From: Blastocatellia bacterium
GTDB taxonomy: Bacteria > Acidobacteriota > Blastocatellia > UBA7656
Reading direction: 5' to 3'
Assembly: GCA_036277095.1 (NCBI GenBank)
Contig: DASUNP010000110.1
Coordinates: forward strand, 5,444 to 69,443
Length of the DNA stretch: 64,000 bases
A model generated the notes under the pieces. That model did no database searches and had not been told where the DNA came from. It was given only the letters and a program-made list of their open reading frames with translations. Both the position numbers and the translations under genes were made by a program. Shown here piece after piece: positions 1 to 64,000 of this stretch; the stretch's first letter is position 1; every line of letters begins with the position of its first letter.

Positions 1-411
1 CAGGTGCCGCTGTTTCCGAGCCGGGCGATGGCGATGGTTTCGAGTCTCTTTGGATTGCTAGCGGTGGGGCTGACGGCGTTAGGACTTTACGGAATCCTCT
101 CTTACTCAGTCAGCCAGCGCAAGCGGGAAGTCGGCATACGAATGGCGCTGGGCGCGCAGGCGGCGGACATCTTCAAACTGATCATCCGGCAAGGGCTGAC
201 GATCACGCTGATCGGAATAGGCATCGGGCTGATCGGCTCGCTGGCGCTCACGCGCTTTTTGTCGAGCTTGCTGTTTGGCATCAGCCCGACCGACCCGTTG
301 ACGTTCGCCGTCATAGCCGTATCGCTGCTGGGAGTGGCTCTGGTGGCCTGTTTCGTGCCCGCGCGCCGCGCCACGAAAGTTGATCCGATGATAGCGCTCA
401 GGCACGAATGA
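1..411 (+). CDS. ADOP-type double-FtsX permease, C-terminal fragment (gene starts upstream of the window)
   Basis: Frame continuous from position 1. Ends with the family-typical second FtsX C-terminus ...[16 protein letters not shown]...[19 protein letters not shown] followed by a stop at 409-411. Same C-terminal architecture as the complete paralogs downstream. Confidence 0.85.
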
Positions 412-424
412 CAAAGGACAGATT

Positions 425-2854
425 ATGGAATCACTCTTACAAGATTTGCGATACGGCGTACGAATGCTCTTGAAGAAGCCCGGCTTCACATTGATCGCGA
501 TCACGACGCTCGCGCTCGGGATAGGCGCGACGACGGCCATCTTCAGCGTAGTCAATGCGGTGCTGCTTCGCCCGCTGCCGTATAGTGATGCCGACCGTAT
601 TGTCGCCATCCAGGAACTCGACAAAGAAGGCAGGCGCAGACAGGTCACGCCCACCAACTTTTTAGACTGGCGGGAACAGAATACTGTCTTCGAGCACCTG
701 GCGGCGATCTTCGTGCGCACCTCAAACCTGGCCGGTGGCGACGAGGCCGAGCGCGTCAGCCTCGCCGTAACTTCGGCGAACTTCTTCGACGTGTTCGGCG
801 TCCGCCCGCTGCACGGGCGACTCTTCCTCGCGGAAGACGAACTGGCGGGTCACCCCCTGGTTGCCGTCATCTCTCACGCGCTGTGGCAGCGCCGTGCGGG
901 CGGCGACCCTGAGATCGTCGGCAAGACGATCACGCTCGATGGCAGAAGCTACACCGTCATAGGCGTCGCGCCTGAAGGTTTTCAGTACCCGGATAAGACG
1001 GAGGTCTGGCTGCCGCCGCTCAGACTCGCGCCCGAACCGAACGAATCGGTCGACGTCACGCGGCTGCGCGGCTTTGGGTATTTGAGCGCCGTAGCCCTGT
1101 TAAAACCCGGCGTTCCGCTTGAGCAGGCCGCCGCAGAGATGGAGACCATAACCGCTCGCTTGCGCGAGCAGTACCCGGAATCCAACAACACACGTTTCAA
1201 CAGAGTCGTCTCGCTACACACACACCTGGTCGGCGACACCAGCACGGTGTTGTGGCTGCTGCTGGCCTCGGTATGTTTCCTGTTGCTGATCGCCTGCGCC
1301 AACGTCGCGAACCTGATGCTGGTGCGCGCGGCGGGGAGGCAAAACGAGATTGCCATCCGCACGGCGCTCGGCGCGTCACGCCCGCGCATCCTTAGACAAC
1401 TGCTCACCGAAAGCGTAACGCTCTCGCTCGCGGGGGGCGCCGCAGGGTTGCTCCTCGGCTGGTGGGGCGTCGATCTGCTGACGAGGCTTCTGCCGAAAGA
1501 TTTTCCTCGGTTCGACGACATCCATTTAGACCTGTCGGTCCTGGGGTTCACGGCCCTTGTATCATTGGTTACGGGGATCGTCTTCGGTTTTGCCCCGGCC
1601 TGGCAGGTCTCGAAAACAGACGTCCACGAATCGCTGAAGGAGAATGCGCGTGGCGCTATCGGCGCTCGCAACCGCCTCCGCAGCCTCTTCGTCGTAGCCG
1701 AAGTCGCGCTCTCGCTCATCCTTCTCGTAGGCGCGGGGCTGCTCTTCCGCAGTTTTCTCGAACTACAATCGGTCAGAGCAGGCTTCGACCCGCAACAGGT
1801 GCTCACCTTCAGGCTGAGCCCGTCGGGAACGAACTTCAGACAGGACGAGCAGTACATAGCGTTTTACCGGCAGGTGGCCGAACGCCTGACCGCGATACCG
1901 GGCGTGGAAACGGCAGGCGCGATTGATACGCTGCCTCTGGGTAAAGGGCCGACCACGGGCTTCTGGGTCGAGGGCCGCCCGCAACTCCCGCGCGACCAGT
2001 GGTCGCCCGTGAACTACCGCAGCGTCACCCCCGATTACTTCCGCGCCCTGCGCATACCCGTCGCCCAGGGTCGCGGGCTCGACGAGCGCGATAACACTTC
2101 GGCCCCGCTCGCCGTCCTCATCAACCAGGCCACGGCCGAGCGCGATTTCGCGGGCGAAAACCCCGTAGGCCAGCGCATCAACCTCGGCGGCAGGGACAGT
2201 AACAATCAGCCGATCTGGTTTGAGATCGTCGGCGTCGTGGCGAACGTCCGCAGCATTGAGCTGAACACAGAGCCCGCGCCGGAGATTTACACAGCGGCCT
2301 TTCAAGACGCTTTCCCCAGCATGTCTTTCGCCCTACGCACGTCGATCGAGCCGGAGGGGCTGACGGCGGCCGTGCGGCAGGCCGTGCAGAGCGTCGATAA
2401 GGCGCAACCGGTGTCGGATGTGCGCACGATGGAAAAAATCGTGAGCGACGCCGTGACTCAACCGCGCTTCAACCTCGCCTTGCTGGCCGTCTTCAGCGGC
2501 ATCGCGCTGATCTTATCGGCGGCGGGGATTTACGGTGTGACATCTTACACCGTCTCGCAGCGGACGCATGAGATAGGAATACGGATGGCGCTGGGCGCGC
2601 AGGCCCGCGACGTGTTGAAGATGATCCTGGGGCAGGGGCTGCGGCTGATCGCAGTCGGCATCATTTCCGGGTTGCTCGCGTCGTTTCTCCTGACGCGTTT
2701 CTTGGCGACTCTCTTGTTCGGCGTCAGCGCGACCGACACGTTCACCTTCATCGGCGTCGCGCTGATTCTGACGGGAGTGGCTCTGGGAGCCTGTTTCGTG
2801 CCCGCCCGCCGGGCGGCGAAAGTGGACCCTATGGAAGCGCTCAGGTACGAATGA
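425..2854 (+). CDS. ADOP-type duplicated permease (MacB-like periplasmic domain + FtsX, twice; predicted 8 TM)
   Basis: 809 aa ORF. N-terminus MESLLQDLRYGVRMLLKKPGFT followed by TM1. First FtsX block [31 protein letters not shown]. Second FtsX block [17 protein letters not shown] and C-terminus KVDPMEALRYE. SD-like AAGGACA sits 6 nt upstream of the ATG. Confidence 0.9.
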   Translation: MESLLQDLRYGVRMLLKKPGFTLIAITTLALGIGATTAIFSVVNAVLLRPLPYSDADRIVAIQELDKEGRRRQVTPTNFLDWREQNTVFEHLAAIFVRTSNLAGGDEAERVSLAVTSANFFDVFGVRPLHGRLFLAEDELAGHPLVAVISHALWQRRAGGDPEIVGKTITLDGRSYTVIGVAPEGFQYPDKTEVWLPPLRLAPEPNESVDVTRLRGFGYLSAVALLKPGVPLEQAAAEMETITARLREQYPESNNTRFNRVVSLHTHLVGDTSTVLWLLLASVCFLLLIACANVANLMLVRAAGRQNEIAIRTALGASRPRILRQLLTESVTLSLAGGAAGLLLGWWGVDLLTRLLPKDFPRFDDIHLDLSVLGFTALVSLVTGIVFGFAPAWQVSKTDVHESLKENARGAIGARNRLRSLFVVAEVALSLILLVGAGLLFRSFLELQSVRAGFDPQQVLTFRLSPSGTNFRQDEQYIAFYRQVAERLTAIPGVETAGAIDTLPLGKGPTTGFWVEGRPQLPRDQWSPVNYRSVTPDYFRALRIPVAQGRGLDERDNTSAPLAVLINQATAERDFAGENPVGQRINLGGRDSNNQPIWFEIVGVVANVRSIELNTEPAPEIYTAAFQDAFPSMSFALRTSIEPEGLTAAVRQAVQSVDKAQPVSDVRTMEKIVSDAVTQPRFNLALLAVFSGIALILSAAGIYGVTSYTVSQRTHEIGIRMALGAQARDVLKMILGQGLRLIAVGIISGLLASFLLTRFLATLLFGVSATDTFTFIGVALILTGVALGACFVPARRAAKVDPMEALRYE

Positions 2855-2897
2855 TTTCAAATTTGAAACTTCAAATCTCAAATTAATGGAGTGCCAG
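2855..2897 (+). repeat. AT-rich heptamer junction (TTTCAAA/TTTGAAA/CTTCAAA/TCTCAAA)
   Basis: tttcaaa|tttgaaa|cttcaaa|tctcaaa|ttaatgg. TTTCAAATTTGAAA is a perfect palindrome. Confidence 0.7.
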
Positions 2898-5414
2898 ATG
2901 GAGAGACTCTTACAAGATTTGCGGTATGGCGCGCGGATGTTAGTCAAGAGGCCCGGTTTCACGTTGATAGCCATCATCACGCTCGCACTCGGGATCGGGG
3001 CGAACACGGCGATCTTCAGCATGATAAACGCTACGTTGCTGCGCCAATTGCCTGTCGCCGAGCCAGAAGAGCTGCTCTTCGTATTTACGGGGAACCCCGG
3101 CGACCCATTCAACGTGTCGTCTTACCCGGATTACGTTGAACTGCGCGATCAGAATCAAGTCTTCATAGGGATGGCTTGCTCCGGCGGCATCACGGCCAGC
3201 CTCAACAGCGATGACCAGGCGCAGGCAGAGCCGATCTCAGGGTTGATCGTCTCGGGCAATTATTTCGAGTTGCTCGGCGTCAGGGCCGACGTTGGACGCA
3301 CCTTCGCGCCCGATGAAGATCAGACGCCGGGCGCGCGCGCCGTCGTCGTCATCAGCAACAGACTGTGGCAGTCGCGCTTTGACAGCAGGCCCGACATCAA
3401 CGGGCTTCAAATAAAATTGAACGGCCATAGCTTCACCATCATCGGAGTCGCCCCCGCAGGTTTCAACGGCACTGAAACGAATATTACCCGCGACATCTAC
3501 GTGCCGATGATGATGCAGGCCGTCGTGCGCCCGCCGCGCGGGGGCTATTCGGGCGAGATGAACCCCGACCTGCTCAAAGTGCGCGGCAATCGCTGGCTGC
3601 GCATGATCGCGCGACTAAAGCCCGGCCTGTCGCGAGACGAGGCGCAGGCCGAAATGGCCGTCATCACCAGCCAGCAGGCCGAGGCTTATCCGGATACCAA
3701 TAGAAACCGCATCGCCACGCTCACGCCGCTCTCGGAGGGCGATCCTCAACAGCGCGGACAATTAATCTCGGCCGCAGGGTTATCGCTTGGCGTCGTCGCA
3801 ATAGTGCTGTTGATAGCCTGCGCCAATGTGGCGAATCTTCTGCTCGCGCGCGCCTCATCGCGTCAAAAAGAGATAGCCGTGCGGCTCGCATTGGGCGCGA
3901 GCCGCTGGCGGTTGGTGCGACAGTTATTGACCGAAAGCGTATTGCTGGCCGTGTGCGGCGGTCTGATAGGCTCGCTTCTGGCCTGGTGGCTAATCGACAT
4001 CTGGAAGGCGAGCCCGCCCCCGCCCGGCGCGCTGCCGATCAACCCGGATTTCAATCTGGATGGGCGCGTGCTCTTATTCACCTTACTGCTTTCGCTGTTG
4101 ACGGGAATCGTCTTCGGCCTAGCGCCCGCGCTCGCGGCTTCTCGGCCCGACCTAGTGCGAGCCTTGAAAGATGACGCGCGCGCGTCGGACCCGCAACGCG
4201 CTCTCAACCTGCGCGGCGCGCTTGTGATAGCGCAGGTCGCATTGTCGCTGGTGCTGCTTATCAGCGGCGGGCTGTTTTTGCGCAGCCTTTGGCGCGCGCA
4301 ACAGATTGAGCCCGGCTTTGATGCCGAGAGGATTCTGACCGCGCCGCTTACGGTCAATCTCCTGCGTTACACGAGCGCGCAGGGGCGCGAGTTTTACCGC
4401 CAAGTAGTCGAGCGCGTCAGCGCGTTGCCGGGCGTGGAATCGGCAAGCCTTGCGCGCACGATCGCGCTCGGCGGCGGAAGCTCTGTGCGCGGTCTGCTGA
4501 TCGAGGGCCGCCAATCGCCCGACAATGATCTGCGTAGCGAGACGACAGCGGGCGGCACGGCGTTCGACAACCCGAACGTCATTAACGTGAACACAGTCGG
4601 CCTGAGCTATTTTCAGACCTTGGGCATAGGGCTGATGCGGGGTCGCGATTTTAATGAGCAAGACACAGCAGACAGGCCGGGCGTCGTTATCGTCAACGAG
4701 ACTTTCGTCAAGCGCCATTTCCCGGGCGAAGAGGTGCTGGGCAAGCGCCTGAGCATGCGCGGGCAGCGCGGCCCCTGGCTTGAGATTGTCGGCATCGTGC
4801 GCGACAGCAAATACGTGACGCTCGGCGAGCGCGCGATACCTTTCGCTTACTTGCCCCTTTCGCAAAATCACGAGACAGGCATGGTGCTGCACGTCCGAAC
4901 AAGCGGCGACCCTTCCAGCCTTGTGAGCGCAGTGCGAAGCGAGATTCAATCGCTCGACCGCAATCTGCCTGTTCCCGGCGTAGGCCCTATGACCGAATTG
5001 CTCACCGCATCGCTCTACCCGGCAAGGATGGGCGCGGTATTGCTGGGCGCGAGCGGTCTGCTGGCATTGCTGCTGGCGGCCGTAGGATTGTACGGCGTGA
5101 TGTCATTTTCAATAGCGCGCCGCACTCGCGAAATCGGCGTGAGGATGGCGCTCGGCGCGCAACACAGGGACGTGGTTCGGATGGTGCTGAAGGAGGGGAT
5201 GGCGCTTGTCGGCCTGGGCGTCGCGCTAGGGGTGCTCGGCGCAGTTGCCGCGACGCGCCTGCTGGCGAGCTATCTTTACGATGTCAGCACGCTCGACGTT
5301 ACGACGTTTGCAGCGATACCCGTGGGGCTGGCGGTCGTAGCATTGCTGGCCTGTTACATCCCCGCGCATCGGGCTACACGCGTAGACCCGATGGTCGCGC
5401 TCAGATACGAATGA
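2898..5414 (+). CDS. ADOP-type duplicated permease
   Basis: Same architecture (MERLLQDLRYGARMLVKRPGFT ... [31 protein letters not shown] ... RRTREIGVRMALGAQ ... [10 protein letters not shown]). ATG at 2898 preferred over in-frame 2886 because GGAG lies 6 nt upstream and it aligns with the paralog N-termini. Confidence 0.9.
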   Translation: MERLLQDLRYGARMLVKRPGFTLIAIITLALGIGANTAIFSMINATLLRQLPVAEPEELLFVFTGNPGDPFNVSSYPDYVELRDQNQVFIGMACSGGITASLNSDDQAQAEPISGLIVSGNYFELLGVRADVGRTFAPDEDQTPGARAVVVISNRLWQSRFDSRPDINGLQIKLNGHSFTIIGVAPAGFNGTETNITRDIYVPMMMQAVVRPPRGGYSGEMNPDLLKVRGNRWLRMIARLKPGLSRDEAQAEMAVITSQQAEAYPDTNRNRIATLTPLSEGDPQQRGQLISAAGLSLGVVAIVLLIACANVANLLLARASSRQKEIAVRLALGASRWRLVRQLLTESVLLAVCGGLIGSLLAWWLIDIWKASPPPPGALPINPDFNLDGRVLLFTLLLSLLTGIVFGLAPALAASRPDLVRALKDDARASDPQRALNLRGALVIAQVALSLVLLISGGLFLRSLWRAQQIEPGFDAERILTAPLTVNLLRYTSAQGREFYRQVVERVSALPGVESASLARTIALGGGSSVRGLLIEGRQSPDNDLRSETTAGGTAFDNPNVINVNTVGLSYFQTLGIGLMRGRDFNEQDTADRPGVVIVNETFVKRHFPGEEVLGKRLSMRGQRGPWLEIVGIVRDSKYVTLGERAIPFAYLPLSQNHETGMVLHVRTSGDPSSLVSAVRSEIQSLDRNLPVPGVGPMTELLTASLYPARMGAVLLGASGLLALLLAAVGLYGVMSFSIARRTREIGVRMALGAQHRDVVRMVLKEGMALVGLGVALGVLGAVAATRLLASYLYDVSTLDVTTFAAIPVGLAVVALLACYIPAHRATRVDPMVALRYE

Positions 5415-5555
5415 CAGGGGTCGGGGGTCAGGGGTCAGGGGTCAGGGAAGAGGTTATCTGAAATATCAAATTTGTATGGCGGATGATGCGCTTGCGCGCG
5501 CCGCGATTACAAATCCCTGATCCCTGGCCCCCGACCCCCGACCCCTGGAGAGATT
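5415..5555 (+). repeat. Type-A junction element: phased heptamer array (CAGGGGT)x5 - AT/GC core - (ATCCCTG/ACCCCCG/ACCCCTG)x5, forming a ~33-bp imperfect inverted repeat; G-quadruplex-capable G-run arm
   Basis: Read directly: caggggt|cgggggt|caggggt|caggggt|cagggaa ... atccctg|atccctg|gcccccg|acccccg|acccctg|gagagat|tATG. The 7-nt phase is kept across all 141 nt. The right arm contains the SD of the next gene. Confidence 0.8.
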
Positions 5556-7982
5556 ATGGACACACTCATACAAGATTTGCGATACGCGGTCCGTATGCTG
5601 ATCAAGAAACCTGCATTTACTGCCATCGCTATTATCACGCTCGCGCTCGGCGTCGGGGCGAATACGGCGATCTTTAGCGTGGTCAACTCTGTTCTGCTTG
5701 AGCCGCCTCCATACAATGAGCCAGACCGGCTGGTCTGGCTCTCTCATGAGGATTCGCTCACGCCCGCAGACTTTCTCGATTACCGCGAGCAGGCGCAGAC
5801 GTTCGAGCACATTGCCGCGTTCATAGGCTGGGGCGTCAACCTCACGGGCAAAAGTGAGCCCGAGCGTTTGGCGGGCGCGCTCGTCTCCCCGGGGTTCTTC
5901 TCCGTGCTCGGCGTGCCCGCGATGATCGGTCACACCTTCACACCAGAACAGGAGCAGGATGCTTCCGCCCGATTTGCGGTCTTGAGCCACGGGCTGTGGG
6001 AGCGCCGTTTCGGGGCTGACGCCGGTGTCGTCGGCAGCTCGCTTCTGCTCAACGGCGAGAGCTTCACAGTAGTCGGAGTCATGCCGCGCGATTTTCGACA
6101 CCCGAGCGGAAAGGCCGAAGTCTGGGGCTTGGCAAGGCGAGTTGTGCCGGAATTGCCTTTCCGCACTTCCGACGTTATGCAGAACCGTCATCTGCATTAC
6201 CTTCAAGTCATCGGGCGGTTGAAGCCCAATGTGGCGATCACCCAGGCCCAGGCGGAGGTCGATACGATAGCGCAACGGCTTGAGCAGCAATACCCGAACA
6301 CGAATAAGGATGAACGCCTCGCGCTCGTGACCGTTCAAGAGCACGTAGTCGGCGATCTGAAGCTGCCGCTTTTGATACTGCTCGGGGCCGTCGGGTTCGT
6401 GTTGTTGATCGCGTGCGCGAACGTCGCGAACCTGATGTTGGTGAGGGCGAGCGGGCGCCGCCGCGAGATAGCCATACGCACAGCCCTCGGGGCGCAGCGG
6501 GGGCGAATAATCCGGCAGCTTCTGACCGAGAGCATGTTGATGGCTCTCGTCGGCGGGGGCGTGGGGCTGTTGCTTGCGCTTTGGGGCACGGACCTGCTGA
6601 TCTCCGTCAGCCCCGGCGCTCTGCCTAGCTTGAGAGATATAAGCCTCGACTCTCGCGTGCTCGCCTTCACACTTCTCACGTCGCTTTTGACGGGAGCGAT
6701 CTTCGGCCTTGTCCCCGCGCTCCAGGCGTCAAAGCCCAACCTGAACGAATCGCTTAAGGAGGGGAGCCGCAGCGCGGGCGGAGCGGGCAGCGCGCGAGTT
6801 CGCAACTCGCTTGTCGTAATCGAGATAGCGCTGTCGCTCGTTCTGCTCGCGGGCGCGGGACTTCTGATAAACAGCTTCCTCAAGCTCGCAAACACCGACC
6901 CCGGCTTCAAGGCTGAAGGCGTGTTGACTATGCGGCTCAATCTTTCAGGCAGCAATTATCAAAAGCCCGAACAGCTAGCCGCGTTTTACACTCAACTGCT
7001 CGACAGAGTCGAGGCTCTGCCCGGGATCGAGCGTGTGGGAGCAATCGAAGTCGCCCCGGTATTTTCGCGCGGCGCTTTTTACAGCTTTATCATCGACGGG
7101 CAGCCCGCCCCGATGGGCGAGCAGCAACGCGATAACGCTTCGGGGTTTCACTCCGTAAGCCCCGATTATTTTAACGCGATGGGAACTCCCTTTTTGACGG
7201 GCCGCCAGTTCAACGAAGCCGACACGCGTGAATCCGCGCAGGTGGTGATTATCAACCAGGAGATGGCCGAGCGCTACTGGCCCGGCGAAAGCCCTATCGG
7301 CAAGCGCATCAGTTACGGGACCAACGCCGATAACCAGCCGTCGTGGGTAGAGATCGTGGGCGTAGTCGGAAACGTGCGCCACGTCGGGTTGGACACCGAT
7401 GTCGACCCCGAGGCTTACGTGCCTTACACGCAAGCGCCTTATCGCTATATGACAATTATGATCCGCACGGCGACCGATCCCGAAAGCGTTGTCGCGGCAG
7501 TGCGGAGCCAGGTGCAGGCCCTCGACCCGCAGCAGCCTGTTTATGATTTCAAACCCATGACAGAAGTGATCGCGGATTCGCTCGCCAAGCGGCGGCTGAG
7601 CATGTTGTTGATAGGCATATTCGCTGCGGTGGCGCTCTTGCTTGCCGCCGTAGGAATATATGGCGTGATGTCGTACGCCGTCACGGAGCGGACGCGCGAG
7701 ATAGGCATTCGCGTCGCGCTCGGCGCGCAGATGGGCGATGTCATGAGACTTGTCGTGGGGCAGGGAATGACGCTCGCGCTCATAGGCATTGGCGCGGGTC
7801 TGGTCGTGGCGTTCTTGCTGACGCGACTCATAGAGAGCTTGCTTTACAAAGTGAGCACAACAGACCCGGCAACCTTCGTCGCGATCACTCTATTGCTCTT
7901 TGCAGTTGCATTCGTGGCGAGTTACATCCCCGCGCGTCGAGCGATGAGAGTCGACCCGATGGTCGCGTTGCGTTACGAATGA
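5556..7982 (+). CDS. ADOP-type duplicated permease
   Basis: 808 aa. MDTLIQDLRYAVRMLIKKPAFT ... [31 protein letters not shown] ... [16 protein letters not shown] ... [18 protein letters not shown] upstream. Its 3-prime end overlaps the convergent STAND gene by 10 nt. Confidence 0.9.
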   Translation: MDTLIQDLRYAVRMLIKKPAFTAIAIITLALGVGANTAIFSVVNSVLLEPPPYNEPDRLVWLSHEDSLTPADFLDYREQAQTFEHIAAFIGWGVNLTGKSEPERLAGALVSPGFFSVLGVPAMIGHTFTPEQEQDASARFAVLSHGLWERRFGADAGVVGSSLLLNGESFTVVGVMPRDFRHPSGKAEVWGLARRVVPELPFRTSDVMQNRHLHYLQVIGRLKPNVAITQAQAEVDTIAQRLEQQYPNTNKDERLALVTVQEHVVGDLKLPLLILLGAVGFVLLIACANVANLMLVRASGRRREIAIRTALGAQRGRIIRQLLTESMLMALVGGGVGLLLALWGTDLLISVSPGALPSLRDISLDSRVLAFTLLTSLLTGAIFGLVPALQASKPNLNESLKEGSRSAGGAGSARVRNSLVVIEIALSLVLLAGAGLLINSFLKLANTDPGFKAEGVLTMRLNLSGSNYQKPEQLAAFYTQLLDRVEALPGIERVGAIEVAPVFSRGAFYSFIIDGQPAPMGEQQRDNASGFHSVSPDYFNAMGTPFLTGRQFNEADTRESAQVVIINQEMAERYWPGESPIGKRISYGTNADNQPSWVEIVGVVGNVRHVGLDTDVDPEAYVPYTQAPYRYMTIMIRTATDPESVVAAVRSQVQALDPQQPVYDFKPMTEVIADSLAKRRLSMLLIGIFAAVALLLAAVGIYGVMSYAVTERTREIGIRVALGAQMGDVMRLVVGQGMTLALIGIGAGLVVAFLLTRLIESLLYKVSTTDPATFVAITLLLFAVAFVASYIPARRAMRVDPMVALRYE

Positions 7983-10900
7983 TCGTCAGTGGTGATTTCT
8001 AAACCTAGTTGCCGGGCAATCTCTTTTACTTCCTTATTGCGCCTGCCGTAGCCCATGCGCTCGATCATCTCTTTGGCAATTTTCCAATGCTCGCGAGCTT
8101 TGTCCCGATTGCCCTGCGCCAGATGCAGCCGTGCATATTCCAGATGACAATTAGCGAGATGCAAACCCATCCCGCTACGTGTGGCTATGCGAAGCACTTC
8201 AGTTAGATCGCGCTCGGCCAGCCCGTAATCACCATTAACCCGATGCAACTCCGCGCGCGTCAGCAGCCCGCGCGGTAAATGATGCGTTGTGCCTGCTTGT
8301 CGCAGTCCGTCCACGGCGCGTTGCAAAAACTCCGCCGCCTGTGTGGTATCACCCCTGCCCGCCTGTTGCGCTCCTAGCAGCGATGCGCGCCCCATTGAGA
8401 GATTATCCAATGCGATTTCGAGCAGCCAGTTGTTGCGTCTGGCAATCTCAAGCGTGTAGGCAGCGCGTTCTTTCACATCCTGTATCTGGCCCTGATTGAG
8501 CAGCAGATCGCAGTACTGAAATCCCCTCAATGAATAGAGGAACCTGTGTGCAGGCTGCCCTTGCTTTTCCATCTCTTCGGCCTCACGAAAGGCAATGACA
8601 GCTTCCTCTGTATGCCCCGCCTGATACAACGCATCGGCGAAGGCTGCTCTACTGATCATTCGTGGAAACTCGTCACCGCTGCGATCCGCCAGATCCACGC
8701 TCTGCTGGGCGAAGACGAGCGCCTGCGGCAGGTCGCCAATAGTCACGTAGAGTTCGCTGAGGTTGAGGGCATTGATAGCAGCATTTTCCCAATTCTCGCT
8801 TGCGATCCGCGCTTCCAACCCTGCCTGCATCGGCTGTGCCGCTTCCTCCAATCGTCCCAACGCTCGCAAATTAAAGCCAGCTTCACTCAGCACAAACGCT
8901 CTATAAGCATCCGAGAATCCTGCTACGGGTTGTTCCCATAGTATTTCAAAGAAGCTGGACAGTGTCGCCAAATCAGCGCCAAATGCGCCGAGCTTATGAA
9001 TACTAAATGCTTCTCTCCCTCTCCGAATCCGCCGCGAAAAGACCTCACCCGATGCTTCCTGATGTCTGCCCGCTGCGCAGCCATGCAAGACGGCTGCGAA
9101 CAGAGGCGACATCTCTTCCACCGTGTCAGGAAATTCTTTCGTTGTGCGCTTGAGGTGTTCGTAGAGCCGATTGTTCGCTTCCCGCCATGCGTCAGGGCGC
9201 TCGCGTTTGAGTTGTTGTTTGAAATACTCGCGCACCAGCGGATGAGCGTCCAGTGTGTCAGGCTCATTAATCAATTCTGCGCCCAGCAGCTTGATTCGGC
9301 GCAGATTTGCCAATGCCTCTTGCCATTTCACTTTACTCACATCCTGCAGCGCTTCGGTCAGACCCAGAATAGCGGGGGCCGCGCGCAAGGCAGCGATGCT
9401 TGCTGCGTCGGCGGGACGATCAAACAGCCCCATCATACGCAGCACCGCAAGTTCTACGCCTTCGCCCAGCCACTTCTCATAGGCAGCAATCATCTTTTGT
9501 GCCTTGTCGCCGGGCTGCCTGACATCAAACAGATTCTCAATCTCTCTGCGCCGCCGGATGTCTCCGCGCAACACCACATCCAGATAACTGCCCAACAGGG
9601 TCAGCGAGAAAGCGTGTCCGTTGAACTCTATTGCTGCCTCTTCCAATTCCTCTTCATCACCTTTGACATTCAGCGCACGCAAAACCTGTGCGCCTGCTTG
9701 CGGCGACAACTGGTCGAGGTCATGTTGTATGACCGTACTGTTTTCAAATTCAACCAGATCGCTCACTCGTTCGCGCGTCGAGATTACACACAACCCCGGT
9801 TGATGCGCCGCCAACTCGCGCAAAAGCGCCTGCAACGCCGCATCCTTCAACAATCCTCCTTGCGCGCCCGGCGGATGTTGCAGCGGTTCGAGTCCGTCGA
9901 GAATCAGCAGCGTGCGAGTCTGTCGAATAAGCCGCGCAAGCCTCTCGCCTTTGTCCCACGGCGTGCCTTGCGTCGGGTCATTGTCGCCAAAGTCTCGTAG
10001 CGCAGCGTAAATAAATTCATCGGCAGATGTCGCTTGCTCGTTCGTGCCCTGAGAGTAAAACGACCAGCTATAGACGCGCTCCGCGCCGCGATAGTTGTCG
10101 CGGGCCATGCGTTGTTTCACCCAATGATTGACCAGCGCGGTTTTGCCTACGCCGCCCCAGGCGACGAAAGCAATGATGTTGGTATTCGGATTCGCCCACG
10201 AGTCGTCGAGGAGTTGCAATTCTGCGTCGCGGCCAAAAAGGTCAGGCCCGCTCGTCGGCAAACGTGATATGGAGATCATGTCAGGCTCTAGCGATGGAGG
10301 TTTTTGCGGTTGAGATTCGATTGCAGTGTCAGTAGATGACCTTGATTGCGGGCCTGCCAACAACCCCGATGCCACCATTTCAAGCACGAATTCGGCGGCA
10401 TTTTCAGAAGCGATCTTTTGTCTCTGTTTTTTGCGGACGCCTTTTTTCCCATCAGCCCAATCGCAGATTGCTTTAATGAGTATCCAATTGACTTTGCTTT
10501 TGCTTTGCTCGCAGGCGATGTACAACCCTCCGCCTTCCATCTCTCCGCCAATCGCTTCTTCCGATAAGGCCAGCAGTTCATCCCGATAATCAATATTGTC
10601 AATCAACTTCTGCCCTGAAAGCACTACCCCGAAATCTACACCTGCTTTCTTCCAGCGCAGCCGAATCGTCCGAAAACGATCAAGCAGCTTTTCTGAGCAG
10701 TGCGGCTTGTCTCCCCGTAGGATGATTTTAGTTGCGCCTGCTTCTGTCGTCGCTACACGCTGAAGTTCATAAGGTTGAAGCTGCAATGAGACGAGGACAT
10801 CGCCAATCTTCTGCTTCTTAGGATTCACGCCAAAGGCGATTCCAACCAGGATGACATCGGATGGTTGCACCTCATCTATGGCATCTTTAACCGTCAGCAG

Positions 10901-11125
10901 AGAGCCGCCCCTTGTGTCTGCGCCCATTTCAGACCTGACGGCGAAAACACGCACGCCGCCGATCTCCCCCAGGTCGAAATAGGTTTTATGCCTTCCTGGT
11001 AGTTCCTTGTAATCGCGGTTAGTCAGGGCTTTGGTCCGTTCAAGCAGAGACTCGGTTTCGACGTCTGTCACGGTGACGAGTAAAACATCGCATCTCGATC
11101 TGAGTTCAGTGCCGGGCTTTTCCAT
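7973..11125 (-). CDS. STAND NTPase with N-terminal PNP_UDP/MTA-nucleosidase-like domain, NB-ARC ATPase and C-terminal TPR repeats (NLR-like, candidate defence/signalling protein)
   Basis: ORF-track frame 7973..11269. N-terminal region (RCDVLLVTVTDVETE ... GADTRGGSLLTVKDAIDEVQPSDVILVGIAFGV ... GGEMEGGGLYIACE) resembles purine/MTA nucleosidase motifs; compare the EME-x-A motif of MtnN. Walker A AWGGVGKTALV. Walker B TLLILDGLE. Sensor-1-like CVISTRE. GLPL-like GHAFSLTLLG. MHD-like DAHPLVREY. The C-terminal ~400 aa is helical-repeat/TPR-like. Start set at MEKPGT (11125), just before the first beta-strand of the nucleosidase fold. The upstream in-frame ATG at 11269 would add 48 low-complexity R-rich residues and lies inside a hairpin. 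Confidence 0.8.
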   Translation of the reverse strand: MEKPGTELRSRCDVLLVTVTDVETESLLERTKALTNRDYKELPGRHKTYFDLGEIGGVRVFAVRSEMGADTRGGSLLTVKDAIDEVQPSDVILVGIAFGVNPKKQKIGDVLVSLQLQPYELQRVATTEAGATKIILRGDKPHCSEKLLDRFRTIRLRWKKAGVDFGVVLSGQKLIDNIDYRDELLALSEEAIGGEMEGGGLYIACEQSKSKVNWILIKAICDWADGKKGVRKKQRQKIASENAAEFVLEMVASGLLAGPQSRSSTDTAIESQPQKPPSLEPDMISISRLPTSGPDLFGRDAELQLLDDSWANPNTNIIAFVAWGGVGKTALVNHWVKQRMARDNYRGAERVYSWSFYSQGTNEQATSADEFIYAALRDFGDNDPTQGTPWDKGERLARLIRQTRTLLILDGLEPLQHPPGAQGGLLKDAALQALLRELAAHQPGLCVISTRERVSDLVEFENSTVIQHDLDQLSPQAGAQVLRALNVKGDEEELEEAAIEFNGHAFSLTLLGSYLDVVLRGDIRRRREIENLFDVRQPGDKAQKMIAAYEKWLGEGVELAVLRMMGLFDRPADAASIAALRAAPAILGLTEALQDVSKVKWQEALANLRRIKLLGAELINEPDTLDAHPLVREYFKQQLKRERPDAWREANNRLYEHLKRTTKEFPDTVEEMSPLFAAVLHGCAAGRHQEASGEVFSRRIRRGREAFSIHKLGAFGADLATLSSFFEILWEQPVAGFSDAYRAFVLSEAGFNLRALGRLEEAAQPMQAGLEARIASENWENAAINALNLSELYVTIGDLPQALVFAQQSVDLADRSGDEFPRMISRAAFADALYQAGHTEEAVIAFREAEEMEKQGQPAHRFLYSLRGFQYCDLLLNQGQIQDVKERAAYTLEIARRNNWLLEIALDNLSMGRASLLGAQQAGRGDTTQAAEFLQRAVDGLRQAGTTHHLPRGLLTRAELHRVNGDYGLAERDLTEVLRIATRSGMGLHLANCHLEYARLHLAQGNRDKAREHWKIAKEMIERMGYGRRNKEVKEIARQLGLEITTDDHS

Positions 11126-11260
11126 CCTAAGCCTCACGCTATTGATCGAAAGTAATCTCAACCATACTAATCGAATTTCTCGAAGTGGCAAGGGCAAAGA
11201 ACGGCGGACGACAGAAGTCTTTATATTGGGAAACCATTTCCCAAAAGTGAACATCCGCCG

Positions 11261-11287
11261 GGCCGCCATTATTTGGCGGCCTTTTTC
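11261..11287 (+). terminator. Perfect 8-bp-stem palindrome GGCCGCCA-TTATT-TGGCGGCC followed by TTTTTCT (intrinsic-terminator-like on the + strand) in the divergent STAND/response-regulator intergenic region
   Basis: Read directly at 11261..11281 plus the T-tract. It overlaps the alternative upstream ATG (11269) of the STAND frame. Confidence 0.45.
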
Positions 11288-11327
11288 TAAGACAAATCAT
11301 TCGTTCATTTAAGCCCACTTTACTTAA

Positions 11328-11344
11328 TGGCACGCGAATTGGCT
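11328..11344 (+). promoter_or_regulatory. Possible sigma-54-type -24/-12 promoter upstream of the REC-PP2C gene (TGGCACG-N4-TTGG; -12 GC replaced by GG)
   Basis: aaTGGCACGcgaaTTGGct lies 45-60 nt upstream of ATG 11389. One mismatch at the normally invariant -12 GC. Confidence 0.25.
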
Positions 11345-11388
11345 AATCATGCGAGGGTTAATTTCGGCAAGCAGTTTTGAGTTACATC

Positions 11389-12561
11389 ATGAGAAGTACT
11401 GATTCACCAATTGCGCGCGCCTTGATAGCCGACGATCAGCCCGATGTGATCGAAGCGCTAAGACTCTTGCTCAAAGGCGCGGGATACCAGACTAAAGCTG
11501 TGACTTCGCCGGCTGCCGTGCTCGAAGTTCTAAAGACTGATCGCTTCGACCTGCTTCTGATGGACCTGAATTACACACGCGATACGACGTCGGGCCGCGA
11601 AGGGCTTGATCTGCTTTCGCGAGTCCAGGCCCTCGACTCTACGCTCCCCATTGTCGTGATGACCGCCTGGGGCAGCATCGACCTGACGGTCGAAGCCATG
11701 AGGCGCGGCGTTCGCGATTTTATTCTGAAGCCGTGGGAGAACTCGCGGCTGCTCGACGTTCTGCGCGAGCAGATCGAATTCGGCGTCGCCGCCCGCCGTG
11801 AGCAATCCTTGAAAGCTCAAGCTGATGCTCGTACGCGCGAGCGCGACCGGCAGATCGAAGAGGCTCGCGAGATTCAACGCCGCCTGGTGCCGAAAGAGAT
11901 TCCGCAGGTTTGCGGCTGCAATATCTCGTTCGCGTGGCGCCCGGCAGAAGCAGTCAGCGGCGATTATTTCGACGTGCTCAAGTTCGACGATTCGCGCGTG
12001 GGCCTGGTCGTGGCTGACGTGTCGGGCAAAGGATTGCCTGCCGCTTTGCTGATGTCAAACGTGCAGGCCGCGGTAAAAGCTTTCGCTTCCGCAGACCCCA
12101 ATCCCGCAGAAGTCTGCACGAGGGTGAACCGTGTCGTGGCAAGCAACATCGCCGACGACAAGTTTATAACTCTGCTCTACTGCCTCGTGGATTGCCGCGC
12201 GCGGAGACTCTCGTACGCGAACGCCGGTCACAACGCGGGCGTCGTCGTTCGCAAATCGGGCGCGGTCGTCAGGCTGGAAAAAGGGGGCGCGGTCCTCGGG
12301 CCGTTTCCTGAATGCTGTTATGAACAGGGCGAGGTCGAGATAAGCCCGGGCGATAGGGTCCTTTTATTCACAGACGGAATTACCGAAGCGAGAAACGAAG
12401 CCGGGGAAGAGTTCGGCGAAGAGCGGTTGATAAGGTTGGCGGTCGACAGCCGCGCGCTCGACGCCTGCGATCTGCAAGCGGTTGTCACACGGGCAGTGAG
12501 TGATTACGCCCGCGATAGCTTCCACGATGATGCGACACTGGTCGTGCTTTCGGTCGATTAG
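11389..12561 (+). CDS. Response regulator with REC receiver domain and PP2C/SpoIIE-type serine phosphatase output (RsbU-like)
   Basis: REC domain: LIADDQPDVIEALRLLL ... DLLLMDLNY (phospho-acceptor Asp) ... IVVMTAWGS ... FILKPW. Coiled-coil linker. PP2C motifs GDYFDV, VADVSGKGLPAALLMS, LFTDGITEA. The ORF track begins at a TTG (11377); the first ATG is 11389. Confidence 0.85.
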   Translation: MRSTDSPIARALIADDQPDVIEALRLLLKGAGYQTKAVTSPAAVLEVLKTDRFDLLLMDLNYTRDTTSGREGLDLLSRVQALDSTLPIVVMTAWGSIDLTVEAMRRGVRDFILKPWENSRLLDVLREQIEFGVAARREQSLKAQADARTRERDRQIEEAREIQRRLVPKEIPQVCGCNISFAWRPAEAVSGDYFDVLKFDDSRVGLVVADVSGKGLPAALLMSNVQAAVKAFASADPNPAEVCTRVNRVVASNIADDKFITLLYCLVDCRARRLSYANAGHNAGVVVRKSGAVVRLEKGGAVLGPFPECCYEQGEVEISPGDRVLLFTDGITEARNEAGEEFGEERLIRLAVDSRALDACDLQAVVTRAVSDYARDSFHDDATLVVLSVD

Positions 12562-12594
12562 TCGAAACAGGTTCCGGCGAAGAGAGGTAAAGCG

Positions 12595-15027
12595 ATGGAA
12601 ACTCTTTTGAAAGAGGTCCGGTTTGGATTTCGGATGCTGCGCAAATCGCCGGGCTTTACGCTCGCGGCGGTCATCTCGCTTGCTTTGGGGATAGGCGCGA
12701 ACACAGCAATCTTTAGCGTCATAAACACTGTCTTAATAAAACAGCTTCCGTACAACGACCCCGAAAGCCTCGTGCTGCTCTGGGGCAAAGATGCCGCAGA
12801 AGGCACCGAGCGAGATCAGGTCTCTTTCACAGATGTTGAAGACTGGCGCAAGCAATCTCTCGCGTTCGAAGAGATCACCGCCTACACCGACTGGAGGCCG
12901 ATACTGTCGGGCGTGGGCGAAGCCGAAAGAGTTCCCGCGATGCAGGTCGGGGACGGTTACTTCCGCGTTATGAAAGCCGAGCCGATCCTGGGCCGCGTCT
13001 TCACGCCCGAAGAGCAACAAGAAGGCAAAGACTTTGTCATCATTCTGGGCTACGGATTGTGGCAGCGGCAGTTCGACCGAGACCCCGGCGTCGTAGGTAA
13101 GACTGTTTACCTCAACAGCCGACCTTACACGGTCGTCGGGGTAATGCCGGAAAGTTTTCAGCCGCTCCCGGCGGGGCTCGTCAATCCTGCGGCTGAGATG
13201 TACCGGCCCGTGGCCGAAGCCTACGACGATGAAGAACGCGGCTCTCGTCACCTCCGAGCTATCGGTCGCCTCAAGCCCGGCGTAGAGATCAAGCAAGCTC
13301 AATCTGAGATGACGCTGATTGCCGACCGCCTGACGCAAGAACATCCGCGATCAAACACGGATTACAGCGTTCGCGTAGTCAGCATCACGGACGACACTGT
13401 GGGCGGACTTCGCGAACCGCTGCTGCTCGTCTTCGGGGCAGTCGCTTTCGTGCTGCTGATCGCCTGCGCGAACGTGGGCAACCTGTTGCTTGCGAGGTCG
13501 ACGGCGAGGCAAAAAGAGATTGCGATCCGCGCGGCTCTCGGGGCGCGGCGGTGGCAGCTCATTCGACAGTTTTTAGCCGAAAGCCTGGTGCTCTCTTTGA
13601 TGGGCGGGGCGATCGGGCTTCTTTTTGCGCTGTGGGGCGTCGGGCTGATCGCGGAGGTCGCTTCGCGCGTAATGCCGCTCATAAGCCAGGTTGAGATAAA
13701 CCTTCCCGTGCTCGTGTTCACGCTGGCGGTTTCGGTTGTCACGGGGGTCGCCTTCGGACTTGCGCCCGCGCTCCACGCGACGAAGCCCGATCTGAACGAG
13801 TCGCTCAAAGAAGGCGGCCGCCAGTCGGGCGCCGGGGCGGCGCGCAACCACCTGCGCAACTGGCTCGTGATCTCAGAAGTGGCGCTCGCGCTGGTGCTGC
13901 TGGTATCGGCGGGGCTGATGATAAAGAGCGTCCTCAAGCTGCGAAACATCGATCCCGGTTTCAACGCTGAAAACGTCCTGACGATGGACGTATGGCTGCC
14001 CTACGCCAAGTATCGGAACGACCCGAGCCGGCTCGCCTTTTACGATCGCCTGATCGAGCAGGTGAAAACGATTCCCGCCGTTCAATCGGCTGGCGTGACA
14101 AGCATACTGCCGCTCGGCAGCAACTTCGATGGCCGAGCTATTCAAGTCGAAGACCGACCCGTCGCTTTAGGTGAAGAGCCCGAGGCGGAGCTTTACATAG
14201 CGACTCCCGGCTACCTGGAGGCGATGGAGATTCCCGTTCAACGAGGGCGATCATTTACAGAGCGCGATAAAGAGGGCGCGCCGTTGGTCGCGCTCGTCGG
14301 CGAAACATTCGCCGAGCGTTACTGGCCCGGCGAAAACCCCGTGGGCAAGCGGATCAGGTTCCCCGGCTCTGAGTCTCGACCGCAGCCGTGGCGCGAGGTC
14401 GTCGGAGTGGTAAAGGACGTGAAGCAAAAGAAGCTGGATACGGGCGGCACTTTGCAGATCTATATGCCGCTCGCGCAGTACCCTTCATCGGCGATGACGC
14501 TCGTGGTTCGCGCGGAGTCAGACCCCGCGTTGATGACGGCGGCGGTCCGAAAAGAGGTTCTCGCCGTCGATGCGGAGCAAGCCGTCTTCAACGTAGCGAC
14601 GATGAATCAATGGCTGACCGATTCGATCTCGCTGCGCCGTTTCTTGATGATGCTGCTCGGCGCGTTCGCGGTCGTGGCATTGACGCTCGCAGCCGTTGGC
14701 ATCTATGGCGTCATCTCTTATTCGGTCTCGCAGCGAACGCACGAGATAGGCATACGTCTCGCGCTCGGCGCAAAGAGCCGCGACGTGCTTAAGCTCGTCG
14801 TGGGTCACGGGCTGTGGCTCGCCGTGGTCGGCGTCGCTATCGGCGTGGCAGGCGCGCTCGCGGCGACGCAGTTGATGACAAGCCTGCTCTACTCTGTCGA
14901 AACGGCGGACCCCGCGACATACGTTTCAATCTCGCTGCTGCTCATTCTGGTAGCCGTTCTCGCAAGCTACATCCCGGCACTCCGCGCGTTAAGAGTAGAC
15001 CCGATGGTCGCGCTCAGGCACGAGTGA
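12595..15027 (+). CDS. ADOP-type duplicated permease
   Basis: 810 aa. [22 protein letters not shown] ... [31 protein letters not shown] ... [16 protein letters not shown] ... [18 protein letters not shown] upstream. Lies 33 nt downstream of the REC-PP2C gene. Confidence 0.9.
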
Positions 15028-15069
15028 TTTCAAATTTGAGATTTGAGATTTGAGATTGAGAGGGAACCT
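15028..15069 (+). repeat. AT-rich heptamer junction (TTTCAAA then TTTGAGA x3), 42 nt = 6 heptamers, merging into the SD
   Basis: tttcaaa|tttgaga|tttgaga|tttgaga|ttgagag|ggaacct ATG. Confidence 0.8.
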
Positions 15070-17544
15070 ATGGACAGCTTACTGCAAGATTTGCGTTACG
15101 CGATGCGCGCGATGATAAAGCGACCGGCCATCAACGCCGTGGCCGTGATCGCCCTGGCCTTAGGCATAGGCGCGAACACAGCGATCTTCAGCGTCATCAA
15201 CGCCCTGCTTTTGCAACCACTGCCCGGCGTCGAAGACCCCGACCGGCTCGCCGTCGTCTACACGTCGGATTTCAGCAGCAGCCTCTATAGCACCTCTTCG
15301 TTCCCTGACTACATCGATTTCCGTGACCGCAGCGACATGTTTTCGGGGCTTGCGGCTTTCAGCGATTCTGTCGCTATCAACCTGGGCGTGGGCGACGGGG
15401 CCGAGCGGATTCAAGGGGCGATCGTGACGGGCAACTATTTTTCTCTGCTCGGAGTCAGCCCGCGCATGGGCCGCACACTGCTGCCGGATGACGACAGGCC
15501 CCAAAGCAGCCCGGCCACGGTCCTGAGCCACGAGCTTTGGCAGAACCAGTTCGGGGCTGACCAGAACATCATCGGCAAGACCGTTAGCCTCAACAACCAG
15601 AGCTTCACGGTCGTAGGCGTCGCGCCCGACGAGTTCAAAGGCGTGCGCTTGGAATCGGCCCCCGCGCTGTGGATACCGATGGCGACGATAACGCTGATTC
15701 AACGCTCGCCCGCTACCATCTTCGCGCAGCGCGGCTCGCGGTGGCTAGGCATCATAGGCCGCCTTGGCCCTGGGGCCACCGCCGAGCAGGCGCAGGCGCA
15801 GATACAGACTATCGCCGACGGTTTAGCCGCCGCTTACCCAGACACGAATCTGGGAACGCTCCAACAGCCCGATCAACCCCGGCCCATGTCTGTCGTTCCC
15901 GCGAACGTGGCTATGGTCAACCCCAACACGCGCGAGGAGACGGAAAACTTTGTAACGCTTCTTATGATAGTGGTCGCGGTGGTTCTGGTGATCGCGTGCG
16001 CCAACGTGGCTAACCTGCTTATCGTTCGCGCTCGCGGGCGTCAGAAAGAGATTGCCGTGCGCCTCGCTTTAGGCGCGAGCCGCTTCCGCATCATACGGCA
16101 GATGCTTACTGAAAGCCTCTTTCTATCCCTTGTGGGCGGGGCCGCGGGGCTGCTGGTGGCCGTCTGGATGACCGAACTCTTATCTTCATTCGACCAGCTA
16201 AGCTCTTTCGCCGCGCTCGACATAAGCGTCGATACCAGCGTGCTGGTATTCACATTGATAGTCTCGGTCATGACTGGAATTCTTTTCGGGCTCGCCCCCG
16301 CGATACAAGCATCAAGACCCGATCTGGTACCCGCCTTGAAAGATTCGCAAGGCCGGGAGATTTCCCGGAACCGCCGGTTCGGCCTGCGCAGCCTCCTCGT
16401 GGTATTTCAAGTCGTCTTATCTATGGTCTTGCTCATAGGCGCGGGGCTTTTCATCAGAAGCTTGCAGAAGGCTTACACGACTGATCTCGGCTTTGCCGTA
16501 AACAACGCTCTGCTCGTCACGGTCGATCTGAACGCTCAAGGATACAACGAGGCTCAAGGGAGAGAGTTCTACAAACAACTCTTAGAGCACGTCGAGGCTC
16601 TGCCGCGCGTCGAGTCCGCGAGCATGGCGGCATACATTCCCGTCAACGCGAACGGCAGCAGAGATAGCGTGATAGTCGAAGGCTATGAGCCGCGCCCGGG
16701 CGAGGACATGGAGCTTAACATCAACACCGTCGAGCACAGCTATTTTGAAGCCCTGGGCATACAGATTCAATCGGGGCGTGGCTTCGACGAGCAGGACCGA
16801 TTGTCGCCGCAAAAAGTTGTGATAAATGAAGCGATGGCCGAACGCTACTGGCCTGGGCAGTCGCCAGTCGGCAGGCGCATCAAGTTGGGCGATGCGCGAA
16901 GCCCTTTTCTTGAGATCATAGGCGTAGCCAGGACGGGCAAGTACCGCAGCTTCCGTGAGCAGCCGCTGCCTTACATCTACCTGCCATACGATCAACAGTA
17001 CAGGACCAGGATGACGCTATTGGTTCGCGCGACGGGAAACCCGGCCACGATCTTGCCCGCCGTGCGGGCCGAGGTCCAAAGGCTCAATAAAAACGTCCCG
17101 CTCTACAATGTGAAAACCCTTACAGAGCATTTAGGCGTTGCGCTCGCCAGGGAGCGGATGATTGCTACGCTCGTTGGCATGTTCGGGCTGCTTGCGCTGT
17201 TGCTCGCGGCGGTAGGCATTTACGGGCTCATGGCGCACTCGGTCTCCGAGCGCGTTCACGAGATAGGTATTCGCATGGCGCTGGGCGCGCAGAAGAGAGA
17301 CATACTCGTGCTCGTGCTGGGCCATAGCTTGTTGCTTTCCGGGGTGGGCCTGGTCGCGGGCATCGTCTCTACGCTCGTTTTCACCCGTCTGATCTCCAGC
17401 CTGCTTTACGAGGTCAGCCCTACTGACTCTGTAGCCTTTGTGACAGCCGCGCTGACGCTGACCGGAGTGATGTTGCTGGCGAGCTACATCCCGGCCCGTC
17501 GCGCCGCGAATGTCGACCCGATGGTCGCGCTCAGGTACGAATAG
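15070..17544 (+). CDS. ADOP-type duplicated permease
   Basis: MDSLLQDLRYAMRAMIKRPAINA ... VIACANVANLLIVRARGRQKEIAVRLALGA ... [16 protein letters not shown] ... [13 protein letters not shown] at 15070 preceded by GAGAGGG. The ORF-track start 15043 is a TTG inside the heptamer junction. Confidence 0.9.
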   Translation: MDSLLQDLRYAMRAMIKRPAINAVAVIALALGIGANTAIFSVINALLLQPLPGVEDPDRLAVVYTSDFSSSLYSTSSFPDYIDFRDRSDMFSGLAAFSDSVAINLGVGDGAERIQGAIVTGNYFSLLGVSPRMGRTLLPDDDRPQSSPATVLSHELWQNQFGADQNIIGKTVSLNNQSFTVVGVAPDEFKGVRLESAPALWIPMATITLIQRSPATIFAQRGSRWLGIIGRLGPGATAEQAQAQIQTIADGLAAAYPDTNLGTLQQPDQPRPMSVVPANVAMVNPNTREETENFVTLLMIVVAVVLVIACANVANLLIVRARGRQKEIAVRLALGASRFRIIRQMLTESLFLSLVGGAAGLLVAVWMTELLSSFDQLSSFAALDISVDTSVLVFTLIVSVMTGILFGLAPAIQASRPDLVPALKDSQGREISRNRRFGLRSLLVVFQVVLSMVLLIGAGLFIRSLQKAYTTDLGFAVNNALLVTVDLNAQGYNEAQGREFYKQLLEHVEALPRVESASMAAYIPVNANGSRDSVIVEGYEPRPGEDMELNINTVEHSYFEALGIQIQSGRGFDEQDRLSPQKVVINEAMAERYWPGQSPVGRRIKLGDARSPFLEIIGVARTGKYRSFREQPLPYIYLPYDQQYRTRMTLLVRATGNPATILPAVRAEVQRLNKNVPLYNVKTLTEHLGVALARERMIATLVGMFGLLALLLAAVGIYGLMAHSVSERVHEIGIRMALGAQKRDILVLVLGHSLLLSGVGLVAGIVSTLVFTRLISSLLYEVSPTDSVAFVTAALTLTGVMLLASYIPARRAANVDPMVALRYE

Positions 17545-17620
17545 CATCGTCATTCGTCATTTGTCATTTGTCCTTCGCATTCTCTTCAAAGGACGAATGA
17601 CTAAGGACAAAGGACAGATT
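17545..17620 (+). repeat. Type-B junction element: (TCATTCG/TCATTTG/TCATTTG/TCCTTCG) arm and complementary (GACGAAT/GACTAAG/GACAAAG/GACAGAT) arm forming a hairpin whose right arm supplies the SD
   Basis: catcg|tcattcg|tcatttg|tcatttg|tccttcg|cattctc|ttcaaag|gacgaat|gactaag|gacaaag|gacagat|tATG. Short remnants GACAAAGGACA(G/A)ATTATG also occur at 411-427 and 22628-22643. Confidence 0.75.
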
Positions 17621-20038
17621 ATGGACACGCTCATAAGAGATTTGCGATACGCGGTTCGTATGCTGGCAAAAAAGCCTGCCTTCACGGTCGTGGCGGTGCT
17701 GGCGCTGGCTTTGGGGATAGGAGCCAACACGGCGATCTTCAGCGTAGTCAATGCCGTGCTGCTGCGCCCGCTTCCCTATAGCGAGCCGGATCGGATCGTA
17801 AAGGTGTGGGAAGTCTTTCCGAACGTAAACCTCCGGGCCGATAAAGCGAGTGTCGCGCCCGCCAACTTCATCGACTGGGCTAATCAGAATCAGGTCTTTG
17901 AACAGATCGCAGCTTATAGCGGCGCGCGCGCGGGATTCAATTTCACAGAGGGCGGCCAGTCCGAACATATACAGGGCGCGCGCGTCTCGGCCAGCCTGTT
18001 CCCGCTCCTGGGCGTTCAGCCGATCCTGGGTCGCTTCTTCACAGAGGATGAGGACCGGCAGGGTAATCACCGGGTTATTGTCTTAAGCCAGGGGTTCTGG
18101 CAGCGCAGGTTTGGTTCAGACCACGACATCCTCGGCAGGACGCTCATTCTCAACCTCCGCAGCTACACTGTGATCGGGGTTATGCCTGCCTCCTTTGACG
18201 TGCCGCGCTCGGTCGACTTTTGGGTCCCGATGGCTTTCGACGCCGAAGAGGCGAAGACGCGCGATTTCCATTATCTCAGCGTGATAGCTCGCCTCAAGCC
18301 GAACGTCACGGTCGAGCAGGCGCGCGCCGAGATGATAGTGGTCGCTAGCCGCCTGGAACAGGAGCACCCGGTAACCAATGCCAATTACGGTGTGCAACTC
18401 AATCTGTTGCGCGAGCACCTGGTCGGCCCGGTTCGGCCCGCGCTGCTCACCCTGCTCGGCGCAGTCGGGCTGGTCCTGCTAATCGCCTGTGCAAACATAG
18501 CCAACCTATTGTTGGCCCGCGCGGCAGCCCGGCAAAAAGAGATCGCCATTCGTCAGGCTCTTGGCGCAAGCCGTCTCCGGCTGATTAAGCAGATGCTGAC
18601 AGAGAGCCTGCTTTTGTCTCTGCTGGGCGGCGTCATCGGCGCGATAATCGCTTTGTGGGGGACAGACCTTCTCGCCAGCCTTAGCCCGGAAAATATCTCG
18701 GGCCTCGGTCAAATCAAAAACGATGCTCGCGTGTTCGGCTTCACCCTGGCAATCTCGCTGCTGACGGGCGTCATCTTTGGCCTCGCGCCCGCCCTCCAAG
18801 CCACGAAGCCGCGTCTGAGCGAGATGCTCAAAGAAGGCGGACGCTCTGTGGGCGGCTCGGCCCGCAGCCGCACGCGGAGGCTGCTGGTCGTTTCGGAAGT
18901 GGCGTTGTCGCTCGTGCTGCTGGTAGGGGCGGGGTTGATGATAAAAAGTTTCATGCAACTTCAAAGCGTCGCCCCCGGATTCGATTCCAATAACCTGCTG
19001 ACGGTCAAGCTCTCCCCAACTATTTCCAAGTTTCGCAACCAGGGTGAAGGCATCGCTTTCTACCAGAAGGTCATCAATCAAGTCGAGTCGCTGCCCGGTG
19101 TCGTTTCGGCAGCCGCGGTCACTCACCTTCCTCTCAGCAATGATAACCTGAGCCTCACGTTCACAATCGATGGGCGGCCTGCGCCGGCTCCAGGTGAAGT
19201 GCTTTCCGCCGAGGCTCGCGCAATCAGCCCCAATTATTTTCAGACCATGTCGATCCCCTTTTTAAGCGGACGTGATTTTACGGATCGAGATAATGCTCAA
19301 GCCGCGCCCGCGATCATAATCAACGCAAAGATGGCCGACACGTTCTGGCCCGGCGAGGACCCTGTGGGTAAGCGCCTGTTTATGGACAACGAAAAGACTT
19401 CGCGCGAGATCGTGGGCGTTGTGGGGGATGTGAAGCATTGGGGGCTTGAGGAAGAATCGAGACCCGAGATGTACTGGCCGCTTTATCAAAACCCTGTCGT
19501 ATTCATGTCAGTCGTGATTCGCTCGACTTCGGATGCCGCCGGTCTGGCTGCCGCCGTGAGAAGCGAAGTCGAAGCGATCGACAAAGATCAGCCCGTCTAC
19601 AACACCAGGACCATGGAGCAGTTGCTTTCCCGCTCCGTGGCTACTCGGCGCTTTACCGTGCTCTTACTCGCCGTCTTCGCAGCTGTGGCACTGGTCCTGG
19701 CAGGCGGCGGAATATACGGCGTCATATCTTATTCGGTCTCTCAGCGGACGCGCGAGATAGGTATTCGCATGGCGCTCGGCGCGAGGTCGCAAGACGTTCT
19801 CGAAATTGTAGTGGGCGAGGGGTTAAAGCTCGCCGCCGTTGGCGTGGCGATAGGGCTTGCCGGGTCGTTAGCGTTAACCCGCTTGCTGTCAAGCATGCTT
19901 TATGGTGTGAGCACGACCGACTCTCAAACTTTTATAGGCGTCTCGCTGCTGCTTACGTTTGTGTCTTTGCTTGCGAGCTACATCCCCGCGCGCCGCGCAA
20001 CGAGAGTCGATCCGTTAGTCGCGCTCAGGTACGAATGA
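17621..20038 (+). CDS. ADOP-type duplicated permease
   Basis: MDTLIRDLRYAVRMLAKKPAFT ... [31 protein letters not shown] ... [16 protein letters not shown] ... VDPLVALRYE. ATG at 17621 preceded by AAGGACA. ORF-track start 17510 lies inside the previous gene and junction. Confidence 0.9.
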   Translation: MDTLIRDLRYAVRMLAKKPAFTVVAVLALALGIGANTAIFSVVNAVLLRPLPYSEPDRIVKVWEVFPNVNLRADKASVAPANFIDWANQNQVFEQIAAYSGARAGFNFTEGGQSEHIQGARVSASLFPLLGVQPILGRFFTEDEDRQGNHRVIVLSQGFWQRRFGSDHDILGRTLILNLRSYTVIGVMPASFDVPRSVDFWVPMAFDAEEAKTRDFHYLSVIARLKPNVTVEQARAEMIVVASRLEQEHPVTNANYGVQLNLLREHLVGPVRPALLTLLGAVGLVLLIACANIANLLLARAAARQKEIAIRQALGASRLRLIKQMLTESLLLSLLGGVIGAIIALWGTDLLASLSPENISGLGQIKNDARVFGFTLAISLLTGVIFGLAPALQATKPRLSEMLKEGGRSVGGSARSRTRRLLVVSEVALSLVLLVGAGLMIKSFMQLQSVAPGFDSNNLLTVKLSPTISKFRNQGEGIAFYQKVINQVESLPGVVSAAAVTHLPLSNDNLSLTFTIDGRPAPAPGEVLSAEARAISPNYFQTMSIPFLSGRDFTDRDNAQAAPAIIINAKMADTFWPGEDPVGKRLFMDNEKTSREIVGVVGDVKHWGLEEESRPEMYWPLYQNPVVFMSVVIRSTSDAAGLAAAVRSEVEAIDKDQPVYNTRTMEQLLSRSVATRRFTVLLLAVFAAVALVLAGGGIYGVISYSVSQRTREIGIRMALGARSQDVLEIVVGEGLKLAAVGVAIGLAGSLALTRLLSSMLYGVSTTDSQTFIGVSLLLTFVSLLASYIPARRATRVDPLVALRYE

Positions 20039-20170
20039 CAGGGATCAGGGGTCAGGGGTCGGGGGTCAGGGTTTTGTAATTTCAATGGCGGATGATGCGC
20101 TTATGCGCGCCGCGATTTCAAATCCTTACCCCTGACCCCTGGCCCCCGACCCTCGACCCCTGGAGGGATT
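20039..20170 (+). repeat. Type-A junction element (second copy)
   Basis: cagggat|caggggt|caggggt|cgggggt|cagggtt ... tccttac|ccctgac|ccctggc|ccccgac|cctcgac|ccctgga|gggattATG. Shares the central block atggcggatgatgcgctt..gcgcgcgccgcgatt with the 5415 copy. Confidence 0.8.
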
Positions 20171-22627
20171 ATGAATACGCTCTTGAGAGATTTGCGATAC
20201 GCGGTTCGTATGCTGGCAAAGAGGCCTGCCTTCACGGTCGTGGCTGTGCTGGCGCTGGCTTTGGGGATAGGAGCCAACACGGCGATCTTCAGCGTAGTCA
20301 ATGCCGTGCTGCTGCGCCCTATGCCGTACGAGAACCCGGACCAGCTAATTATGCTCTGGGAGACTAACCCGAGGCTTCAGCTCGGGTTCGATGAGGTTTC
20401 AGTCGCGCCCGCTAACTATGTCGACTGGAAAAACCAGAATAGCGTGTTCGAACAGCTCGCGGCTTTCTGGCCCAGCACCTATAACATCACCGATGCAGGC
20501 CAGCCCGAAAGGCTCGAAGGCGTAGAAGTCTCGTCAGATCTATTCTCCTTGCTGGGCGTTCAGGCGGCTCGCGGTCGGACTTTTTCCAAAGGTGAGGATG
20601 AGCTGGGTAATCACCGTGTCGTCGTCGTAAGCCACGGCCTCTGGCAGCGGCGCTTCGCATCAGACCCCGAACTCATAAATAGAACGATCAAGCTTAACGG
20701 CGAAGAGTTCACCGTCGTCGGCGTCATGCCCGAAGGCTTCCAGTTCCCGCGCAGGACCGAGCTGCCCGCACAGTATCGGTTCTTCCCCCCTCAGCCGGAG
20801 CTATGGACCCCGCTTGCCTTCACTCCCGCCCGCATACAGAATCGCGGCACTCACAACATTGCCGTCATGGGCAGGCTTAAATCGGGTGTCACGATAGATC
20901 AAGCGCGAGCCGAAATGAGTTCTATCGCAAGCCACCTCGCGGAGCAGTATCCCAGGACTAATCGCGGCTTCGACGTGCTGCTCACGCCCTTGCACGATCA
21001 GGCCGTGGGGCGCGTGAAACCTGCGCTCCTGATTCTGTTCTCTGCCGTCGGGCTTGTATTGATGATCGCCTGCGCGAACGTCGCGAATCTTCTGCTCGCG
21101 CGCGCGGCGACCAGAAAGAAAGAAGTCGCTATACGCACGGCCCTCGGAGCGGGACGGCGGCGGCTCGTCCGGCAGTTCTTGACCGAAAGCGTGTTGCTCG
21201 CTTTTGTAAGCGGAATACTCGGTTTGCTGCTGGCTCTGTGGGGCATAGATATTCTTTTGGCGCTCGCGCCCGAAAACCTCCCGCGCCTGCACGAGGTAAG
21301 CCTGGACATTTATGTGCTCGGCTTTACCCTGCTGGTTTCGCTCGTCGTGGGGGTGGCCTTCGGACTGGCTCCGGCCTATCAGGCTTCAAAGCCCGACCTC
21401 ACCGAAGCGCTCAAAGAAGGAGCGAGGGGCTCGGCCGTAAGCATCGTCCGCAACCGCACCCGCAGCCTTCTGGTGGTTGCTGAGATTGCGCTGTCGCTTG
21501 TGTTGCTCGTTGGCGCGGGGCTGTTGATAAAGAGCTTCATCAAGCTCCAGCAGGTCGATCCCGGTTTCAATCCCGAGCGGGTCTTTACGATCGACATAGC
21601 GCTGCCTGACGCGACTTATCCTGAAGCCGATCGCCAGCTAGCCTTCTTCGATCAAGCCCTCGATAAAATCGCTGCTTTGCCCGGCGTCGAGTCTGCGGCC
21701 ATCAGCACGAGCATACCCTTCAGCGGGTCAGAAAACAGCACCAGCTTTTCCGTCGAGGGGAGCCCGCCCGCCGATCAGATCCCCCAGGCCGATTACGCGA
21801 TGATAGGGCCGGGATTCTTCAACACGATGGGCATCCCCTTCGTGCGCGGGCGCGATTTTACAGAGCGCGATAACAGAGAGGCCCCGCAGGTTGTTATCGT
21901 TAGCAAGAGCCTGGCCGAGCAATTCTTCCCGGGCGCGGACGCAATCGGGAAACGGTTAAATATTTCGCTTAGCTCTGAGGGGCCGAGGCCGAGTGAGATC
22001 GTCGGGATAGTCGGAGACGTGAAGTATTCTGCGTTGAACGCCGAGCAAATACCTGCGCTCTACCTGCCGCACAAACAATTCCCCGGCGGCTTTGTATACG
22101 TGGTCGTGCGTTCTGCTTCCGACCCGTCGAGCCTCGCCGCTAGCGTTCGCGGCGAAGTCTGGACAATCGATAAAAACTTGCCGGTCTCTTCCTTACAGAC
22201 GATGGAGCAATTAATCGCCACTTCGGTCGCGTCACAGCGATTCAACATGCTGCTGCTTGTAATATTCGCAGCCGTGGCGCTGGTCCTGGCGGCCGTCGGA
22301 ATCTACGGCGTGATGAGTTATTCAGTCACACAACGCACTCACGAGATAGGCATACGCATGGCTCTAGGCGCGCAGGCCGTAGACGTGTTGGCGCTGGTTG
22401 TGAGGCAAGGGATGGGGCTCGCATTCGCGGGCGTCGGCGTGGGACTCTGCGCGGCGTTTGTTTTGACGCGGTTCATGCAGAGCTTGCTTTTCGGAGTAGC
22501 TGCCACAGACGCAGCTACATTTATTCTCATCTCGTTGCTGCTGACCGCGGTGGCCATAATGGCGAGTTATTTCCCCGCGCGCCGTGCAACGAGAGTCGAT
22601 CCGTTAGTCGCGCTCAGGTACGAATGA
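20171..22627 (+). CDS. ADOP-type duplicated permease
   Basis: 818 aa. MNTLLRDLRYAVRMLAKRPAFT ... [31 protein letters not shown] ... [16 protein letters not shown] ... VDPLVALRYE. SD GGAGGG upstream. The first ~150 nt are ~94% identical to the 5-prime end of the 17621 paralog. Confidence 0.9.
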   Translation: MNTLLRDLRYAVRMLAKRPAFTVVAVLALALGIGANTAIFSVVNAVLLRPMPYENPDQLIMLWETNPRLQLGFDEVSVAPANYVDWKNQNSVFEQLAAFWPSTYNITDAGQPERLEGVEVSSDLFSLLGVQAARGRTFSKGEDELGNHRVVVVSHGLWQRRFASDPELINRTIKLNGEEFTVVGVMPEGFQFPRRTELPAQYRFFPPQPELWTPLAFTPARIQNRGTHNIAVMGRLKSGVTIDQARAEMSSIASHLAEQYPRTNRGFDVLLTPLHDQAVGRVKPALLILFSAVGLVLMIACANVANLLLARAATRKKEVAIRTALGAGRRRLVRQFLTESVLLAFVSGILGLLLALWGIDILLALAPENLPRLHEVSLDIYVLGFTLLVSLVVGVAFGLAPAYQASKPDLTEALKEGARGSAVSIVRNRTRSLLVVAEIALSLVLLVGAGLLIKSFIKLQQVDPGFNPERVFTIDIALPDATYPEADRQLAFFDQALDKIAALPGVESAAISTSIPFSGSENSTSFSVEGSPPADQIPQADYAMIGPGFFNTMGIPFVRGRDFTERDNREAPQVVIVSKSLAEQFFPGADAIGKRLNISLSSEGPRPSEIVGIVGDVKYSALNAEQIPALYLPHKQFPGGFVYVVVRSASDPSSLAASVRGEVWTIDKNLPVSSLQTMEQLIATSVASQRFNMLLLVIFAAVALVLAAVGIYGVMSYSVTQRTHEIGIRMALGAQAVDVLALVVRQGMGLAFAGVGVGLCAAFVLTRFMQSLLFGVAATDAATFILISLLLTAVAIMASYFPARRATRVDPLVALRYE

Positions 22628-22640
22628 CAAAGGACAAATT

Positions 22641-25061
22641 ATGGATACGCTCTTGAGAGATTTGCGATACGCGATTCGTATGCTGGCAAAAAGGCCGGGC
22701 TTTACTGTCATTGCCGTGCTGACGCTCGCAATAGGGATAGGCGCGACGACGGCCATCTTCAGCGTAGTCAATGCCGTGCTGCTGCGCCCGCTCGATTACA
22801 AAGAGCCGGACCGGTTGCTGACGGTCTGGGAGAATCACGAGGCGCGCGAGGGGCCGAAGAATGAATGGACTTCGCCTCCTAATTTCGGCGACTGGAGAGA
22901 TCAGAATAATGTCCTTGAGGGCCTGGCCGCGCTGCAAGGTTGGGGGCCGACGCTCACGGGCGGGGCCGAGCCTGAGATGTTGAACGGCGCTGCTGTCTCT
23001 CACGACATGTTTCAGGTCTTGGGCGTCGAGCCTGCAATGGGGCGCAGCTTCCGTGCAGAAGAAGACCGCGCGGGCGCCGAGCGCGTCGTCATACTCGGCC
23101 ACGGGGTATGGAAACGAAGGTTCGGCGGCGATGAAGCTATACTCACTCGACCCATCACGCTAAACGGCGAAGCCTACACGGTCGTGGGCGTAATGCCCGA
23201 AGGGTTTCGCTTCCCCATCATCTCAAACGCCGAAGCATTCGTGCCGTTGATGCAGATCGTAAACAGCACCTGCGACCGGGGCTGCTACACGCTGAGGACA
23301 ATCGGCAGGCTCAAACAGGGAATCACGGTCGAACAGGCGCGCGCAGACATGGGCGCGCTCGCCGCAGGGCTTGCGGAGAAGCACCCTGATGTAAACATAG
23401 ATGTGGGGATCACGCTCGTCCCGTTGCACGAGCAGGTCGTAGGCTCCGTTAAGCCCATGCTGCTCGTGCTGCTGGGAGCCGTAGGCTTTGTATTGCTGAT
23501 CGCCTGCGCGAACGTGGCGAATCTGATGCTTGCGCGCGCGGCCACGCGGGCCAAAGAGATAGCCATTCGGACGGCGCTCGGCGCGAGCCGCGCCCGGCTG
23601 ATCCGCCAGCTTTTGACTGAGAGCTTGATACTTTCTTTGATTGCAGGCGCGCTCGGTTTGCTGCTCGCGTTCTGGCTCGTCGACGTGATGATTGCTTTCA
23701 GCCCCACAGGCACTCCGCGCATCGACGAAGTAGCGATAGACAAAACCGTGCTCGTCTTCACGCTCATAGTCGCCGTAGCCACGGGTCTTATCTTCGGACT
23801 CGTCCCGGCGCTTGAAACCACCAGGCCCGACTTCGGCCAGTCGCTCAAAGAGGGCAAGGGGACGGACGCGGCTTCGGGCGGGAAGGCAGTCCGCAACACG
23901 CTTGTCGTGGTGGAAGTCGCGCTCGCCTTGATGTTGCTGATAGGAGCGGGGCTCTTGATAAAGAGCTTTGCAAAGCTCTTGAACGTCGACCCGGGTTTCA
24001 ACCCTTCAAACGTGTTGACGCTCCAGCTCAACTTGCCGCGCACGAGATACCCCGAAGGCCAGCACGTCGCGGCCTTTTACGCGGACCTCATCGGTCGCGT
24101 AAAGAATTTGCCCGGGGTCGAATCGGTCGCCGCCGCTTCGTCGCTGCCGCTCGGCGGGCCGAACACGGACGCCAGCTTCTTTGTAGAAGGCCGCCCCGCC
24201 CCATCGCCCGGAGAGGAGCCCGCAGCGTGGTACTCGCTTGTGACTGCCGATTACTTCCGAACGATGGGCATGCGTATGGTGAGCGGCCGCGCGTTCGACG
24301 AGCGAGACCATACAAAATCTCCTCAGGTGATCGTCATCAACGAGACTATGGCCCGCCGCTACTGGCCGGGCGAAGACCCTGTCGGCAAGCGTGTGATAAC
24401 GGGCAGCATAAACAACCCGAACCGGCGCGAGGTCGTCGGCGTGATCGCGGACGTGAAGCATTTCGGTATAGACGCAGACGCGCGACCGACTATGTATTTC
24501 TCTCACGCGCAGATCCCTGCGCGACTGATGACCCTCACGGTGCGCACGAATGCTGAGCCGACCTCGCTTGCCACGGCCGTCCGCAGCCAGGTCTCGGACA
24601 TAGATAAAGAGTTGGCCGTTTCAAACATCAGCAGCATGCAAGAGCGGGTTGCGACCTCGATCGCGCCCTCAAGGCTGATTATGCTGTTGCTCGGTCTATT
24701 CGCCGGGCTGGCCCTTTTGCTTGCGGCCGTCGGCATCTACAGCGTCATCGCCTACGGCGTCACACAGCGCACGCGCGAGATAGGCATTCGCATGGCTTTA
24801 GGCGCGCAGGCCGTAGACGTGCTCAAGCTCATCGTGGGGCAGGGAATGACGCTCGCGCTCATAGGAGTGGCGATCGGGCTAGGGCTGGCCGTAGCGCTCA
24901 CCAGATTCATGCAGGGCTTGCTTTATGAAGTAGACGCCTTCGACCCCGTGACGTTCGCGGCGATCTCGCTGCTGCTTGTAGGCGTCGCGTTGCTTGCTTG
25001 CTACATCCCTGCGCGGCGCGCGGCAAAAGTCGACCCGATGGTCGCGCTCAGATACGAATGA
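22641..25061 (+). CDS. ADOP-type duplicated permease
   Basis: 806 aa. MDTLLRDLRYAIRMLAKRPGFT ... [31 protein letters not shown] ... [16 protein letters not shown] ... [17 protein letters not shown] upstream. Confidence 0.9.
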   Translation: MDTLLRDLRYAIRMLAKRPGFTVIAVLTLAIGIGATTAIFSVVNAVLLRPLDYKEPDRLLTVWENHEAREGPKNEWTSPPNFGDWRDQNNVLEGLAALQGWGPTLTGGAEPEMLNGAAVSHDMFQVLGVEPAMGRSFRAEEDRAGAERVVILGHGVWKRRFGGDEAILTRPITLNGEAYTVVGVMPEGFRFPIISNAEAFVPLMQIVNSTCDRGCYTLRTIGRLKQGITVEQARADMGALAAGLAEKHPDVNIDVGITLVPLHEQVVGSVKPMLLVLLGAVGFVLLIACANVANLMLARAATRAKEIAIRTALGASRARLIRQLLTESLILSLIAGALGLLLAFWLVDVMIAFSPTGTPRIDEVAIDKTVLVFTLIVAVATGLIFGLVPALETTRPDFGQSLKEGKGTDAASGGKAVRNTLVVVEVALALMLLIGAGLLIKSFAKLLNVDPGFNPSNVLTLQLNLPRTRYPEGQHVAAFYADLIGRVKNLPGVESVAAASSLPLGGPNTDASFFVEGRPAPSPGEEPAAWYSLVTADYFRTMGMRMVSGRAFDERDHTKSPQVIVINETMARRYWPGEDPVGKRVITGSINNPNRREVVGVIADVKHFGIDADARPTMYFSHAQIPARLMTLTVRTNAEPTSLATAVRSQVSDIDKELAVSNISSMQERVATSIAPSRLIMLLLGLFAGLALLLAAVGIYSVIAYGVTQRTREIGIRMALGAQAVDVLKLIVGQGMTLALIGVAIGLGLAVALTRFMQGLLYEVDAFDPVTFAAISLLLVGVALLACYIPARRAAKVDPMVALRYE

Positions 25062-25171
25062 CAGGGATCAGGGGTCAGGGGTCAGGGTTTTGTAATTTCA
25101 AATTTCAGATTTGAGATTTCAAATCCTTACCCTTGACCCCTGGCCCCCGACCCCCGACCCCTGGAGGGATT
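25062..25171 (+). repeat. Type-A junction element (third copy; AT-rich heptamer core instead of the GC-rich central block)
   Basis: cagggat|caggggt|caggggt|cagggtt|ttgtaat|ttcaaat|ttcagat|ttgagat|ttcaaat|ccttacc|cttgacc|cctggcc|cccgacc|cccgacc|cctggag|ggattATG. Confidence 0.8.
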
Positions 25172-27607
25172 ATGAATACGCTCTTGAGAGATTTGCGATA
25201 CGCGGTTCGTATGCTGGCAAAAAGGCCGGGCTTTACTGTCATTGCCGTGCTGACGCTCGCAATAGGGATAGGCGCGACGACGGCCATCTTCAGCGTAGTC
25301 AATGCGGTGCTGCTTCGCCCCCTGCCGTACAAGGAGCCGGATCGCCTGGTCCAGTTCTGGGAGACGAATCCGCTTAAAGGCTGGACTGAGAATGTGGTCG
25401 CGCCCGCCAACTACCTCGACTGGCAAAGCCGCAGTGAGTCGTTCGAGTTGATGTCTGCTTACTTCGGCTCACAGACCAGGGATGTCGGCGTGTCTAACTT
25501 CTATCTCACGGGCGACGGCGAGCCTGAGCGGCTACAGGGGCTGGGCGTGACGGGCGAATTCTTCTCCGTCTTAGGCGTTGAGCCTTTGCACGGGCGAGGA
25601 TTCCGACCCGAAGAGTCATGGTCGGGCAACGATGTGGTCGTCTTGAGCCACGGTTTGTGGCAGCGCCGGTTCGGGGGCGACCCGAACATAGTGGGCCAGA
25701 CCATCTCGCTCAACGGCCGCGCGCAGACCGTGGTAGGCATCATGCCCGAATCGTTCTATTTCCCGACTAAAGATATAGAGCTGTGGTCGCCGCTTGGGAT
25801 GACGCGCGAGCAGATGATGCAGTTGCGCAGGCCGCACTTTCTGCGTGCAATCGCGCGGCTAAAGCCGGGCGTCTCGCTTGAGCAGGCGCAGGCGGAGATG
25901 ACCAGAATCGCAAGCGACCTGGAACAGCAATACCCGGACACCAACACGCAGATGGGCGTGGGGCTGGGAACGCAGCAGGAATGGTACGTCGAAAAGACTC
26001 GCCCGATGCTGCTCATCTTTATTGCCGCCGTAGGCTTTGTATTGCTGATCGCATGTGTGAACGTGGCTAATCTGATGCTTGCGCGGGCAGCTACGAGGGC
26101 CAAAGAGATAGCCATTCGGACGGCGCTCGGCGCAACCCGTATGCGCATCGTCCGTCAACTGCTGACCGAAAGTTTGCTGCTCGCCGTCACAGGCGGCTCG
26201 CTCGGATTACTGCTCGCCGTGTGGGCGCGCGATTTGCTGCTGGCTTTCAGCCCCGGCAACATCTATCGCTTCGACGAGACCAGCCTCGACCTGCGCGCAA
26301 TCGGATTCACGTTCGGGGTCACGCTGTTGACCTCCTTGATGTTCGGCCTCTTCCCGGCGCTCAGAATATCAAAGCCTGATTTGACCGCGACGCTCAAGGA
26401 AGGCCAGAAGGGCGCGGGCGGATCACGCGGCGTCGGCCCGCTCAAGCTGCTGGTCGTCGCAGAGATCGCCCTGTCGCTCGTGCCGGTGATCGGCGCGGGA
26501 CTTTTGATAAAGAGTTTCTTACGACTTCAAGAGGTCGATCCGGGCGTAGACCCGAACAATGTCTTGACCTTCAAAGTCTCGCTGCCCGGCATTCGTTATA
26601 AAGAGGACGACCAATACGTGCGCTTCTTTCGCCAGCTCGATGAGCGCATCAGGGCGCTGCCCGGCGTCGAAGATGTCGGGGCGTCTACGGCCATAGCGTT
26701 TAAGACTTATAACTGGACGGGCGATTTGACGGTCGAAGGCCGAGACCCCGAACACTACTTCCGCGAGGTGCGCCACAAGGAGATCACTCCGAGCTATTTC
26801 CGCACGATGCGACTCCACCTGGAAGCCGGTCGAGAGTTCACCGAAGCGGACAACACGAACAGCCCCGCCGTCGTAGTAGTCAACCAGGCGCTGGCCGATC
26901 AGTATTTCCCCGGCGAAGAAGTGCTCGGACGCCGAGTCAAGTTCTCAAAGCCGACCATAGACGGCACCTGGCACACGATCGTGGGCATAGTAGAGGGCGA
27001 AAAGCAGGACGGCTTAGATGCGGCGATCAAGCCCGATATATATCAATCTTACTTGCAAAACCCTGTGCCGCAGATGACCTTCGTCGTGCGGACCTCTAAC
27101 GATCCCAACAGCCTTATCGGGGCCGTGCGCGGCGAGATACGCGCGCTCGATAAAGACCTGCCCGCTTTTGACATCGAGACTATGCAGCAGATCGTAACCG
27201 AGTCGCTCGCCCAGAAGCGTTTCACGATGTTGCTGCTCGCCATATTCGGCTCCGTCGCTCTGTTGCTCGCGGCAGTAGGCATCTACGGCGTGATGAGCTA
27301 TTCAGTCACGGAACGCACGCACGAGATAGGCGTGCGCATGGCGCTGGGCGCTGCAAAGCGTGACGTGCTCAAGCTCGTAGTAGGCCAGGCGGCAGTGCTG
27401 GCGATGATAGGCGTAGGCTGCGGGTTGGTCGCGTCATTTCTGTTGATGCGATTGATGGAGAGCCTGTTGTTCAAAGTCAGCACAACCGACCCGCCCACTT
27501 TCTTAATCGTCTCAGTAGTGCTGACCGCAGTCGCGCTCGTAGCGAGCTACTTGCCGGCGCGTCGCGCTACGAGAGTAGATCCGATGATCGCGCTCAGATA
27601 TGAATGA
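25172..27607 (+). CDS. ADOP-type duplicated permease
   Basis: MNTLLRDLRYAVRMLAKRPGFT ... LLIACVNVANLMLARAATRAKEIAIRTALGA ... [16 protein letters not shown] ... [13 protein letters not shown] 25172 preceded by GGAGGG. The first ~145 nt are nearly identical to the 22641 paralog. Confidence 0.9.
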   Translation: MNTLLRDLRYAVRMLAKRPGFTVIAVLTLAIGIGATTAIFSVVNAVLLRPLPYKEPDRLVQFWETNPLKGWTENVVAPANYLDWQSRSESFELMSAYFGSQTRDVGVSNFYLTGDGEPERLQGLGVTGEFFSVLGVEPLHGRGFRPEESWSGNDVVVLSHGLWQRRFGGDPNIVGQTISLNGRAQTVVGIMPESFYFPTKDIELWSPLGMTREQMMQLRRPHFLRAIARLKPGVSLEQAQAEMTRIASDLEQQYPDTNTQMGVGLGTQQEWYVEKTRPMLLIFIAAVGFVLLIACVNVANLMLARAATRAKEIAIRTALGATRMRIVRQLLTESLLLAVTGGSLGLLLAVWARDLLLAFSPGNIYRFDETSLDLRAIGFTFGVTLLTSLMFGLFPALRISKPDLTATLKEGQKGAGGSRGVGPLKLLVVAEIALSLVPVIGAGLLIKSFLRLQEVDPGVDPNNVLTFKVSLPGIRYKEDDQYVRFFRQLDERIRALPGVEDVGASTAIAFKTYNWTGDLTVEGRDPEHYFREVRHKEITPSYFRTMRLHLEAGREFTEADNTNSPAVVVVNQALADQYFPGEEVLGRRVKFSKPTIDGTWHTIVGIVEGEKQDGLDAAIKPDIYQSYLQNPVPQMTFVVRTSNDPNSLIGAVRGEIRALDKDLPAFDIETMQQIVTESLAQKRFTMLLLAIFGSVALLLAAVGIYGVMSYSVTERTHEIGVRMALGAAKRDVLKLVVGQAAVLAMIGVGCGLVASFLLMRLMESLLFKVSTTDPPTFLIVSVVLTAVALVASYLPARRATRVDPMIALRYE

Positions 27608-27648
27608 TTTCAAATATCAAATTTGAAATCTCAAATTGAGGGAAGCCG
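27608..27648 (+). repeat. AT-rich heptamer junction
   Basis: tttcaaa|tatcaaa|tttgaaa|tctcaaa|ttgaggg|aagccgATG. Confidence 0.7.
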
Positions 27649-30075
27649 ATGGACACGCTCTTACAGGATGTTAGATACGCGTTTCGCATGCTTGCGAAAA
27701 AGCCGGGGTTCACCATCGCAGCCGTGCTGGCCGTAGCCCTCGGCATAGGCGCGAACACCGCGATCTTTAGCGTGGTGAACACCGTGCTGCTGCGGTCGCT
27801 CCCGTACAAAGACCCCGACAAGCTCACGATGGTTCTGTCTCATAAACGCGATTCGCTCAGGGGCAGCGGCTCGGCGGCCTTTCTCGACGTTGTCGATTGG
27901 GAGAAACAGAGCCAGACGTTTGAAGATATGGCGGTCTTTCGTCAGATGGGCTACACGCTGACGGGCGTCGGAGAGCCCGAGCGAATAACTGGCGCGCGCG
28001 TGTCGGCAGACTTCTTCCCCTTGCTCGGAGTCGAGGCGATCGAAGGGCGCACCTTCCGCCCCGAAGAAGACCAACGGGGCTCGGAGCGCGTCGTCGTCCT
28101 CGGCCACGGGCTGTGGCAGCGGCGGTTCGGCGGCGACCCGTCCATAATCGGGCAAAGCCTCTCGCTCAACGCCGAAGGCCACACTGTCATAGGTGTATTG
28201 CCTCCCGACTTCAAGTTCCCACTTGATGTCTCGGACGCAGAGATGTGGACGGCCGTCGCTCATGACGGCGACCTGCTTGAAGAGCGCGGGGCCCATTATT
28301 TGAAAGTCGTGGGGCGACTCAAACCGGGCGTGTCGATCAATGAAGCACAGTTAGAGATGAACGAGATAGCCTCGCGACTCGAACAGCAATACCCGGCTGA
28401 GAACACCGGCCGCATAGTCAATCTCAATCCTATGTTCGAGCATTTAGTCAGCGGCATACGCCGCACCCTGGTAATTCTGCTCGGCATTGTGGGCCTCGTG
28501 CTGTTGATCGCCTGCGCGAACGTGGCGAACCTTATGCTTGCGCGCGCCGCCGCGCGCACGAAAGAGATAGCAATACGGACGGCGCTCGGCGCGAGCCGCC
28601 GCCGGGTCGTGCGCCAGTTGCTGACCGAGAGCTTGATACTCGCGCTGCTGGGCGGGGGCGCGGGGCTCCTGCTCGCGCTCTGGGGCATTGAGCTGCTCAT
28701 CAAGCTCGGGCCGAGAGATATTCCTCGCCTCGACGATATTTCTATAGACGGAACCGTGCTCTGGTTCACGGCTGCGGCTTCGATACTAACGGGAATCATC
28801 TTCGGGCTTGTGCCTGCGCTTAAAGCTTCAAAACCCGACTTGAACGAATCGCTCAAAGAAGGGAGCCGGGGGACGAGCGAAGGCTTTAATCGTTACAGCC
28901 TGCGCAATCTGCTGGTCGTCGTTCAGATGGCGCTTACGCTTATACCGCTGGTAAGCGCGGGGCTGCTGGTTAAGAGCTTTCTCCGGCTCCAGCAAGTCAA
29001 CCCGGGGTTCGCGCCCGAGAACGTCCTGACGATGCGAGTATCTTTGCCCGCCCTGTTCGATGAGGGCGATAAGGCGGTATTGTTCTTCAAACAGGCTACC
29101 GAGCGGATCGAGAGCATTCCAGGCGTGGAGTCGGTCGGCGCAGTTACTCTGCTCCCGCTGGTCGGCTCGAACAACCGCGCGTCTTTCAACATCAAAAGCC
29201 GCCCGTACCCCGAAAACGAGGAGCCGGTCGCAGAGTTCCGCGCCGTCACGCCGAATTACTTCCGCGCCATGGGAATCCCTGTCATAAGAGGTCGCACCTT
29301 CACCGAGCATGACGTTAAAGGCAAGACCGGAGCCATCATCATCAACGAGACGATGGCGCGGCGCTACTGGCCGGGCGAAGACCCGCTGGGCCAGGTTATG
29401 AGCTTCGGCGTCTCTGTCAGCGATAACGAGCCTGACGAGTGGGAGATCGTTGCCATAGTGGGCGACCTGAAGCACTTCTCATTGGACAGCGAAGCCGTGC
29501 CTGAAATGTATATTCCACACGCGCAGCAGCCCTGGACCGGCATGACGATGGTGGCGCGCTCTTCGATGGACCCGACTCAACTTGCGACATTGATGCGCGG
29601 CCAGGTCCTGTCGCTCGACCGCAACCAGCCGGTTTCGGACGTGCGAACAATGAGCGAAGTCGTCGGGAGATCGATCGCGCAGCAGAGATTCTACCTGCTG
29701 CTGTTCGCGTTGTTTGCCGTAATGGCCCTGGTGCTTGCGGCGGTAGGCATATTCGGCGTGATGAGCTATTCAGTAACGGAGCGCACGCGCGAGATAGGCA
29801 TTCGCATGGCGCTGGGCGCGCAGACGCGCGACGTGTTGAGGCACGTCGTGGGCCAGGGAATGTTGCTCACGCTTGCGGGAGTGGTGATAGGGCTGGTGGG
29901 GTCGTTTTTGCTGACCCGGTTTATGGCGAACATGCTTTATGAAGTAGACGCCTTCGACCCCGTGACGTTCGCGGCGATCTCGCTGCTGCTTGCGCTCGTG
30001 GCATTGATCGCGTGCTACATCCCTGCGCGTCGCGCTACGAGAGTAGATCCGATGGTCGCGCTCAGATATGAATGA
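27649..30075 (+). CDS. ADOP-type duplicated permease
   Basis: 808 aa. MDTLLQDVRYAFRMLAKKPGFT ... [31 protein letters not shown] ... [16 protein letters not shown] ... [20 protein letters not shown] upstream. Confidence 0.9.
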   Translation: MDTLLQDVRYAFRMLAKKPGFTIAAVLAVALGIGANTAIFSVVNTVLLRSLPYKDPDKLTMVLSHKRDSLRGSGSAAFLDVVDWEKQSQTFEDMAVFRQMGYTLTGVGEPERITGARVSADFFPLLGVEAIEGRTFRPEEDQRGSERVVVLGHGLWQRRFGGDPSIIGQSLSLNAEGHTVIGVLPPDFKFPLDVSDAEMWTAVAHDGDLLEERGAHYLKVVGRLKPGVSINEAQLEMNEIASRLEQQYPAENTGRIVNLNPMFEHLVSGIRRTLVILLGIVGLVLLIACANVANLMLARAAARTKEIAIRTALGASRRRVVRQLLTESLILALLGGGAGLLLALWGIELLIKLGPRDIPRLDDISIDGTVLWFTAAASILTGIIFGLVPALKASKPDLNESLKEGSRGTSEGFNRYSLRNLLVVVQMALTLIPLVSAGLLVKSFLRLQQVNPGFAPENVLTMRVSLPALFDEGDKAVLFFKQATERIESIPGVESVGAVTLLPLVGSNNRASFNIKSRPYPENEEPVAEFRAVTPNYFRAMGIPVIRGRTFTEHDVKGKTGAIIINETMARRYWPGEDPLGQVMSFGVSVSDNEPDEWEIVAIVGDLKHFSLDSEAVPEMYIPHAQQPWTGMTMVARSSMDPTQLATLMRGQVLSLDRNQPVSDVRTMSEVVGRSIAQQRFYLLLFALFAVMALVLAAVGIFGVMSYSVTERTREIGIRMALGAQTRDVLRHVVGQGMLLTLAGVVIGLVGSFLLTRFMANMLYEVDAFDPVTFAAISLLLALVALIACYIPARRATRVDPMVALRYE

Positions 30076-30116
30076 CTCAAATCTCAAATTTGAAATTTCA
30101 AATTGAGGAGAAAGCG
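30076..30116 (+). repeat. AT-rich heptamer junction
   Basis: ctcaaa|tctcaaa|tttgaaa|tttcaaa|ttgagga|gaaagcgATG. Confidence 0.7.
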
Positions 30117-32540
30117 ATGAATACATTCTGGCAAGACCTGCGCTACGGGTTTCAAGTATTGCGCAAGACCCCAGGCTTTACGGCGGTGGCTGTAATAACT
30201 ATAGCCCTCGGCATAGGGGCCAACACGACTATCTTCAGCTCTATGAACACGCTCGTCTTCGAGCCTTTCTCTTTTCGGGACCAGGAGCGTTTGGTGGGCG
30301 TGATGGAGCGCAACCTTGAAGTCGGCATCCAGCGCGAGTCTATTGCGCCAGGTAACTTCATCGATTGGTACGAGCAGAATCAAACTTTCGACCAACTGGT
30401 TGCGATAAACCAGATCTATTTCGACCTTACCGATGCGGACCAGCCGGAGCGCTTTGCCGGTTACAGAGTCTCTCAAGGCTTTTTCGAGACGCTCGGCGTG
30501 AGCGCCGCTCTCGGTCGCACATTCTTGCCGGAAGAACAGCAGACCGGAAACCACCGCGTCGTTGTTCTAAAGCACAGCCTGTGGCAGAGCCGCTTCGGCG
30601 CTGACCCGGGGATCATAAACCAGACGATCACGCTCAACCGCGAGCCGCACACGGTCGTCGGCGTCATGCCCGAAGAGTTCAATTACCCTTTCAATGGCGG
30701 AGAGATGTGGACGCCGCACGTCTTCTTTCCTACAGATCGGACTGAACGGGCCGCCCACTACTTGCAGGCGATTGGCCGTCTCAAACCGGGCGTCACGATT
30801 GAACAGGCTCGCCAGGACCTCAACCGAATAGCCGAGCGCGCAGCCCAACAGTTCCCCGAAACAAACGCGGGCCGGAGCGTCCGCGTGATGTCGCTTACCG
30901 AGGACGCGGCAAGAGGGGCGCGGCCGTATGCGCCCATTGTGCTCGCGGCAGTCGGCTTTGTCCTGTTGATAGCCTGCACAAACGTGGCGAATCTTTTGCT
31001 CGTCCGCTCGTCGGCCCGGCAAAAGGAGATAGCCATTCGACTGGCTATGGGCGCGAGCCGCTTCCGGTTGATCCGCCAGTTGATGACGGAGAGCTTGCTG
31101 CTTGCGCTCGCGGGCGGCGCGCTTGGGCTTTTGATGGCCGTGTGGGGAGTCGAAGGGCTTTCGACCGGCATACCGGAGAGTTTTTCGAAATTCATCCCCG
31201 GATGGCACAAGCTTGAGATAGATAAAACGGCGCTGGTCTTTACGCTGATAATATCGATCTTCACCGCGCTACTGTTCGGGCTCCTCCCCGCTTTGCAAGC
31301 TACGAAGGTGAACCTGAACGAAGCCCTGAAAGAAGGCGGCAAGGGCTATTCCGGCAAGAGCGCGCGCAACCGCACGCGCAGTGTCCTGGTCGTGTCGGAA
31401 GTCGCGTTGTCTATGATCCTTTTGATAAGCGCGGGGCTGATGATCAGAAGCTTCATTGAGGTGCTGAGGTCAGACCTCGGAATCGACCCGAACGGCGTGC
31501 TCACGATGCAGGTCGCACTCCCGTTCGACAAATACTCTCAGCCCGAGCAGCGAACCAATTTTATTCAACACCTGCTCTCTCGCGTGGAGACGCTTTCGGG
31601 CGTTACCGAAGCGGGCGCGATCAACCACCTGCCGATGGGGGGGAGCAGCCAGTCAGGTAATCTTTTGAGCGCGGGCCGGACTGAGTTCGTTAAAGGCAAA
31701 CAACCTCCGATAGATTACCGCGTCGTGACGCCGGGCTACTTCGACGCCGTAGGCACGCAGATTCTAAAGGGGCGCAACTTCACCGGCAAAGAGAGCGCCG
31801 ACGGCCCGCGCGTCGTCTTGATTGACGAAGCGTTGGCGAAGCGTTTCTTCGCGGGCGAGGAAGCGATCGGCCAACAACTCAAGTTCGGAATTGACGGCAA
31901 GACGCTTGAGATCATCGGCATCACCAAGAACGTGATGAACGACGACTTCGACAATCTGGCCGAGCCGACCATTTATGCCGCTTACACTCAAGAGACGTTC
32001 AGAGGGATGTTCCTGGTCATTCACGCGGGCTCTGACCCGGGGCCGCTCACCTCTGCGGTGCGGAGCGAAGTAAGCAATATCGATAAGACGCTGCCGGTCT
32101 TTAACGTCAAGCCGATGCGACAAGTGATGAACGAAAGGCTGTCGCCGAAACGGCTGTCGGCTTTTATCTTTGGCATCCTGGCCGTGATTGCGCTCTTGCT
32201 TGCCGCCGTGGGGATTTATGCGGTGATGTCGTACGCCGTCTCTCAGCGCACGCACGAGATTGGCATTCGCATGGCTTTAGGAGCCCGCCCGCGAAACATC
32301 TTGCAATTAGTCTTCAAGTACGGATTGACGCTGACATTGATCGGATTGGCGATCGGGCTGGCGGGAGCGTTCGCCGTGACGCGAGCGATGGCGCAAGTGC
32401 TTTATGGCGTCACGTCGACGGACGCGCTGACGTTCGGGGGAATCACTCTGCTGCTCGCGCTCATAGCCCTGCTCGCGTGCTACATCCCTGCGCGTCGCGC
32501 GATGCGCGTAGACCCGATGGTCGCGCTCAGATATGAATAA
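30117..32540 (+). CDS. ADOP-type duplicated permease
   Basis: MNTFWQDLRYGFQVLRKTPGFT ... [31 protein letters not shown] ... [16 protein letters not shown] ... [13 protein letters not shown] 30117 preceded by GAGGAGAAAG. Confidence 0.9.
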   Translation: MNTFWQDLRYGFQVLRKTPGFTAVAVITIALGIGANTTIFSSMNTLVFEPFSFRDQERLVGVMERNLEVGIQRESIAPGNFIDWYEQNQTFDQLVAINQIYFDLTDADQPERFAGYRVSQGFFETLGVSAALGRTFLPEEQQTGNHRVVVLKHSLWQSRFGADPGIINQTITLNREPHTVVGVMPEEFNYPFNGGEMWTPHVFFPTDRTERAAHYLQAIGRLKPGVTIEQARQDLNRIAERAAQQFPETNAGRSVRVMSLTEDAARGARPYAPIVLAAVGFVLLIACTNVANLLLVRSSARQKEIAIRLAMGASRFRLIRQLMTESLLLALAGGALGLLMAVWGVEGLSTGIPESFSKFIPGWHKLEIDKTALVFTLIISIFTALLFGLLPALQATKVNLNEALKEGGKGYSGKSARNRTRSVLVVSEVALSMILLISAGLMIRSFIEVLRSDLGIDPNGVLTMQVALPFDKYSQPEQRTNFIQHLLSRVETLSGVTEAGAINHLPMGGSSQSGNLLSAGRTEFVKGKQPPIDYRVVTPGYFDAVGTQILKGRNFTGKESADGPRVVLIDEALAKRFFAGEEAIGQQLKFGIDGKTLEIIGITKNVMNDDFDNLAEPTIYAAYTQETFRGMFLVIHAGSDPGPLTSAVRSEVSNIDKTLPVFNVKPMRQVMNERLSPKRLSAFIFGILAVIALLLAAVGIYAVMSYAVSQRTHEIGIRMALGARPRNILQLVFKYGLTLTLIGLAIGLAGAFAVTRAMAQVLYGVTSTDALTFGGITLLLALIALLACYIPARRAMRVDPMVALRYE

Positions 32541-32562
32541 ATGAAAGTGAGGGACAGCAATT

Positions 32563-33699
32563 ATGAATAGATGGATCAGATCTACATTTTTCGCATCGAT
32601 AGCGGTTTTAATCTGCTCGTCTTTTTTCGCCATCGCGGCGCAAACCGAGAAGAGGGTTTCGGAAAGGGACGAACAATGGAACTGGCAGTGGCGCGAAAAC
32701 AATGTGAGCCTCGAACTGAAGTTGCGTGGCAGGGTCGAATTCAACGACGACTACACGGACGTTGTCAGCATCTCGCCCGGCGGCTCTCTGCGCATCAAGG
32801 ACGAGCGCGGGGGCAAGACCCGCCGCGTCGAGATAACGCCCTCCGGCGACGGCAGCTTGAACCGGTCTTATTCGGTCAACGGCGAAGCGCGCCCTTTTGA
32901 CAGAGAGGCGCAGGAATATCTAGCTCGCTTTTTGAACGAAGCGACGCAACAGGCCGGCCTCGACGCCGCTCCGAGGGCGAGAAAAATCCTGAGCAGCCGT
33001 GGCTCGTCAGGTCTGCTCGACGAGACTTCAAAGCTCCACAGCGATTACGTGAAGCGGATCTACTTTCAAGAGCTGATCAAAAGCGGGAGCCTCGATGCTC
33101 AGTCCGCGCGCCGCCTGATCGATCAAGTGGCTCGCCAAGTCACTTCCGATTACGAGAAAGCTCAGACGCTCATCAGGCTGGCCGAAGCCCCGCTCGATAG
33201 AGCCAACTGGAGCGCCGCTTACATCGAAGCAACGCGCAGCATCACTTCAGATTACGAGCGCAAGCGCACGCTTTCGGCTTTGCTCAGCAAAGGCAATCTG
33301 TCCAGAGACGAGTTGCTTCTTGCGATCAAGGCCGCTTCCGAAATCTCTTCCGATTACGAGAAGGCCGAGACGCTTATAAAAGTCTCGCAAGGCCCGAATA
33401 ATAAGAACGACTGGAGCGCCGCTTACATCGAAGCGACGCTCGGCATCAGTTCCGATTACGAAAAAGCGCGCGTGCTTATGACACTGCTCAGCAAAGGTAA
33501 TCTGTCCAGGGAAGAACTACTGCTTGCGGTCAAGTCGGCTGCCGGCATGTCTTCGGATTACGAAAGGGCGCGCGTGCTTATCAAAGTAACCAACGCGGCA
33601 AACGGCGACGAGGCAGTTCGCAACGCGGTGATCGATGCGGCAAGGGCGATGAGTTCAGATTCCGAACGCGAGCGCGTGATGAAAGCCGCTTCAAGATAA
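32563..33699 (+). CDS. Secreted protein with ~7 tandem ~34-aa helical repeats (core S-[ST]-D-Y-E-[KR]-A-x-x-L), function unknown
   Basis: Signal-peptide-like N-terminus MNRWIRSTFFASIAVLICSSFFAIAAQ. Repeats VTSDYEKAQTLIRL..., ITSDYERKRTLSALLSKGNLSRDELLLAIKAASE, ISSDYEKAETLIKV..., ISSDYEKARVLMTLLSKGNLSREELLLAVKSAAG, MSSDYERARVLIKV..., MSSDSERERV. SD GAGGGA upstream. Hairpin immediately downstream. Confidence 0.7.
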   Translation: MNRWIRSTFFASIAVLICSSFFAIAAQTEKRVSERDEQWNWQWRENNVSLELKLRGRVEFNDDYTDVVSISPGGSLRIKDERGGKTRRVEITPSGDGSLNRSYSVNGEARPFDREAQEYLARFLNEATQQAGLDAAPRARKILSSRGSSGLLDETSKLHSDYVKRIYFQELIKSGSLDAQSARRLIDQVARQVTSDYEKAQTLIRLAEAPLDRANWSAAYIEATRSITSDYERKRTLSALLSKGNLSRDELLLAIKAASEISSDYEKAETLIKVSQGPNNKNDWSAAYIEATLGISSDYEKARVLMTLLSKGNLSREELLLAVKSAAGMSSDYERARVLIKVTNAANGDEAVRNAVIDAARAMSSDSERERVMKAASR

Positions 33700-33760
33700 A
33701 AGTGCTGAGTCCTGAGTAATTGTTTTCCACTCAGCACTCAGCACTCAGGACTACAGAAAG
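33700..33760 (+). terminator. Hairpin after the repeat-protein gene (GTGCTGAGTCCTGAGT ... ACTCAGCACTCAGGAC)
   Basis: Inverted repeat read directly. No clear U-tract, so function as a terminator is uncertain. Confidence 0.4.
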
Positions 33761-33773
33761 GTTGAGCAACTTT

Positions 33774-36161
<2,388 letters not shown>

Positions 36162-36174
36162 GAAAGGAGACGAA

Positions 36175-36552
36175 ATGCGGAAACATCTCGGCAGACTATC
36201 ATCTCTCTTTGTATCGCTTGCACTCCTGGCCGTAGTCTTTCAAGCCCATGCGTCCGACGACTTGAAGCTCAACGGCAGCGCTTCAAGCGCGACCCAGACT
36301 AAAGAGCTAAAGCTCCCTGTTTCAGAATCGGCAAAAAAAGGTCGCCTGCAAGTAAGGGCTAACGTGAAATCGGGCACGATCAGGTGGACGTTGCGCGACC
36401 CGGAGGGCATCGAGCGATTGACCGTAAACGGGAGCGGCGGTCGCGTCTCGGGCGACACGGGCGAGATGACGACTACGCGAGGGACCTGGAAGCTTGTGAT
36501 GGAGCTTAAGGACGCGACTCTCGATTATGAGATCGATTGGGTAGCTCGTTAA
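36175..36552 (+). CDS. Small secreted protein (125 aa), hypothetical
   Basis: Strong SD GAAAGGAGACGAAATG. Signal peptide MRKHLGRLSSLFVSLALLAVVFQAHA. Starts 13 nt after the preceding permease stop. Confidence 0.6.
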   Translation: MRKHLGRLSSLFVSLALLAVVFQAHASDDLKLNGSASSATQTKELKLPVSESAKKGRLQVRANVKSGTIRWTLRDPEGIERLTVNGSGGRVSGDTGEMTTTRGTWKLVMELKDATLDYEIDWVAR

Positions 36553-36614
36553 GCCTGTAGGGGCGGGGACAGAGATACGCAATTGCAGGTTGCTATTGGG
36601 TGAAAGGTGAAGTG

Positions 36615-39044
36615 ATGGAGAGCTTGATTCAAGATGTTCGTTACAGCATCCGCGCTTTGATCGCAAAGCCCGGCTTTGCCGCAGTGGCTGTTATCACGCT
36701 CGCGCTGGGGATAGGGGCCAACACCGCGATCTTCAGCGTGGTCAACTCCGTTCTGATACGACAGATGCCTTACGACGAGGCGGACCGCATAATGTCTATA
36801 GGCCCGGTCTTCCAGGATAAGGGCCAGGGGCCGGGGTATAATTCGTATCCTAATTTTGCCGACTGGCGAGATCAGAATCGAACCTTTGAGCGGATGGCCG
36901 CTTACCGCTCCAGGGGTGTCGTGCTGACGGGCGGCGGTGAAGCCGAGCGAGTCGCCGGGGCGCGCGTCTCATCAGATTTCTTCCCTACGCTTCGCGTTCA
37001 ACCGTTGCTCGGCAGGACATTCACTGCCGATGAAGAGAAGCCCGCAAGCCCTAATACAGTCGTTTTAAGCTACGAGCTTTGGCAGCGGCGCATGGGCGGC
37101 GACCCTCGCATACTTGAGCAAGTGGTGACGCTCGATGGGCGAAGCTACGCGGTCATAGGCGTATTGCCCGAAGGCTTTGAGTTTCCTCTGCTGGGCAAGA
37201 CCGATGTCTGGGCGTCTGTATCGCTCGACGGCCAGTCGCTTCAAGAGAGAGGCGCGCAGATGTACGGCGTGATAGGGCGGCTTAAGCCGAATGTTGCCCG
37301 CGAGGAAGCCCAGACCGAGATATCGACTATCGTGGGGCGGCTCGCCGCCCAGTACCCCGAGCAGAACAAAGAGAATCCTGTGGCGGTCGTCGGTTTGCAG
37401 GAGCAACTGGTCGGGGCCGTACGGCCTGCGCTCCTGATCTTGCTCGGAGCGGTCGGGTTCGTGCTGCTCATAGCGTGCGCGAACGTCGCGAATCTGCTTC
37501 TCGTCCGCGCATCGCTCAGGGAAAAAGAGATGGCCATACGCGCGGCGCTGGGCGCGAGCCGCGCGCGGCTCATAAGACAGTTGCTTACCGAAAGCCTGCT
37601 TCTTGCAACCGCGAGCGCGGCGGTCGGGTTGTTGCTCGCGCTGTGGGGAATCGATCTGCTCGTCGCCGCAGGCCCCGACAATATCCCGCGCCTTGACGAA
37701 ATAAGAATTGATGGCAACGCGCTTCTCTTTACCATCTGTGTCACGATGCTGACGGGGTTGACGTTCGGACTTGCGCCGGCTCTCCAGGCATCAAAGCTCG
37801 ACTTGAACCAGTCGCTCAAAGAAGGCGCTCGAAGCTCGTCGGCGGCGTCGGCGCGGGGGCGTCTGCGAAAGGCGCTTGTCGTCTCGGAAGTGGCGCTGGC
37901 GCTCGTGCTGTTGGTTGGCGCGGGGCTGCTGATAAAGAGCTTTTACAGGCTGCAACAGGTCGACCCCGGTTTTAATCCCGAAGGCGTGCTCACGTTCAAA
38001 GTGTCGCTCCCCGCAGCCAGGTACTCGGGGGATGATCGGATCACGGCCTTTTATGATGAGGCACTCGACAGAATAAAAGAGTTACCCGGCGTCGAGTCAG
38101 CCGGGAGCATCAGCTTCTCTCCGCTGTCGAACACGACCTTTTATCTCGGCTTCACCGCCGAAGGCTGGCCGCCTCGAACCCCTTCGGAGTTGCCTCCCGC
38201 GCAATTCCGCCTGGCAAGCTCGGACTATTTTACCGTAATGCAGATTCCGATCAGCCGGGGCCGCGGATTCACCATAGAGGATAGAAAACAGTCCTCGCCC
38301 GTAGCGGTCATAAATGAGGAGATGGCGCGCCGCCACTTCGCAGGCGAAGACCCGGTGGGCAAACGTCTCTCGTTACAGGTGGCGCTAGGCGAAGGCGAGC
38401 CCGCGTGGCGCGAGATCGTCGGTGTCGTGGGCGACGTGAAGCACTTCGGGCTCGATGCCGAAGTGAAGCCGGAAATATACGTGCCTTATGCTCAACAGCC
38501 CACCGGCGCAATGACGATGGTCGTGCGCTCGGCAATCGATCCTGTGGGTCTTACCGGCGCGATCAGAGAAGAGATAAAGGCTATTGATAAGGATCTGCCC
38601 GTTTATAGCGTGGCGAATCTTGAGAGCTACGTAGATCGATCCGTTGCGAGGCGGCGATTTTCGACCGTGTTGCTTATGGCGTTCGGGGCAATCGCGCTCG
38701 CGCTCGCGGCGATAGGCGTCTACGGCGTGATGAGCTACACCGTGGCCGAGCGGACGCGCGAGATAGGCATTCGCGTGGCTCTGGGTGCGCAGAGGCGAGA
38801 CATCCTGAAGCTGGTCGTAGGCCAGGCATCTGTATTGCTTATCGCGGGGCTTGCCGCAGGGCTTGCGGGCGCGTTCGCGCTGACTCGCGTGATGGAAGAA
38901 CTATTATTCGGCGTGAGCGCGACGGACACTGTAATTTTCCTGACGGTGCCGGTAGTGCTTGCCGCGATAGCTCTTTTCGCGAGCTACATTCCCGCGCTGA
39001 GGGCGACGAAAGTCGACCCGATGATCGCGCTGCGCTACGAATAG
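36615..39044 (+). CDS. ADOP-type duplicated permease
   Basis: MESLIQDVRYSIRALIAKPGFA ... [31 protein letters not shown] ... [16 protein letters not shown] ... [13 protein letters not shown] 36615 with GGTGA upstream. Confidence 0.9.
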   Translation: MESLIQDVRYSIRALIAKPGFAAVAVITLALGIGANTAIFSVVNSVLIRQMPYDEADRIMSIGPVFQDKGQGPGYNSYPNFADWRDQNRTFERMAAYRSRGVVLTGGGEAERVAGARVSSDFFPTLRVQPLLGRTFTADEEKPASPNTVVLSYELWQRRMGGDPRILEQVVTLDGRSYAVIGVLPEGFEFPLLGKTDVWASVSLDGQSLQERGAQMYGVIGRLKPNVAREEAQTEISTIVGRLAAQYPEQNKENPVAVVGLQEQLVGAVRPALLILLGAVGFVLLIACANVANLLLVRASLREKEMAIRAALGASRARLIRQLLTESLLLATASAAVGLLLALWGIDLLVAAGPDNIPRLDEIRIDGNALLFTICVTMLTGLTFGLAPALQASKLDLNQSLKEGARSSSAASARGRLRKALVVSEVALALVLLVGAGLLIKSFYRLQQVDPGFNPEGVLTFKVSLPAARYSGDDRITAFYDEALDRIKELPGVESAGSISFSPLSNTTFYLGFTAEGWPPRTPSELPPAQFRLASSDYFTVMQIPISRGRGFTIEDRKQSSPVAVINEEMARRHFAGEDPVGKRLSLQVALGEGEPAWREIVGVVGDVKHFGLDAEVKPEIYVPYAQQPTGAMTMVVRSAIDPVGLTGAIREEIKAIDKDLPVYSVANLESYVDRSVARRRFSTVLLMAFGAIALALAAIGVYGVMSYTVAERTREIGIRVALGAQRRDILKLVVGQASVLLIAGLAAGLAGAFALTRVMEELLFGVSATDTVIFLTVPVVLAAIALFASYIPALRATKVDPMIALRYE

Positions 39045-39115
39045 TAGGCGCGGCAGTTTCTAGTTTGAAGAGGCCGAACTAGAACTCATAAAACTGAAAC
39101 TTGCTCATCGGAGGA

Positions 39116-41566
39116 ATGATGAACTCTCTCTTGCAAGATATTCGATACGGCTTTCGCATGCTAAAGCGTAAGCCTTTGTTCACCGTGATCGCTGTTCTTA
39201 CGCTCGCGCTCGGCATTGGCGCAAACAGCGCGATATTCACGCTGGTCAACACGGTCTTGCTGCGCCCGCTGCAAGTAGCCGCGCCCGACGAGCTTGTGTC
39301 GCTCGCCGTGACCGGCAAGAACGATTCGATGCAGGCCTTCTCTTACCTGAACTACAAAGATTTTCGCGACCGCAACGAAGTCCTCTCCGGGCTATACGCC
39401 ACGCGCCTGTGTCCTATGAGCTTGAGCCGAGACGGCAATAATGAGCGCATCTGGGGCTTCGAAGTCACGGGCAACTACTTCGATATTCTCGGCGTCGGCG
39501 CGATACACGGCCGGACGTTTCGGCCCGAAGAAGACCGCACGCCGCTCTCTCATCCCGTGGCGGTCCTCAGCTACGACGCGTGGCAGCGCCGGTTCGGCGG
39601 CGACCCCGCGACGGTCGGGCAGCAGATTCTCATCAACGGCCACAATTTCGAGATCATAGGCATCGCGCCCGAAGGGTTCAGCGGCACGGAGCTGGTCTAC
39701 ACGCCCGAGGTCTGGGTGCCGATGATGATGCAGGAGTGGATCGAGCCGGGCAATGCGTGGCTCGAAGAGCGACGCACGCAGAACATGTTTGCCACGGGCC
39801 GGCTCAAGCCCGGCGTTACTGACGAGCAGGCCGAAGTCTCGCTCAACGTGCTTGCCTCGCAGCTCGCCGAGCAGTATCCCGACACGAACGAAGGGCAGAA
39901 GATCACGCTGATGCCACCGGGCTTCATCCTGCCGGGGATAAGGGGCGCTGTAATCAGCTTCACCATCGTGTTGATGACGATAGTCGCGCTCGTCCTCTTA
40001 ATCGCATGCACGAACCTCGCGAGCCTGCTTTTGGCCCGCGCCGCCGAGCGGCGCAAAGAGATCGCCATTCGCCTTTCGATGGGGGCGAGCCGCTCTCGCC
40101 TCATACGACAGTTGCTTACCGAGAGCCTGTTGCTTGCGCTGGCGGGCGGCGCCGCCGGGTTCATCCTTGCTATCTGGATAATTGATTTGATAGTCGCGCT
40201 CAAGCCCCCGATCGACATCCCGCTATGGATAAACCTCCGCGTAGACTGGAGAGTGGTGTTGTTTTCGCTGCTGGCCTCGCTCGTGACGAGCCTGTTGTTC
40301 GGCCTTGTGCCCGCGTTGCAAGCGACAAAGACAGACATCGTTCCGGCCTTGAAAGACACGGCTTCCCAAGCGGGCCAACGCCGGTCGCTCTTGCGCAGCG
40401 GGCTGGTCGTCGCGCAGGTAGCATTTTCGCTCTTCCTGCTGATAGCCGCGGGGCTGATAGTCCGAGCCCTCCAGCAGCTACAGGAGATCGGCCCGGGCTT
40501 CGATACCAGAAACGGGCTAGTGATGTCTTTCGACCTGGGCTTGCAAGGTTATGACAGGGCCAGGGGAGAGCAGTTTCATCGCCAACTGAAAGAGCGCATC
40601 GAGTCGCTACCCGGAGTGGGCTCGGCTTCTTACACGGACCTGTTCCCGCTGAGCCTCAATTATTCGGGCAACAGCTTCTACGTCGAAGGCGAGACCATCG
40701 ACCGCGGGGCCAACGTGCCGACGGCGATGGTGGCCTCGATAGGGCTGGACTACTTTTCTACGATGGGCGTACCGGTGCTGACGGGGCGAGACTTCACCCA
40801 GAAGGACGATGAAAAAGCGAAGCCCGTCATCATAGTCAACGAAGCCTTTGTAAGCCGCATTCTTCCCAACGCCGCCTCGATCCACGACGCGCTGGGCAAG
40901 CGTGTCAAGACTTCGCCGGAAGGAAGGCTCCGCGAAATCGTCGGCGTGGCGAAGGACGGAAAATACTGGACCGTCGGCGAGGCGCCGCAACCCTTCGTCT
41001 ACTTCCCGCTGCTTCAATCATATTCCTCGACCACGACCCTGATCGTCCGCACGAACTCCGACGCGCAATCGATGATCGGCGTGATTCGCGGCGAGGTTCA
41101 AAAGCTCGACGCGAACCTGCCGCTGTACGACGTGCGAACCTTCACGGAGCACGTAGGCGTGTCGCTGTTTCCCGCGCGCATCGCGGCCACGCTGTCGAGC
41201 AGCTTCGGCCTGCTCGCGTTGATCCTGTCGACGATAGGCATTTACGGGGTGGTCTCTTATTCGGTCGCGCAGCGGACGCGCGAGATAGGCATTCGCATGG
41301 CGTTGGGCGCGCAAGCTGTAGACGTGGTTCGCCTGATCGCAGGGCGCGGGATGGTGCTCGCGCTCGTGGGGATATCGATAGGCATTGTGATGGCTTTCGC
41401 GTTCACGCGTTTTATGGAGAGCGTGCTCTACGGCGTGAGCGCGACCGACCCTGTGACGTTTGCGGTCATCACACTGTTGCTCGCTGCGGTGGCGCTGCTT
41501 GCGTGCTACATCCCCGCCCGTCGCGCGACAAAAGTCGACCCGATGATCGCGCTCAGGCACGAATAA
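39116..41566 (+). CDS. ADOP-type duplicated permease
   Basis: MMNSLLQDIRYGFRMLKRKPLFT ... LLIACTNLASLLLARAAERRKEIAIRLSMGA ... [16 protein letters not shown] ... [16 protein letters not shown] immediately upstream. 39119 is an alternative start. Confidence 0.9.
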   Translation: MMNSLLQDIRYGFRMLKRKPLFTVIAVLTLALGIGANSAIFTLVNTVLLRPLQVAAPDELVSLAVTGKNDSMQAFSYLNYKDFRDRNEVLSGLYATRLCPMSLSRDGNNERIWGFEVTGNYFDILGVGAIHGRTFRPEEDRTPLSHPVAVLSYDAWQRRFGGDPATVGQQILINGHNFEIIGIAPEGFSGTELVYTPEVWVPMMMQEWIEPGNAWLEERRTQNMFATGRLKPGVTDEQAEVSLNVLASQLAEQYPDTNEGQKITLMPPGFILPGIRGAVISFTIVLMTIVALVLLIACTNLASLLLARAAERRKEIAIRLSMGASRSRLIRQLLTESLLLALAGGAAGFILAIWIIDLIVALKPPIDIPLWINLRVDWRVVLFSLLASLVTSLLFGLVPALQATKTDIVPALKDTASQAGQRRSLLRSGLVVAQVAFSLFLLIAAGLIVRALQQLQEIGPGFDTRNGLVMSFDLGLQGYDRARGEQFHRQLKERIESLPGVGSASYTDLFPLSLNYSGNSFYVEGETIDRGANVPTAMVASIGLDYFSTMGVPVLTGRDFTQKDDEKAKPVIIVNEAFVSRILPNAASIHDALGKRVKTSPEGRLREIVGVAKDGKYWTVGEAPQPFVYFPLLQSYSSTTTLIVRTNSDAQSMIGVIRGEVQKLDANLPLYDVRTFTEHVGVSLFPARIAATLSSSFGLLALILSTIGIYGVVSYSVAQRTREIGIRMALGAQAVDVVRLIAGRGMVLALVGISIGIVMAFAFTRFMESVLYGVSATDPVTFAVITLLLAAVALLACYIPARRATKVDPMIALRHE

Positions 41567-41608
41567 TTTCAAATTTCAGATTTGAGATTTGAAATTGAAA
41601 GGAAGTAT
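41567..41608 (+). repeat. AT-rich heptamer junction, 42 nt
   Basis: tttcaaa|tttcaga|tttgaga|tttgaaa|ttgaaag|gaagtat ATG. Confidence 0.75.
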
Positions 41609-44038
41609 ATGGAGACCCTACTTCAAGATATTCGTTACGCCGCCCGGACGCTTGCAAAAAAGCCCGGGTTTACGCTTCTCGTCGTGACGGCCCTCTCTCT
41701 GGGCATAGGGGCGACAACGGCGATCTTCAGCGTGGTCAACGCGATACTGCTCCGCTCGCTCCCTTACCGCGAGCCCGAACGGATCGTGATTCCAGTATCG
41801 ACTAACCCCGCGAGAGAGATCACACAGGGCGGCGTCTCGTATGCCGATTATCTCGATTGGAAAAACGAGACAGAGGTCTTTGAGCACGTCGCGGTATTTC
41901 AGGAACAGAACGCCGACCTGACGGACGGCGGCGAGCCTCAGCGCGTTTCCGTCGGCATAGTCAGCGAAGACTATTTCGCCGTCATGAATGCTCCGCCTCT
42001 GCTGGGCAGAACGTTCAGCCCCGAACATTACCAGCCGGGCCCGGCACGCGCGCTGGTCTTGAGCCACGGATTGTGGCAGCGGCGGTTCGGCGGCGACCCT
42101 GAGATCATCGAGCGAACGATCATGCTCAATGGCCGCCCTTACCCTGTCATCGGCGTGATGCCGAAAGATTCACAGTTTCCGGGCACTCATGATGTGTGGG
42201 CCGCACTTGCCGTAGGCCCGAACCCTGGCCCCGATTTTCTCAGGCGCGACAACATGGTCTATAGCTCGGTGGCGCGATTAAAGGAGGGAGTCTCGGTCGA
42301 GCAAGCGAGGGCGGTCGTCGAGACTATCGCCCGTCGCGTCGAGCTTGAGCACCCGGAATCGCTACGGGGTTGGAGCGCATCGGTGACCCCCGTTCACGAC
42401 TATGTCGTCGGACCGACCTTGCGCCGCGCGCTGCTGGTGCTGTTCGGGGCCGTAGGCTTTGTGTTGCTGATCGCCTGCGTCAACGTGGCAAATCTCAGCC
42501 TTGCCCGCGCGGCGCGGCGCGAGCGGGAGATTGCAATCAGGATCGCACTGGGCGCGGGGCGTCTGCGATTGATCCGGCAACTGCTCACGGAGAGCGTGCT
42601 GCTGGCGCTGGTCTCCGGCGCAATCGGTTTCTTACTTGCCCTGTGGGGCGTCGATCTTCTGACGGCGCTTGCGCCCGATAGCATCCCGCGATTGGATGAG
42701 GTCAGCGCCGACACCCGCGTGCTTGGCTTTGTGCTTGTCGTATCGCTGCTCGTGGCGCTGGCATTCGGGCTAGTGCCTGCGGCTCAGGCTTCAAAGACCG
42801 ATCTGAACGAAGCGCTCAAAGAAGGGGGCCGGGGCGCTGCGGGCGGGATGCGCGGCTCGCGCATTCGCGGCGCGCTGGTCATTTCAGAAGTCGCGCTCTC
42901 ATTGATGCTGCTCGTAGGCGCGGGCTTGATGGTGAAGAGTTTCATCAGGCTTCAACAGGTCGATCCCGGCTTGAATGTCGATAACGTGCTCACGATGGAG
43001 GTCTATTCTCCCGGCGCGCGTTACGCCGAGAGGCCGAACGTAGCCGATTTTTATCGCCGGATTGTAGACCGCATTGAAAACGTCCCCGGAGTCGAATCGG
43101 CCTCGGCGAGCTCTACGCTGCCGCTTGGCGGCGGCGGCTTTTATCTGGGCCGCAAATTCCTCGTCGAAGGGCGCGCAGAGCCTCCCGAGGGGCAGGATAA
43201 TCCCGCGCAATGGAATGTAGTAACCCCCGCCTACTTCGAAACTCTCGGCATACGTCTATTGAAGGGGCGCAACTTCGACGAGCGGGACACGCCCGGCTCG
43301 AATCCTGTCATCATCATAAACGAATCTCTCTCGCGCGCAATCTTTCCCGGCGAAGAACCGCTCGGCAAGCGAATTCGCTCCTGGAGGGACGAGAACGTGC
43401 TGCGCGAGATTGTTGGCGTCACACAGGACGTCCGCTATTTCGGGCGCGACGACGAACTGCGAGGTCTGGTTTATGTGCCGCACGCGCAGGACAGTTGGCG
43501 CTCGATGGTCCTGGCCGTGCGCACAACAGGGGACCCCGCAGGATTTACCTCTGCTGTCCGAAACGCGATCTCGGATTTCGATAAGGACCTGGCCGTCTCG
43601 CGCGTGCAGACTATGACCGAGGTGCAGGATGATTCGGTCGCAGGGCCGCGATTCAACATGATGCTGCTCGCCGTTTTCGCGGGCGTTGCGATGGTGCTGG
43701 CGGCCGTCGGAATCTACGGCATCCTCTCTTACGCGGTCGCGCAGCGGACGCACGAGATCGGCGTGCGGATGGCGCTGGGCGCGCGAGCCAGCGATGTGCT
43801 CAAGCTGGTCGTAGGCCAGGGGTTGAAACTCACGCTCGTGGGCGTGGTCATAGGGCTGGGCGCAGCATTTGCAGTGACTCGCGTGATGGAAAGCTTGCTC
43901 TATGAAGTGAGCGCGACCGACCCGCTGACATTCATAGCGATAGCGCTGCTGCTGGTGGGAGTGGCTCTGGTAGCCAGTTTCATCCCCGCGCGCCGCGCCA
44001 CGCACGTAGACCCGATAATCGCGCTCAGGTATGAATAA
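41609..44038 (+). CDS. ADOP-type duplicated permease
   Basis: METLLQDIRYAARTLAKKPGFT ... [31 protein letters not shown] ... AQRTHEIGVRMALGAR ... VDPIIALRYE. SD GAAAGGAAG upstream. Confidence 0.9.
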   Translation: METLLQDIRYAARTLAKKPGFTLLVVTALSLGIGATTAIFSVVNAILLRSLPYREPERIVIPVSTNPAREITQGGVSYADYLDWKNETEVFEHVAVFQEQNADLTDGGEPQRVSVGIVSEDYFAVMNAPPLLGRTFSPEHYQPGPARALVLSHGLWQRRFGGDPEIIERTIMLNGRPYPVIGVMPKDSQFPGTHDVWAALAVGPNPGPDFLRRDNMVYSSVARLKEGVSVEQARAVVETIARRVELEHPESLRGWSASVTPVHDYVVGPTLRRALLVLFGAVGFVLLIACVNVANLSLARAARREREIAIRIALGAGRLRLIRQLLTESVLLALVSGAIGFLLALWGVDLLTALAPDSIPRLDEVSADTRVLGFVLVVSLLVALAFGLVPAAQASKTDLNEALKEGGRGAAGGMRGSRIRGALVISEVALSLMLLVGAGLMVKSFIRLQQVDPGLNVDNVLTMEVYSPGARYAERPNVADFYRRIVDRIENVPGVESASASSTLPLGGGGFYLGRKFLVEGRAEPPEGQDNPAQWNVVTPAYFETLGIRLLKGRNFDERDTPGSNPVIIINESLSRAIFPGEEPLGKRIRSWRDENVLREIVGVTQDVRYFGRDDELRGLVYVPHAQDSWRSMVLAVRTTGDPAGFTSAVRNAISDFDKDLAVSRVQTMTEVQDDSVAGPRFNMMLLAVFAGVAMVLAAVGIYGILSYAVAQRTHEIGVRMALGARASDVLKLVVGQGLKLTLVGVVIGLGAAFAVTRVMESLLYEVSATDPLTFIAIALLLVGVALVASFIPARRATHVDPIIALRYE

Positions 44039-44157
44039 CAGGGATCAGGTGCCAGGAGCCGGGGGCCAGGGATTCGTAATTTCAAATCTCAAATTTGATA
44101 TTTCAAATCCTTCTTTCCCCTGAACCCTGACCCCCGATCCCCGACCCCTGGAGAAAG
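44039..44157 (+). repeat. Type-A junction element (fourth, degenerate copy; 119 nt = 17 heptamers)
   Basis: cagggat|caggtgc|caggagc|cgggggc|cagggat|tcgtaat|ttcaaat|ctcaaat|ttgatat|ttcaaat|ccttctt|tcccctg|aaccctg|acccccg|atccccg|acccctg|gagaaag|ATG. Confidence 0.75.
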
Positions 44158-46638
44158 ATGATGGAGACCTTATTTCAAGACGTTCGTTACTGCTTTCGGG
44201 TGATGATGAAAAGCCCCGGCTTTACCGCCGTGACAATTCTCTCGCTGGCAATCGGCATCGGCGCAAACACTTCGATCTTCAGCGCGATCAACGCCGTGCT
44301 GTTGCGCCCGCTGCCGTTCAAAGACTCCGACCGTTTAATGACCGTCGACCGCACAACCCCCAGCGCAGTCAATCCGATCTCTCCGTGGTCTTATCCGAAG
44401 TTTGAAGCCCTGCGCGCGAACAACGAAGTCTTCGAAGAGGTCGCGGCCATAAGCAACCAGAGCTTTCCGCTCACAGAGACCGATACGCCCGAACGACTCC
44501 AGGTCGAGATGGTGTCGGCCAGCTATTTCTCCATGCTCGGCGTAGAGGCTTCACGTGGGCGCACGTTCACTCCCGAAGAAGACCAGACGCCCGGCACACA
44601 CCCGGTCATCGTAATCGGTCACGGGCTATGGGAGCGCCGCTTCGGGTCAGACCCTGGAGTGACGGGCCAGAGCGTGAGCCTTAACAAAGTTCGCTTTAAC
44701 GTCATAGGCGTGATGCCCGAAGGCTTCAAGGGGCAGTCGGGCACTGTAGAGGCGTGGGTTCCTATGATGATGGCCCCGCAGTTGACATTCCCGCGACGGC
44801 TGAAAGCGGCGGGCGCTCACTGGCACAACGTCGTCGCGCGGCTAAAGCCGGGCGTAAGCCTGGCTCAAGCGCAAGCCTCTATGGAAGTGCTGAACCCGAA
44901 GATAGCCGAAGCGAATCCCGGCCAGAACACCCCGGAGGCAATCAAAGTGGCGGGGCTGAGAGAGTCGAAGATCGACCCGGCCATCAGTAAATCGCTCTTA
45001 ATACTCTTTGCGGCGGTGGGCCTCGTGCTGCTAATAGCCTGCGCCAACATCGCCAACCTGCTGCTGGCGAAATCGGCGTCGCGGCAAAAGGAGATCGCCG
45101 TGCGGATCGCGCTCGGAGCGAGTCGCGCGCGATTGGTCCGCCAGCTTTTGACCGAGAGTGTGTTGCTGGCATTCATTGGCGGACTGGTCGGATTGCTGCT
45201 CGCGCTCTGGGGGATAGAGCTGCTGACCGCAATCAATCCTATGAGCGACCCTGCGGCGCGCGCCCGTTACAATCTCATGCGCGACTTTAACGTCTTCAGC
45301 ATTGACTCCAAGGTGCTTGCCTTCAACATTGCCGTCTCATTCGTCACGGGTCTGCTGTTCGGGCTTGTGCCCGCCTTACAGTCGGCGCGCAGAGATGTCA
45401 ACGAGGTGTTAAAGGAAGGCGGAGCCGGTTCAGCCGAAAAGTCCAGAAGGCTCGGCGGCCTGAACTTCCGCAACGCCTTCATAGTCGGCGAGGTCGCCGT
45501 GTCGCTCGTGCTGCTCGTGTCGGCGGGGCTTATGATAAAAAGCTTCGCGCGCTTGCAGGCGACCAGTATAGGCTTTGACCCGGAAGGCGTGCTGACGGCG
45601 AGGATCAGTCTTCCCGGTCGCGAGTATGAAGGGAAAGCCATAGGGTTTTTCGAGCAGCTCTTAGACCGCGCGAAAAATCTGCCCGGTGTCGAATCGGCTA
45701 GCGTCTCCATATCAACTCCGCTTTCCAACAATTCCAGCAAAGCCGCTATTAAGATTGAAGACCGCCCAGCAGCCGACGGCGATGAGCCGCCCACGGCGGG
45801 CTATCACGTTATAGGAGCAGAGCATTTCGAGACGCTGCGGATTCCGGTGCTGCGCGGAAGGTCGTTTACCGACCAGGACCGGAAAGGGACAAAGCGCGTC
45901 GCGATCATCAGCGACTCGATGGCCCGGCGGCTCTGGCCCGATGACGAGGCTCTAGGCAAGCGAATATGGCTCTCGATGGGATGGGAGAAGAACGACTTCG
46001 CCGAGATCGTCGGCGTCGTCGGCGACGTGAAGTATAGCAACGTCGAAGGGGCGGTGGAGCCTGATGTCTACATCCCCTACTTGCAGACTGTGGAAGAACC
46101 GCCATCGTTTGTCTTGATACGCGCGGCTGGTGACCCCGCCGCGCTCGTCGCCGGACTTCGCAGAGAAGTCTTCGCGCTCGATAAGAACGTGCCGGTCTAT
46201 GACGTTAAGACGCTTGAGGAGCGGAGCCGTGACGCGACTTCGCGAGCGCGCTTCATGGCGTTGCTTCTAGGCGCATTCGCGTGCGTCGCGCTGTTGCTTT
46301 CGAGCATAGGGATCTACGGCGTGATGGCCTCTGCGGTAGCCGGGCGCACGCGCGAGATAGGAATTCGCATGGCGCTGGGCGCGCAAAAAGCGGATGTGCT
46401 GAGACTCATCCTAAGCGACGGCATCATTTTAACAATCGCGGGGATAGCCCTGGGGCTTATGGCTTCGCTGGCCGTCACGCGCTTTCTGACGAGCCTGCTT
46501 TACGGCGTAGGCGCGGCGGACCCTGTGACGTTCGCGATCGTCTCCGCGATACTCGCGGCGGTCGCCATGACGGCGAGCTACATCCCCGCGCGTCGCGCGA
46601 CAAAAGTCGACCCGATGGTCGCGCTAAGGCATGAGTAA
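44158..46638 (+). CDS. ADOP-type duplicated permease
   Basis: 826 aa. MMETLFQDVRYCFRVMMKSPGFT ... [31 protein letters not shown] ... [16 protein letters not shown] ... [20 protein letters not shown] upstream. Confidence 0.9.
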   Translation: MMETLFQDVRYCFRVMMKSPGFTAVTILSLAIGIGANTSIFSAINAVLLRPLPFKDSDRLMTVDRTTPSAVNPISPWSYPKFEALRANNEVFEEVAAISNQSFPLTETDTPERLQVEMVSASYFSMLGVEASRGRTFTPEEDQTPGTHPVIVIGHGLWERRFGSDPGVTGQSVSLNKVRFNVIGVMPEGFKGQSGTVEAWVPMMMAPQLTFPRRLKAAGAHWHNVVARLKPGVSLAQAQASMEVLNPKIAEANPGQNTPEAIKVAGLRESKIDPAISKSLLILFAAVGLVLLIACANIANLLLAKSASRQKEIAVRIALGASRARLVRQLLTESVLLAFIGGLVGLLLALWGIELLTAINPMSDPAARARYNLMRDFNVFSIDSKVLAFNIAVSFVTGLLFGLVPALQSARRDVNEVLKEGGAGSAEKSRRLGGLNFRNAFIVGEVAVSLVLLVSAGLMIKSFARLQATSIGFDPEGVLTARISLPGREYEGKAIGFFEQLLDRAKNLPGVESASVSISTPLSNNSSKAAIKIEDRPAADGDEPPTAGYHVIGAEHFETLRIPVLRGRSFTDQDRKGTKRVAIISDSMARRLWPDDEALGKRIWLSMGWEKNDFAEIVGVVGDVKYSNVEGAVEPDVYIPYLQTVEEPPSFVLIRAAGDPAALVAGLRREVFALDKNVPVYDVKTLEERSRDATSRARFMALLLGAFACVALLLSSIGIYGVMASAVAGRTREIGIRMALGAQKADVLRLILSDGIILTIAGIALGLMASLAVTRFLTSLLYGVGAADPVTFAIVSAILAAVAMTASYIPARRATKVDPMVALRHE

Positions 46639-46640
46639 TT

Positions 46641-48122
46641 ATGGATAGACCATTAGCAGTCCCGCGAAATACTTATCGCATTCGCCTCAGGCGGACCATT
46701 CTCATTGGCGTGGGGATTCTCGCCCTTGTCGTAGCCATCGGCTCGATCCCCATAGCCTTCGTCTATTTCATGAGCGAGCCGGTTGTCCCTTCGCCTTTGC
46801 TCTTGTCCGAAGGCGTACTGTCTGAAAGCTCGCCGCAATCGATCAAGCCCATTCAGACGAAACCGCAGCGCCTCGTCGCCTTCGTCAACGTGAACGTCGT
46901 GCCTATGGACACGGAGCGCGTCATCGCGGGCCAGACCGTCATCGTCAAAGATGGTCTCATAGCTGAAATAGGGCCGACCGCAAAGGTCAAAGTCCCCGCG
47001 TCGGCCCTGCGCGTAGACGGGAGCGGCAAGTACCTGATGCCGGGCCTCGCAGACATGCATGTCCACCTTACCGTCCCGCGCGAGGACGTGCTCGCGCTTT
47101 TTCAGCTCTTTATCGCAAACGGCGTGACGACTATCTTAAACTTGCGCGGCACGCCCGAGCATCTTGAGCTTCGCGCGAGCGTCGCGAAGGGCGAAGTATT
47201 CGGCCCGACGCTCTACACGGCGGGCTCTTATGTGAACGAGCCGTTCGTCAACACGCCCGACGAAGTCGAGCGCGCCGTCATAGAGCAGAAACGCGCGGGC
47301 TACGACTTCATAAAGATGCACGGCGATCTATCAAGGGAAGCCTACGCCAGGCTCTTTGCAGTCGCGCGGCGCGAAGGCATTCGCGTGGTCGGGCACGCGC
47401 CCAGGACTTTAGGCATCGAAGCGATGTTTGAAGAGCGGCAGTACGCCGTTGTTCATGCGGAAGAATATATTTACGACCGGAACCACAGCTCAAGAGACTT
47501 TGCCGCAATCGAGCCTCGCATTCCTGAGCTTGGGCAAGCGACCGCGAAGGCTGGCATCTGGTTCATGCCGAACCTGACCGCGTTTAAGAACATCGGGTTG
47601 CAGGCCAACGACCTCCAGGCGATCTTAGACAGGACGGAGATGCGCTTTATGCCGCCGCGCATACGCGATGGCTGGGGGCCGGCTACCAACCCTTACACGC
47701 GCAGGTTCGGCAAAGATCAATATCCTAAAATCATGGCGCGATACCAGTTGCTTGAAAAAATTGTCCGTGGCTTTCGCGCGGCGGGCGTGCGAATGCTCAT
47801 AGGGACCGACGCGCTCAACACGGCGGTCGTGCCGGGATTCTCTATGCACGACGAGCTTAATGATCTGGTCGTGGCGGGGCTTACGCCTTACGAGGCGCTG
47901 AGGGCCGCGACCGCAAACGCTGCGGAATTCTTAGGCACAGCCGACCGTGTAGGAACAGTTACAACAGGCAAGCGGGCCGATCTGTTACTGCTGGAAGCCG
48001 ACCCGCTCAAAGATGTGAAGAACGCGAACCGCCGCGCGGGGGTGATGTTTCGCGGCCAGTGGATGACGGAAGCCGATCTTCGCAAGATGCTCGATGATCT
48101 GGTCGCATCTTATTCAAGGTGA
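46641..48122 (+). CDS. Membrane-anchored metal-dependent amidohydrolase-family protein
   Basis: Starts 2 nt after the permease stop (TAATTATG), consistent with translational coupling. N-terminal TM helix ILIGVGILALVVAIGSIPIAFVYF. Amidohydrolase hallmarks GLADMHVHL (HxH metal site), MLIGTDA, TTGKRADLLLLEADPL near the C-terminus. Confidence 0.8.
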   Translation: MDRPLAVPRNTYRIRLRRTILIGVGILALVVAIGSIPIAFVYFMSEPVVPSPLLLSEGVLSESSPQSIKPIQTKPQRLVAFVNVNVVPMDTERVIAGQTVIVKDGLIAEIGPTAKVKVPASALRVDGSGKYLMPGLADMHVHLTVPREDVLALFQLFIANGVTTILNLRGTPEHLELRASVAKGEVFGPTLYTAGSYVNEPFVNTPDEVERAVIEQKRAGYDFIKMHGDLSREAYARLFAVARREGIRVVGHAPRTLGIEAMFEERQYAVVHAEEYIYDRNHSSRDFAAIEPRIPELGQATAKAGIWFMPNLTAFKNIGLQANDLQAILDRTEMRFMPPRIRDGWGPATNPYTRRFGKDQYPKIMARYQLLEKIVRGFRAAGVRMLIGTDALNTAVVPGFSMHDELNDLVVAGLTPYEALRAATANAAEFLGTADRVGTVTTGKRADLLLLEADPLKDVKNANRRAGVMFRGQWMTEADLRKMLDDLVASYSR

Positions 48123-48146
48123 ATATGCTTATAGGTTTGAGATATT

Positions 48147-48255
48147 TCACCGCCGCAGACACAGAGCACACAGAGTTTACGCAGAGCAGAATTATGTTCT
48201 CTCTATACGTTTTCTCTGCGCCCGCTCTGTGTTCTCTGCGTCTCTGCGGTGAATT
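48147..48255. repeat. REP/MITE-like dispersed hairpin repeat, copy 1 (CACCGCCGCAGACACAGAGCACACAGAG ... CTCTGTGTTCTCTGCGTCTCTGCGGTGAAT)
   Basis: Long imperfect inverted repeat immediately after the amidohydrolase stop. It shares a ~30-nt near-identical core (CTCTGTGTyCTCTGCGTCTCTGCGGTGAATyCT) with the copy at 63686..63771. Confidence 0.6.
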
Positions 48256-48342
48256 CTATTTGTTTTCTAAAGCTGAAATTAACTGAAACCAAATCTGGCA
48301 AAAAGGCACTAACCGGGTGAGAATACGTTTCGGAGGAAAGAA

Positions 48343-49179
48343 ATGAAACTCTATTTCAAGCCATTACTCACCCTAGCGACAATCGTTCTGCCTTTCTGCC
48401 TGACGGCGGCGGCGCAGAGCAAGGATTTTAAGAAGACGGTCGATCTTGAACAGGGAGGCAGTTTATCACTGTCAACAGACAAGGGCAGCGTCCGGCTCAG
48501 CTCGTGGAGCCAGAACCAGGTCGAGATCGTCGCCCGCATAGACCCGCCCGATGAAGTGAGTCCGGACTACGCACGCCGCGCGATTGAAGGCGTCGTGATC
48601 GAAGTCCTTGGCGGGGGCCGCTCGCTGACCATCCGCTCGAATTTCGAGGGCGTCCCGTACCGAGAAGATTTCGGCGGCCGTTCGAGAACGCTTCCCAACG
48701 TTCATTATGAGATACGCGCGCCTCGCAGCCTCAAGCTCAACGTCGATATAGACAGGTCCAGAGTCGACCTTAATGGGTTTGAAGGCAGCATAGAAATACA
48801 CTCCGACCGAACCCCCGTGACGGCTACCGACATTGCGGGCGACATACGGCTGCGGATGGATAGGGGCGAGCTCACGCTCTCGAAGGTCAGAGGGGCGCTC
48901 AACGTCGACACCGACCGGACGGACATCAATTTGCAGGGCGTTCGCTTCGAAGGCGATTCTCGATTCGACATGGATCGCGGCGAGCTGGACATAAAGCTTG
49001 CCGAGAGCCAGGGCCTCTCTATACAGACCGACCTTTCGCGGAGGGGCGATTTTACTACAGACCTTCAGATAAGCATGCAGAACATGCGCGGCAAGAATTT
49101 TGACGGGACCATAAACGGCGGCGGCCCTCGCGTGGTCTTTAGAACCGACAGGGGCCGCATACGATTGAGGCGCGAATAG
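48343..49179 (+). CDS. Secreted beta-repeat protein, DUF4097-like (putative adhesin / LiaG-YvlB-like fold)
   Basis: Signal peptide MKLYFKPLLTLATIVLPFCLTAAAQS. Repeated strand motifs GDIRLRMDRGELTL / GALNVDTDRTDINL / GDSRFDMDRGELDIKL, typical of DUF4097 beta-helical repeats. SD GGAGGAAAG upstream. Confidence 0.6.
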   Translation: MKLYFKPLLTLATIVLPFCLTAAAQSKDFKKTVDLEQGGSLSLSTDKGSVRLSSWSQNQVEIVARIDPPDEVSPDYARRAIEGVVIEVLGGGRSLTIRSNFEGVPYREDFGGRSRTLPNVHYEIRAPRSLKLNVDIDRSRVDLNGFEGSIEIHSDRTPVTATDIAGDIRLRMDRGELTLSKVRGALNVDTDRTDINLQGVRFEGDSRFDMDRGELDIKLAESQGLSIQTDLSRRGDFTTDLQISMQNMRGKNFDGTINGGGPRVVFRTDRGRIRLRRE

Positions 49180-49278
49180 AGTCAGTTGTCAGTTGTCCGT
49201 TGTCCGCGGTCAGTCGTGGGAGCGGCCTTCGTAAGCGCGAGCAACTGACTGCGGACAACTGATTAAGGACAACTGAAT
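49180..49278 (+). repeat. Type-C junction hairpin built from (CAGTTGT) and complementary (ACAACTG) heptamers
   Basis: gtcagttgtcagttgtccgttgtccgcggtcagtcg ... gcaactgactgcggacaactgattaaggacaactga. Imperfect ~35-bp inverted repeat between the DUF4097-like gene and the next permease. Confidence 0.65.
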
Positions 49279-51723
49279 ATGAATGACATTCGTCTCAGCC
49301 TTCGCTCTCTTTTCAAGAGGCCCGGCTTCACCGTTGTCGCCGTCCTGACTCTAGCTTTAGGGATCGGCGCTAACTCTACGATCTTCACTCTCGTTAACGC
49401 AGTCCTGCTACGGCCTCTCCCCGTCGAAGAACCCGACCGGGTCGTAAGCGTCTACGCGACCTCGCCCGACGGCGCTCGCTCCTCGCGCTTTTCGTATCTC
49501 GATTATGTCGATTACCGCGACCGGAACGAGGTGCTGGCGGGGCTTGCGGCTCAGAACTTGACCCCCATCACTCTCGGCGTCGCCGAAGGCGCGGAGCCCA
49601 TACTCGGACAGATAGTCTCGGGAAACTACTTCACGGTCCTGGGCGTCGGCGCGCGTCTCGGAAGGGTCTTCACAGCGGAAGAAGACCGACAAGGCAGTGA
49701 GCGCGTCGCGGTCGTCTCTCACAGCTTCCACCAGCGCCGCTTCCCCGCAGAGCCCGACGTGACGGGTAAGATTATTTACTTGAACGGCGATGCGTTCACC
49801 GTCATCGGCATCATCGAAAAAGATTTCACGGGAACGAGCATAGGGCCGTTCATTGACGTCTGGGTACCGATGATGCAGACCGGAAACTGGATGGGGCCCG
49901 ACTGGATGGGGAACCGCGCGCGGGCACAGCTCCAGATGATCGGCCGCCTCAAGCCCGATGTTTCGCGCGACGAGGCGCAGGCGAATATGAGCACGCTCGC
50001 CGCACAGCTCGCACAGGAGTACAAGGAACCGGGCCGCGCCGACGGCGTAGAGCTTACGCAATCATCGCTCATAGAAGGGCGTCGCCGCACGGCGGTAGCG
50101 GCGTTCTTTGCGATACTTCTCGCAGTAGTCGGGCTCGTCTTGTTGATCGCCTGCGCGAACGTGGCGAACCTGTTGTTAGTTCGCGCGCTCTCGCGCAGGC
50201 GCGAGATGGCGATAAAGCTGGCGTTAGGCGCGGGGCGCTTCAGGCTCATGCGGCAGTTCATGACCGAAAGCCTTTTGCTCGCGCTCGCGGGCGGCGGCGC
50301 CGGATTGTTAATATCTCTGTGGGCAGGCAACCTCCTGCACAATTTCAACCCGCTTCCTTCCTTTCCCATTCAATTCGACCTTTCGGCGGACGCCCGCGTG
50401 ATCGCGTTCGTCTTCGCCGCCTCGCTCGTGACGGGGGTTGCGCTCGGCATTATTCCCGCGCTGCGCGGCACGCGGCCCGATCTGCTCGCGACTTTAAAAG
50501 ACGAAACCAGCTCTGTCGGAAGCGGCTCAAGCAAGTCGCGCCTGCGCAACGTGTTCGTCGTGGCCCAGATATCGCTTTCGCTCGTTCTGCTGATCGGCGC
50601 GACGCTTTTGGTCCGCAGCCTCCAGAACTCGCAAGCAATCGATCCGGGCTTCAGGCCGGAAAACGCCTTTGCCATGGATTTCGACCTCGACCTGAAAGGC
50701 TTTTCCGAAGAGAAGGGAAGAGAGTTTTACGCGCGTATGATCGAGCGCGTCTCCGCAGTGCCCGGCGTCGAGGCGGCTGCGATTGCCGACCGCGCGCCGC
50801 TCGACATCTCGACCACGACGACAGGCGTTCTCATCGAAGGCTATGAGCCTCCTGCGGGAAAGACTGCCATCCCCATTTCGGCTTACACCGTTGGACCGGG
50901 ATATTTCGGGACTACGGCCATACCGTTGGTCGGCGGGCGAGATTTCACAGTGCGGGATGACAAAGACGCGCCGCAGGTCGTCATCATCAATCAACAGATG
51001 GCGCTCAGGTATTGGCCCAACGAAAACCCTATAGGAAAGCGGTTCCGCCTCGCCGCGCAATCGGCCCAGAAGCTGCCGGAAATGATCGTAGAAGTGATAG
51101 GCGTGGCGCGCGACTCCAAATACCGGACGCTTTCTGAAGAAGCGACTCCGCACGTCTACCTGCCGTTTCTACAGAGCTACAAACCCGGGATGACTCTGAT
51201 AGTGCGCGTGGCGGGCGACACACGGCAGATGATGAGGACTGTCCGCGCAGAGTTGCAACGGCTGGACAAAGACCCGCAGGCATTCTTTCCCCGAACCATG
51301 TTCGAGCACATGGCCGTAGTGCTCGCGCCGGGTCAGATAGCCGCCACTCTCTTTGCTATCTTCGGGCTGCTCGCGCTCGCGCTTGCCGTCGTAGGCATCT
51401 ACGCCGTGATGGCTTATTCAGTCACGGAGCGCACGCGCGAGATAGGCATTCGCATGGCGTTAGGCGCGAAGCCCTCCGACGTTTTCAAGCTCGTAGTTGG
51501 AAAAGGTCTGATCTTATCGGCGATCGGCACGATTATAGGGCTTGCGGCTGCCTTTGCGCTGACACGATTCTTAGCGGGCCTGCTGGTCGGGGTGAGCGCG
51601 ACCGACCCCGCGACATTTGCGGCGATCCCCGCGCTGTTCACTCTCGTCGCGCTTCTAGCGAGTTACCTGCCTGCGCGCCGCGCGATGCGCGTCGATCCGC
51701 TGGCGGCGCTCAAACATGAATAA
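49279..51723 (+). CDS. ADOP-type duplicated permease (divergent N-terminus)
   Basis: MNDIRLSLRSLFKRPGFT ... [31 protein letters not shown] ... [16 protein letters not shown] ... VDPLAALKHE. Confidence 0.88.
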   Translation: MNDIRLSLRSLFKRPGFTVVAVLTLALGIGANSTIFTLVNAVLLRPLPVEEPDRVVSVYATSPDGARSSRFSYLDYVDYRDRNEVLAGLAAQNLTPITLGVAEGAEPILGQIVSGNYFTVLGVGARLGRVFTAEEDRQGSERVAVVSHSFHQRRFPAEPDVTGKIIYLNGDAFTVIGIIEKDFTGTSIGPFIDVWVPMMQTGNWMGPDWMGNRARAQLQMIGRLKPDVSRDEAQANMSTLAAQLAQEYKEPGRADGVELTQSSLIEGRRRTAVAAFFAILLAVVGLVLLIACANVANLLLVRALSRRREMAIKLALGAGRFRLMRQFMTESLLLALAGGGAGLLISLWAGNLLHNFNPLPSFPIQFDLSADARVIAFVFAASLVTGVALGIIPALRGTRPDLLATLKDETSSVGSGSSKSRLRNVFVVAQISLSLVLLIGATLLVRSLQNSQAIDPGFRPENAFAMDFDLDLKGFSEEKGREFYARMIERVSAVPGVEAAAIADRAPLDISTTTTGVLIEGYEPPAGKTAIPISAYTVGPGYFGTTAIPLVGGRDFTVRDDKDAPQVVIINQQMALRYWPNENPIGKRFRLAAQSAQKLPEMIVEVIGVARDSKYRTLSEEATPHVYLPFLQSYKPGMTLIVRVAGDTRQMMRTVRAELQRLDKDPQAFFPRTMFEHMAVVLAPGQIAATLFAIFGLLALALAVVGIYAVMAYSVTERTREIGIRMALGAKPSDVFKLVVGKGLILSAIGTIIGLAAAFALTRFLAGLLVGVSATDPATFAAIPALFTLVALLASYLPARRAMRVDPLAALKHE

Positions 51724-51744
51724 TCATCGATTGAGGGGTAAGCA

Positions 51745-54174
51745 ATGGAAAGTATTCTCAAAGACATTCGCTACAGTTTAAGGATGCTATTGAAGAATCC
51801 CGGCTTTACGCTGGTTGCGATTCTGACGCTCGCTTTAGGCGTGGGAGCGAATACGGCCATCTTCAGCATAGTCGATGCCGTGTTATTGAACCCATTCCCT
51901 TACCGCGACCACTCGCGGCTTATGATAATCAGGCAGAGCCTCCCGAAGATCGGAGTGCAAGAGCAGATGCGCGCTTCAAGCCCCGAGGTCGGAGAGCTAC
52001 GCGACCGGACAACCGTATTCGAGAACATGGCTGCGTGGGAGCCCGTTAGCCGGAACCTGACCGGCGGCCAGGAGCCTGAGCGAATAGCCGCCGCTAAAGT
52101 CTCCGCCGATCTCTTCCCGGCGCTCGGAATCGAGCCTCTTATGGGTCGCGCAATAACGGCCGGGGACCAGGGGCCTAAAGGCGAGCGCGTGCTGGTCCTA
52201 AGTCATGGCTTGTGGCAGCGGCGCTTCGGCGGCGAAGACATGCTCGGGCAGAAGGTGGCCCTGGATGATGAGCCTTACACGGTCGTCGGAGTGATGCCGC
52301 CACAGTTCAGGTTTGAAGGCGCGGAAGCCTGGTTTCCCTTCCCGTTCGTGATGGGCGAAGGGCCTCGCTCGGGCCGGAGCTTTATGGTCATGGGCAGGCT
52401 GAAGCCCGGGGTCGACATCGAACAGGCTAACGCCGAGCTTGAGGTGATCGCGCGCCGCCAGGAGCAAGAGCTTGGAGCCAACGCTCCGGAATACGTGGAG
52501 CGAAAGATAACGCTGGTCCCGCTCTTGAATTATACGCTTGGCTCCGTGCGGACCGCGCTGCTGGTTCTGCTTGGCGCGGTCGCGATGGTGCTTTTGATTG
52601 CGTGCGCGAACATCGCAAACCTGCTGCTCGCCCGCGCGGTCTCGCGCGAGCGGGAGATTGCCATTCGTCAGGCGTTGGGCGCAAATCGCTCTCGCATCAT
52701 CCGGCAGATGCTAACGGAGAGCGGCGTGCTGGCGCTGCTGGGCGGAGGACTGGGCCTGCTGCTCGCCGTCTGGAGCCTCGACGCGCTCGTTGCTCTCGTC
52801 CCGGTGGGAACCATCCCGCAAGGAATCGAGTTGAGCATAGACTCGCGCGTGCTCATCTTCACGCTGGCGGTATCGCTCGCGACCGCGCTCGTCTTCGGGC
52901 TGTGGCCCGCGCTTCAAGCATCAAAAGTAAACTTGAACGAGTCGTTGAAAGAGGGCAGCCAGAAGACGACAGTGGGTTACCGAAACCGCCGCGCGCAAAG
53001 CTTGCTCGTCGTCACGGAGGTAGGGCTTTCGCTGTTGCTGCTGATTATGGCAGGACTGATGCTGAGAAGCTTCGCGCGATTGACTCAGATCGATCCCGGT
53101 TTCGACCCTGAAAATGTCGTCTCCATGCGGATCAATCTCCCCCCGGCCAGGTACGCTCAAGAGGGAAGGATGGCCGCTTTCTTCCAGCAGCTCATTGAGC
53201 GAGTTGAGACCGTTCCGGGAGTCGAGGCGGCGGCTGTCGCTTCGCACATGCCATTCGTCTACACAGAGGATTGGACCTTCACAGTAGAAGGGGCGGCCAG
53301 TGAAGAGACTGCCCAAACGCAGAACCTCGACACTCGGACCGTAAGTCCCGGCTACTTCCGCGCCATGCGAATACCCATGCTCAGGGGCGAGACTTTTTCA
53401 CCGCAAGATGCGGCGGGCGCTCCCGGCGTGATTATCATTAACCAGACGATGGCTCGCCGCTTCTGGCCGGATCAGGAGGCCATCGGGAAGCGAGTCAAGC
53501 TGGGCCGCGCCGATTCAAATAATCCTTGGCTGACCGTGCGCGCAGTAGTCCAGGACTCAGCTCAAGGCAGCCTGGACGTCGCGACAAAGCCTGAAGTCTA
53601 TTTCCCGCTCGCGCAGATGGCGGGGCGATACCGCAGGATGAATCTTGCGGTGCGCTCGACGGCGGGCGACCCCTTGAGCCTGATCGGCCAATTACAGGCA
53701 GAGGTGCGCGGCATCGATAAAGACCAGCCCGTCTACCAGATTCAAACTATGGAGAGCCTTATCGGCGATTCGGTCGGAACCCGCCGCTTCGCTATGACTC
53801 TGCTCGGGTTGTTCGCCGGGCTTGCTCTGTTGCTCGCGGCAATAGGGATTTATGGCGTGATGTCGTATGCGGTCACCGAGCGCACGCATGAGATAGGAAT
53901 CCGCGTGGCTCTCGGGGCCGGGCAGAAAGAGGTGTTAAAGCTCATAGTAGGTCAGGGCATGGTATTCATCTTATCGGGTTTGGTCATAGGGTTGATCGGA
54001 GCCTATATCGCTACGAGCCTGCTCTCGAACCTGCTTTACGACGTAAGCGCGCGCGACCCCATCACTTTCGCCGTGGTTACAATCGTTCTAACCTTGATAG
54101 CGCTTGTGGCCTGCTACATCCCCGCACGGCGGGCAATGAGAGTCGATCCCATAGTCGCGCTCAGGTATGAATAG
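51745..54174 (+). CDS. ADOP-type duplicated permease (last of the array)
   Basis: [22 protein letters not shown] ... [31 protein letters not shown] ... [16 protein letters not shown] ... [18 protein letters not shown] upstream. Followed by a hairpin. Confidence 0.9.
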
Positions 54175-54244
54175 TATCGTCATTCGTCCTTTGTCATTTG
54201 TCCTTTGCAGGTAATGCAGAGAGTGCAAATGACAAAGGACAAAG
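54175..54244 (+). repeat. Type-B junction-like hairpin terminating the array (no permease gene follows)
   Basis: tatcg|tcattcg|tcctttg|tcatttg|tcctttg|caggtaa|tgcagag|agtgcaa|atgacaa|aggacaa|ag. Inverted repeat TTGTCATTTGTCCTTTGCA / TGCAAATGACAAAGGACAA. Confidence 0.7.
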
Positions 54245-54853
54245 CTACCATATCTCGCTCGGATCAAATACAAATCCTGGTAATAGCGGCTCGCCACTTA
54301 TTGAAGAAGGGTTCTCAAAGCACTCCACAGGGTGATTCGGGCGATAAACGTAAATCCGCCTATTCTTCGCCTCCACCAGCCAACCGAGCCGTGCACCGTT
54401 CTCGATGTAGGCCTTCATCTTCTCCTCCAGACCCGCAAGGCCATCCTTCGCTGACCGGAGTTCTAATACGAAATCGGGGCAGACAGGGGCAAACTCTTCT
54501 TGTTGTTCGTCTGTTAAGGCCTCCCATGCCTGACGCCTTACCCACGCCGCGTCAGGAGACCGTTTTGCCCCGTCGGGCAGAGTAAAGCCTGTGGAAGAAT
54601 CGAATGATACTCCCGTCCCATCTGCTTCAGCCCAGTTTGCAAGGCGCTGATTGAGCTTACTATTTCGCCATCCCGTTTTTGATCCGGTTGGGGGCATAAT
54701 AACCAGTTCGCGTTTCGCGGTGAGTTCAAACCGAAGGTCTGGATTGTCCTGGCATAATTGGTAAAACTGCTCATCTGTAAGATCGACGGAGTGAAGGTTC
54801 AGCATCAGGAGGCCTGCTGCATTCTGTTCTTCTGTCGAAGGCGTCTTTGCCAT
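54245..54853 (-). CDS. Uma2-family (DUF820) putative restriction-endonuclease-like protein
   Basis: 202 aa. Family-typical core ...LVIMPPTG ... PDFVLELRS ... RLGWLV... (PD-(D/E)xK-like fold of Uma2 proteins). Confidence 0.7.
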   Translation of the reverse strand: MAKTPSTEEQNAAGLLMLNLHSVDLTDEQFYQLCQDNPDLRFELTAKRELVIMPPTGSKTGWRNSKLNQRLANWAEADGTGVSFDSSTGFTLPDGAKRSPDAAWVRRQAWEALTDEQQEEFAPVCPDFVLELRSAKDGLAGLEEKMKAYIENGARLGWLVEAKNRRIYVYRPNHPVECFENPSSISGEPLLPGFVFDPSEIW

Positions 54854-54913
54854 TATGAGCTTCCTGGTTCGAATTCTATCCTTCGCATCATAGATTTGTC
54901 ACCGCCTCTTAAT

Positions 54914-55552
54914 TCACAGTTCGCTCAAAGCTTGCATGGCTCGCCTGTCCAGGATGGTTATCTCCATTCGGGAAATGGCTATGAGCTTGTCGTGCCTCAT
55001 CGCGTCGAGTATGACCGTCACAGTCTCTCTGTAGAGGCCAAGGCGTTCGCCTATCTTTTCGTGTGACCACCCCTTAATGACAGAGCGACCTCTGGAAAGC
55101 TCCAGAAGCAGGGCTGCTATTCTGGAGTCGGCCAACTGGAACCCTGCGCGGTAGTGCTCATCTTCAATGAAAGCCAGCCTGGCCCCCAGCCTCTTGAGGA
55201 TCGCTACCGGGTCAGCTTTTATCCACTCTCTCGCCTTGTCCGCGCTTATGATCCAAACTCTTGCGCCTTGAGCCCCGGCAACGGCTGTGGTCCCGAGCAT
55301 TGTCTGTCCCAGCAAAGGCATAGCCCCGAAAAGCGCGCCCTCGGTCAGCTCTTTCACCGGATAGTCATGACGCGCGTGCCTGATCTGCACAGAGCCGCCG
55401 CTCACAATGCATAACAGCCCCGCGCAGCGTATGACGTGGCTCGGCTTGTAGTCGCGGCTCGGAAGTGCGGCCAAGACGTTTGATTGAGGAAAGTTTTCGA
55501 TCTTAAGATAGCCGATCTTTTGAGCAAGCGCGGTGGCGGCGAGGGTTTTCAT
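54914..55552 (-). CDS. Crp/Fnr-family transcriptional regulator (cNMP-binding-like domain + C-terminal HTH)
   Basis: C-terminal HTH SHEKIGERLGLYRETVTVILDAMRHDKLIAISRMEITILDRRAL is typical of Crp/Fnr. An upstream in-frame ATG at 55606 is an alternative start. Confidence 0.7.
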   Translation of the reverse strand: MKTLAATALAQKIGYLKIENFPQSNVLAALPSRDYKPSHVIRCAGLLCIVSGGSVQIRHARHDYPVKELTEGALFGAMPLLGQTMLGTTAVAGAQGARVWIISADKAREWIKADPVAILKRLGARLAFIEDEHYRAGFQLADSRIAALLLELSRGRSVIKGWSHEKIGERLGLYRETVTVILDAMRHDKLIAISRMEITILDRRAMQALSEL

Positions 55553-55813
55553 CCTGTCTGTAACGTTGTGCTTCCTTCTTCCGCTCGCTTCGGATCGTCT
55601 CTTCATGATTAGTCAGGTTAAATAAAAAGATAGAGGAGCGTAAGAACAGTGAGGTATGCTATCCCCAGTGAAGCAAATCACACTGCTTTACGCTCCCCGC
55701 GAAAAAGCTGTAGCCTCTCTTTCAACTCTGTTATTCCTCTTCTCATCAGCGCGCGCTATATTACTTTATGCTTCGAATTCTGTCAATGAAAATATGCACA
55801 AAAAGTGATTATA

Positions 55814-56278
55814 ATGAATAAACCTAAAAATCCCCAATCAGAGATCGATTCGCTGAGCGCCTTCGTCCGGCGAATCATGCGCCAGAAACGTCTCTCCATC
55901 CGCGACATACAAACTCGCGCAGGCGGCCCAGACAAGATAGCCGCCTCCTACATCAGCCGCATCATTAACGCCAAGGTCACTAACCTCTCCGTAGACAAGC
56001 TGACCGTGCTGGCAGAAGGCTTGGACGTAGACCCGTTCGAGTTGTTCGCCGCCGCCTCGGGCAGGCAGATACGCACTGAGAGGGATGGAGTGGATGCGCT
56101 AGAGTTGATAGAGACTATGGAGCAAGCCGTCGGCAACCCTGCGTCTTTGGAGGTCGTGAGGAGGTGGCTGAGGCTAGGGCCTGAGTATCAGTCGGCTGTG
56201 TTGAACTGGATAAGGTTCCTGTCCGACGAGGCGAGGTCGAACAAGAAGCCGAGCAAGCGGCCGCCTAAGAAGCCTTAG
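55814..56278 (+). CDS. XRE/Cro-C1-type helix-turn-helix DNA-binding protein
   Basis: HTH-like LSIRDIQTRAG...ISRIINAKVTNLSVDKLTVLAEGLDVDPFELF. Basic K/P-rich C-terminal tail. Lower-GC region. GTG at 55805 is an alternative start. Confidence 0.6.
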   Translation: MNKPKNPQSEIDSLSAFVRRIMRQKRLSIRDIQTRAGGPDKIAASYISRIINAKVTNLSVDKLTVLAEGLDVDPFELFAAASGRQIRTERDGVDALELIETMEQAVGNPASLEVVRRWLRLGPEYQSAVLNWIRFLSDEARSNKKPSKRPPKKP

Positions 56279-56377
56279 TCTTTATGATGATGAAACATCT
56301 GCGATTTACAGTTCGTTAGCAGCCTTGAGGCCGTCAATCCTTCGTAAAGAACCGATCGCGAAAAGGACGATTACGCT

Positions 56378-57901
56378 ATGCAATGCATATCGAAGATTGT
56401 GAGCCTTATTCTATCCGCCTGTTTCATGTGCGCCGCTGTCTCGGCGAGCCTCGCGTCTCAAGAGCAATCGCCTCCCGCACCTCAGCGCAAAGCGGGCGAT
56501 CTGAAGTTCGAGCCATACAAGCTGCAATTTGAAGGGCAATCTGTTGAAGCTGAGATCGGGCGGCTCATCGTTAAAGAGAACAGGCAGAATCCGAAATCTA
56601 ATCTCATAGAGCTTGCCTTCGTTCGACTGAAAAGCACAGCGGCGCAACCCGGCCCGCCCGTCATTTACCTCGATGGCGGCCCGGGCTCTTCGGCCATCAA
56701 CCTCGCGCGAGCCCCGGATTACGCAAAAGCATTCTTGAAGCTCCGCGAAGTCGGAGACGTTATCCTGCTCGACCAGCGCGGCGTCGGTCTTTCGCGCCCG
56801 AACCTGTCGCGCTTGGCGCCGCGGCCCATGCCGGTTGATGCTTTCCTGAGCCGCGAGAAGGCCTTCGCCGTCTTCAAGGAGCGCGCCGAGGAAGCGACGG
56901 AGCATTTCAAAAGCCTTGGCGTAGATTTGCTCGCCTATAACAGTCGCGAAAGCGCCGCCGATGTCGACGACCTCCGCCGCGCGCTCGGCGTCGAGCGGGT
57001 CAACCTGGTCGGTTTCAGCTACGGCACTCACCTGGGGCTTGCGACCATACGCTATCACGGCGCGCATCTCAATCGCGTTGCCCTCATAGGGACCGAAGGG
57101 CCGGACCACACTCGAAAACTTCCCTCGACTTCGCAAAAGAGCCTTGAACAGTTGGCGCGCGTCGCCGCCGCCGACCCGACCGTAGGCCCGAAGGTCCCCG
57201 ATATGGTGGGGATGTTGAAGCGAGTTTTCGACCGGCTCGAAAAAGAGCCGATAACCGTGCGAATTACTGACAGGCGGAGGAATCAACCCGTAGATGTGAT
57301 GGTCGGCAAGTTCGGCCTACAGTTCATCATCTTGATTGACCTGGGCGACACAAACGATCTACCCGTCTTTCCCGCGCTCTTCTACACGATCGATCGAGGC
57401 GATTACTCTATACTCGCGCGATTCGTCGAAAAAAGATTCAACCAATTTGGCGGGGGAATCAATATGATGACGCTCGTGATGGACGCATCGAGCGGGGCCA
57501 CGAAAGCGCGCGATGCCGAGATCGCGCGCGAGGCCAAGGATGCGATCTTTAACGACACGATGAACTTCCCGTTCCCCGAGATAGGCCGGGTCTTTGGCAA
57601 CCCCGACCTCGGGGATAACTACCGGTCCGCCATTCGCACCAGCGTGCCCACGCTGTTCATAAGCGGCACCTTCGATAACAATACTATGCCGTTTCAAGCC
57701 GACGAGGTGCGCAAGACATTCAAGCACAGCGAGCACATCATAGTCGAAAACGCGGGGCACGAAAGCTCGCTCGTCGAGCCGCGCGTGCAGCAAGCTATGG
57801 TCGATTTCTTGCGCGGTAAGGACGTGAGCAAAGTGAAAATATCGCTGCCGCCGCTCAGGTTCGAGCCGATCCCTGAGCCGAAGACCGACATCAGGAATTA
57901 A
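56378..57901 (+). CDS. Secreted alpha/beta-hydrolase (S33 prolyl/tripeptidyl aminopeptidase-like)
   Basis: Signal peptide MQCISKIVSLILSACFMCAAVSASLA. Nucleophile elbow GFSYGTH (GxSxG). YLDGGPGSS oxyanion region typical of proline iminopeptidase-like hydrolases. Confidence 0.7.
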   Translation: MQCISKIVSLILSACFMCAAVSASLASQEQSPPAPQRKAGDLKFEPYKLQFEGQSVEAEIGRLIVKENRQNPKSNLIELAFVRLKSTAAQPGPPVIYLDGGPGSSAINLARAPDYAKAFLKLREVGDVILLDQRGVGLSRPNLSRLAPRPMPVDAFLSREKAFAVFKERAEEATEHFKSLGVDLLAYNSRESAADVDDLRRALGVERVNLVGFSYGTHLGLATIRYHGAHLNRVALIGTEGPDHTRKLPSTSQKSLEQLARVAAADPTVGPKVPDMVGMLKRVFDRLEKEPITVRITDRRRNQPVDVMVGKFGLQFIILIDLGDTNDLPVFPALFYTIDRGDYSILARFVEKRFNQFGGGINMMTLVMDASSGATKARDAEIAREAKDAIFNDTMNFPFPEIGRVFGNPDLGDNYRSAIRTSVPTLFISGTFDNNTMPFQADEVRKTFKHSEHIIVENAGHESSLVEPRVQQAMVDFLRGKDVSKVKISLPPLRFEPIPEPKTDIRN

Positions 57902-57906
57902 GCTAT

Positions 57907-58602
57907 TCAGTCATCGGCTATGCGGCCATCCCTGATGTTGATGATGCGGTGGGCGAGCGAGGCGTTCTCGGGGTTGTGAGTGACGACGAATATCGTTTGA
58001 CCTTGCTCGTTGAGCCTCAAAAAGACTTCCATCACCTCGCGCCCCGTGCGCGTGTCGAGCGCGCCCGTAGGCTCGTCCGCAAGTATGAGCGGGGGCTCGT
58101 TGACTATGGCGCGCGCGATGGCAAGGCGGCCCTGCTCGCCGCCCGACATCTGGTTCGGGAAGCGCGCGGCTTTATCGGCAAGCCCCACCTTTTCAAGCAC
58201 AGTCATGGCCCGCTCGCGTTTCTCCCGCGCGCTCAGGCTGATGGTGGTGAGCGGCAGCATCGCGTTTTCGACTGCGGTCAGGTATGGCATCAGGTGATGA
58301 TGCTGGAAGACGAAGCCGAGGTATTCGCGGCGGAAGTCTGCGCGCCGCTCGTCTTCGAGCCCGTACACGTCGATATTGTCTATGAGCAGACGGCCCTCGG
58401 TCGGGTGGTTCATCGCCCCTATGATGGTAAGCAGCGTCGTCTTGCCCGAGCCTGACGGCCCCATCAAACAGATGAACTCGCCTTCGGCGACGGCGGCGTT
58501 CACATCCGCGAGCACTCGCACCCCGCCATTGGTTCCGTCTGTGTGATAAACCTTGCTGACGTTTTCCAGTTTTACGAAAGACACTGTGGTCGGTTTCCTC
58601 AC
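57907..58602 (-). CDS. ABC transporter ATP-binding protein (MacB/LolD/FtsE-type)
   Basis: Walker [10 protein letters not shown]. Signature MSGGEQGR. Walker [14 protein letters not shown]-loop VVTHN. Overlaps the upstream permease gene by 4 nt. Confidence 0.9.
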
Positions 58603-59849
58603 ACGTATCGGACCGCTTCGGAAGGGTCGAGCCGGGACGCGCGAATGATCGGATAGAAGCTGCTAAGAATTCCTATCACAAGTCCCGCCGTGATGGCGGC
58701 GAGGGCGAGCGCGGGTTGTAACTGGAAGGCTATCTCTGTTTCGGCGAAGTAAGGCAGCGCCGCCCAGCTTGCAGCGGTCCCGGCGGCCCACCCGACCAGC
58801 CCGCCGATCACGCTTATTACCGCCACCTCGATAATCAATCCTTTTATGATGTGTGCCTTTCTGAATCCTATGGCCCGCAAAACGCCTATCTCTTTCGTCC
58901 GCTCGATGACCGAGCCCATCATGGTGGTGAATATCATCAACGCGCCGATGCTCAAGACGATCACGGCGACGATGGCGAAAAACCTGGTCAGTCGCTCGAC
59001 GGTCTCGGCGCGCGCGCGGACGGACTGTTGTATGGCAGACACCTTTGCGTGCGGGAGCCGCCCGCCGATTTGCGCGACTATGTCTTCGACAGGACAGTCC
59101 TTGCACAGCGCAGCCACTTCAATGAGGCTCAACTGGCCGGGCCTGCCGACCAGTTGCTGAATGTGCGATAGCTCTCCGAAGATCATGTGGTCTTCCGGCC
59201 CGCCCGTCTGTGCGAGCACGCCCGCCACGCGGTGCTCGCTGCCTGCGACCTGCAACCGGTCGCGAACGATCTTGAATTGATGGGCATTCTCACTCTCGTC
59301 GTGCGCGCCGTTGTGCGAGCTGTGCGAGACGGCTGCGGGCGCTGAGTCGGCGGTCATCTCTATGACCGAAAGGGCGCGGGCGACTTCGTAGCCCACGAGC
59401 AGATCCTGCGGGCTTGCGGGGCGGTTGCCCGCGATGTGCCACCATCGTTTGAGCTTCAGCTCGCTTTCGAAATCTACGCCGGCCATCACCACGGTCTTTC
59501 CTTCGACCTCGATCGTGCGCAGCAGCTTTGGCGCGACGATGCTCAGGCGGTTGCGGTAAGGGATGTCGAGCAGGTCCGTCGCGTCCTGGGTTTTCAACTG
59601 CTGCTCGTCTATCGAGACGCTCGACACACTGATGCCCCCGTAGTTGAGCGACATGCTGTTGGACTGCGGAACGACCACAATGTTTGCGCCGAACTGGTCG
59701 AGCTGCGAGCCTATCTCTTCTTTAATCGAGCCGCTCAAGCTCAACAGGGCCACGGCCGTTCCTATGCCGATGGCAATGCCTATGATCAGAAAGAGGGCCT
59801 TGCCTTTACGGCGCTTGAGGTTTGCAAAAGCGATTGTGCTGATTCTCAT
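58599..59849 (-). CDS. ABC transporter permease, single FtsX domain with MacB-like periplasmic domain (LolC/E-MacB type)
   Basis: 416 aa. TM1 FLIIGIAIGIGTAVALLSL. Large periplasmic domain. C-terminal FtsX ERTKEIGVLRAIGFRK...[10 protein letters not shown]. Operon with the ATPase. Confidence 0.85.
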   Translation of the reverse strand: MRISTIAFANLKRRKGKALFLIIGIAIGIGTAVALLSLSGSIKEEIGSQLDQFGANIVVVPQSNSMSLNYGGISVSSVSIDEQQLKTQDATDLLDIPYRNRLSIVAPKLLRTIEVEGKTVVMAGVDFESELKLKRWWHIAGNRPASPQDLLVGYEVARALSVIEMTADSAPAAVSHSSHNGAHDESENAHQFKIVRDRLQVAGSEHRVAGVLAQTGGPEDHMIFGELSHIQQLVGRPGQLSLIEVAALCKDCPVEDIVAQIGGRLPHAKVSAIQQSVRARAETVERLTRFFAIVAVIVLSIGALMIFTTMMGSVIERTKEIGVLRAIGFRKAHIIKGLIIEVAVISVIGGLVGWAAGTAASWAALPYFAETEIAFQLQPALALAAITAGLVIGILSSFYPIIRASRLDPSEAVRYV

Positions 59850-60003
59850 GTCGACTTACTTTCTAACTACCTGTTCCCATTCCGCAGTAAGATTAAGATT
59901 ACTGGCGAGCCGCCAAATATGCAATAAGCCGCAGCCCGATCCTTTTTTATAACTTGAAGAACGAACTGCGATCATTATATTCTTGCCCCCGGCGAAACTG
60001 TTA

Positions 60004-62025
60004 ATGACGATGAGATTCTTACCCTCGCGTTTGTTCAATCAAGTGCATGGCTGGCTCTCGCGAACGATCCCGACATCCGGCTCACAAAACTTTGAGGCCG
60101 TAACCGGGAAAGGCAACTATAAAACTCTACTCTTAGCTTTTCTCGTTATATTCGTTACTTCGATGGGCATCCGGCTTTTGCACTGGCATGACGAGCGGCT
60201 CGACTTTCAGCGGAAAGATTCATTGAGCACATCCCTGGTGACAGGCTACGAGCGCGAAGCGAACCGTATGCTCGAACAAGGAACCATTCTTTATCCGCGC
60301 GAGCCCGTTGACCCCGGAGATGCGCGCATGCTTGTCCACCCGCCAGGGTATTCCGTGCTGATCGCCGCATTTCAGAAAATGTCCGGGGATGCGCACACAG
60401 GCTTGAGGCTGGCGCAGATCATCTGCGATTCAATATCGGCATTGCTGGTTTTTCTCATCGCGGCGGAGTTGTTGCCCTTCATCGTCTCGCTCATCGCAGG
60501 CGCGCTCGTAGCTCTCTCCCCGCATCTCGCCGGATATTCCCTGTGGCTTTCGGCGGATTCGATTGCGGTGTTGCCTATTCTTTTGTCTGTCTACTTGATT
60601 GTCAGGGCGATCAAAAAGCCCCGGCTAATAACAATTATCAGCGCGGGAGCGAGCGTCGGCTTATCGTGCTGGCTCAGATCAAACGCGCTGCTGCTCGCAC
60701 TCTTTCTTGCCGTCGTTATTTTTTTGCTGTTCGAGCGCGCTCGCAAGCTGCGTTACTCTGTAGCCTTCATCGCAGCGTTTCTCTTAATCATTGCGCCGAT
60801 CACCATCCGCAACCTATTGGTGTTTGATAGCTTCATCCCGCTTTCGCTCGGCGCGGGAATAACTTTAATCGAGGGCATTGCCGATTACGACACGGACCAG
60901 AGATTTGGAATGCCGCAATTTGACAAAGATGTTGTGGTCAAGGAGGCCGAGTGGCATGGCCGACCTGATTATGAGGAAAACCTCTGGCGCCCGGACGGCG
61001 TCGAACGCGAGCGAGCGCGATTTGCCCGTGGCCTTGCGGTGGTTAGATCGAACCCCGGCTGGTTTTCAGGCGTCATGTTACGCCGCTGCGCTTTCATGCT
61101 GAGGTACAACGATTCAGGCCCTAGCAATTGGCCGTTGAACACCTCACAGGCGCCGATAGTTTCAGCCGAGCCCGGTTTCAGTCATCAAATTCCGCCTACC
61201 GGTGCGCTTACGCCCGTATGGACCGCTTCGCCCATAGATTTAATGGCTTCCGGCCTGCCCGTGTCGGCGGAGGCAGAGATCAGGCTAGCGCCCGGTAACG
61301 CGGCGCTGGAAATCAGGGGCGACGGCTCTCAGTTCGGAGATCAGTTTGCTTCCGGGCTTATAGCCGTGCAGAAGAATACCGATTACGTTCTCACGATTCC
61401 GGCAAACCTCATAAACCCCGGCATGGCTGTTAAGGTGACGAGCGCGGATTACCGCGTCACGCTCGCATCAGTGATTTTGGAGGAGTCTAAGAAAAAGAAG
61501 AGACGGCGCGGCGCAGAGAGCTTGGATTCAGACAGTGATGAATCGATGCCTTTGATCGATCTGCCATTCGCGAGTGGCGACAGGACCGAGGTGCGCCTCG
61601 TGGTCGTCAATAATCACCCGTCGTCGTCGCGCCCGCTCGTCGAGCTAGGGCAGGCGGAAGTAGTCGAGGCCGGGCCGACTGCATACTTGTGGACACGGGG
61701 GCCGCGCGCCTTGATACTCGGCATTCAAAAAAACCTGTTCAAAACCGATCTCATGCTGCCGCTTGTTATTGCCGGAATTGTTTTGCTGGCGCTCGTCAGG
61801 CATAAGCGCGCGCTTCTAATCATGCTTGCGGTGCCCGTTTATTACTTCTGCACACAGTCGGCGCTGCACACGGAATACAGATACATTTTATCGATCCACT
61901 ATTTTCTATTCATGATGGCGGCGGTGGCGCTTTACTGTGCGGGGGCGATTATCGGTCAGACCGCAACCCGGCTCGGAGCCTCTCTCAGAAGAATCGCCCG
62001 CCGCGCTCAAGGTCGCTCGCTTTGA
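60004..62025 (+). CDS. Polytopic membrane protein, GT-C/PMT_2-like (ArnT / dolichyl-phosphate-mannose mannosyltransferase-like) glycosyltransferase candidate
   Basis: Multiple TM helices. HPPGYSVLIAAF resembles the conserved PMT_2/ArnT N-terminal loop motif. The ORF track begins at TTG 59983; the first ATGs are at 60004 and 60010. Confidence 0.5.
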   Translation: MTMRFLPSRLFNQVHGWLSRTIPTSGSQNFEAVTGKGNYKTLLLAFLVIFVTSMGIRLLHWHDERLDFQRKDSLSTSLVTGYEREANRMLEQGTILYPREPVDPGDARMLVHPPGYSVLIAAFQKMSGDAHTGLRLAQIICDSISALLVFLIAAELLPFIVSLIAGALVALSPHLAGYSLWLSADSIAVLPILLSVYLIVRAIKKPRLITIISAGASVGLSCWLRSNALLLALFLAVVIFLLFERARKLRYSVAFIAAFLLIIAPITIRNLLVFDSFIPLSLGAGITLIEGIADYDTDQRFGMPQFDKDVVVKEAEWHGRPDYEENLWRPDGVERERARFARGLAVVRSNPGWFSGVMLRRCAFMLRYNDSGPSNWPLNTSQAPIVSAEPGFSHQIPPTGALTPVWTASPIDLMASGLPVSAEAEIRLAPGNAALEIRGDGSQFGDQFASGLIAVQKNTDYVLTIPANLINPGMAVKVTSADYRVTLASVILEESKKKKRRRGAESLDSDSDESMPLIDLPFASGDRTEVRLVVVNNHPSSSRPLVELGQAEVVEAGPTAYLWTRGPRALILGIQKNLFKTDLMLPLVIAGIVLLALVRHKRALLIMLAVPVYYFCTQSALHTEYRYILSIHYFLFMMAAVALYCAGAIIGQTATRLGASLRRIARRAQGRSL

Positions 62026-62542
62026 TCACGATCTGGTCGCCTTCGATTGCATTCGCAATGCCGATAGGGTTGCAGCCGCCCGCCACTTTGTTTATCAGCG
62101 ATGAGTGAAACTTCAATCCGCAGTTGTTGCAGATCATCTCGTCGCCTTCCTGATGATAGCCCTTCTTGGCGTGGTAGCATGTGTCGCACGCGTCGAGCGC
62201 GGCGCGGTAAACGCCGTCAGAACTCTTCATCACAAAAAAGCGCACGGACCGTTTGTCAGCCGTGTTGTAGTCGAAAAACTTCGCCTTAGCGCTGATATCG
62301 GATATCGGAATTCTTACGTCGCTCGCCTGATTACCGCTCGCTTGATTGCCGCTCGCCGCCTGGTTAGTCGTGGTCACTGTGCTCGACGACGGTTTGTCGC
62401 TCGAAGCGTTGAACACCACGTAAACGCCCAGGGCGACGGCGATCAAGGCGGGGATTATGATCCACGCCTTGCTTTTCGATTTAGTATTGCCGGAAAACTG
62501 TTCCCTCTTCTTCTCGCGCGTCTGGTTCTGCATGCTCGACAC
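61985..62542 (-). CDS. Membrane-anchored Cys-rich protein (DUF2318/FtrD-like candidate)
   Basis: N-terminal TM AWIIIPALIAVALGVYVVF. S/T/Q-rich linker with ASGNQ repeats. C-terminal domain with CDTC ... CNNCG cysteine pairs. Converges on and overlaps the previous gene by ~41 nt. Confidence 0.45.
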   Translation of the reverse strand: MSSMQNQTREKKREQFSGNTKSKSKAWIIIPALIAVALGVYVVFNASSDKPSSSTVTTTNQAASGNQASGNQASDVRIPISDISAKAKFFDYNTADKRSVRFFVMKSSDGVYRAALDACDTCYHAKKGYHQEGDEMICNNCGLKFHSSLINKVAGGCNPIGIANAIEGDQIVIKASDLERGGRFF

Positions 62543-62705
62543 TCCTTCGGGTTCTATGTGCTGCGCAGATATTATATCAACCGCTCTGTCAAAACTGAAT
62601 TAGCTGTGACTCGCGGCGCGCCGGGTGATATATTTATAGATAATGTGGCGCTTCTGATCACCTCCCCTAATTTGAAACGTTATCACACGACCGGGAGATC
62701 GAAGC

Positions 62706-63671
62706 TTGTTTTTTCAAGAACCTGTAGCCCCGCCGCCGCCGTCTTCGGAAACCGAGCAGATCGCACCGCCTTCGCTCGGCGACACGATTCTTGAGAAGAT
62801 TATTTACTACCTGAATTACCCTTTCGTAAATCAGAAAGAGTTTAAAGTCTCCGCGCTCAGCCTGCTTCTACTTATCGTCGTGATAATAATCGCGTGGATG
62901 GTCTCTCGCTACGCCAGGCGATTCTTGAAGAACCGCGTGTTGCCGAAATCGCACATCGATGTCGGGCTGCAATACACGCTCCTCAGAGTGCTTCATTACC
63001 TGGTCATCACCCTGGGTCTTATTTACGGCTTGAAGGTAGGCTTCTCGATAGACCTGACGAGCATCGCCGTCATACTGGGCTTTTTGTCCGTAGGCATTGG
63101 CTTTGGCCTTCAGTACATCGCTTCGGATATGGTGTCCGGCTTCATACTGCTTTTCGAAAGGCCCGTCCGCGTCGGCGACCGCATAAAGATAGATGACGTT
63201 GAAGGGCGCGTTGAGAACATCAGCGTGCGCTCTACGCTGATAATCACGAACGAGAACATGGCCGTCATCGTGCCGAACTCGCAACTGGTCCAGCGAAAAT
63301 TCATCAACTGGTCTTACAACGCGGAGCCCGTGCGCATAGACATACCTATAGGCGTCGCCTACGGGAGCGACCTCGATAAAGTCTCCGCCGCCCTCGTCCA
63401 GGCGGCCAGGGCTGTTAAAGAGGTTCTACACGATCCGCCGCCGCGCCCGCACTTCAAGGGCTTCGGCGATTCGGCGCTCGATTTCGAGATTCGCGTCTGG
63501 ATAAACGAGCCTCACAAGCACCCGCAGATTCGCAGCAAGCTCAATTTTCAGATCGACAGCGCGTTTCGCGAGCACGGCATAGAAATACCATTCCCACAAC
63601 GCGACCTGCGCATTCGCGCGGGCGCTTTGCGCATTGAGCGAGACAAGATCGATATCGAAGAGGGGTCGTAA
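62706..63671 (+). CDS. Small-conductance mechanosensitive channel (MscS family)
   Basis: TM helices followed by the MscS core ASDMVSGFILLFERPVRVGDRIKIDDVEGRVENISVRSTLIITNENMAVIVPNSQLV...INWS. Apparent TTG start (no in-frame ATG before TM1). Confidence 0.8.
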   Translation: MFFQEPVAPPPPSSETEQIAPPSLGDTILEKIIYYLNYPFVNQKEFKVSALSLLLLIVVIIIAWMVSRYARRFLKNRVLPKSHIDVGLQYTLLRVLHYLVITLGLIYGLKVGFSIDLTSIAVILGFLSVGIGFGLQYIASDMVSGFILLFERPVRVGDRIKIDDVEGRVENISVRSTLIITNENMAVIVPNSQLVQRKFINWSYNAEPVRIDIPIGVAYGSDLDKVSAALVQAARAVKEVLHDPPPRPHFKGFGDSALDFEIRVWINEPHKHPQIRSKLNFQIDSAFREHGIEIPFPQRDLRIRAGALRIERDKIDIEEGS

Positions 63672-63685
63672 AGCTGACACTATCT

Positions 63686-63771
63686 CACCGCAGAGACGCA
63701 GAGAACGCGGAGGTTACACAGAGAAAAACTCTGCGCCTCCTCTGTGTCCTCTGCGTCTCTGCGGTGAATCC
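63686..63771. repeat. REP/MITE-like dispersed hairpin repeat, copy 2
   Basis: TCACCGCAGAGACGCAGAGAACGCGGAGG...CCTCCTCTGTGTCCTCTGCGTCTCTGCGGTGAATC, immediately after the MscS stop. Same core as copy 1. Confidence 0.6.
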
Positions 63772-64000
63772 TCTTCCATTCATTTGCGCGTAGCTTGACG
63801 ATTGCTGACACGACACTTAAACTTGAATTCAGTATTTGTGTTGCATCACCTTCTTCTAAAACATTATTGGCCGCGCGCAAGCGCCGATTAAACAGATGCT
63901 TGAAAGCTTATGGCACACAACCTTTTCAACTCACTCCAAACCTTTACAGTCAACCGCAACCTGACGGGCGAGTTTTACTCTCTGCCGCAACTTGAGAGCG

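Follow-up and report, generated by a model that had tools for sequence, protein, structure and literature searches.

The region belongs to a very large array of co-directional ADOP genes in a Blastocatellia (Acidobacteriota) genome, and sequence comparison suggests that the permeases are not true orphans, their ATPase and adaptor genes being encoded elsewhere and common to many copies. In the window, by which we mean the whole 64,000-nucleotide stretch analysed, 19 ADOP genes occupy positions 1-54174 of the plus strand, 18 of them complete and one truncated at its 5' end (1-408, at the window start). Taken as a whole, the data are best explained by type VII permeases that share ATPases and an adaptor supplied in trans, carry paralogue-specific periplasmic domains and are expressed as long units, an explanation that we consider somewhat probable. 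The array is a large further example of an already recognised kind of cluster and adds no new family. Its features are listed below; all ADOP genes are assigned by TIGR03434, and L-numbers denote related loci.

1-408, plus: G01, 3'-terminal 136 codons of an ADOP gene truncated at the window start (frame-1 translation)
425-2854, plus: G02, ADOP permease, 809 aa, MacB_PCD twice and FtsX twice (1016.6 bits)
2854-2883, plus: AT-rich junction palindrome ATTTCAAATTTGARAT (motif count)
2886-5414, plus: G03, ADOP permease, likely start 2898; L008 orthologue 80% identical
5415-5547, plus: (CAGGGGT)n plus complement intercistronic hairpin (tandem-repeat scan, fold energy)
5556-7982, plus: G04, ADOP permease that closes the upstream unit; L008 orthologue 76% identical
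7973-11269, minus: PNP_UDP_1 nucleosidase, NACHT NTPase and TPR gene, 1098 aa (Pfam, NCBIfam)
11328-11344, plus: sigma54-like -24/-12 motif TGGCACGCGAATTGGCT (conservation and position)
11377-12561, plus: response-regulator receiver fused to a SpoIIE/PP2C phosphatase, RR-PP2C (Pfam)
12595-15027, plus: G05, ADOP permease (1017.3 bits); L008 orthologue 82% identical
15043-17544, plus: G06, ADOP permease, likely start 15070, in the alignment
17510-20038, plus: G07, ADOP permease, likely start 17621, 3' of a hairpin
20171-22627, plus: G08, ADOP permease
22641-25061, plus: G09, ADOP permease
25133-27607, plus: G10, ADOP permease, likely start 25172
27649-30075, plus: G11, ADOP permease, the modelled copy (1042.5 bits; AF2)
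30072-32540, plus: G12, ADOP permease, likely start 30117 (978 bits)
32563-33699, plus: embedded gene for a 378-aa secreted protein with a signal peptide and SSDYEKA-type repeats
33720-36161, plus: G13, ADOP permease, likely start 33774
36175-36552, plus: embedded gene for a small secreted protein of 125 aa with a signal peptide
36600-39044, plus: G14, ADOP permease
39101-41566, plus: G15, ADOP permease
41582-44038, plus: G16, ADOP permease, likely start 41609
44158-46638, plus: G17, ADOP permease
46641-48122, plus: embedded amidohydrolase, N-terminal membrane anchor (Amidohydro_1)
48343-49179, plus: embedded DUF4097 'toastrack' protein, signal peptide (Pfam, just under the cut-off)
49279-51723, plus: G18, ADOP permease (914.5 bits)
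51745-54174, plus: G19, ADOP permease, last of the array
54179-54244, strand not assigned: hairpin of heptamer repeats separating the convergent G19 and Uma2 genes, end of the array (fold energy)
57907-59849, minus: MacB/LolD-class ABC ATPase (57907-58602) and single-FtsX permease (58599-59849), outside the array (context)

Extent and architecture of the array

TIGR03434 is matched by all 19 copies, the truncated G01 included, with E <= 1e-10; the bit scores, given for 5 of the 19 copies in the list above, are to be read against a curated cut-off of 622.3 bits, and these same copies (G02, G05, G11, G12 and G18) cover profile positions 1-803 or 3-803. Pfam detects two MacB_PCD and two FtsX domains per chain in the four copies scanned and no NBD in the ADOP chains, while the alignment of the 18 complete copies contains eight hydrophobic segments and two large loops, the profile of an eight-TM protein. 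In each half, one TM helix precedes the periplasmic domain and three follow it, and two such MacB-type halves, joined by a cytoplasmic linker of ∼30 residues, are fused in one chain; the AF2 model of G11 agrees with this duplicated layout. The original prediction of ADOP permeases with a doubled MacB_PCD plus FtsX arrangement and a duplicated eight-TM architecture is thus borne out. Two of its descriptions of the array require correction: the genes are not all on one strand, as the minus-strand NACHT/TPR gene lies inside the array, and the gaps of 13-141 nt hold for ADOP-ADOP junctions only, those beside embedded genes ranging from 2 to 220 nt. Several of the longest ORFs begin too early, family-consistent starts being found at approximately 15070, 17621, 25172, 30117 and 41609.

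The nearest DNA is an independently assembled, syntenic Blastocatellia MAG with 77-80% nucleotide identity. The array runs past the window edge, as the closest relative carries at least nine ADOP genes upstream of the NACHT gene compared with four here. A cluster in Psychroflexus torquis, with ten ADOP paralogues spanning 42 kb, was published in 2014 (PMC3914696), and the size of the present array is therefore not unprecedented in kind. The Psychroflexus cluster also includes further transporter genes, which have ATP-binding regions, along with genes unrelated to transport (PMC3914696). The two systems are alike in the double MacB_PCD plus FtsX arrangement and in having many paralogues per genome on one strand, mostly without an adjacent ATPase gene. 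They differ in phylum, in copy number, about twice as many copies being found in one run here (19, with more beyond the window edge), and in the RR-PP2C gene, sigma54-like promoter, heptamer palindromes and inserted NACHT gene of the present array.

Embedded genes

Six non-ADOP genes are embedded in the array. The NACHT gene, which overlaps the end of G04 by 10 nt, coincides with a drop in GC to 0.53-0.56 and gives effector-type PADLOC matches; the C-terminal 635 aa of its product are 79% identical in L008, and it is probably a STAND/NLR-like defence gene. The secreted repeat protein has no Pfam or NCBIfam match, and its homologues sit within the ADOP arrays of L056, L013, L045 and L023, while a homologue of the small secreted protein lies directly 3' of an ADOP gene in L001. 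The amidohydrolase gene begins 2 nt past G17 and encodes an N-terminal TM segment visible in the sequence, making its product a candidate periplasmic partner enzyme. The DUF4097 protein scores 22.6 bits in Pfam relative to a cut-off of 22.9 bits, with a weak LiaG match, and its homologue adjoins the array in L074. The expectation that the embedded genes encode periplasmic or secreted proteins is therefore realised for the four products with a signal peptide or N-terminal anchor but not for RR-PP2C, which is cytoplasmic. No PadR-family regulator is encoded in 1-54244, where every gap exceeding 150 nt is filled by the six embedded, non-PadR genes, and the flanking regulators are Crp-like and HTH_3 proteins; a PadR neighbour belongs to the description of the sister model TIGR03433 and is not a strict criterion.

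Divergence and age of the copies

Whole-protein identity between copies is 38-55% in an all-vs-all comparison and is distributed unevenly along the chain. Between paralogues, TM1 is 73%, TM2 with its coupling helix 67% and TM6 with its coupling helix 62% identical, compared with 37% for PCD1 and 35% for PCD2. Pooled identity is 59% for membrane and cytoplasmic blocks versus 36% for periplasmic domains, the membrane value being higher in 153 of 153 pairs of the 18 complete copies, so that the predicted divergence of the periplasmic domains relative to the membrane blocks is confirmed domain by domain. Indels also fall mostly in the periplasmic domains. The membrane-associated motifs quoted in the original prediction equal the family consensus, although 'near-invariant' is too strong a description as only 25 columns are invariant.

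A different picture emerges from orthologues, whose periplasmic domains are 71-82% identical. Because synonymous sites are saturated among paralogues at 38-55% protein identity, the proposed per-domain dN/dS comparison was unusable between copies and was run on window-L008 orthologue pairs, giving approximate values (dS being 0.7-1.2) of 0.15 for PCD1, 0.19 for PCD2 and 0.08-0.13 for the TM blocks. These values indicate that the periplasmic domains of orthologues are under purifying selection. For 18 of the 19 copies a closer relative exists in another genome than in the window; full-length relatives of G15, for example, are 63-65% identical in other genomes, and the G02 orthologue in L008 is 81% identical, if broken into two ORFs there. 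Neighbouring copies are no more alike than distant ones. By these comparisons the copies are old paralogue lineages with orthologues in other genomes, and a repertoire of distinct specificities would fit both their age and the purifying selection on the periplasmic domains of each orthologue.

These data bear on two other views of the array. An arms race, in which periplasmic domains evolve rapidly by diversifying selection or gene conversion within a recent, changing expansion resembling contingency or immunity loci, would account for the periplasmic domains being the most divergent regions and holding most indels, for gene content and order that differ from the closest relative after G05, with the order of G02 and G03 swapped, and for the 82-88% nucleotide identity that the 5' ends of G07-G10 have in common. 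It is difficult to reconcile with the conservation and dN/dS of orthologous periplasmic domains, with paralogues that are 38-55% identical and no more alike when adjacent or with the closer relatives found in other genomes, and we consider it improbable. A BLASTN match apparently crossing gene borders had prompted the idea of chimeric genes with swapped C-terminal tails; per-segment protein identity instead assigned the tail of each L081 gene to its own orthologue, leaving the G02/G03 order swap alone standing. An assembly error, named beforehand as grounds for rejecting the array, or a very recent amplification has only the repetitive look of the region in its favour. As no pair of copies exceeds 55% protein identity, the array is neither; repeats at the nucleotide level have 60-88% identity between copies and are limited to conserved blocks, and independently assembled MAGs carry the same genes in an order that differs only by the G02/G03 swap. 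We regard this explanation as excluded for practical purposes.

Coupling helices and structural relatives

The AF2 model of G11 (pLDDT 82.9, pTM 0.73) finds its best PDB folds in YbbP and MacB, followed by BceB and LolC/E, and also matches the isolated MacB periplasmic domain 3ftj. The model places a predicted MacB Porter/Sabre-type periplasmic domain between TM1 and TM2 of a four-TM unit. The TM6-TM7 loop of G11, ERTREIGIRMA-GA, is identical at 13 of 14 residues to the TM2-TM3 segment of E. coli MacB, which is the major coupling helix touching the NBD (PMC5985334); YbbP binds two YbbA molecules through two such helices (PMC12646458). Coupling helices are conserved in both halves of 18/18 copies, and few parts of the 18 proteins are as conserved as these two and the C-terminal helix. 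The half-1 and half-2 helices are each fixed over the 18 copies but mutually different (A versus G, R versus D). The window copies have the coupling-helix and C-terminal consensus in common with the ADOP proteins of ATPase-headed arrays. The retained coupling helices are therefore hard to explain without a cytoplasmic partner.

Comparison with characterised systems locates ADOP among the type VII relatives without equating it with any of them. The best structural match to the G11 model, E. coli YbbAP-TesA (PDB 9ge6-9ge8), is alike in that a single chain mimics a dimer and contains a pair of periplasmic Porter/Sabre domains and a pair of coupling helices. YbbAP acts together with a partner enzyme in the periplasm, a role that the embedded amidohydrolase or secreted proteins might fill here. 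YbbP has ten TM segments with a linking pair (TM5-6) whereas ADOP has eight, ADOP proteins score 22-24 bits on the YbbP family model NF041854 relative to a cut-off of 999, and ybbA adjoins the single ybbP gene while the ADOP array has no adjacent ATPase. With MacAB-TolC the likeness is that each ADOP half aligns with the membrane and periplasmic part of MacB, including the matching coupling helix, and that related ADOP arrays begin with a HlyD-family adaptor, comparable to MacA. MacB, however, is a homodimer with a fused NBD, ADOP a fused pseudo-heterodimer with none, and no adaptor or outer-membrane factor gene occurs in the window. LolCDE, in which two unlike FtsX halves (LolC, LolE) and a LolD2 ATPase dimer take a lipidic substrate from the outer leaflet, offers the same asymmetric pseudo-heterodimer logic, but its halves are separate chains, the LolC and LolE models fall far below their cut-offs on ADOP, and a genome carries a single, essential LolCDE system, in contrast to dozens of paralogues. 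In BceAB, permeases with a doubled FtsX domain have genetic links to a two-component system of histidine kinase and response regulator, as does the array head of L083/L084, which abuts such a pair. BceB differs in having ten TM segments and one large extracellular domain, bceA adjoins bceB, and BceS is intramembrane-sensing while the kinase beside the array carries a large Reg_prop/Y_Y_Y sensor domain.

Candidate ATPase and adaptor partners

No array-type ATPase or adaptor gene, and no HlyD-family gene, is found in the 64-kb window; 1-54174 contains no ABC_tran gene, the only one of the window lying at 57907-58602 on the opposite strand with its own permease. The description of the copies as 'orphan' is accurate in that no ATPase is adjacent, but both coupling helices are kept and related arrays mostly begin with adaptor and ATPase genes. 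We compared 80 related loci, most from Acidobacteriota and chiefly from Blastocatellia and Pyrinomonadaceae. Among the 15 related Blastocatellia arrays with at least three copies and a visible 5' end, a HlyD adaptor opens 11, and the ABC ATPase A1, with or without A2, is just upstream in 10; in L035 both ATPases come after the first permease. By the first-tier ratio, a single adaptor with one or two ATPases accompanies 3-7 or more permeases, and it is from such gene ratios only that we infer an ATPase pair common to many permeases. A nearby ATPase occurs at 3 of 18 loci with only one or two ADOP copies. In L083 and L084 the orthologous array head is visible and abuts a divergently oriented histidine kinase plus GerE-type regulator, not an adaptor-ATPase module, and the partners are thus unseen for this lineage.

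That ADOP proteins are true orphans, acting without any ABC ATPase as passive periplasmic binding or scaffold proteins, as sensors that signal to neighbouring two-component systems or with another energy source, is a view with several points in its favour: the missing array-type ATPase in the window, the kinase-regulator pair at the L083/L084 head, the scarcity of ATPases near one- and two-copy loci, the family name itself, which comes from ATPase absence (PMC3914696), and BceB-type relatives that sense together with a kinase (PMC5985334). The near-identity of the coupling helix with that of MacB and the exceptional conservation of these helices argue otherwise, as do the ATPase genes that open most multi-copy arrays in relatives and the fact that all relatives of solved structure operate with a dimer of NBDs. 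We consider the view unlikely for the array, although some family members may be without a dedicated ATPase. The alternative of a local motor, the MacB/LolD-class ATPase 3.7 kb past the array, is less likely again. It is the sole type VII-class NBD in the window, scoring 213 bits with the MacB model and 208 bits with the LolD and DarD models, but it lies on the opposite strand, is separated from the array by four unrelated genes and has a 4-nt gene overlap with its own single-FtsX permease, the coupling motif of which differs. Its 35-44% identity to both array-head types, nearer to neither, rules it out as an A1 or A2 orthologue.

Candidate expression signals

The RR-PP2C gene heads the G05-G19 run. 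It is 50% identical to a gene of L007 placed after an adaptor-ATPase-ATPase series and before the ADOP genes, and is the orthologue of the gene between ATPases and permeases in ATPase-headed arrays. In the receiver domain it has 62% identity with the sigma54 activators that relatives carry at array ends, such NtrC-type activators being found there in 17 loci. Upstream of RR-PP2C, a block of ∼33 nt around TGGCACGCGAATTGGCT differs from its L008 counterpart at a single base whereas its flanks diverge, and TGGCACG-N4-TTGGCT occurs <100 nt upstream of RR-PP2C or the first ADOP gene in L001, L025, L040, L073 and L074. The motif departs from the canonical TTGC at -12, and its one occurrence in the window is by itself not significant. 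Canonical TGGCAC-N5-TTGC gave two one-mismatch matches versus 4.3 expected, a count not above chance, and the case for the sigma54-like motif thus rests on conservation and position. Counts of sigma70 promoters and intrinsic terminators equal the shuffled expectation. With one conserved promoter-like motif in a 43-kb co-directional run and no terminator-like sites above chance, the long polycistronic units originally proposed are plausible.

Intercistronic hairpins of the (CAGGGGT)n type also occur at 20039-20162, 25062-25161 and 44039-44150, and hairpins of other heptamers at 17547-17616 and 49181-49276. The six intercistronic hairpins have fold energies of -95, -79, -59, -41, -29 and -53 kcal/mol with z of -5 to -9, the degenerate copy at 44039-44150 having a z of only -1.9; the hairpin at the array end folds with -33.9 kcal/mol (z -8.1). 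The palindrome ATTTCAAATTTGARAT is also found at 5456, 15027, 25095, 27607, 30081, 41566 and 44079, with 41 matches versus 0.47 expected, all within ADOP-ADOP junctions, and at junctions in the relatives L008, L081 and L083. An Rfam scan of the window gave no match; the intergenic hairpins therefore belong to no curated RNA family.

Proposed mechanism

We propose that ADOP proteins would act as type VII ABC machines by mechanotransmission. An ABC ATPase dimer would dock on both coupling helices, ATP binding would close the stalk helices and the two periplasmic domains, and closure would extract or expel a substrate located in the periplasm or in the inner membrane's outer leaflet, not carry it across the membrane. 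Antimicrobials, toxins and envelope components, as originally suggested, are candidate substrates. The ATPases, probably with a HlyD-type adaptor, would be encoded in trans and common to many permease paralogues, each of which would have its own periplasmic specificity and some of which may act with the embedded periplasmic proteins. Expression would involve at least two long units, one ending at G04 and the other running from the sigma54-like promoter at 11328 via RR-PP2C through G05-G19, and the intercistronic palindromes may modulate expression of the downstream unit. A stronger version, 'one motor, many heads', is possible but doubtful: a single HlyD adaptor and a heterodimeric A1/A2 pair would serve dozens of interchangeable permeases, each adapted to its own periplasmic or outer-leaflet substrate and expressed from sigma54 super-operons, palindromes would set which paralogues are made, and the fixed differences between half-1 and half-2 helices would constitute an A1/A2 docking code.

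Significance

To our knowledge, few uncharacterised transporter-like families in Acidobacteriota, a phylum dominant in soil, are as large as that of the ADOP proteins, with genomes carrying tens of copies; no experimentally characterised ADOP protein was found in the papers that could be searched. The window and its relatives turn the 'orphan' puzzle into testable statements, namely that docking helices are intact, that most arrays in related genomes are headed by an adaptor gene and one or two ATPase genes, that periplasmic domains are individually conserved and that a sigma54/response-regulator module accompanies the arrays. If true, the driving of many permeases by one motor would be unusual in the organisation of ABC systems and would provide a route to understanding envelope defence or lipid and protein extraction in soil bacteria.

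Results

The window contains, within 1-54174, 18 complete ADOP ORFs of 806-842 codons on the + strand, together with the last 136 codons of a further ADOP ORF (G01) whose 5' part lies beyond the window start. TIGR03434, the NCBIfam 'ADOP family duplicated permease', is matched by all 19 copies (G01-G19 in window order). The five copies for which scores are given reach 914-1042 bits over the whole profile, the curated cut-off being 622. The finding is real and the family correctly assigned in the original prediction. Two MacB_PCD and two FtsX domains were detected by Pfam in each of four copies scanned, and the hydrophobicity profile of the 18-copy alignment contains eight TM segments, with two periplasmic loops of ~230 residues each (TM1-TM2 and TM5-TM6) and a short cytoplasmic linker between the halves. 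The motifs originally quoted correspond to the consensus of the alignment. The longest ORFs of several ADOP genes start 5' of the family-consistent start. The proposed intergenic gaps of 13-141 nt hold for ADOP-to-ADOP junctions but not beside embedded genes, where they are 2-220 nt, and the array is not confined to a single strand as proposed, since a 1098-aa minus-strand gene at 7973-11269 breaks the run. Five non-ADOP genes are present on the + strand within the array.

Embedded and flanking genes (window coordinates, strand, description)
7973-11269, -, PNP_UDP_1 nucleosidase + NACHT + TPR gene, 1098 aa, STAND/NLR-like, in a lower-GC stretch
11377-12561, +, response-regulator receiver fused to SpoIIE/PP2C phosphatase (RR-PP2C)
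32563-33699, +, secreted repeat protein, 378 aa, SSDYEKA-type repeats, no Pfam/NCBIfam family
36175-36552, +, secreted protein, 125 aa
46641-48122, +, amidohydrolase with N-terminal membrane anchor
48343-49179, +, DUF4097 protein with signal peptide
54245-54853, -, Uma2-family putative endonuclease, convergent with the last ADOP gene, weak match to PADLOC candidate PDC-S03
54914-56278, Crp-like regulator, then HTH_3 regulator, after the Uma2 gene
57907-58602, -, MacB/LolD/DarD-class ATPase, 3.7 kb from the array end
58599-59849, -, single-FtsX permease, overlapping the ATPase gene by 4 nt

Homologues of the secreted SSDYEKA-repeat protein are encoded within the ADOP arrays of at least four further genomes (L056 15658-16887; L013 6143-7345; L045 14974-16062; L023 13554-14561), and the protein is a possible candidate for a periplasmic partner. 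The C-terminal 635 aa of the NACHT protein are 79% identical in L008, the closest relative, a Blastocatellia MAG, whose copy has a replaced or disrupted N-terminal part and an Mrr_cat ORF upstream; L086, a second relative, retains PNP_UDP_1. These differences have the look of a defence gene turning over its effector domain.

Pairwise protein identity among copies is 38-55% (mean 45%), and adjacent copies are no closer to each other than distant ones, averaging 44.7% and 44.8%, respectively. Nucleotide repeats between copies, 60-88% identical, are confined to conserved blocks, and the independently assembled L008 is syntenic with the region at 77-80% nucleotide identity. Collapsed or duplicated assembly is ruled out by these values, and the array is neither an artefact nor recent. 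The first 180 nt of G07-G10 (17620-17799, 20170-20349, 22640-22819 and 25171-25350) share 82-88% DNA identity, a similarity which takes in part of the upstream leaders and is well above that of the remainder of the genes (repeat families D5 and D14); these 5' ends may have undergone local gene conversion.

Mean pairwise identity by protein block
TM1: 73%
TM2 + first coupling helix: 67%
TM6 + second coupling helix: 62%
TM7-TM8 + C-terminus: 56%
PCD1 (first periplasmic MacB_PCD domain): 37%
PCD2 (second periplasmic MacB_PCD domain): 35%

The periplasmic domains had been predicted to diverge more than the TM blocks, and this is borne out: pooled identities are 36% for the periplasmic domains and 59% for the membrane/cytoplasmic blocks, the membrane value is the higher one in each of the 153 pairs, and low-occupancy (indel) columns lie mostly within the periplasmic domains. 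In a comparison with 297 long ADOP ORFs drawn from 80 related loci, at least one foreign match scores above the best paralogue within the window for 18 of the 19 copies, indicating that the paralogue lineages are older than the divergence of these genomes; for G15, G02, G03, G05, G10, G12 and G13, foreign relatives are 62-65% identical, as against 43-53% inside the window. Nei-Gojobori dN/dS, calculated for three clear window-L008 orthologue pairs (G03, G04 and G05; 76-82% identity, dS 0.7-1.2), is 0.15 for PCD1, 0.19 for PCD2 and 0.08-0.13 for the membrane blocks. The values of 0.15-0.19 indicate that purifying selection maintains the periplasmic domains, with which stable, distinct specificities would fit better than an ongoing arms race.

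Array content differs among relatives. G02 and G03 stand in opposite order in the window (425-5414) and in L008 (5840-10828), and the copies beyond G05 are not orthologous; thus, array content turns over between genomes ~78% identical in nucleotide sequence. At least nine ADOP genes precede the NACHT orthologue in L081, located on the same contig as L008, versus four in the window, and L086 resembles L081 in this respect. Orthologues of window copies in L083 and L084 are 83-87% identical, and the array head in these two loci adjoins a divergent gene pair on the opposite strand, coding for a Reg_prop/Y_Y_Y/HisKA_3 histidine kinase of ~1030 aa and a Response_reg-GerE regulator, with no adaptor or ATPase gene at the head in either. 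Combined, these loci indicate that the array exceeds 19 copies in this lineage and that its partners, if any, are encoded elsewhere. Several ADOP genes split into two ORFs are observed in long-contig MAG relatives (L008 8395-10828; L086 4836-7275 and 15106-17536; L087 1-4383), and may be real pseudogenes or assembly frameshift errors.

The motif TGGCACGCGAATTGGCT is located at 11328-11344, 32 nt 5' of the RR-PP2C ORF that heads G05-G19, within a ~33-nt block which differs by one base in L008 (site at 16583) while its flanks have diverged. Its general form, TGGCACG-N4-TTGGCT, recurs <100 nt upstream of genes in five other loci (L025 8720; L001 9970; L040 4704; L073 9884; L074 91 and 10444), in front of an RR-PP2C gene, a DUF4097 gene or the ADOP gene that comes first after a gap. 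The motif is similar to a -24/-12 promoter of sigma54, but with TTGGCT, a putative clade-specific -12 element, where a sigma54 promoter has TTGCW. NtrC-type activators (Response_reg + Sigma54_activat + HTH_8) are encoded at the 3' array ends in 17 loci, and the RR-PP2C receiver (11377-11820) is 62% identical to that of one such activator (L041 13215-14681), which hints at one kinase feeding both proteins. Scans of the window for sigma70-type promoters and terminators returned chance levels only. We infer two transcription units, of which the first would end at G04, facing the convergent NACHT gene, and the second would extend from 11328 through G19 to a hairpin at 54179-54244.

Two types of element occupy the junctions. 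The AT-rich palindrome ATTTCAAATTTGARAT occurs in eight junctions (2854, 5456, 15027, 25095, 27607, 30081, 41566 and 44079; ~16-30 nt each), with 41 matches versus 0.47 expected, all in ADOP-ADOP junctions, where it follows the stop codon and precedes the ribosome-binding site. Junctions of L008, L081 and L083 share it, but it is present in only five of the first 80 loci; it could serve as an operator or in RNA processing or stability. Long intergenic hairpins, whose arms consist of 3-5 tandem heptamers (CAGGGGT, GTCAGTT or TTTGTCC) and their reverse complements, are found at seven sites (5415-5547, 17547-17616, 20039-20162, 25062-25161, 44039-44150, 49181-49276 and 54179-54244), and also at 48146-48254. 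Their fold energies range from -29 to -95 kcal/mol with z-scores of -5 to -9, one degenerate copy scoring -1.9; the hairpins stop 5-12 nt short of the next start codon, and G-rich arms also match the G-quadruplex pattern. No Rfam family matched the hairpins. The same design with other heptamers is observed in other Blastocatellia loci and one Gemmatimonadota locus, not solely beside ADOP genes, and intergenic heptamer repeats, convergent pairs included, are known from Xanthomonas and Nostoc (PMC4692102). Short CGCAGAGA/TCTCTGCG repeats are present at 48233-48248, in the amidohydrolase-DUF4097 hairpin, and at 63689-63763, near the window end and outside the array.

Discussion

The family was originally described as 'orphan', and the array is so to the extent that no ATPase adjoins it: the 64-kb window contains no ABC ATPase or adaptor gene for the array. 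The ATPase and permease at 57907-59849 constitute a canonical split type VII ABC pair adjoining a PMT_2 glycosyltransferase gene, and this ATPase is 35-44% identical to both ATPase types (A1 and A2, 49% identical to each other) found at the heads of related arrays. In related loci, a recurrent co-directional module is observed, consisting of an HlyD-family adaptor (~420-450 aa), A1, often A2, often RR-PP2C (50% identical to that of the window) and then ADOP genes. Among 15 arrays with at least three copies and a visible 5' end, 11 are headed by the adaptor, and in 10 an ATPase gene lies no more than 3.5 kb upstream; of 18 loci with one or two ADOP copies, only three have an upstream ATPase. 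Window copies and ADOPs of arrays headed by adaptor/ATPase genes have a common coupling-helix and C-terminal consensus. Combined with the ATPase modules, this suggests that 'orphan' refers to the adjacency of single genes and not to ATPase independence.

The model of G11, built from a 19-row alignment (mean pLDDT 82.9, pTM 0.73), retrieves E. coli YbbP of YbbAP (9ge6, 9ge7) as its top Foldseek match in the PDB, followed by MacB (5gko, 5lil, 5nik) and then the pneumococcal MacB-like permease 5xu1, BceB and LolC/E. The major coupling helix of MacB, which touches the NBD, lies between TM2 and TM3, a C-terminal helix being the minor one (PMC5985334), and YbbP binds two YbbA ATPases via two such helices (PMC12646458). 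The G11 TM6-TM7 loop shares 15 of 16 residues with this TM2-TM3 segment of E. coli MacB. The half-1 coupling helix, RxKEIAIRxALGASRxR, and the half-2 helix are each fixed across the window paralogues, and the two differ from one another at fixed positions. YbbP has 10 TM helices and functions through mechanotransmission, its partner being the periplasmic enzyme TesA (PMC12646458), whereas ADOP proteins have eight and thus represent a different, direct fusion. From homology and the gene neighbourhoods of relatives, we infer that the window permeases would act by mechanotransmission, powered by ATPases that would be encoded in trans and common to many ADOP permeases.

Both the ADOP family and its clustering are already known, from the curated TIGR03434 and from Psychroflexus torquis, in which a ten-copy, 42-kb ADOP cluster is associated with high protein abundance (PMC3914696), and the array described here is a large instance of both. 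Its value lies in the recovered context, which makes the mode of action of ADOP proteins testable.

Follow-up and report, generated by a model that had tools for sequence, protein, structure and literature searches.

Is the run of 7-nt units that fills the gap between two permease genes a genetic switch, a binding site for a regulator, or one more member of a class of repeats that come and go with little consequence? The question was raised by a spacer in a 64,000-nt stretch of Blastocatellia bacterium DNA (hereafter, the window), for which a preliminary description had proposed slipped-strand phase variation or regulator binding. The spacer (15028-15069, 42 nt) is the entire gap between the TGA stop codon (15025-15027) of one ADOP-family permease gene and the ATG (15070) of the next, and the two genes are presumably co-transcribed. 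[quoted passage not shown] The unit TTTCAAA and its reverse complement TTTGA(A/G)A thus constitute the whole untranslated spacer between the two co-oriented genes. The 7-nt repetition is head to tail with at least three copies, and TRF reported a period of 7, 5.3 copies and 86% matches. Only three of the units are perfect, with one variant besides, which falls short of a long, perfect, slippage-prone tract. The TTTGAGA units place a TGA at 15037 (frame 0), 15044 (frame 1) and 15051 (frame 2), hence UGA in all three frames. The SD sequence GAGAGGG (15058-15064) is followed by 5 nt to the ATG, a gap that lies outside the repeat. The units sit upstream of the SD sequence and outside the open reading frames, so that gain or loss of a unit leaves the frame and the SD-ATG spacing unchanged. 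That AT-rich heptamers stand directly upstream of start codons at five junctions of the window, two of them (15028-15069 and 41567-41608) exactly 42 nt long, had been read correctly in the preliminary description. Its parsing of the 42 nt as six units of seven was mistaken, the actual structure being about four units followed by an SD tail of 13-15 nt.

The unit recurs within the window (Table 1). With one mismatch at most, the 12-mer TTTCAAATTTGA matched 14 times against 0.15 expected, a count that was reached in 0 of 100 shuffles. All 14 matches fell at ADOP junctions, in stop-to-SD spacers within the gene array; none was found in the promoters or divergent regions of the window, inclusive of the intergenic region of the regulators themselves. 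The AT-rich TTTCAAA/TTTGAGA sites number seven, namely, the five junctions and two cores nested within GC-rich hairpins. The order of the forward (F) and reverse (R) units varied freely from junction to junction. As the unit is mixed with its own reverse complement, 14-mers of the TTTCAAATTTGAAA type, with a half-site spacing of TTGAA-N2-TTCAA, acquire dyad symmetry. The perfect palindrome noted earlier was confirmed for TTTCAAATTTGAAA at 2855-2868 only; elsewhere the sequence is near-palindromic, and the focal copy, TTTCAAATTTGAGA, carries one mismatch.

Table 1. Coordinates of the focal spacer parts, the flanking genes and the sibling junction elements in the window
Feature	Position	Strand	Remarks
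Unit 1, TTTCAAA (F orientation)	15028-15034	+	abuts the stop codon; direct reading
Three perfect TTTGAGA units (R orientation, reverse complement of TCTCAAA)	15035-15055	+	direct reading, TRF
Tail TTGAGAGGGAACCT, partial unit grading into the SD sequence	15056-15069	+	direct reading
Upstream ADOP-family duplicated permease gene, 810 aa	12595-15027	+	TIGR03434 ADOP, 1017 bits (cutoff 622); TGA 15025-15027
Downstream ADOP permease gene, 824 aa	15070-17544	+	TIGR03434, 945 bits
AT-rich heptamer spacer, 43 nt, F R F F	2855-2897	+	holds perfect palindrome TTTCAAATTTGAAA
AT-rich heptamer spacer, 41 nt, F F R F	27608-27648	+	
AT-rich heptamer spacer, 41 nt, F F R F	30076-30116	+	
AT-rich heptamer spacer, 42 nt, F F R R	41567-41608	+	RNA fold -10.6 kcal/mol, z -2.7
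GC-rich hairpin, (CAGGGGT)x4.7, nested GC-rich module 5476-5508, (ACCCCTG-type) units	5415-5555	+	-94.8 kcal/mol, z -10.2
GC-rich hairpin, CAGGGGT/ACCCCTG family, nested module 20085-20117	20039-20170	+	-78.8 kcal/mol, z -6.7
Composite junction, CAGGGGT arms around AT-rich TTTCAAA/TTTGAGA core 25089-25123	25062-25171	+	-59 kcal/mol, z -5.6
Degenerate composite junction, decayed CAGGGGT-type arms, AT-rich core 44080-44107	44039-44160	+	-40.6 kcal/mol, z -1.3
Hairpin, TCGTCAT/TTGTCAT units paired with CAAAGGA/GACAAAG units	17545-17620	+	RNA fold z -5.3
Hairpin, TTGTCAT/GACAAAG family, 3' end of last ADOP gene, convergent context	54175-54244	+	-33.9 kcal/mol, z -7.5
Hairpin, GTCAGTT units paired with CAACTGA units	49180-49278	+	-53.2 kcal/mol, z -8.1
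Hairpin, CTGAGT(G/C) units paired with CACTCAG units	33700-33773	+	TRF 3.6 copies; fold z -2.9

The focal spacer is predicted to fold weakly, at -7.9 kcal/mol (z -1.28), and 24 of 200 shuffles folded equally well. No REP/BIME-like stem-loop stabler than shuffles was found in it, and no G-quadruplex (at least four G-tracts of at least three G with short loops), the focal array being without any G-tract. The best hairpin among the AT-rich class was that of 41567-41608. The consensus of 16 aligned AT-rich spacers (alignment A1) folded at -1.34 kcal/mol, with no stable consensus structure. In the same alignment unit 1 could form base pairs with the TTGARA that immediately precedes the SD sequence, and two paralogous spacers of a related locus, L003, showed a C-G to G-C flip, a change on both sides of the pair. 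The four-unit form of 41-44 nt prevails across paralogous and orthologous junctions. This predominance, together with the pairing and its flip, indicates that some structural constraint may exist. Comparison of sense and antisense folding revealed a slight bias to the sense strand (149 versus 101 G-U pairs, energy p 0.03), which is marginal and comes from sequences that are not independent. The positions -14 to +3 at the focal start had a predicted unpaired probability of 0.60. No rho-independent terminator was found at the junctions (19 against a shuffle expectation of 19.2), and no promoter-like site on the + strand either, none overlapping the focal spacer. We dropped the idea that the junctions are intrinsic terminators or sigma-70 promoters, since the counts equaled the shuffle expectation and no such site lay on a junction hairpin. 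Sequestration of the SD sequence as a general role was rejected because accessibility of the ribosome-binding site (0.15-0.67) bore no relation to junction type. A search of the whole window with Rfam at gathering thresholds returned no known RNA family.

The focal unit has company. Period-7 arrays of at least three copies numbered 17 in the window, where 50 dinucleotide shuffles gave 0.16 on average and 2 at most, and comprised at least five unit types besides TTTCAAA/TTTGAGA, mostly as inverted arrays; this population had been missed in the preliminary description. Across the array of about 20 ADOP genes, heptamer repeats of several unrelated unit types stand at almost every junction, most of them inverted and hairpin-forming. 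The hairpin at 5415-5555 spans the distance from stop codon to SD sequence without a gap and holds G-quadruplex motifs at 5417-5441 (+ strand) and 5515-5539 (- strand). Seven of the nine such motifs in the window belong to CAGGGGT/ACCCCTG junctions. The GC-rich sibling hairpins attained the stability over shuffles that is expected of REP/BIME-like elements, with z of -5.3 to -10.2. At the junction orthologous to 25062-25171, L003 has a plain AT-rich spacer of 44 nt. The 3' arm of the hairpin at 17545-17620 extends the ancestral SD region CAAAGGACAGATT, and a minimal 13-nt form of this junction type occurs at 412-424 and at 22628-22640. A GC-rich module, ATGGCGGATGATGCGC..., occupies the center of AT-rich palindromes in either orientation, in the window as well as in the related loci L003, L004 and L006. 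Its short open reading frame (MADDALARAAI...) was ruled out as a peptide gene because the module is present both ways round. We take the ACCCCTG, TTTGTCA and CAACTGA units of the window to resemble the cyanobacterial STRR1-3 sequences without being identical to them, and TTTCAAA/TTTGAGA is presumably not a rotation of any of the three.

The focal junction was followed through related loci (L001 to L008). Over its whole length the upstream gene is orthologous (82-91% identity) to the ADOP gene that comes first behind the response regulator in L001, L002, L003 and L007; an exact-protein look-up of its 810-aa product found no record. The 824-aa protein has orthologs (P0001-P0008) that are 82-94% identical in amino-acid sequence, and a scan of genome contigs with it returned only distant homologues (34-45% identity). 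Named proteins from Blastocatellia and Acidobacteriota matched at roughly 50-54% identity, which underlies the taxonomic placement. The orthologous junction measures 42 nt here and 39, 36, 17, 35, 36, 10 and 93 nt in the relatives, which bears out the copy-number differences between related genomes that had been anticipated. Its length varies this widely among relatives of 82-94% identity, which marks the repeat as dispensable and its turnover as rapid. Four units are present here, three in L005 and none in L001. The repeat is absent from the orthologous junction of L001 (17 nt) and of L006 and L007 (10 nt), the 10-nt form being AAGGAAAGCG, and the last two loci have junctions of 9-10 nt throughout the array. 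AT-rich junction lengths in the clade cluster around 21, 29, 35-36 and 41-44 nt, that is, in steps of 7, and the seed TTTCAAATTGA(A/G)A is already present in the minimal 21-nt junctions. A metagenome scan for near-identical strains, anchored on the focal SD tail and the gene start, gave 0 matches. Reads of the strain itself exist in SRR25158523, one contig of which is 100% identical to 56216-63714 of the window.

The relatives also bear on how the two flanking genes came to be neighbors. In L001, L002, L003 and L007, all the relatives whose coverage reaches the first ADOP gene behind the regulator, one to two extra ADOP genes lie between the orthologs of 12595-15027 and 15070-17544, and in L004, L005 and L008 the 824-aa ortholog is directly preceded by a gene that is not orthologous to 12595-15027. 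The last 21 nt of the focal spacer equal the orthologous junction of L004 with one mismatch. By this comparison, the focal array would be the joint of a one-gene deletion of about 2.45 kb, in which the 5' end follows the stop codon of the first array gene and the 3' 21 nt would come from the junction preceding the 824-aa gene in the relatives; a collapse in the assembly could in principle produce the same arrangement.

Heptamer junctions of the kind found in the window occur at ADOP junctions of many Acidobacteriota MAGs. Period 7 accounted for 40 of the 45 tandem arrays in the close set and, in distant ADOP loci totaling 1.4 Mb, for 69 of 158. The period-7 arrays were intergenic in 87 cases and within called coding sequence in 22, with only 14% of the bases being intergenic. 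Seventy arrays lay between co-directional genes and 14 between convergent ones; divergent gene pairs had none called between them, and not one of the 157 divergent regions of the distant set held an array. An inverted partner accompanied 60% of the arrays, as against 4% of shuffled controls. The median array had 4.4 units and the largest 8.6. Relative to other co-directional junctions, those between two ADOP genes carried arrays 4-12 times as often (17/87 versus 6/317, p 4e-8; counted by locus, 10/37 versus 6/67, p 0.02). A purely neutral process would be expected to give this enrichment only if recombination between paralogues spreads junction sequences. At least 120 metagenome contigs, with GC contents of 50-68%, carried the TTTCAAA/TTTGARA unit itself, beside unrelated genes. 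The enrichment of the motif outside the array, which the preliminary description had asked about, is strong. The unit occurs there in all intergenic contexts, divergent regions included; the contigs are themselves rich in other heptamers, and only 2 of the 80 that were fetched had it near an ADOP gene. An identical unit at so many unrelated loci and contigs is a poor fit to independent slippage and hints at dispersal or selection. Taken together, these data place the focal repeat in a lineage-wide period-7 population with many unit sequences, which accumulates in transcribed intergenic DNA and especially between tandem ADOP paralogues.

Excess over chance, dominance of period 7, intergenic bias, length variation at the locus and dispersal, all of which were found here, are the marks of heptanucleotide simple-sequence repeats (SSRs). 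The prokaryotic long SSRs of Mrazek et al. (2007), as summarized in PMC4679880 and PMC4692102, likewise consist of head-to-tail 7-nt units over-represented in intergenic DNA, have a scattered phylogeny and a unit number that varies between related genomes, and have been attributed to polymerase slippage, a hypothesis for 7-nt units that PMC4679880 recounts. Measured against these summaries, the present arrays differ in being short (3-5 units), in combining both orientations of a quasi-palindromic A/T-rich unit in the same array, and in filling the complete stop-to-SD spacers of a paralogue array. In the literature searched, we found no description of this class in Acidobacteriota and nothing specific on heptamer repeats in Acidobacteria or at ADOP genes. 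The GGGAATC and GGGGA(C/T)T heptamers of Xanthomonas and Nostoc (Rehm et al. 2015, PMC4692102) are over-represented in intergenic DNA with a mode of four units, lie between aligned open reading frames near the stop codon, form 70-75 inverted pairs per Xanthomonas genome and vary in length between related species. Shared with our arrays are the roughly four units between co-oriented open reading frames, a G-rich strand just past the stop codon with a C-rich strand just before the next frame, the frequent stem-loop-capable inverted pairs, the interspecies length variation and the lack of a link to surface or virulence genes (PMC4692102). The CAGGGGT/ACCCCTG junctions of the window fit that description and carry G-quadruplex motifs, whereas the focal array is A/T-rich with a different unit sequence. 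Since it has no G-tracts, a G-quadruplex cannot explain either this array or its four-unit mode.

Closer in composition are the cyanobacterial STRR repeats of Calothrix and Nostoc and the TTTTGAA/TTCAAAA repeats found upstream of start codons in Nostoc PCC 7120 (bioRxiv 10.1101/2022.06.06.494920). There too, several heptamer families coexist in a genome, lie in intergenic DNA within operons near start codons, and include an A/T-rich unit built of a T-run, G or C and an A-run in both orientations; the unit is, however, TTTTGAA rather than TTTCAAA, and the phylum is another. The TAACTGA repeats of marine Beggiatoaceae, some Cyanobacteria and Bacteroidetes (MacGregor 2015, PMC4679880) resemble ours in having 2-6 copies a few nucleotides upstream of start codons and a post-transcriptional role that is a proposal. 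They also have stop codons in their units, as the focal array does, so that neither can extend into open reading frames. They differ in being nearly all direct repeats in a single orientation, with the SD sequence replaced and no predicted fold; the present junctions have mixed orientations, a canonical SD sequence and sibling hairpins. TTTCAAA/TTTGAGA is not a rotation of GGGAATC/GGGGAYT, TAACTGA or TTTTGAA when read against the same three sources. With REP/BIME elements our junctions share dispersed palindromes in transcribed intergenic DNA between co-directional or convergent genes, nested composites, and stable stem-loops among the GC-rich siblings. The arms of our junctions, in contrast, are made of tandem heptamers, the focal copy has no stable hairpin, and neither a conserved REP-like consensus nor an association with RAYT emerged for them.

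We therefore favor, with a probability of roughly 60%, a reading in which the element is a short heptanucleotide SSR, akin to the cyanobacterial STRR and the Xanthomonas and Nostoc repeats, that is remodeled by slippage and recombination and has at most a quantitative effect on expression. The comparative data suggest that replication slippage would add or remove 7-nt units, while palindrome-templated copying and recombination between the arrays of different junctions would homogenize, flip and spread them. In the mRNA the spacer would form an A/U-rich, weakly structured leader ending at the SD sequence; it would keep the ribosome-binding site accessible and would present UGA in every frame. 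Unit number would alter the stop-to-SD distance alone, and hence any effect on re-initiation or translational coupling should be modest and quantitative rather than on/off.

Selected control of the operon at the RNA level is the alternative that we regard as possible but not likely. The A/U-rich heptamers would serve as an S1-type or standby landing pad for the ribosome, or as a weak closing stem in which unit 1 and the SD-proximal TTGARA hold the upstream stop codon and the downstream SD sequence together, thereby coupling or tuning translation of the paralogues, and the GC-rich siblings would be REP-like intercistronic stabilizers of the mRNA or barriers to its processing. The flush stop-to-SD placement in many independent unit families, the folding of the GC-rich siblings far beyond shuffles (z -5 to -10), the restriction to co-directional and convergent contexts in the ADOP loci, the outer pairing in A1 with its one both-sides change, the slight strand bias and the enrichment at ADOP junctions all agree with this, as does the suggestion of MacGregor (PMC4679880) that S1, Csp or CsrA binds heptamers upstream of start codons. 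It is weakened by the shuffle-like focal fold and the negligible consensus fold, by accessibility that is the same across junction types, by orthologous junctions that miss the repeat wholly, by unconserved unit order and number, by the occurrence of TTTCAAA/TTTGARA in divergent regions and beside unrelated genes in metagenomes, and by the marginal nature of the strand bias. A miniature mobile or dispersed element, of which the AT-rich array would be a copy or a derivative and which would insert at junctions and itself be a target for nested insertions, appears unlikely. The metagenome dispersal beside unrelated neighbors, the AT-rich cores within CAGGGGT arms at 25062-25171 and 44039-44160, and the two-way insertion of the ATGGCGGATGATGCGC... 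module speak in its favor, and Elhai et al., in Genome Research in 2008, reportedly saw small dispersed repeats embedded in tandem heptamers of Nostoc. Yet, the units apart, there are neither defined termini nor target-site duplications, the number of units changes continuously by steps of 7, we noticed neither a transposase nor a RAYT-like gene among the subset of window open reading frames that was scanned, and local expansion of the seed in the 21-nt junctions suffices. Equally doubtful is a dedicated, phylum-wide system of ADOP arrays, in which the heptamer arms would be bound by a specific nucleic-acid-binding factor or the junctions would be programmed recombination joints; if true, the elements would decide which paralogues are expressed or drive the gain and loss of cassettes, and the focal one-gene deletion joint would be that process caught midway.

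The two functions proposed in the preliminary description fare worse. Slippage on an evolutionary timescale stood up, in the 7-nt steps and the differing lengths of the orthologous junctions; a contingency locus, in which gain and loss of TTTGAGA units at high frequency would turn the downstream permease on and off reversibly, or alter its expression strongly, among the cells of one population, did not, and we consider it very improbable. Three perfect tandem units are a possible substrate for slippage, unit number does differ among the related genomes, and repeats in a 5'-UTR can modulate expression, as the summary in PMC4679880 gives for the AGAT repeats of uspA2. The phase-variable loci (the tetranucleotides of Haemophilus and Neisseria, the 5' repeats of Moraxella uspA1 and uspA2) indeed share tandem short units near a gene start that are gained and lost. 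Here, however, the units are few and imperfect, the class as a whole stays short, the frame and the SD-ATG spacing are unaffected, there is no overlapping promoter-like site with a spacer to alter, relatives make do with repeat-less junctions of 10 and 17 nt, no variable surface function is linked, unrelated genes are flanked by TTTCAAA/TTTGARA repeats too, and the flank-anchored scan gave 0 near-identical strains for comparison. Rehm et al. were equally negative about switching by their own heptamers (PMC4692102). Least credible of all is an operator, the idea being that the palindromic TTTCAAATTTGAAA would be recognized by a dimeric regulator such as the Crp-like or XRE protein encoded at 54.9-56.3 kb. 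Both regulators exist, with domains confirmed at 54914-55606 (HTH_Crp_2 and cNMP_binding) and 55805-56278 (HTH_3), and the 14-mer is palindromic, perfectly so at one site. Against this stand the intra-operon location of every motif match between a stop codon and the next SD sequence, the free order of F and R units, and the abundance of the motif in many other genomes, in all contexts and beside unrelated genes. The half-site spacing presumably fits neither the CRP nor the FNR consensus.

The focal repeat shows no sign of a switching or operator function, and its annotation as a contingency locus or as a binding site would be unwarranted. It is a further case of a widespread, fast-changing bacterial class of 7-base repeats. 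Such repeats interrupt short-read assemblies and are markers of places where paralogues are gained or lost, a point of relevance to the annotation of MAGs. The four-unit mode, common to A/T-rich and G-rich arrays, argues against the G-quadruplex as its general cause. The tandem ADOP arrays of Acidobacteriota offer dozens of replicated stop-to-SD junctions at which unrelated heptamer arrays arise, invert, nest and vanish between close relatives. This natural series lends itself to asking why, among bacterial long SSRs, units of 7 nt predominate and so frequently pair in inverted form right at the ends of genes.

The focal spacer is an untranslated stretch of 42 nt that exactly fills the gap between a TGA stop codon (15025-15027) and the next ATG (15070). 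It is composed of TTTCAAA, three perfect TTTGAGA units and the tail TTGAGAGGGAACCT, within which the SD GAGAGGG lies five bases 5' of the ATG (TRF: period 7, 5.3 copies, 86% matches). The 12-mer TTTCAAATTTGA (at most one mismatch) has 14 matches in the window where 0.15 are expected, all of them at junctions of one gene array. The tandem heptamers that the preliminary description had seen between stop and SD at five junctions are borne out by the sequence, by TRF and by this motif count. The focal length of 42 nt stands as well, but six true units do not, as the spacer holds about four units and an SD tail of 13-15 nt. The three TTTGAGA units supply UGA in all three frames ahead of the SD. TGA (TCA in the opposite arm) is common in heptamer units, as at 15037-15053, so that three tandem units place stops in three frames just before the next SD.

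Both flanking genes encode ADOP-family duplicated permeases (TIGR03434; 1017 and 945 bits, cutoff 622) and belong to about 20 tandem ADOP genes on the plus strand, from 425 to 54174. Nearly every junction of this array has heptamer repeats, drawn from six or more unit types (the AT-rich type among them) and organized as inverted arrays that reach from the stop codon to the SD, abutting both. Period-7 arrays of at least three copies number 17 in the window, compared to a mean of 0.16 and a maximum of 2 in 50 dinucleotide shuffles.

Coordinates and lengths of junction elements and neighboring features, in the window or in the locus named
Feature	Locus	Position	Strand	Length or sequence
ORF upstream of focal spacer	window	12595-15027
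ORF downstream (824-aa gene)	window	15070-17544
AT-rich heptamer junction	window	2855-2897		43 nt
AT-rich heptamer junction (focal spacer, 5' of 824-aa gene)	window	15028-15069		42 nt
AT-rich heptamer junction	window	27608-27648		41 nt
AT-rich heptamer junction	window	30076-30116		41 nt
AT-rich heptamer junction	window	41567-41608		42 nt
AT-rich copies nested in GC-rich hairpins	window	25089-25123; 44080-44107
CAGGGGT/ACCCCTG junctions	window	5415; 20039; 25062; 44039
TCGTCAT-TTGTCAT/GACAAAG junctions	window	17545; 54175
GTCAGTT/CAACTGA junction	window	49180
CTGAGT/CACTCAG junction	window	33700
G4 motifs of CAGGGGT/ACCCCTG arms	window	5417-5441; 20041-20065; 25064-25087	+
G4 motifs of CAGGGGT/ACCCCTG arms	window	5515-5539; 20129-20152; 25130-25155; 44117-44142	-
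GC-rich module	window	5476-5508; 20085-20117		ATGGCGGATGATGCGC...GCGCGCCGCGATT
GC-rich module	L003	~3557		ATGGCGGATGATGCGC...GCGCGCCGCGATT
GC-rich module, reverse	L004	3774-3787
GC-rich module, reverse	L006	4546-4559
Palindromic element	window	48150-48252; 63688-63766		CCGCAGAGACGCAGAGA...CTCTGCGTCTCTGCGGTGAAT
1098-aa protein gene	window	7973-11269	-
Crp-like regulator	window	54914-55606
XRE regulator	window	55805-56278
Junction 5' of 824-aa ortholog	L001			17 nt, TCATTGAAGGGGGACCT, without repeat
Junction 5' of 824-aa ortholog	L002			36 nt
Junction 5' of 824-aa ortholog	L003			35 nt
Junction 5' of 824-aa ortholog	L004			39 nt, TCTCAAATCGCAGCGCGATTTGAGATTGAAAGGGAACCT
Junction 5' of 824-aa ortholog	L005			36 nt, TTTGAAATTTGAGATTTGAGATTCGAAAGGGGACCT
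Junction 5' of 824-aa ortholog	L006, L007			10 nt, AAGGAAAGCG / AAGGAGAGCG
Junction 5' of 824-aa ortholog	L008			93 nt, GTCAGTT-type hairpin
Heptamer units	L015			GTGTTAG/ACCCAAC and CAAGTGA/CTTGTCA
Heptamer units	L022, L051			AGCTGTC/GCTGATA
Heptamer units	L072			GATTGAC/CAATCGG

The 64-kb window has nine canonical G-quadruplex motifs, and CAGGGGT/ACCCCTG junction arms make up seven of them; their G-rich strand directly follows the stop codon, and their C-rich strand directly precedes the next SD. The GC-rich module (about 35 nt), which occupies the middle of junction palindromes in either orientation, has the appearance of a short dispersed sequence inserted into the heptamer arrays. The palindromic element lies 3' of two non-ADOP genes; its 3' motif adjoins an AT-rich heptamer array in the metagenome contig L140, and the short-read contig L209 ends inside it. 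L209 is identical to the window over 7,499 nt (100%), and by this sequence match its source, SRR25158523, contains the same strain. The 1098-aa protein, with an N-terminal MTA/SAH-nucleosidase-like domain and an AfsR/MalT-like (STAND-type) region, is encoded between the first ADOP genes and the response regulator; its gene is seemingly in pieces in L001.

The same architecture recurs in a distant set of 80 ADOP loci (1.4 Mb) from Acidobacteriota and Gemmatimonadota MAGs, scanned in species-representative genomes. There, tandem repeats most often have period 7 (69 of 158 arrays with three or more copies), and in the close set of relatives 40 of 45 arrays do. Overall, 87 period-7 arrays are intergenic and 22 fall in crude ORF calls, intergenic DNA being 14% of the bases. 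In the distant set, arrays occupy 17 of 87 ADOP-to-ADOP junctions versus 6 of 317 other co-directional ones (odds ratio 12.6, p 4e-8; counted per locus, 10/37 versus 6/67, p 0.02) and none of 157 divergent regions. An inverted partner lies within 250 nt of 66 of 110 arrays (60%), compared to 4 of 110 shuffled controls, and the arrays have a median of 4.4 units (interquartile range 3.9-4.9, maximum 8.6). The unit sequences in the distant set are unrelated from genome to genome; thus, period and architecture are conserved and sequence is not.

The junction just 5' of the 824-aa gene differs from locus to locus among the window and the eight loci (L001-L008) that carry its orthologs (P0001-P0008, 82-94% identity). 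Other orthologous junctions, paired via best hits, are likewise wholly different: where the window has its 110-nt composite at 25062, L003 has an AT-rich spacer of 44 nt, L001 a GGCAAAA/TTTTGCC hairpin of 150 nt and L007 a junction of 10 nt. Evolution of the junction elements is therefore much more rapid than that of the genes beside them. Across the clade, AT-rich junctions group around lengths of about 21, 29, 35-36 and 41-44 nt, one unit apart, and TTTCAAA-type (F) and reverse TTTGAAA-type (R) units follow each other in varying order, most often F F R F, with F R R R in the focal spacer. The slipped-strand dynamics proposed earlier find support on this evolutionary scale. In L006 and L007, which are related metagenome contigs, most ADOP-to-ADOP junctions are heptamer-free and of 9-10 nt (AAGGAAAGCG and similar), and two longer ones (27 and 58 nt) also have no heptamer array. 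The short junctions show the minimal stop-SD-start arrangement, and the repeats are thus dispensable for the ADOP array.

The gene at 12595-15027 is orthologous over its full length (82-91% identity) to the first ADOP gene that follows the response regulator in L001, L002, L003 and L007. These four loci have one or two extra ADOP genes ahead of the 824-aa gene, with only about 50% identity to anything in the window, which, unlike them, has no extra ADOP gene there. The 3' 21 nt of the focal spacer differ from the orthologous L004 junction by one mismatch, and L002 has AT-rich heptamer arrays at both junctions involved. From these alignments we infer that the focal array is the joint of a deletion of about 2.45 kb, with the crossover within junction repeats; the missing gene could possibly reflect assembly collapse instead. 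Gene content is fluid across 12595-22627 compared to L001-L008: the window is alone in lacking the ADOP gene that every relative has 5' of the 824-aa gene, its ADOP genes 17621-20038 and 20171-22627 are absent at that position from L001, L003, L005 and L007, and L002 has an extra copy. L001 carries its ortholog of gene 12595-15027 (at 4995-7428) as two separate ORFs of 456 and 347 aa; this relative has either a pseudogene or a misassembly there.

We read the focal array, with a probability of about 0.6, as a heptamer microsatellite shaped by slippage and recombination, which would act as an A/U-rich, weakly structured intercistronic leader and affect expression at most quantitatively. That it is a selected RNA control module seems unlikely to us. 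The focal spacer folds poorly (-7.9 kcal/mol, z -1.28), as do its AT-rich siblings (z -0.7 to -2.7), and 16 aligned AT-rich spacers (41-44 nt) have practically no consensus fold (-1.34 kcal/mol). In this alignment the first post-stop unit can pair with the SD-adjacent TTGARA, and the C-G to G-C flip of this pairing in two paralogous L003 spacers hints at, and does not prove, a structural constraint. GC-rich junction RNA forms long predicted hairpins (5415-5558, -94.8 kcal/mol, z -10.2; four others of this type, z -5.3 to -8.1). Over 49 non-independent junction elements, there is a weak sense bias in G-U pairs (149 versus 101 antisense) and in mean energy (difference -2.0 kcal/mol, p 0.03). Predicted RBS accessibility (0.15-0.67; focal 0.60) is unrelated to junction type, an Rfam search of the window returned no match, and promoter-like and terminator-like sites in the window are at shuffle expectation, with none on a junction hairpin. 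In L001 junctions (e.g., 7540-7562) and at L015 10230-10253, TCACC precedes the SD GGAGGTGA, giving the mini-palindrome TCACCGGAGGTGA, whose anti-SD-like TCACC could sequester the SD.

The pattern TTTCAAATNTCAAATTTGARA is present in at least 120 metagenome contigs; among the 80 analyzed, 65 have a GC content of 50% or more, and in only two does an ADOP gene lie no more than 900 nt from the match. In the high-GC contigs the matches are co-directional (24), convergent (6), divergent (6) or inside crude ORF calls (12), with three units in 24 contigs, four in 27, five in 10 and more in 4. These 65 contigs (386 kb) hold 173 tandem arrays, 127 of period 7, about 70 of which use other unit types. The focal repeat thus reflects a genome-wide heptamer habit of these bacteria and is neither an ADOP-specific nor a locus-specific signal. 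That it is a miniature dispersed element is less probable than a selected RNA control module. We give little credence to the contingency locus suggested earlier, in which the units would act as a phase-variation switch: they precede the SD and are not part of any ORF, no more than three of them are perfect, the spacer overlaps no promoter, the repeat is absent in relatives, and the same repeats flank unrelated genes. Most improbable is an operator for the Crp-like and XRE regulators; both are real, but no promoter region of the window contains the motif, and its distribution is far too wide.

The focal feature is real, far above chance and ordinary in kind. Heptamers are the most abundant class among long SSRs of many prokaryotes, and polymerase slippage has been suggested to favor 7 nt (Mrazek 2007, as cited in PMC4679880 and PMC4692102). 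In Xanthomonas and Nostoc, Rehm et al. (PMC4692102) described G-rich heptamers that are most often repeated four times, placed between aligned ORFs (sense strand within 50 bp of the stop, antisense strand upstream of the ORF), with 70-75 inverted pairs per genome, array lengths strongly variable among related species and no link to phase-variable functions; the CAGGGGT/ACCCCTG junctions match these. TAACTGA repeats lie directly 5' of start codons (MacGregor, PMC4679880), as TTTTGAA/TTCAAAA repeats lie 5' of start codons in Nostoc (preprint, 10.1101/2022.06.06.494920). The focal unit is identical to none of these named families, and our literature search found no report of heptamer repeats in Acidobacteriota or at ADOP genes. 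We class the focal repeat among the known heptanucleotide SSRs, as a new member. Two observations go slightly beyond the literature compared: heptamer arrays are enriched at ADOP junctions, and the four-unit mode also holds in A/T-rich arrays, so that G-quadruplex formation is not the general cause of that mode.

Follow-up and report, generated by a model that had tools for sequence, protein, structure and literature searches.

A palindrome of heptamer repeats between two ADOP permease paralogs of an acidobacterium, probably an STRR-like element of rapid turnover

The hairpin between the coat and replicase genes of phage MS2 sequesters a ribosome-binding site (RBS) and is used for translational coupling. 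Among the repeats of bacterial genomes, the REP, BIME and REPIN elements of Proteobacteria can affect mRNA stability and the translation of neighbouring genes. The closest described systems are the STRR repeats, whose 7-bp units form intercistronic hairpins, such as that of hupS-hupL, in Anabaena, Nostoc and Lyngbya; their function is unknown, and roles in transcript stability or translational coupling have been proposed (PMC2670836). In Beggiatoaceae, Cyanobacteria and Bacteroidetes, another heptamer, TAACTGA, is directly repeated ahead of start codons (PMC4679880), and runs of TTTTGAA and GAC(C/T)AAT lie near start codons in Nostoc 7120 (bioRxiv 10.1101/2022.06.06.494920). According to the account of Mrazek et al. 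given in PMC4679880, heptanucleotides outnumbered every other class of long simple repeats in most of the genomes of that study, and polymerase slippage was proposed as their cause. In the literature that we searched, no such heptamer palindromes were described in Acidobacteriota, nor any outside cyanobacteria and Beggiatoaceae. Here, we describe one in a permease gene array of an acidobacterium.

The stretch of DNA that we analysed, called the window hereafter, is 64,000 nt long and is dominated by about 19 tandem, co-directional ADOP paralogs (TIGR03434, about 805 aa, E values down to 0). The 76 nt from 17545 to 17620 are the entire stop-to-start spacer between two of these permease genes. 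The spacer and its surroundings contain the following features.

15070-17544, plus strand: upstream ADOP paralog, with its TAG stop at 17542-17544
17537-17542, plus strand: first copy of ACGAAT, made of the last codons of the upstream gene and the first base of its stop
17549-17575, plus strand: left arm, four heptamers GTCATTC GTCATTT GTCATTT GTCCTT
17576-17588, plus strand: loop or inner irregular region, cgcattctcttca, partly paired in the RNA minimum free energy (MFE) structure
17589-17619, plus strand: right arm, AAGGACG AATGACT AAGGACA AAGGACA GAT
17593-17598, plus strand: second copy of ACGAAT, within the right arm and followed by GAC (17593-17601)
17610-17614, plus strand: AAGGA, resembling a Shine-Dalgarno sequence (SD), 6 nt before the start codon and within the stem
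17621-20038, plus strand: downstream ADOP paralog, ATG at 17621-17623, TIGR03434 with E = 0

The protein of the downstream gene starts with MDTLIRDLRYA, and its paralogs begin likewise. Since the spacers lack stop codons in at least one frame, ORFs called mechanically (17510, 15043, 25133, 41582) start within the hairpins or ahead of them, which makes the N-termini of the permease paralogs too long. An earlier note on this DNA had parsed the spacer into heptamers (tcattcg/tcatttg/tcatttg/tccttcg ... gacgaat/gactaag/gacaaag/gacagat/tATG), and this parsing is exact. Tandem Repeats Finder (TRF) reports a period of 7 with 5.3 copies at 17547-17582 and 4.3 copies at 17587-17616, a lag-7 scan concurs, and the spacer thus has the 7-nt period and the three or more units of an STRR. 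The two arms do pair, as had been proposed. A repeat finder places them at 17549-17575 and 17589-17615, 27 nt each and 81% complementary, and several registers shifted by 7 nt are possible between them. The RNA of the spacer has an MFE of -28.1 kcal/mol; dinucleotide shuffles reach -14.0 +/- 2.7, and none of 200 is as good (z -5.3). The stem reappears when folded in a context of 101 nt. The minus strand folds just as strongly (-28.8), and significance extends to the fold as DNA. Since both strands fold equally well, the spacer is a palindrome without a strand-specific, RNA signature. Rfam gave no match at gathering score in the whole window, and for the spacer alone, at E of 1 or less, it returned just generic miRNA-hairpin matches below threshold (17-21 bits, thresholds 80-108).

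The right arm had been read as the SD and start of the downstream gene, and the AAGGA and the start codon are indeed found there, both predicted to be occluded; we presume that AAGGA acts as the complement of the anti-SD. We computed partition-function accessibilities for all 18 ADOP starts. At 17621 the SD region (positions -15 to -6) is predicted to be unpaired with a probability of 0.13 and the AUG with one of 0.05. None of the 18 starts has a lower value for the SD or for the RBS window as a whole, and just one has a lower value for the AUG. In the MFE structure the AUG pairs with 17555-17557 and the SD with 17564-17568. The identical SD in two short junctions that have no left arm is predicted to be unpaired with probabilities of 0.63-0.65. 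In the junctions of the other hairpin families, SD accessibility ranges from 0.19 to 0.60 and that of the AUG reaches 0.95 (0.87-0.95 at junctions 20171 and 25172), and the SD (GGAG, GAGGGA) lies at or past the 3' foot of the stem. Hence, the claim that the SD is inside a stem stands, as a prediction, for 17621 and fails as a general rule, the other hairpin junctions being largely open.

One might speculate that such a hairpin is dedicated to translational control. It would have been selected to sequester the SD and the AUG, would be opened by a terminating ribosome (coupling) or by a trans-acting factor, and would set the stoichiometry among paralogs. The start at 17621 is the most occluded overall of the 18, the same SD is predicted to be open without the left arm, and the outermost stem (17555-17557 with the AUG) is within reach, given the size of the ribosome footprint, of a ribosome on the TAG at 17542-17544. 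Translational coupling has also been proposed for the hupS-hupL STRR hairpins (PMC2670836). Yet, a terminating ribosome would free the AUG and not the SD, which pairs with 17564-17568. This account is also at odds with the open RBS of the other hairpin junctions in the array and with the equally good fold of the non-transcribed strand, which leaves no RNA-specific signature. With the evidence from the sister copy and from relatives given below, we regard it as unlikely.

The sequence family of the spacer (type B) recurs elsewhere in the window. The motif AAGGACAAAGGACA, searched with up to 2 mismatches, has 8 matches where 0.17 are expected, and GTCMTTYGTCMTT, with up to 1 mismatch, has 12 where 0.36 are expected. 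Within the window these matches are confined to 407-419, 17549-17615, 22623-22635 and 54179-54240, so that the four places named by the earlier note are its sole sites of the motif, far above chance. Three of them are additional to the spacer.

407-424, plus strand: first short junction, gAATGACAAAGGACAGATT, equal to the last units of the right arm, without a left arm
22623-22640, plus strand: second short junction, gAATGACAAAGGACAAATT, with the stop TGA at 22625-22627 and the ATG at 22641, without a left arm
54175-54244, no strand assigned: second full type-B hairpin, filling the gap between convergent stop codons

The stop of the first short junction (TGA, 409-411) lies inside its first heptamer. 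All 20 nt of GACAAAGGACAGATTATGGA agree between 410-429 and 17606-17625, and 19 of the 20 are also found at 22626-22645. The end of the same arm precedes two other paralogs, as had been claimed, and the block of 20 nt shared by the right arm and the short junctions shows that the likeness exceeds the SD consensus, the alternative against which the alignment was set.

The related hairpin at 54175-54244, which had been noticed after the last permease gene, is also confirmed. Its folding energy is -34.9 kcal/mol (z -5.6). The left arms of this copy and of the spacer (17545-17578) are about 90% identical beside neighbouring coding 3' ends that are 58% identical; the loop of the spacer (17576-17588) is unrelated to that of this copy. 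This is the one type-B copy in the window that sits outside any permease-permease junction. It lies exactly between the stops of the last ADOP gene (plus strand, TAG at 54172-54174) and of a gene of the Uma2 family (minus strand, 54245-54853; PF05685, E = 4e-43). In such a convergent gap it cannot act on an SD, and dedicated translational control has to account for a sister copy with no downstream start.

The copy at the end of the array had been called an end-of-array terminator or a relic junction. The latter label is unnecessary in a convergent gap. The former touches on a broader account, in which these hairpins are selected RNA 3'-end elements, either terminators or attenuators (factor-independent or factor-assisted) or REP-like barriers to 3'-to-5' exonucleases. 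They would determine where the upstream cistron ends or how stable it is, and at 54175 one hairpin would do this for the two convergent genes. The exact fit of the 54175 copy to its gap is in line with such a role. So is the strong hairpin found right after the last ADOP stop in every relative examined (at 95%, 90% and 83% identity), in three unrelated sequences, one of which (L157/L158) has a T-rich tail. It counts in favour as well that, in E. coli, the mRNA upstream of REP elements is stabilised by them. RNase R and PNPase target REP mRNAs (PMC12320835). However, a T-run is missing behind both type-B stems, where the sequence continues with ttATGgacacg at the 17545 copy and with aagctaccatatc at the 54175 copy. 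A consensus terminator scan of 12000-31000 gave no site at 17545-17620 and a total equal to the shuffled expectation. With neither T-run nor scan site, the spacer lacks the marks of an intrinsic (Rho-independent) terminator. Termination inside a tight co-directional array would moreover silence at least 12 downstream paralogs, and in relatives the internal junction needs no hairpin. We thus find selection for a 3'-end function improbable as the origin of the spacer, and a terminator or 3'-end role at 54175 possible in spite of the missing T-tract. Structure at the end of the array may be useful as a 3'-end element, or such gaps may merely tolerate palindromes.

The spacer belongs to a set of junction hairpins built of heptamers, as the earlier note had it. 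The window holds at least six period-7 sequence families (types A and B and four more) and one 8-mer family. All 14 period-7 tracts in the window are intergenic, and every left arm starts 1-5 nt after a stop codon. Two hairpins of the 8-mer (CGCAGAGA) adjoin unrelated genes, and many junctions of the array measure 13-22 nt and have no hairpin. Inheritance of gene and junction as one unit by tandem duplication was considered and rejected, since junction type is unrelated to the similarity of the flanking coding ends. The first 120 nt of genes 17621 and 20171 share 94% identity, genes 22641 and 25172 have 5' ends that are 98% identical, and in both pairs the upstream junction types differ.

We took relatives of the 17621 protein from the protein database and looked up their contigs. 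The corresponding junctions are as follows, with amino acid identities to the 17621 protein.

L153: 90%, positional ortholog, collinear (87% nt over 5.4 kb); spacer TAG-cg(AAGGCAA)5-aagtgaagacgggaatgcgaatcaccGGAGGtgaccg-ATG
L154: 79%, gene elsewhere in the array; 42-nt heptamer spacer of the TTTCAAA type (type A)
L155: 79%; 12-nt spacer with GAGGAGG
L156: 78%; 14-nt spacer with GAGGAGG
P0001 contig: 95%; 60 nt from the upstream stop to the Met14 codon (115 nt in the window)

The L153 spacer has AAGGCAA direct repeats with no inverted partner or hairpin, and a free canonical SD, GGAGG. The type-B hairpin is thus retained neither at the orthologous junction (L153) nor in the closest homologs L154, L155 and L156, and exposed GGAGG or GAGGAGG sequences in the ortholog and closest homologs argue further against dedicated control. 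In P0001, judging from gene coordinates alone, no more than 21 nt are left for the spacer, provided that the N-terminus is intact. From these comparisons, the type-B hairpin is specific to the lineage of the window, and the content of junctions turns over within about 10% sequence divergence with gene boundaries fixed. Full hairpins and half-elements recur in L153, built from a different unit and with their arms oriented the other way round. Two other junctions there carry the complete AAGGCAA/TTGCCTT hairpin (187 nt, -81 kcal/mol), and the one-armed AAGGCAA version is present at a second junction. Gene content differs among relatives too, the segment 20171-22627 being absent in L153. Some heptamer hairpins do last from one species to another with their arms still complementary. 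Window positions 33700-33767 and L154 positions 12183-12260 differ by concerted changes in both hairpin arms, and type-A junctions are kept at about 76% nt identity between species. With the constant hairpin at the end of the array, these observations hint at selection on structure at some junctions, and a reading of the hairpins as by-products may understate their function.

To follow the palindrome beyond this array, we wrote the pattern TGTCMTTYGTCMTT-N5-35-AAKGACRAAKGACA from the two type-B copies and searched a collection of species-representative genomes, in which less than one match is expected by chance. It occurs at 119 loci at least, in at least 5 phyla. Among the matches listed, more than half are in Nostocales and other cyanobacteria (Nostoc, Calothrix, Fischerella, Scytonema), about 30 loci are in Acidobacteriota (Blastocatellia, Pyrinomonadaceae/Pyrinomonadales, Chloracidobacterium), and the remaining ones are in Planctomycetota, Heliobacteriaceae/Clostridia, Chloroflexota, Desulfobacteraceae and a few others. 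A blastn search with 17549-17616 finds loci of Nostoc and Fischerella at 80-83% identity. The acidobacterial loci also carry two families of the window, GGGGTCA/TGACCCC and CTGAGTG/CACTCAG, and related acidobacterial MAGs, which stand in here for a genome-wide census, contain several copies of the palindrome each. No ADOP gene is present in the 8-kb locus around any of the listed loci (at least 119). Conversely, 33 metagenomic ADOP loci of other acidobacteria (255 kb), at most 47% identical to the 17621 protein and used as a negative control for repeats, not as a measure of orthology, contain a single period-7 repeat, found in two loci. Palindromes away from ADOP genes in many lineages, and ADOP loci almost free of heptamer repeats, show that the repeats are a trait of the host lineages and not of ADOP arrays. 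A linkage between the repeat and Uma2, suggested by the gene beside the 54175 copy, was dropped, there being no Uma2 match in the listed loci (at least 119).

The earlier note had seen in these hairpins a design principle of the array. Neither this nor a dedicated SD-sequestering regulator survives the comparison: the hairpin is not conserved, the RBSs of the other families are largely open, and at none of the loci listed from other genomes is the palindrome beside ADOP. The RBS occlusion predicted at 17621 is probably a side effect. If it has been co-opted at all, this was recent and is dispensable, and it is no conserved regulatory device of ADOP genes.

The placement of the palindromes elsewhere matches that in the window, close behind stop codons. 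Genes at the listed loci were called with a rough ORF-based caller that takes the longest ORF as start. Among the matches listed (at least 119), 68 are co-directional, 16 convergent and 9 divergent, 13 are inside called ORFs and another 13 at the edges of loci. In the 68 co-directional cases listed, the median distance of the core is 17.5 nt from the upstream stop and 41 nt from the start that follows; 42 of them are within 25 nt of the stop and 21 within 25 nt of the start. Stop-proximal cases exceed start-proximal ones by 43 to 25 among those listed (sign test, p = 0.04), a modest bias obtained with a crude ORF caller. A position near the upstream stop is also what a selected 3'-end element would show.

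Presence and absence of the hairpin among relatives would also fit a non-autonomous mobile element, of the MITE or REPIN type, inserted by a RAYT or another transposase whose gene lies elsewhere. The direct repeats that bracket the left arm and loop, ACGAAT at 17537 and 17593, would then be a target-site duplication, and the short junctions would be empty sites and not remnants. The two full copies share left arms of about 90% identity beside unrelated flanks, and REPINs are hairpin-forming doublets of comparable size (PMC3116915). Yet, the segment 17543-17598 is no clean palindrome with defined termini, and the right arm beyond it continues the same run of repeats. The two copies differ in loops and arm lengths, those elsewhere vary continuously in unit number and sequence, which points to slippage and not to copy-paste, and the window encodes no transposase, RAYT or integrase. 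This makes a mobile element very unlikely.

The order of the array raises another possibility, that the hairpins are cassette recombination sites like integron attC, marking the boundaries of mobile permease cassettes for a site-specific recombinase. The genes have the same orientation and are separated by imperfect hairpins, the segment 20171-22627 is missing from L153, and the closest homolog of 17621 in L154 occupies another position in its array. This idea is effectively refuted: there are no RYYYAAC/GTTRRRY core sites (neither GTT nor AAC occurs in 17545-17620) and no integrase in the window. It is also at odds with the many junctions of 13-22 nt that have no hairpin and with the same palindromes between unrelated genes in other phyla.

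The explanation that we favour, with a probability of about 0.6, is that the spacer is a lineage-specific, fast-turnover, STRR-like palindrome lying in the stop-to-start gap, with RBS occlusion and possibly 3'-end protection as consequences. The element would be a run of GTCMTTY units followed, after a few bases, by a reverse-complement run of AAKGACR. Such elements would accumulate in noncoding DNA, often about 25 nt or less past a stop, in particular lineages, i.e. Nostocales, Blastocatellia/Pyrinomonadaceae, some Planctomycetota, Heliobacteriaceae and Chloroflexota. At the DNA level they would arise, change in size, give way to others and disappear far more rapidly than the genes beside them diverge. 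Growth may involve 7-nt replication slippage together with inverted copying of one arm, and decay may involve deletion between short direct repeats, here the ACGAAT at 17537 and 17593.

Palindromes are well known to be lost when the short repeats that flank them mispair by slippage. A deletion from ACGAAT to ACGAAT would remove the TAG, the left arm and the loop, and its product would be tacgaaTGActaaggacaaaggacagattATG with an in-frame TGA. This product differs from the short junctions (cgaaTGAcaaaggaca[g/a]attATG) by exactly one heptamer. Deletion would leave a half-junction ...gaaTGAc(aaagga)cagattATG, such as those at 412-424 and 22628-22640. Both genes that bear hairpins end in TAG and both with half-junctions end in TGA within an AATGACA unit, a difference that the deletion model would explain. 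For P0001 the model predicts a spacer of about 20-21 nt, TGAc(taagga)caaaggacagatt, without a left arm. From these sequences we infer that the direction was one of deletion, not of insertion with a 6-nt duplication.

When transcribed, the element would form a stem-loop of about -28 kcal/mol reaching from 11-15 nt past the upstream stop to the downstream AUG. The consequence would probably resemble that of REP elements: independent initiation at the 17621 paralog would be damped, with the SD and AUG buried, and the 3' end of the upstream cistron may be protected. Any such effect on expression is deduced from the modelled fold.

One might go further and speculate that the heptamer palindromes are one system across phyla. 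A shared, horizontally spread, sequence-specific machinery (a binding protein, a nuclease or a polymerase activity) would seed and maintain them, often behind stops, and in ADOP arrays they would be exchangeable modules that set the translation of paralogs and drive rearrangement of the array. On this reading, the same few units, TTTGTCA, TTTCAAA, GGGGTCA, CACTCAG and the 8-mer, recur across Cyanobacteria, Blastocatellia, Planctomycetota, Heliobacteriaceae and Chloroflexota. This is a bold conjecture and we give it little credence.

The value of these observations lies less in the single hairpin than in the repeat class that it exposes. STRR-like palindromes, described for cyanobacteria, are here abundant, with the same units, in soil Acidobacteriota and other phyla. 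The window offers natural pairs with and without the left arm (17621 versus 425 and 22641) for probing the effects of repeats on expression, and turnover within about 10% divergence provides a comparative handle on how STRR-like repeats arise.

Comparison with known systems places the spacer closest to the STRRs. Like the hairpin between the MS2 coat and replicase genes, the stem is predicted to bury the downstream SD and AUG and to start within reach of the upstream terminating ribosome. Hairpins of the MS2 type are conserved and gene-specific, whereas that of the spacer is absent in the ortholog and closest homologs and belongs to a repeat class that is probably genome-wide. TAACTGA repeats show the same patchy spread across phyla and a suspected translational role (PMC4679880). 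They are repeats of one orientation (169 direct sets and one indirect) with another unit, whereas the spacer is defined by its inverted pair. With REP, BIME and REPIN elements, as commonly described (see also PMC3116915), the spacer shares the character of short extragenic palindromes of 3' UTRs and intercistronic spacers, and like them it is probably dispersed and variable between strains. REPs, in contrast, are not tandem heptamers and have a conserved family consensus and a RAYT transposase, of which there is none in the window, whereas copies of the spacer type elsewhere grade into each other in unit number and sequence. As in STRRs, tandem units of 7 nt in opposed runs make a hairpin between co-transcribed genes. 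The left-arm unit equals TT(G/T)GTCA, which we take to be the STRR2 unit, and the pattern derived from the spacer matches dozens of Nostoc, Calothrix, Fischerella and Scytonema loci exactly among the matches listed. The differences lie in the host, which is no cyanobacterium but an acidobacterium (nearest relatives Blastocatellia/Pyrinomonadaceae) of about 59% GC, in the AAGGACA variant, which doubles as SD and runs into the start codon, and in the paralogous permease array, with half-elements at sister junctions. Hence, the spacer adds a new host phylum and a new context to a known class of repeats, that of the STRRs.

In L153, a collinear relative about 88% identical to the window, a single family of junction elements (AAGGCAA/TTGCCTT) occupies four consecutive ADOP junctions:

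L153 5927-6000, AAGGCAA/TTGCCTT junction element
L153 8419-8492, AAGGCAA/TTGCCTT junction element
L153 10914-11100, AAGGCAA/TTGCCTT junction element
L153 13537-13723, AAGGCAA/TTGCCTT junction element

Two of the four are full hairpins of 187 nt and two retain the left arm only, and within each version the copies are nearly identical. Such near-identity at consecutive junctions points to a recent homogenisation or sweep of the element. At another junction, the two arms of a hairpin have changed in concert. The orthologous junctions 3' of the 378-aa gene carry a heptamer hairpin both in the window (33700-33767) and in L154 (12183-12260), a relative with a 79% aa homolog of the 17621 protein elsewhere in the array. 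From the former to the latter the left-arm unit passes from GTGCTGAGTCCTGAGT to GTGATGAGTAATGAGT and the right-arm unit from CACTCAG to TACTCAT, so that complementarity is retained at ~76% nucleotide divergence, through either arm-to-arm homogenisation or selection.

Four junctions of the window hold long nested palindromes, of up to 141 nt and with dG down to -95:

window 5415-5555, long nested junction palindrome
window 20039-20170, long nested junction palindrome
window 25062-25171, long nested junction palindrome
window 44039-44157, long nested junction palindrome

GGGGTCA/TGACCCC heptamers form their outer arms and TTTCAAA/TTTGAGA heptamers their inner arms, and a unique GC-rich core, aatggcggatgatgcgctt..gcgcgccgcgat, is common to two of the four. 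This nesting suggests growth from the centre outwards or stepwise insertion. A further family, built on 8-mers, adjoins non-permease genes and has a match in a Heliomicrobium MAG:

window 48160-48255, 8-mer hairpin CGCAGAGA/TCTCTGCG
window 63687-63770, 8-mer hairpin CGCAGAGA/TCTCTGCG
L001 5254-5349 (Heliomicrobium MAG), matching hairpin

Identity reaches 92% over 38 nt, and the same MAG has a type-B heptamer palindrome in the 8 kb that hold this hairpin. The co-occurrence of several repeat families thus spans phyla.

Over their first 120 nt, neighbouring paralogs share 94% identity in one pair (17621-17740 and 20171-20290) and 98% in another (22641-22760 and 25172-25291), far above the 60-75% usual across the array, which suggests recent duplication or gene conversion of these 5' ends. 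The gene at 20171-22627 is absent from both L153 and the P0001 contig, which are collinear with the window. Since the heptamer spacers of the window contain no stop codon in one or more frames, mechanical ORFs start inside or upstream of the hairpins (17510, 15043, 25133, 41582), which lengthens the N-termini by 9-37 spurious residues. In the database, many homologs run to ~880-900 aa rather than ~805; their N-termini may be over-extended in the same way, or they may possess a genuine additional domain.

In each of four related genomes a strong hairpin lies just behind the stop codon of the last ADOP gene:

L157 3359-3450, hairpin after last ADOP stop
L159 4892-4950, hairpin after last ADOP stop
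L160 4940-5100, hairpin after last ADOP stop
window 54175-54244, hairpin after last ADOP stop

Their sequences are mutually unrelated, and a T-rich tail is present in the L157/L158 version alone. L157/L158 lack the Uma2 gene of window 54245-54853.

Other genes interrupt or flank the array:

window 7973-11269, strand opposite to the permeases, 1098-aa protein with PNP_UDP_1 (nucleosidase), NACHT/NB-ARC and TPR domains
window 11377-12561, after the former, response-regulator/PP2C-like gene
window 57907-59849, strand opposite to the array, MacB-type pair (ABC ATPase and 416-aa FtsX/MacB_PCD permease)

The conventional MacB-type pair lies ~3.7 kb past the array. The array itself contains no ATPase gene, which fits the "orphan" of the ADOP family name. 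The 1098-aa protein, whose gene breaks the array, resembles bacterial NLR-type defence proteins in its architecture of PNP_UDP_1, NACHT/NB-ARC and TPR domains.
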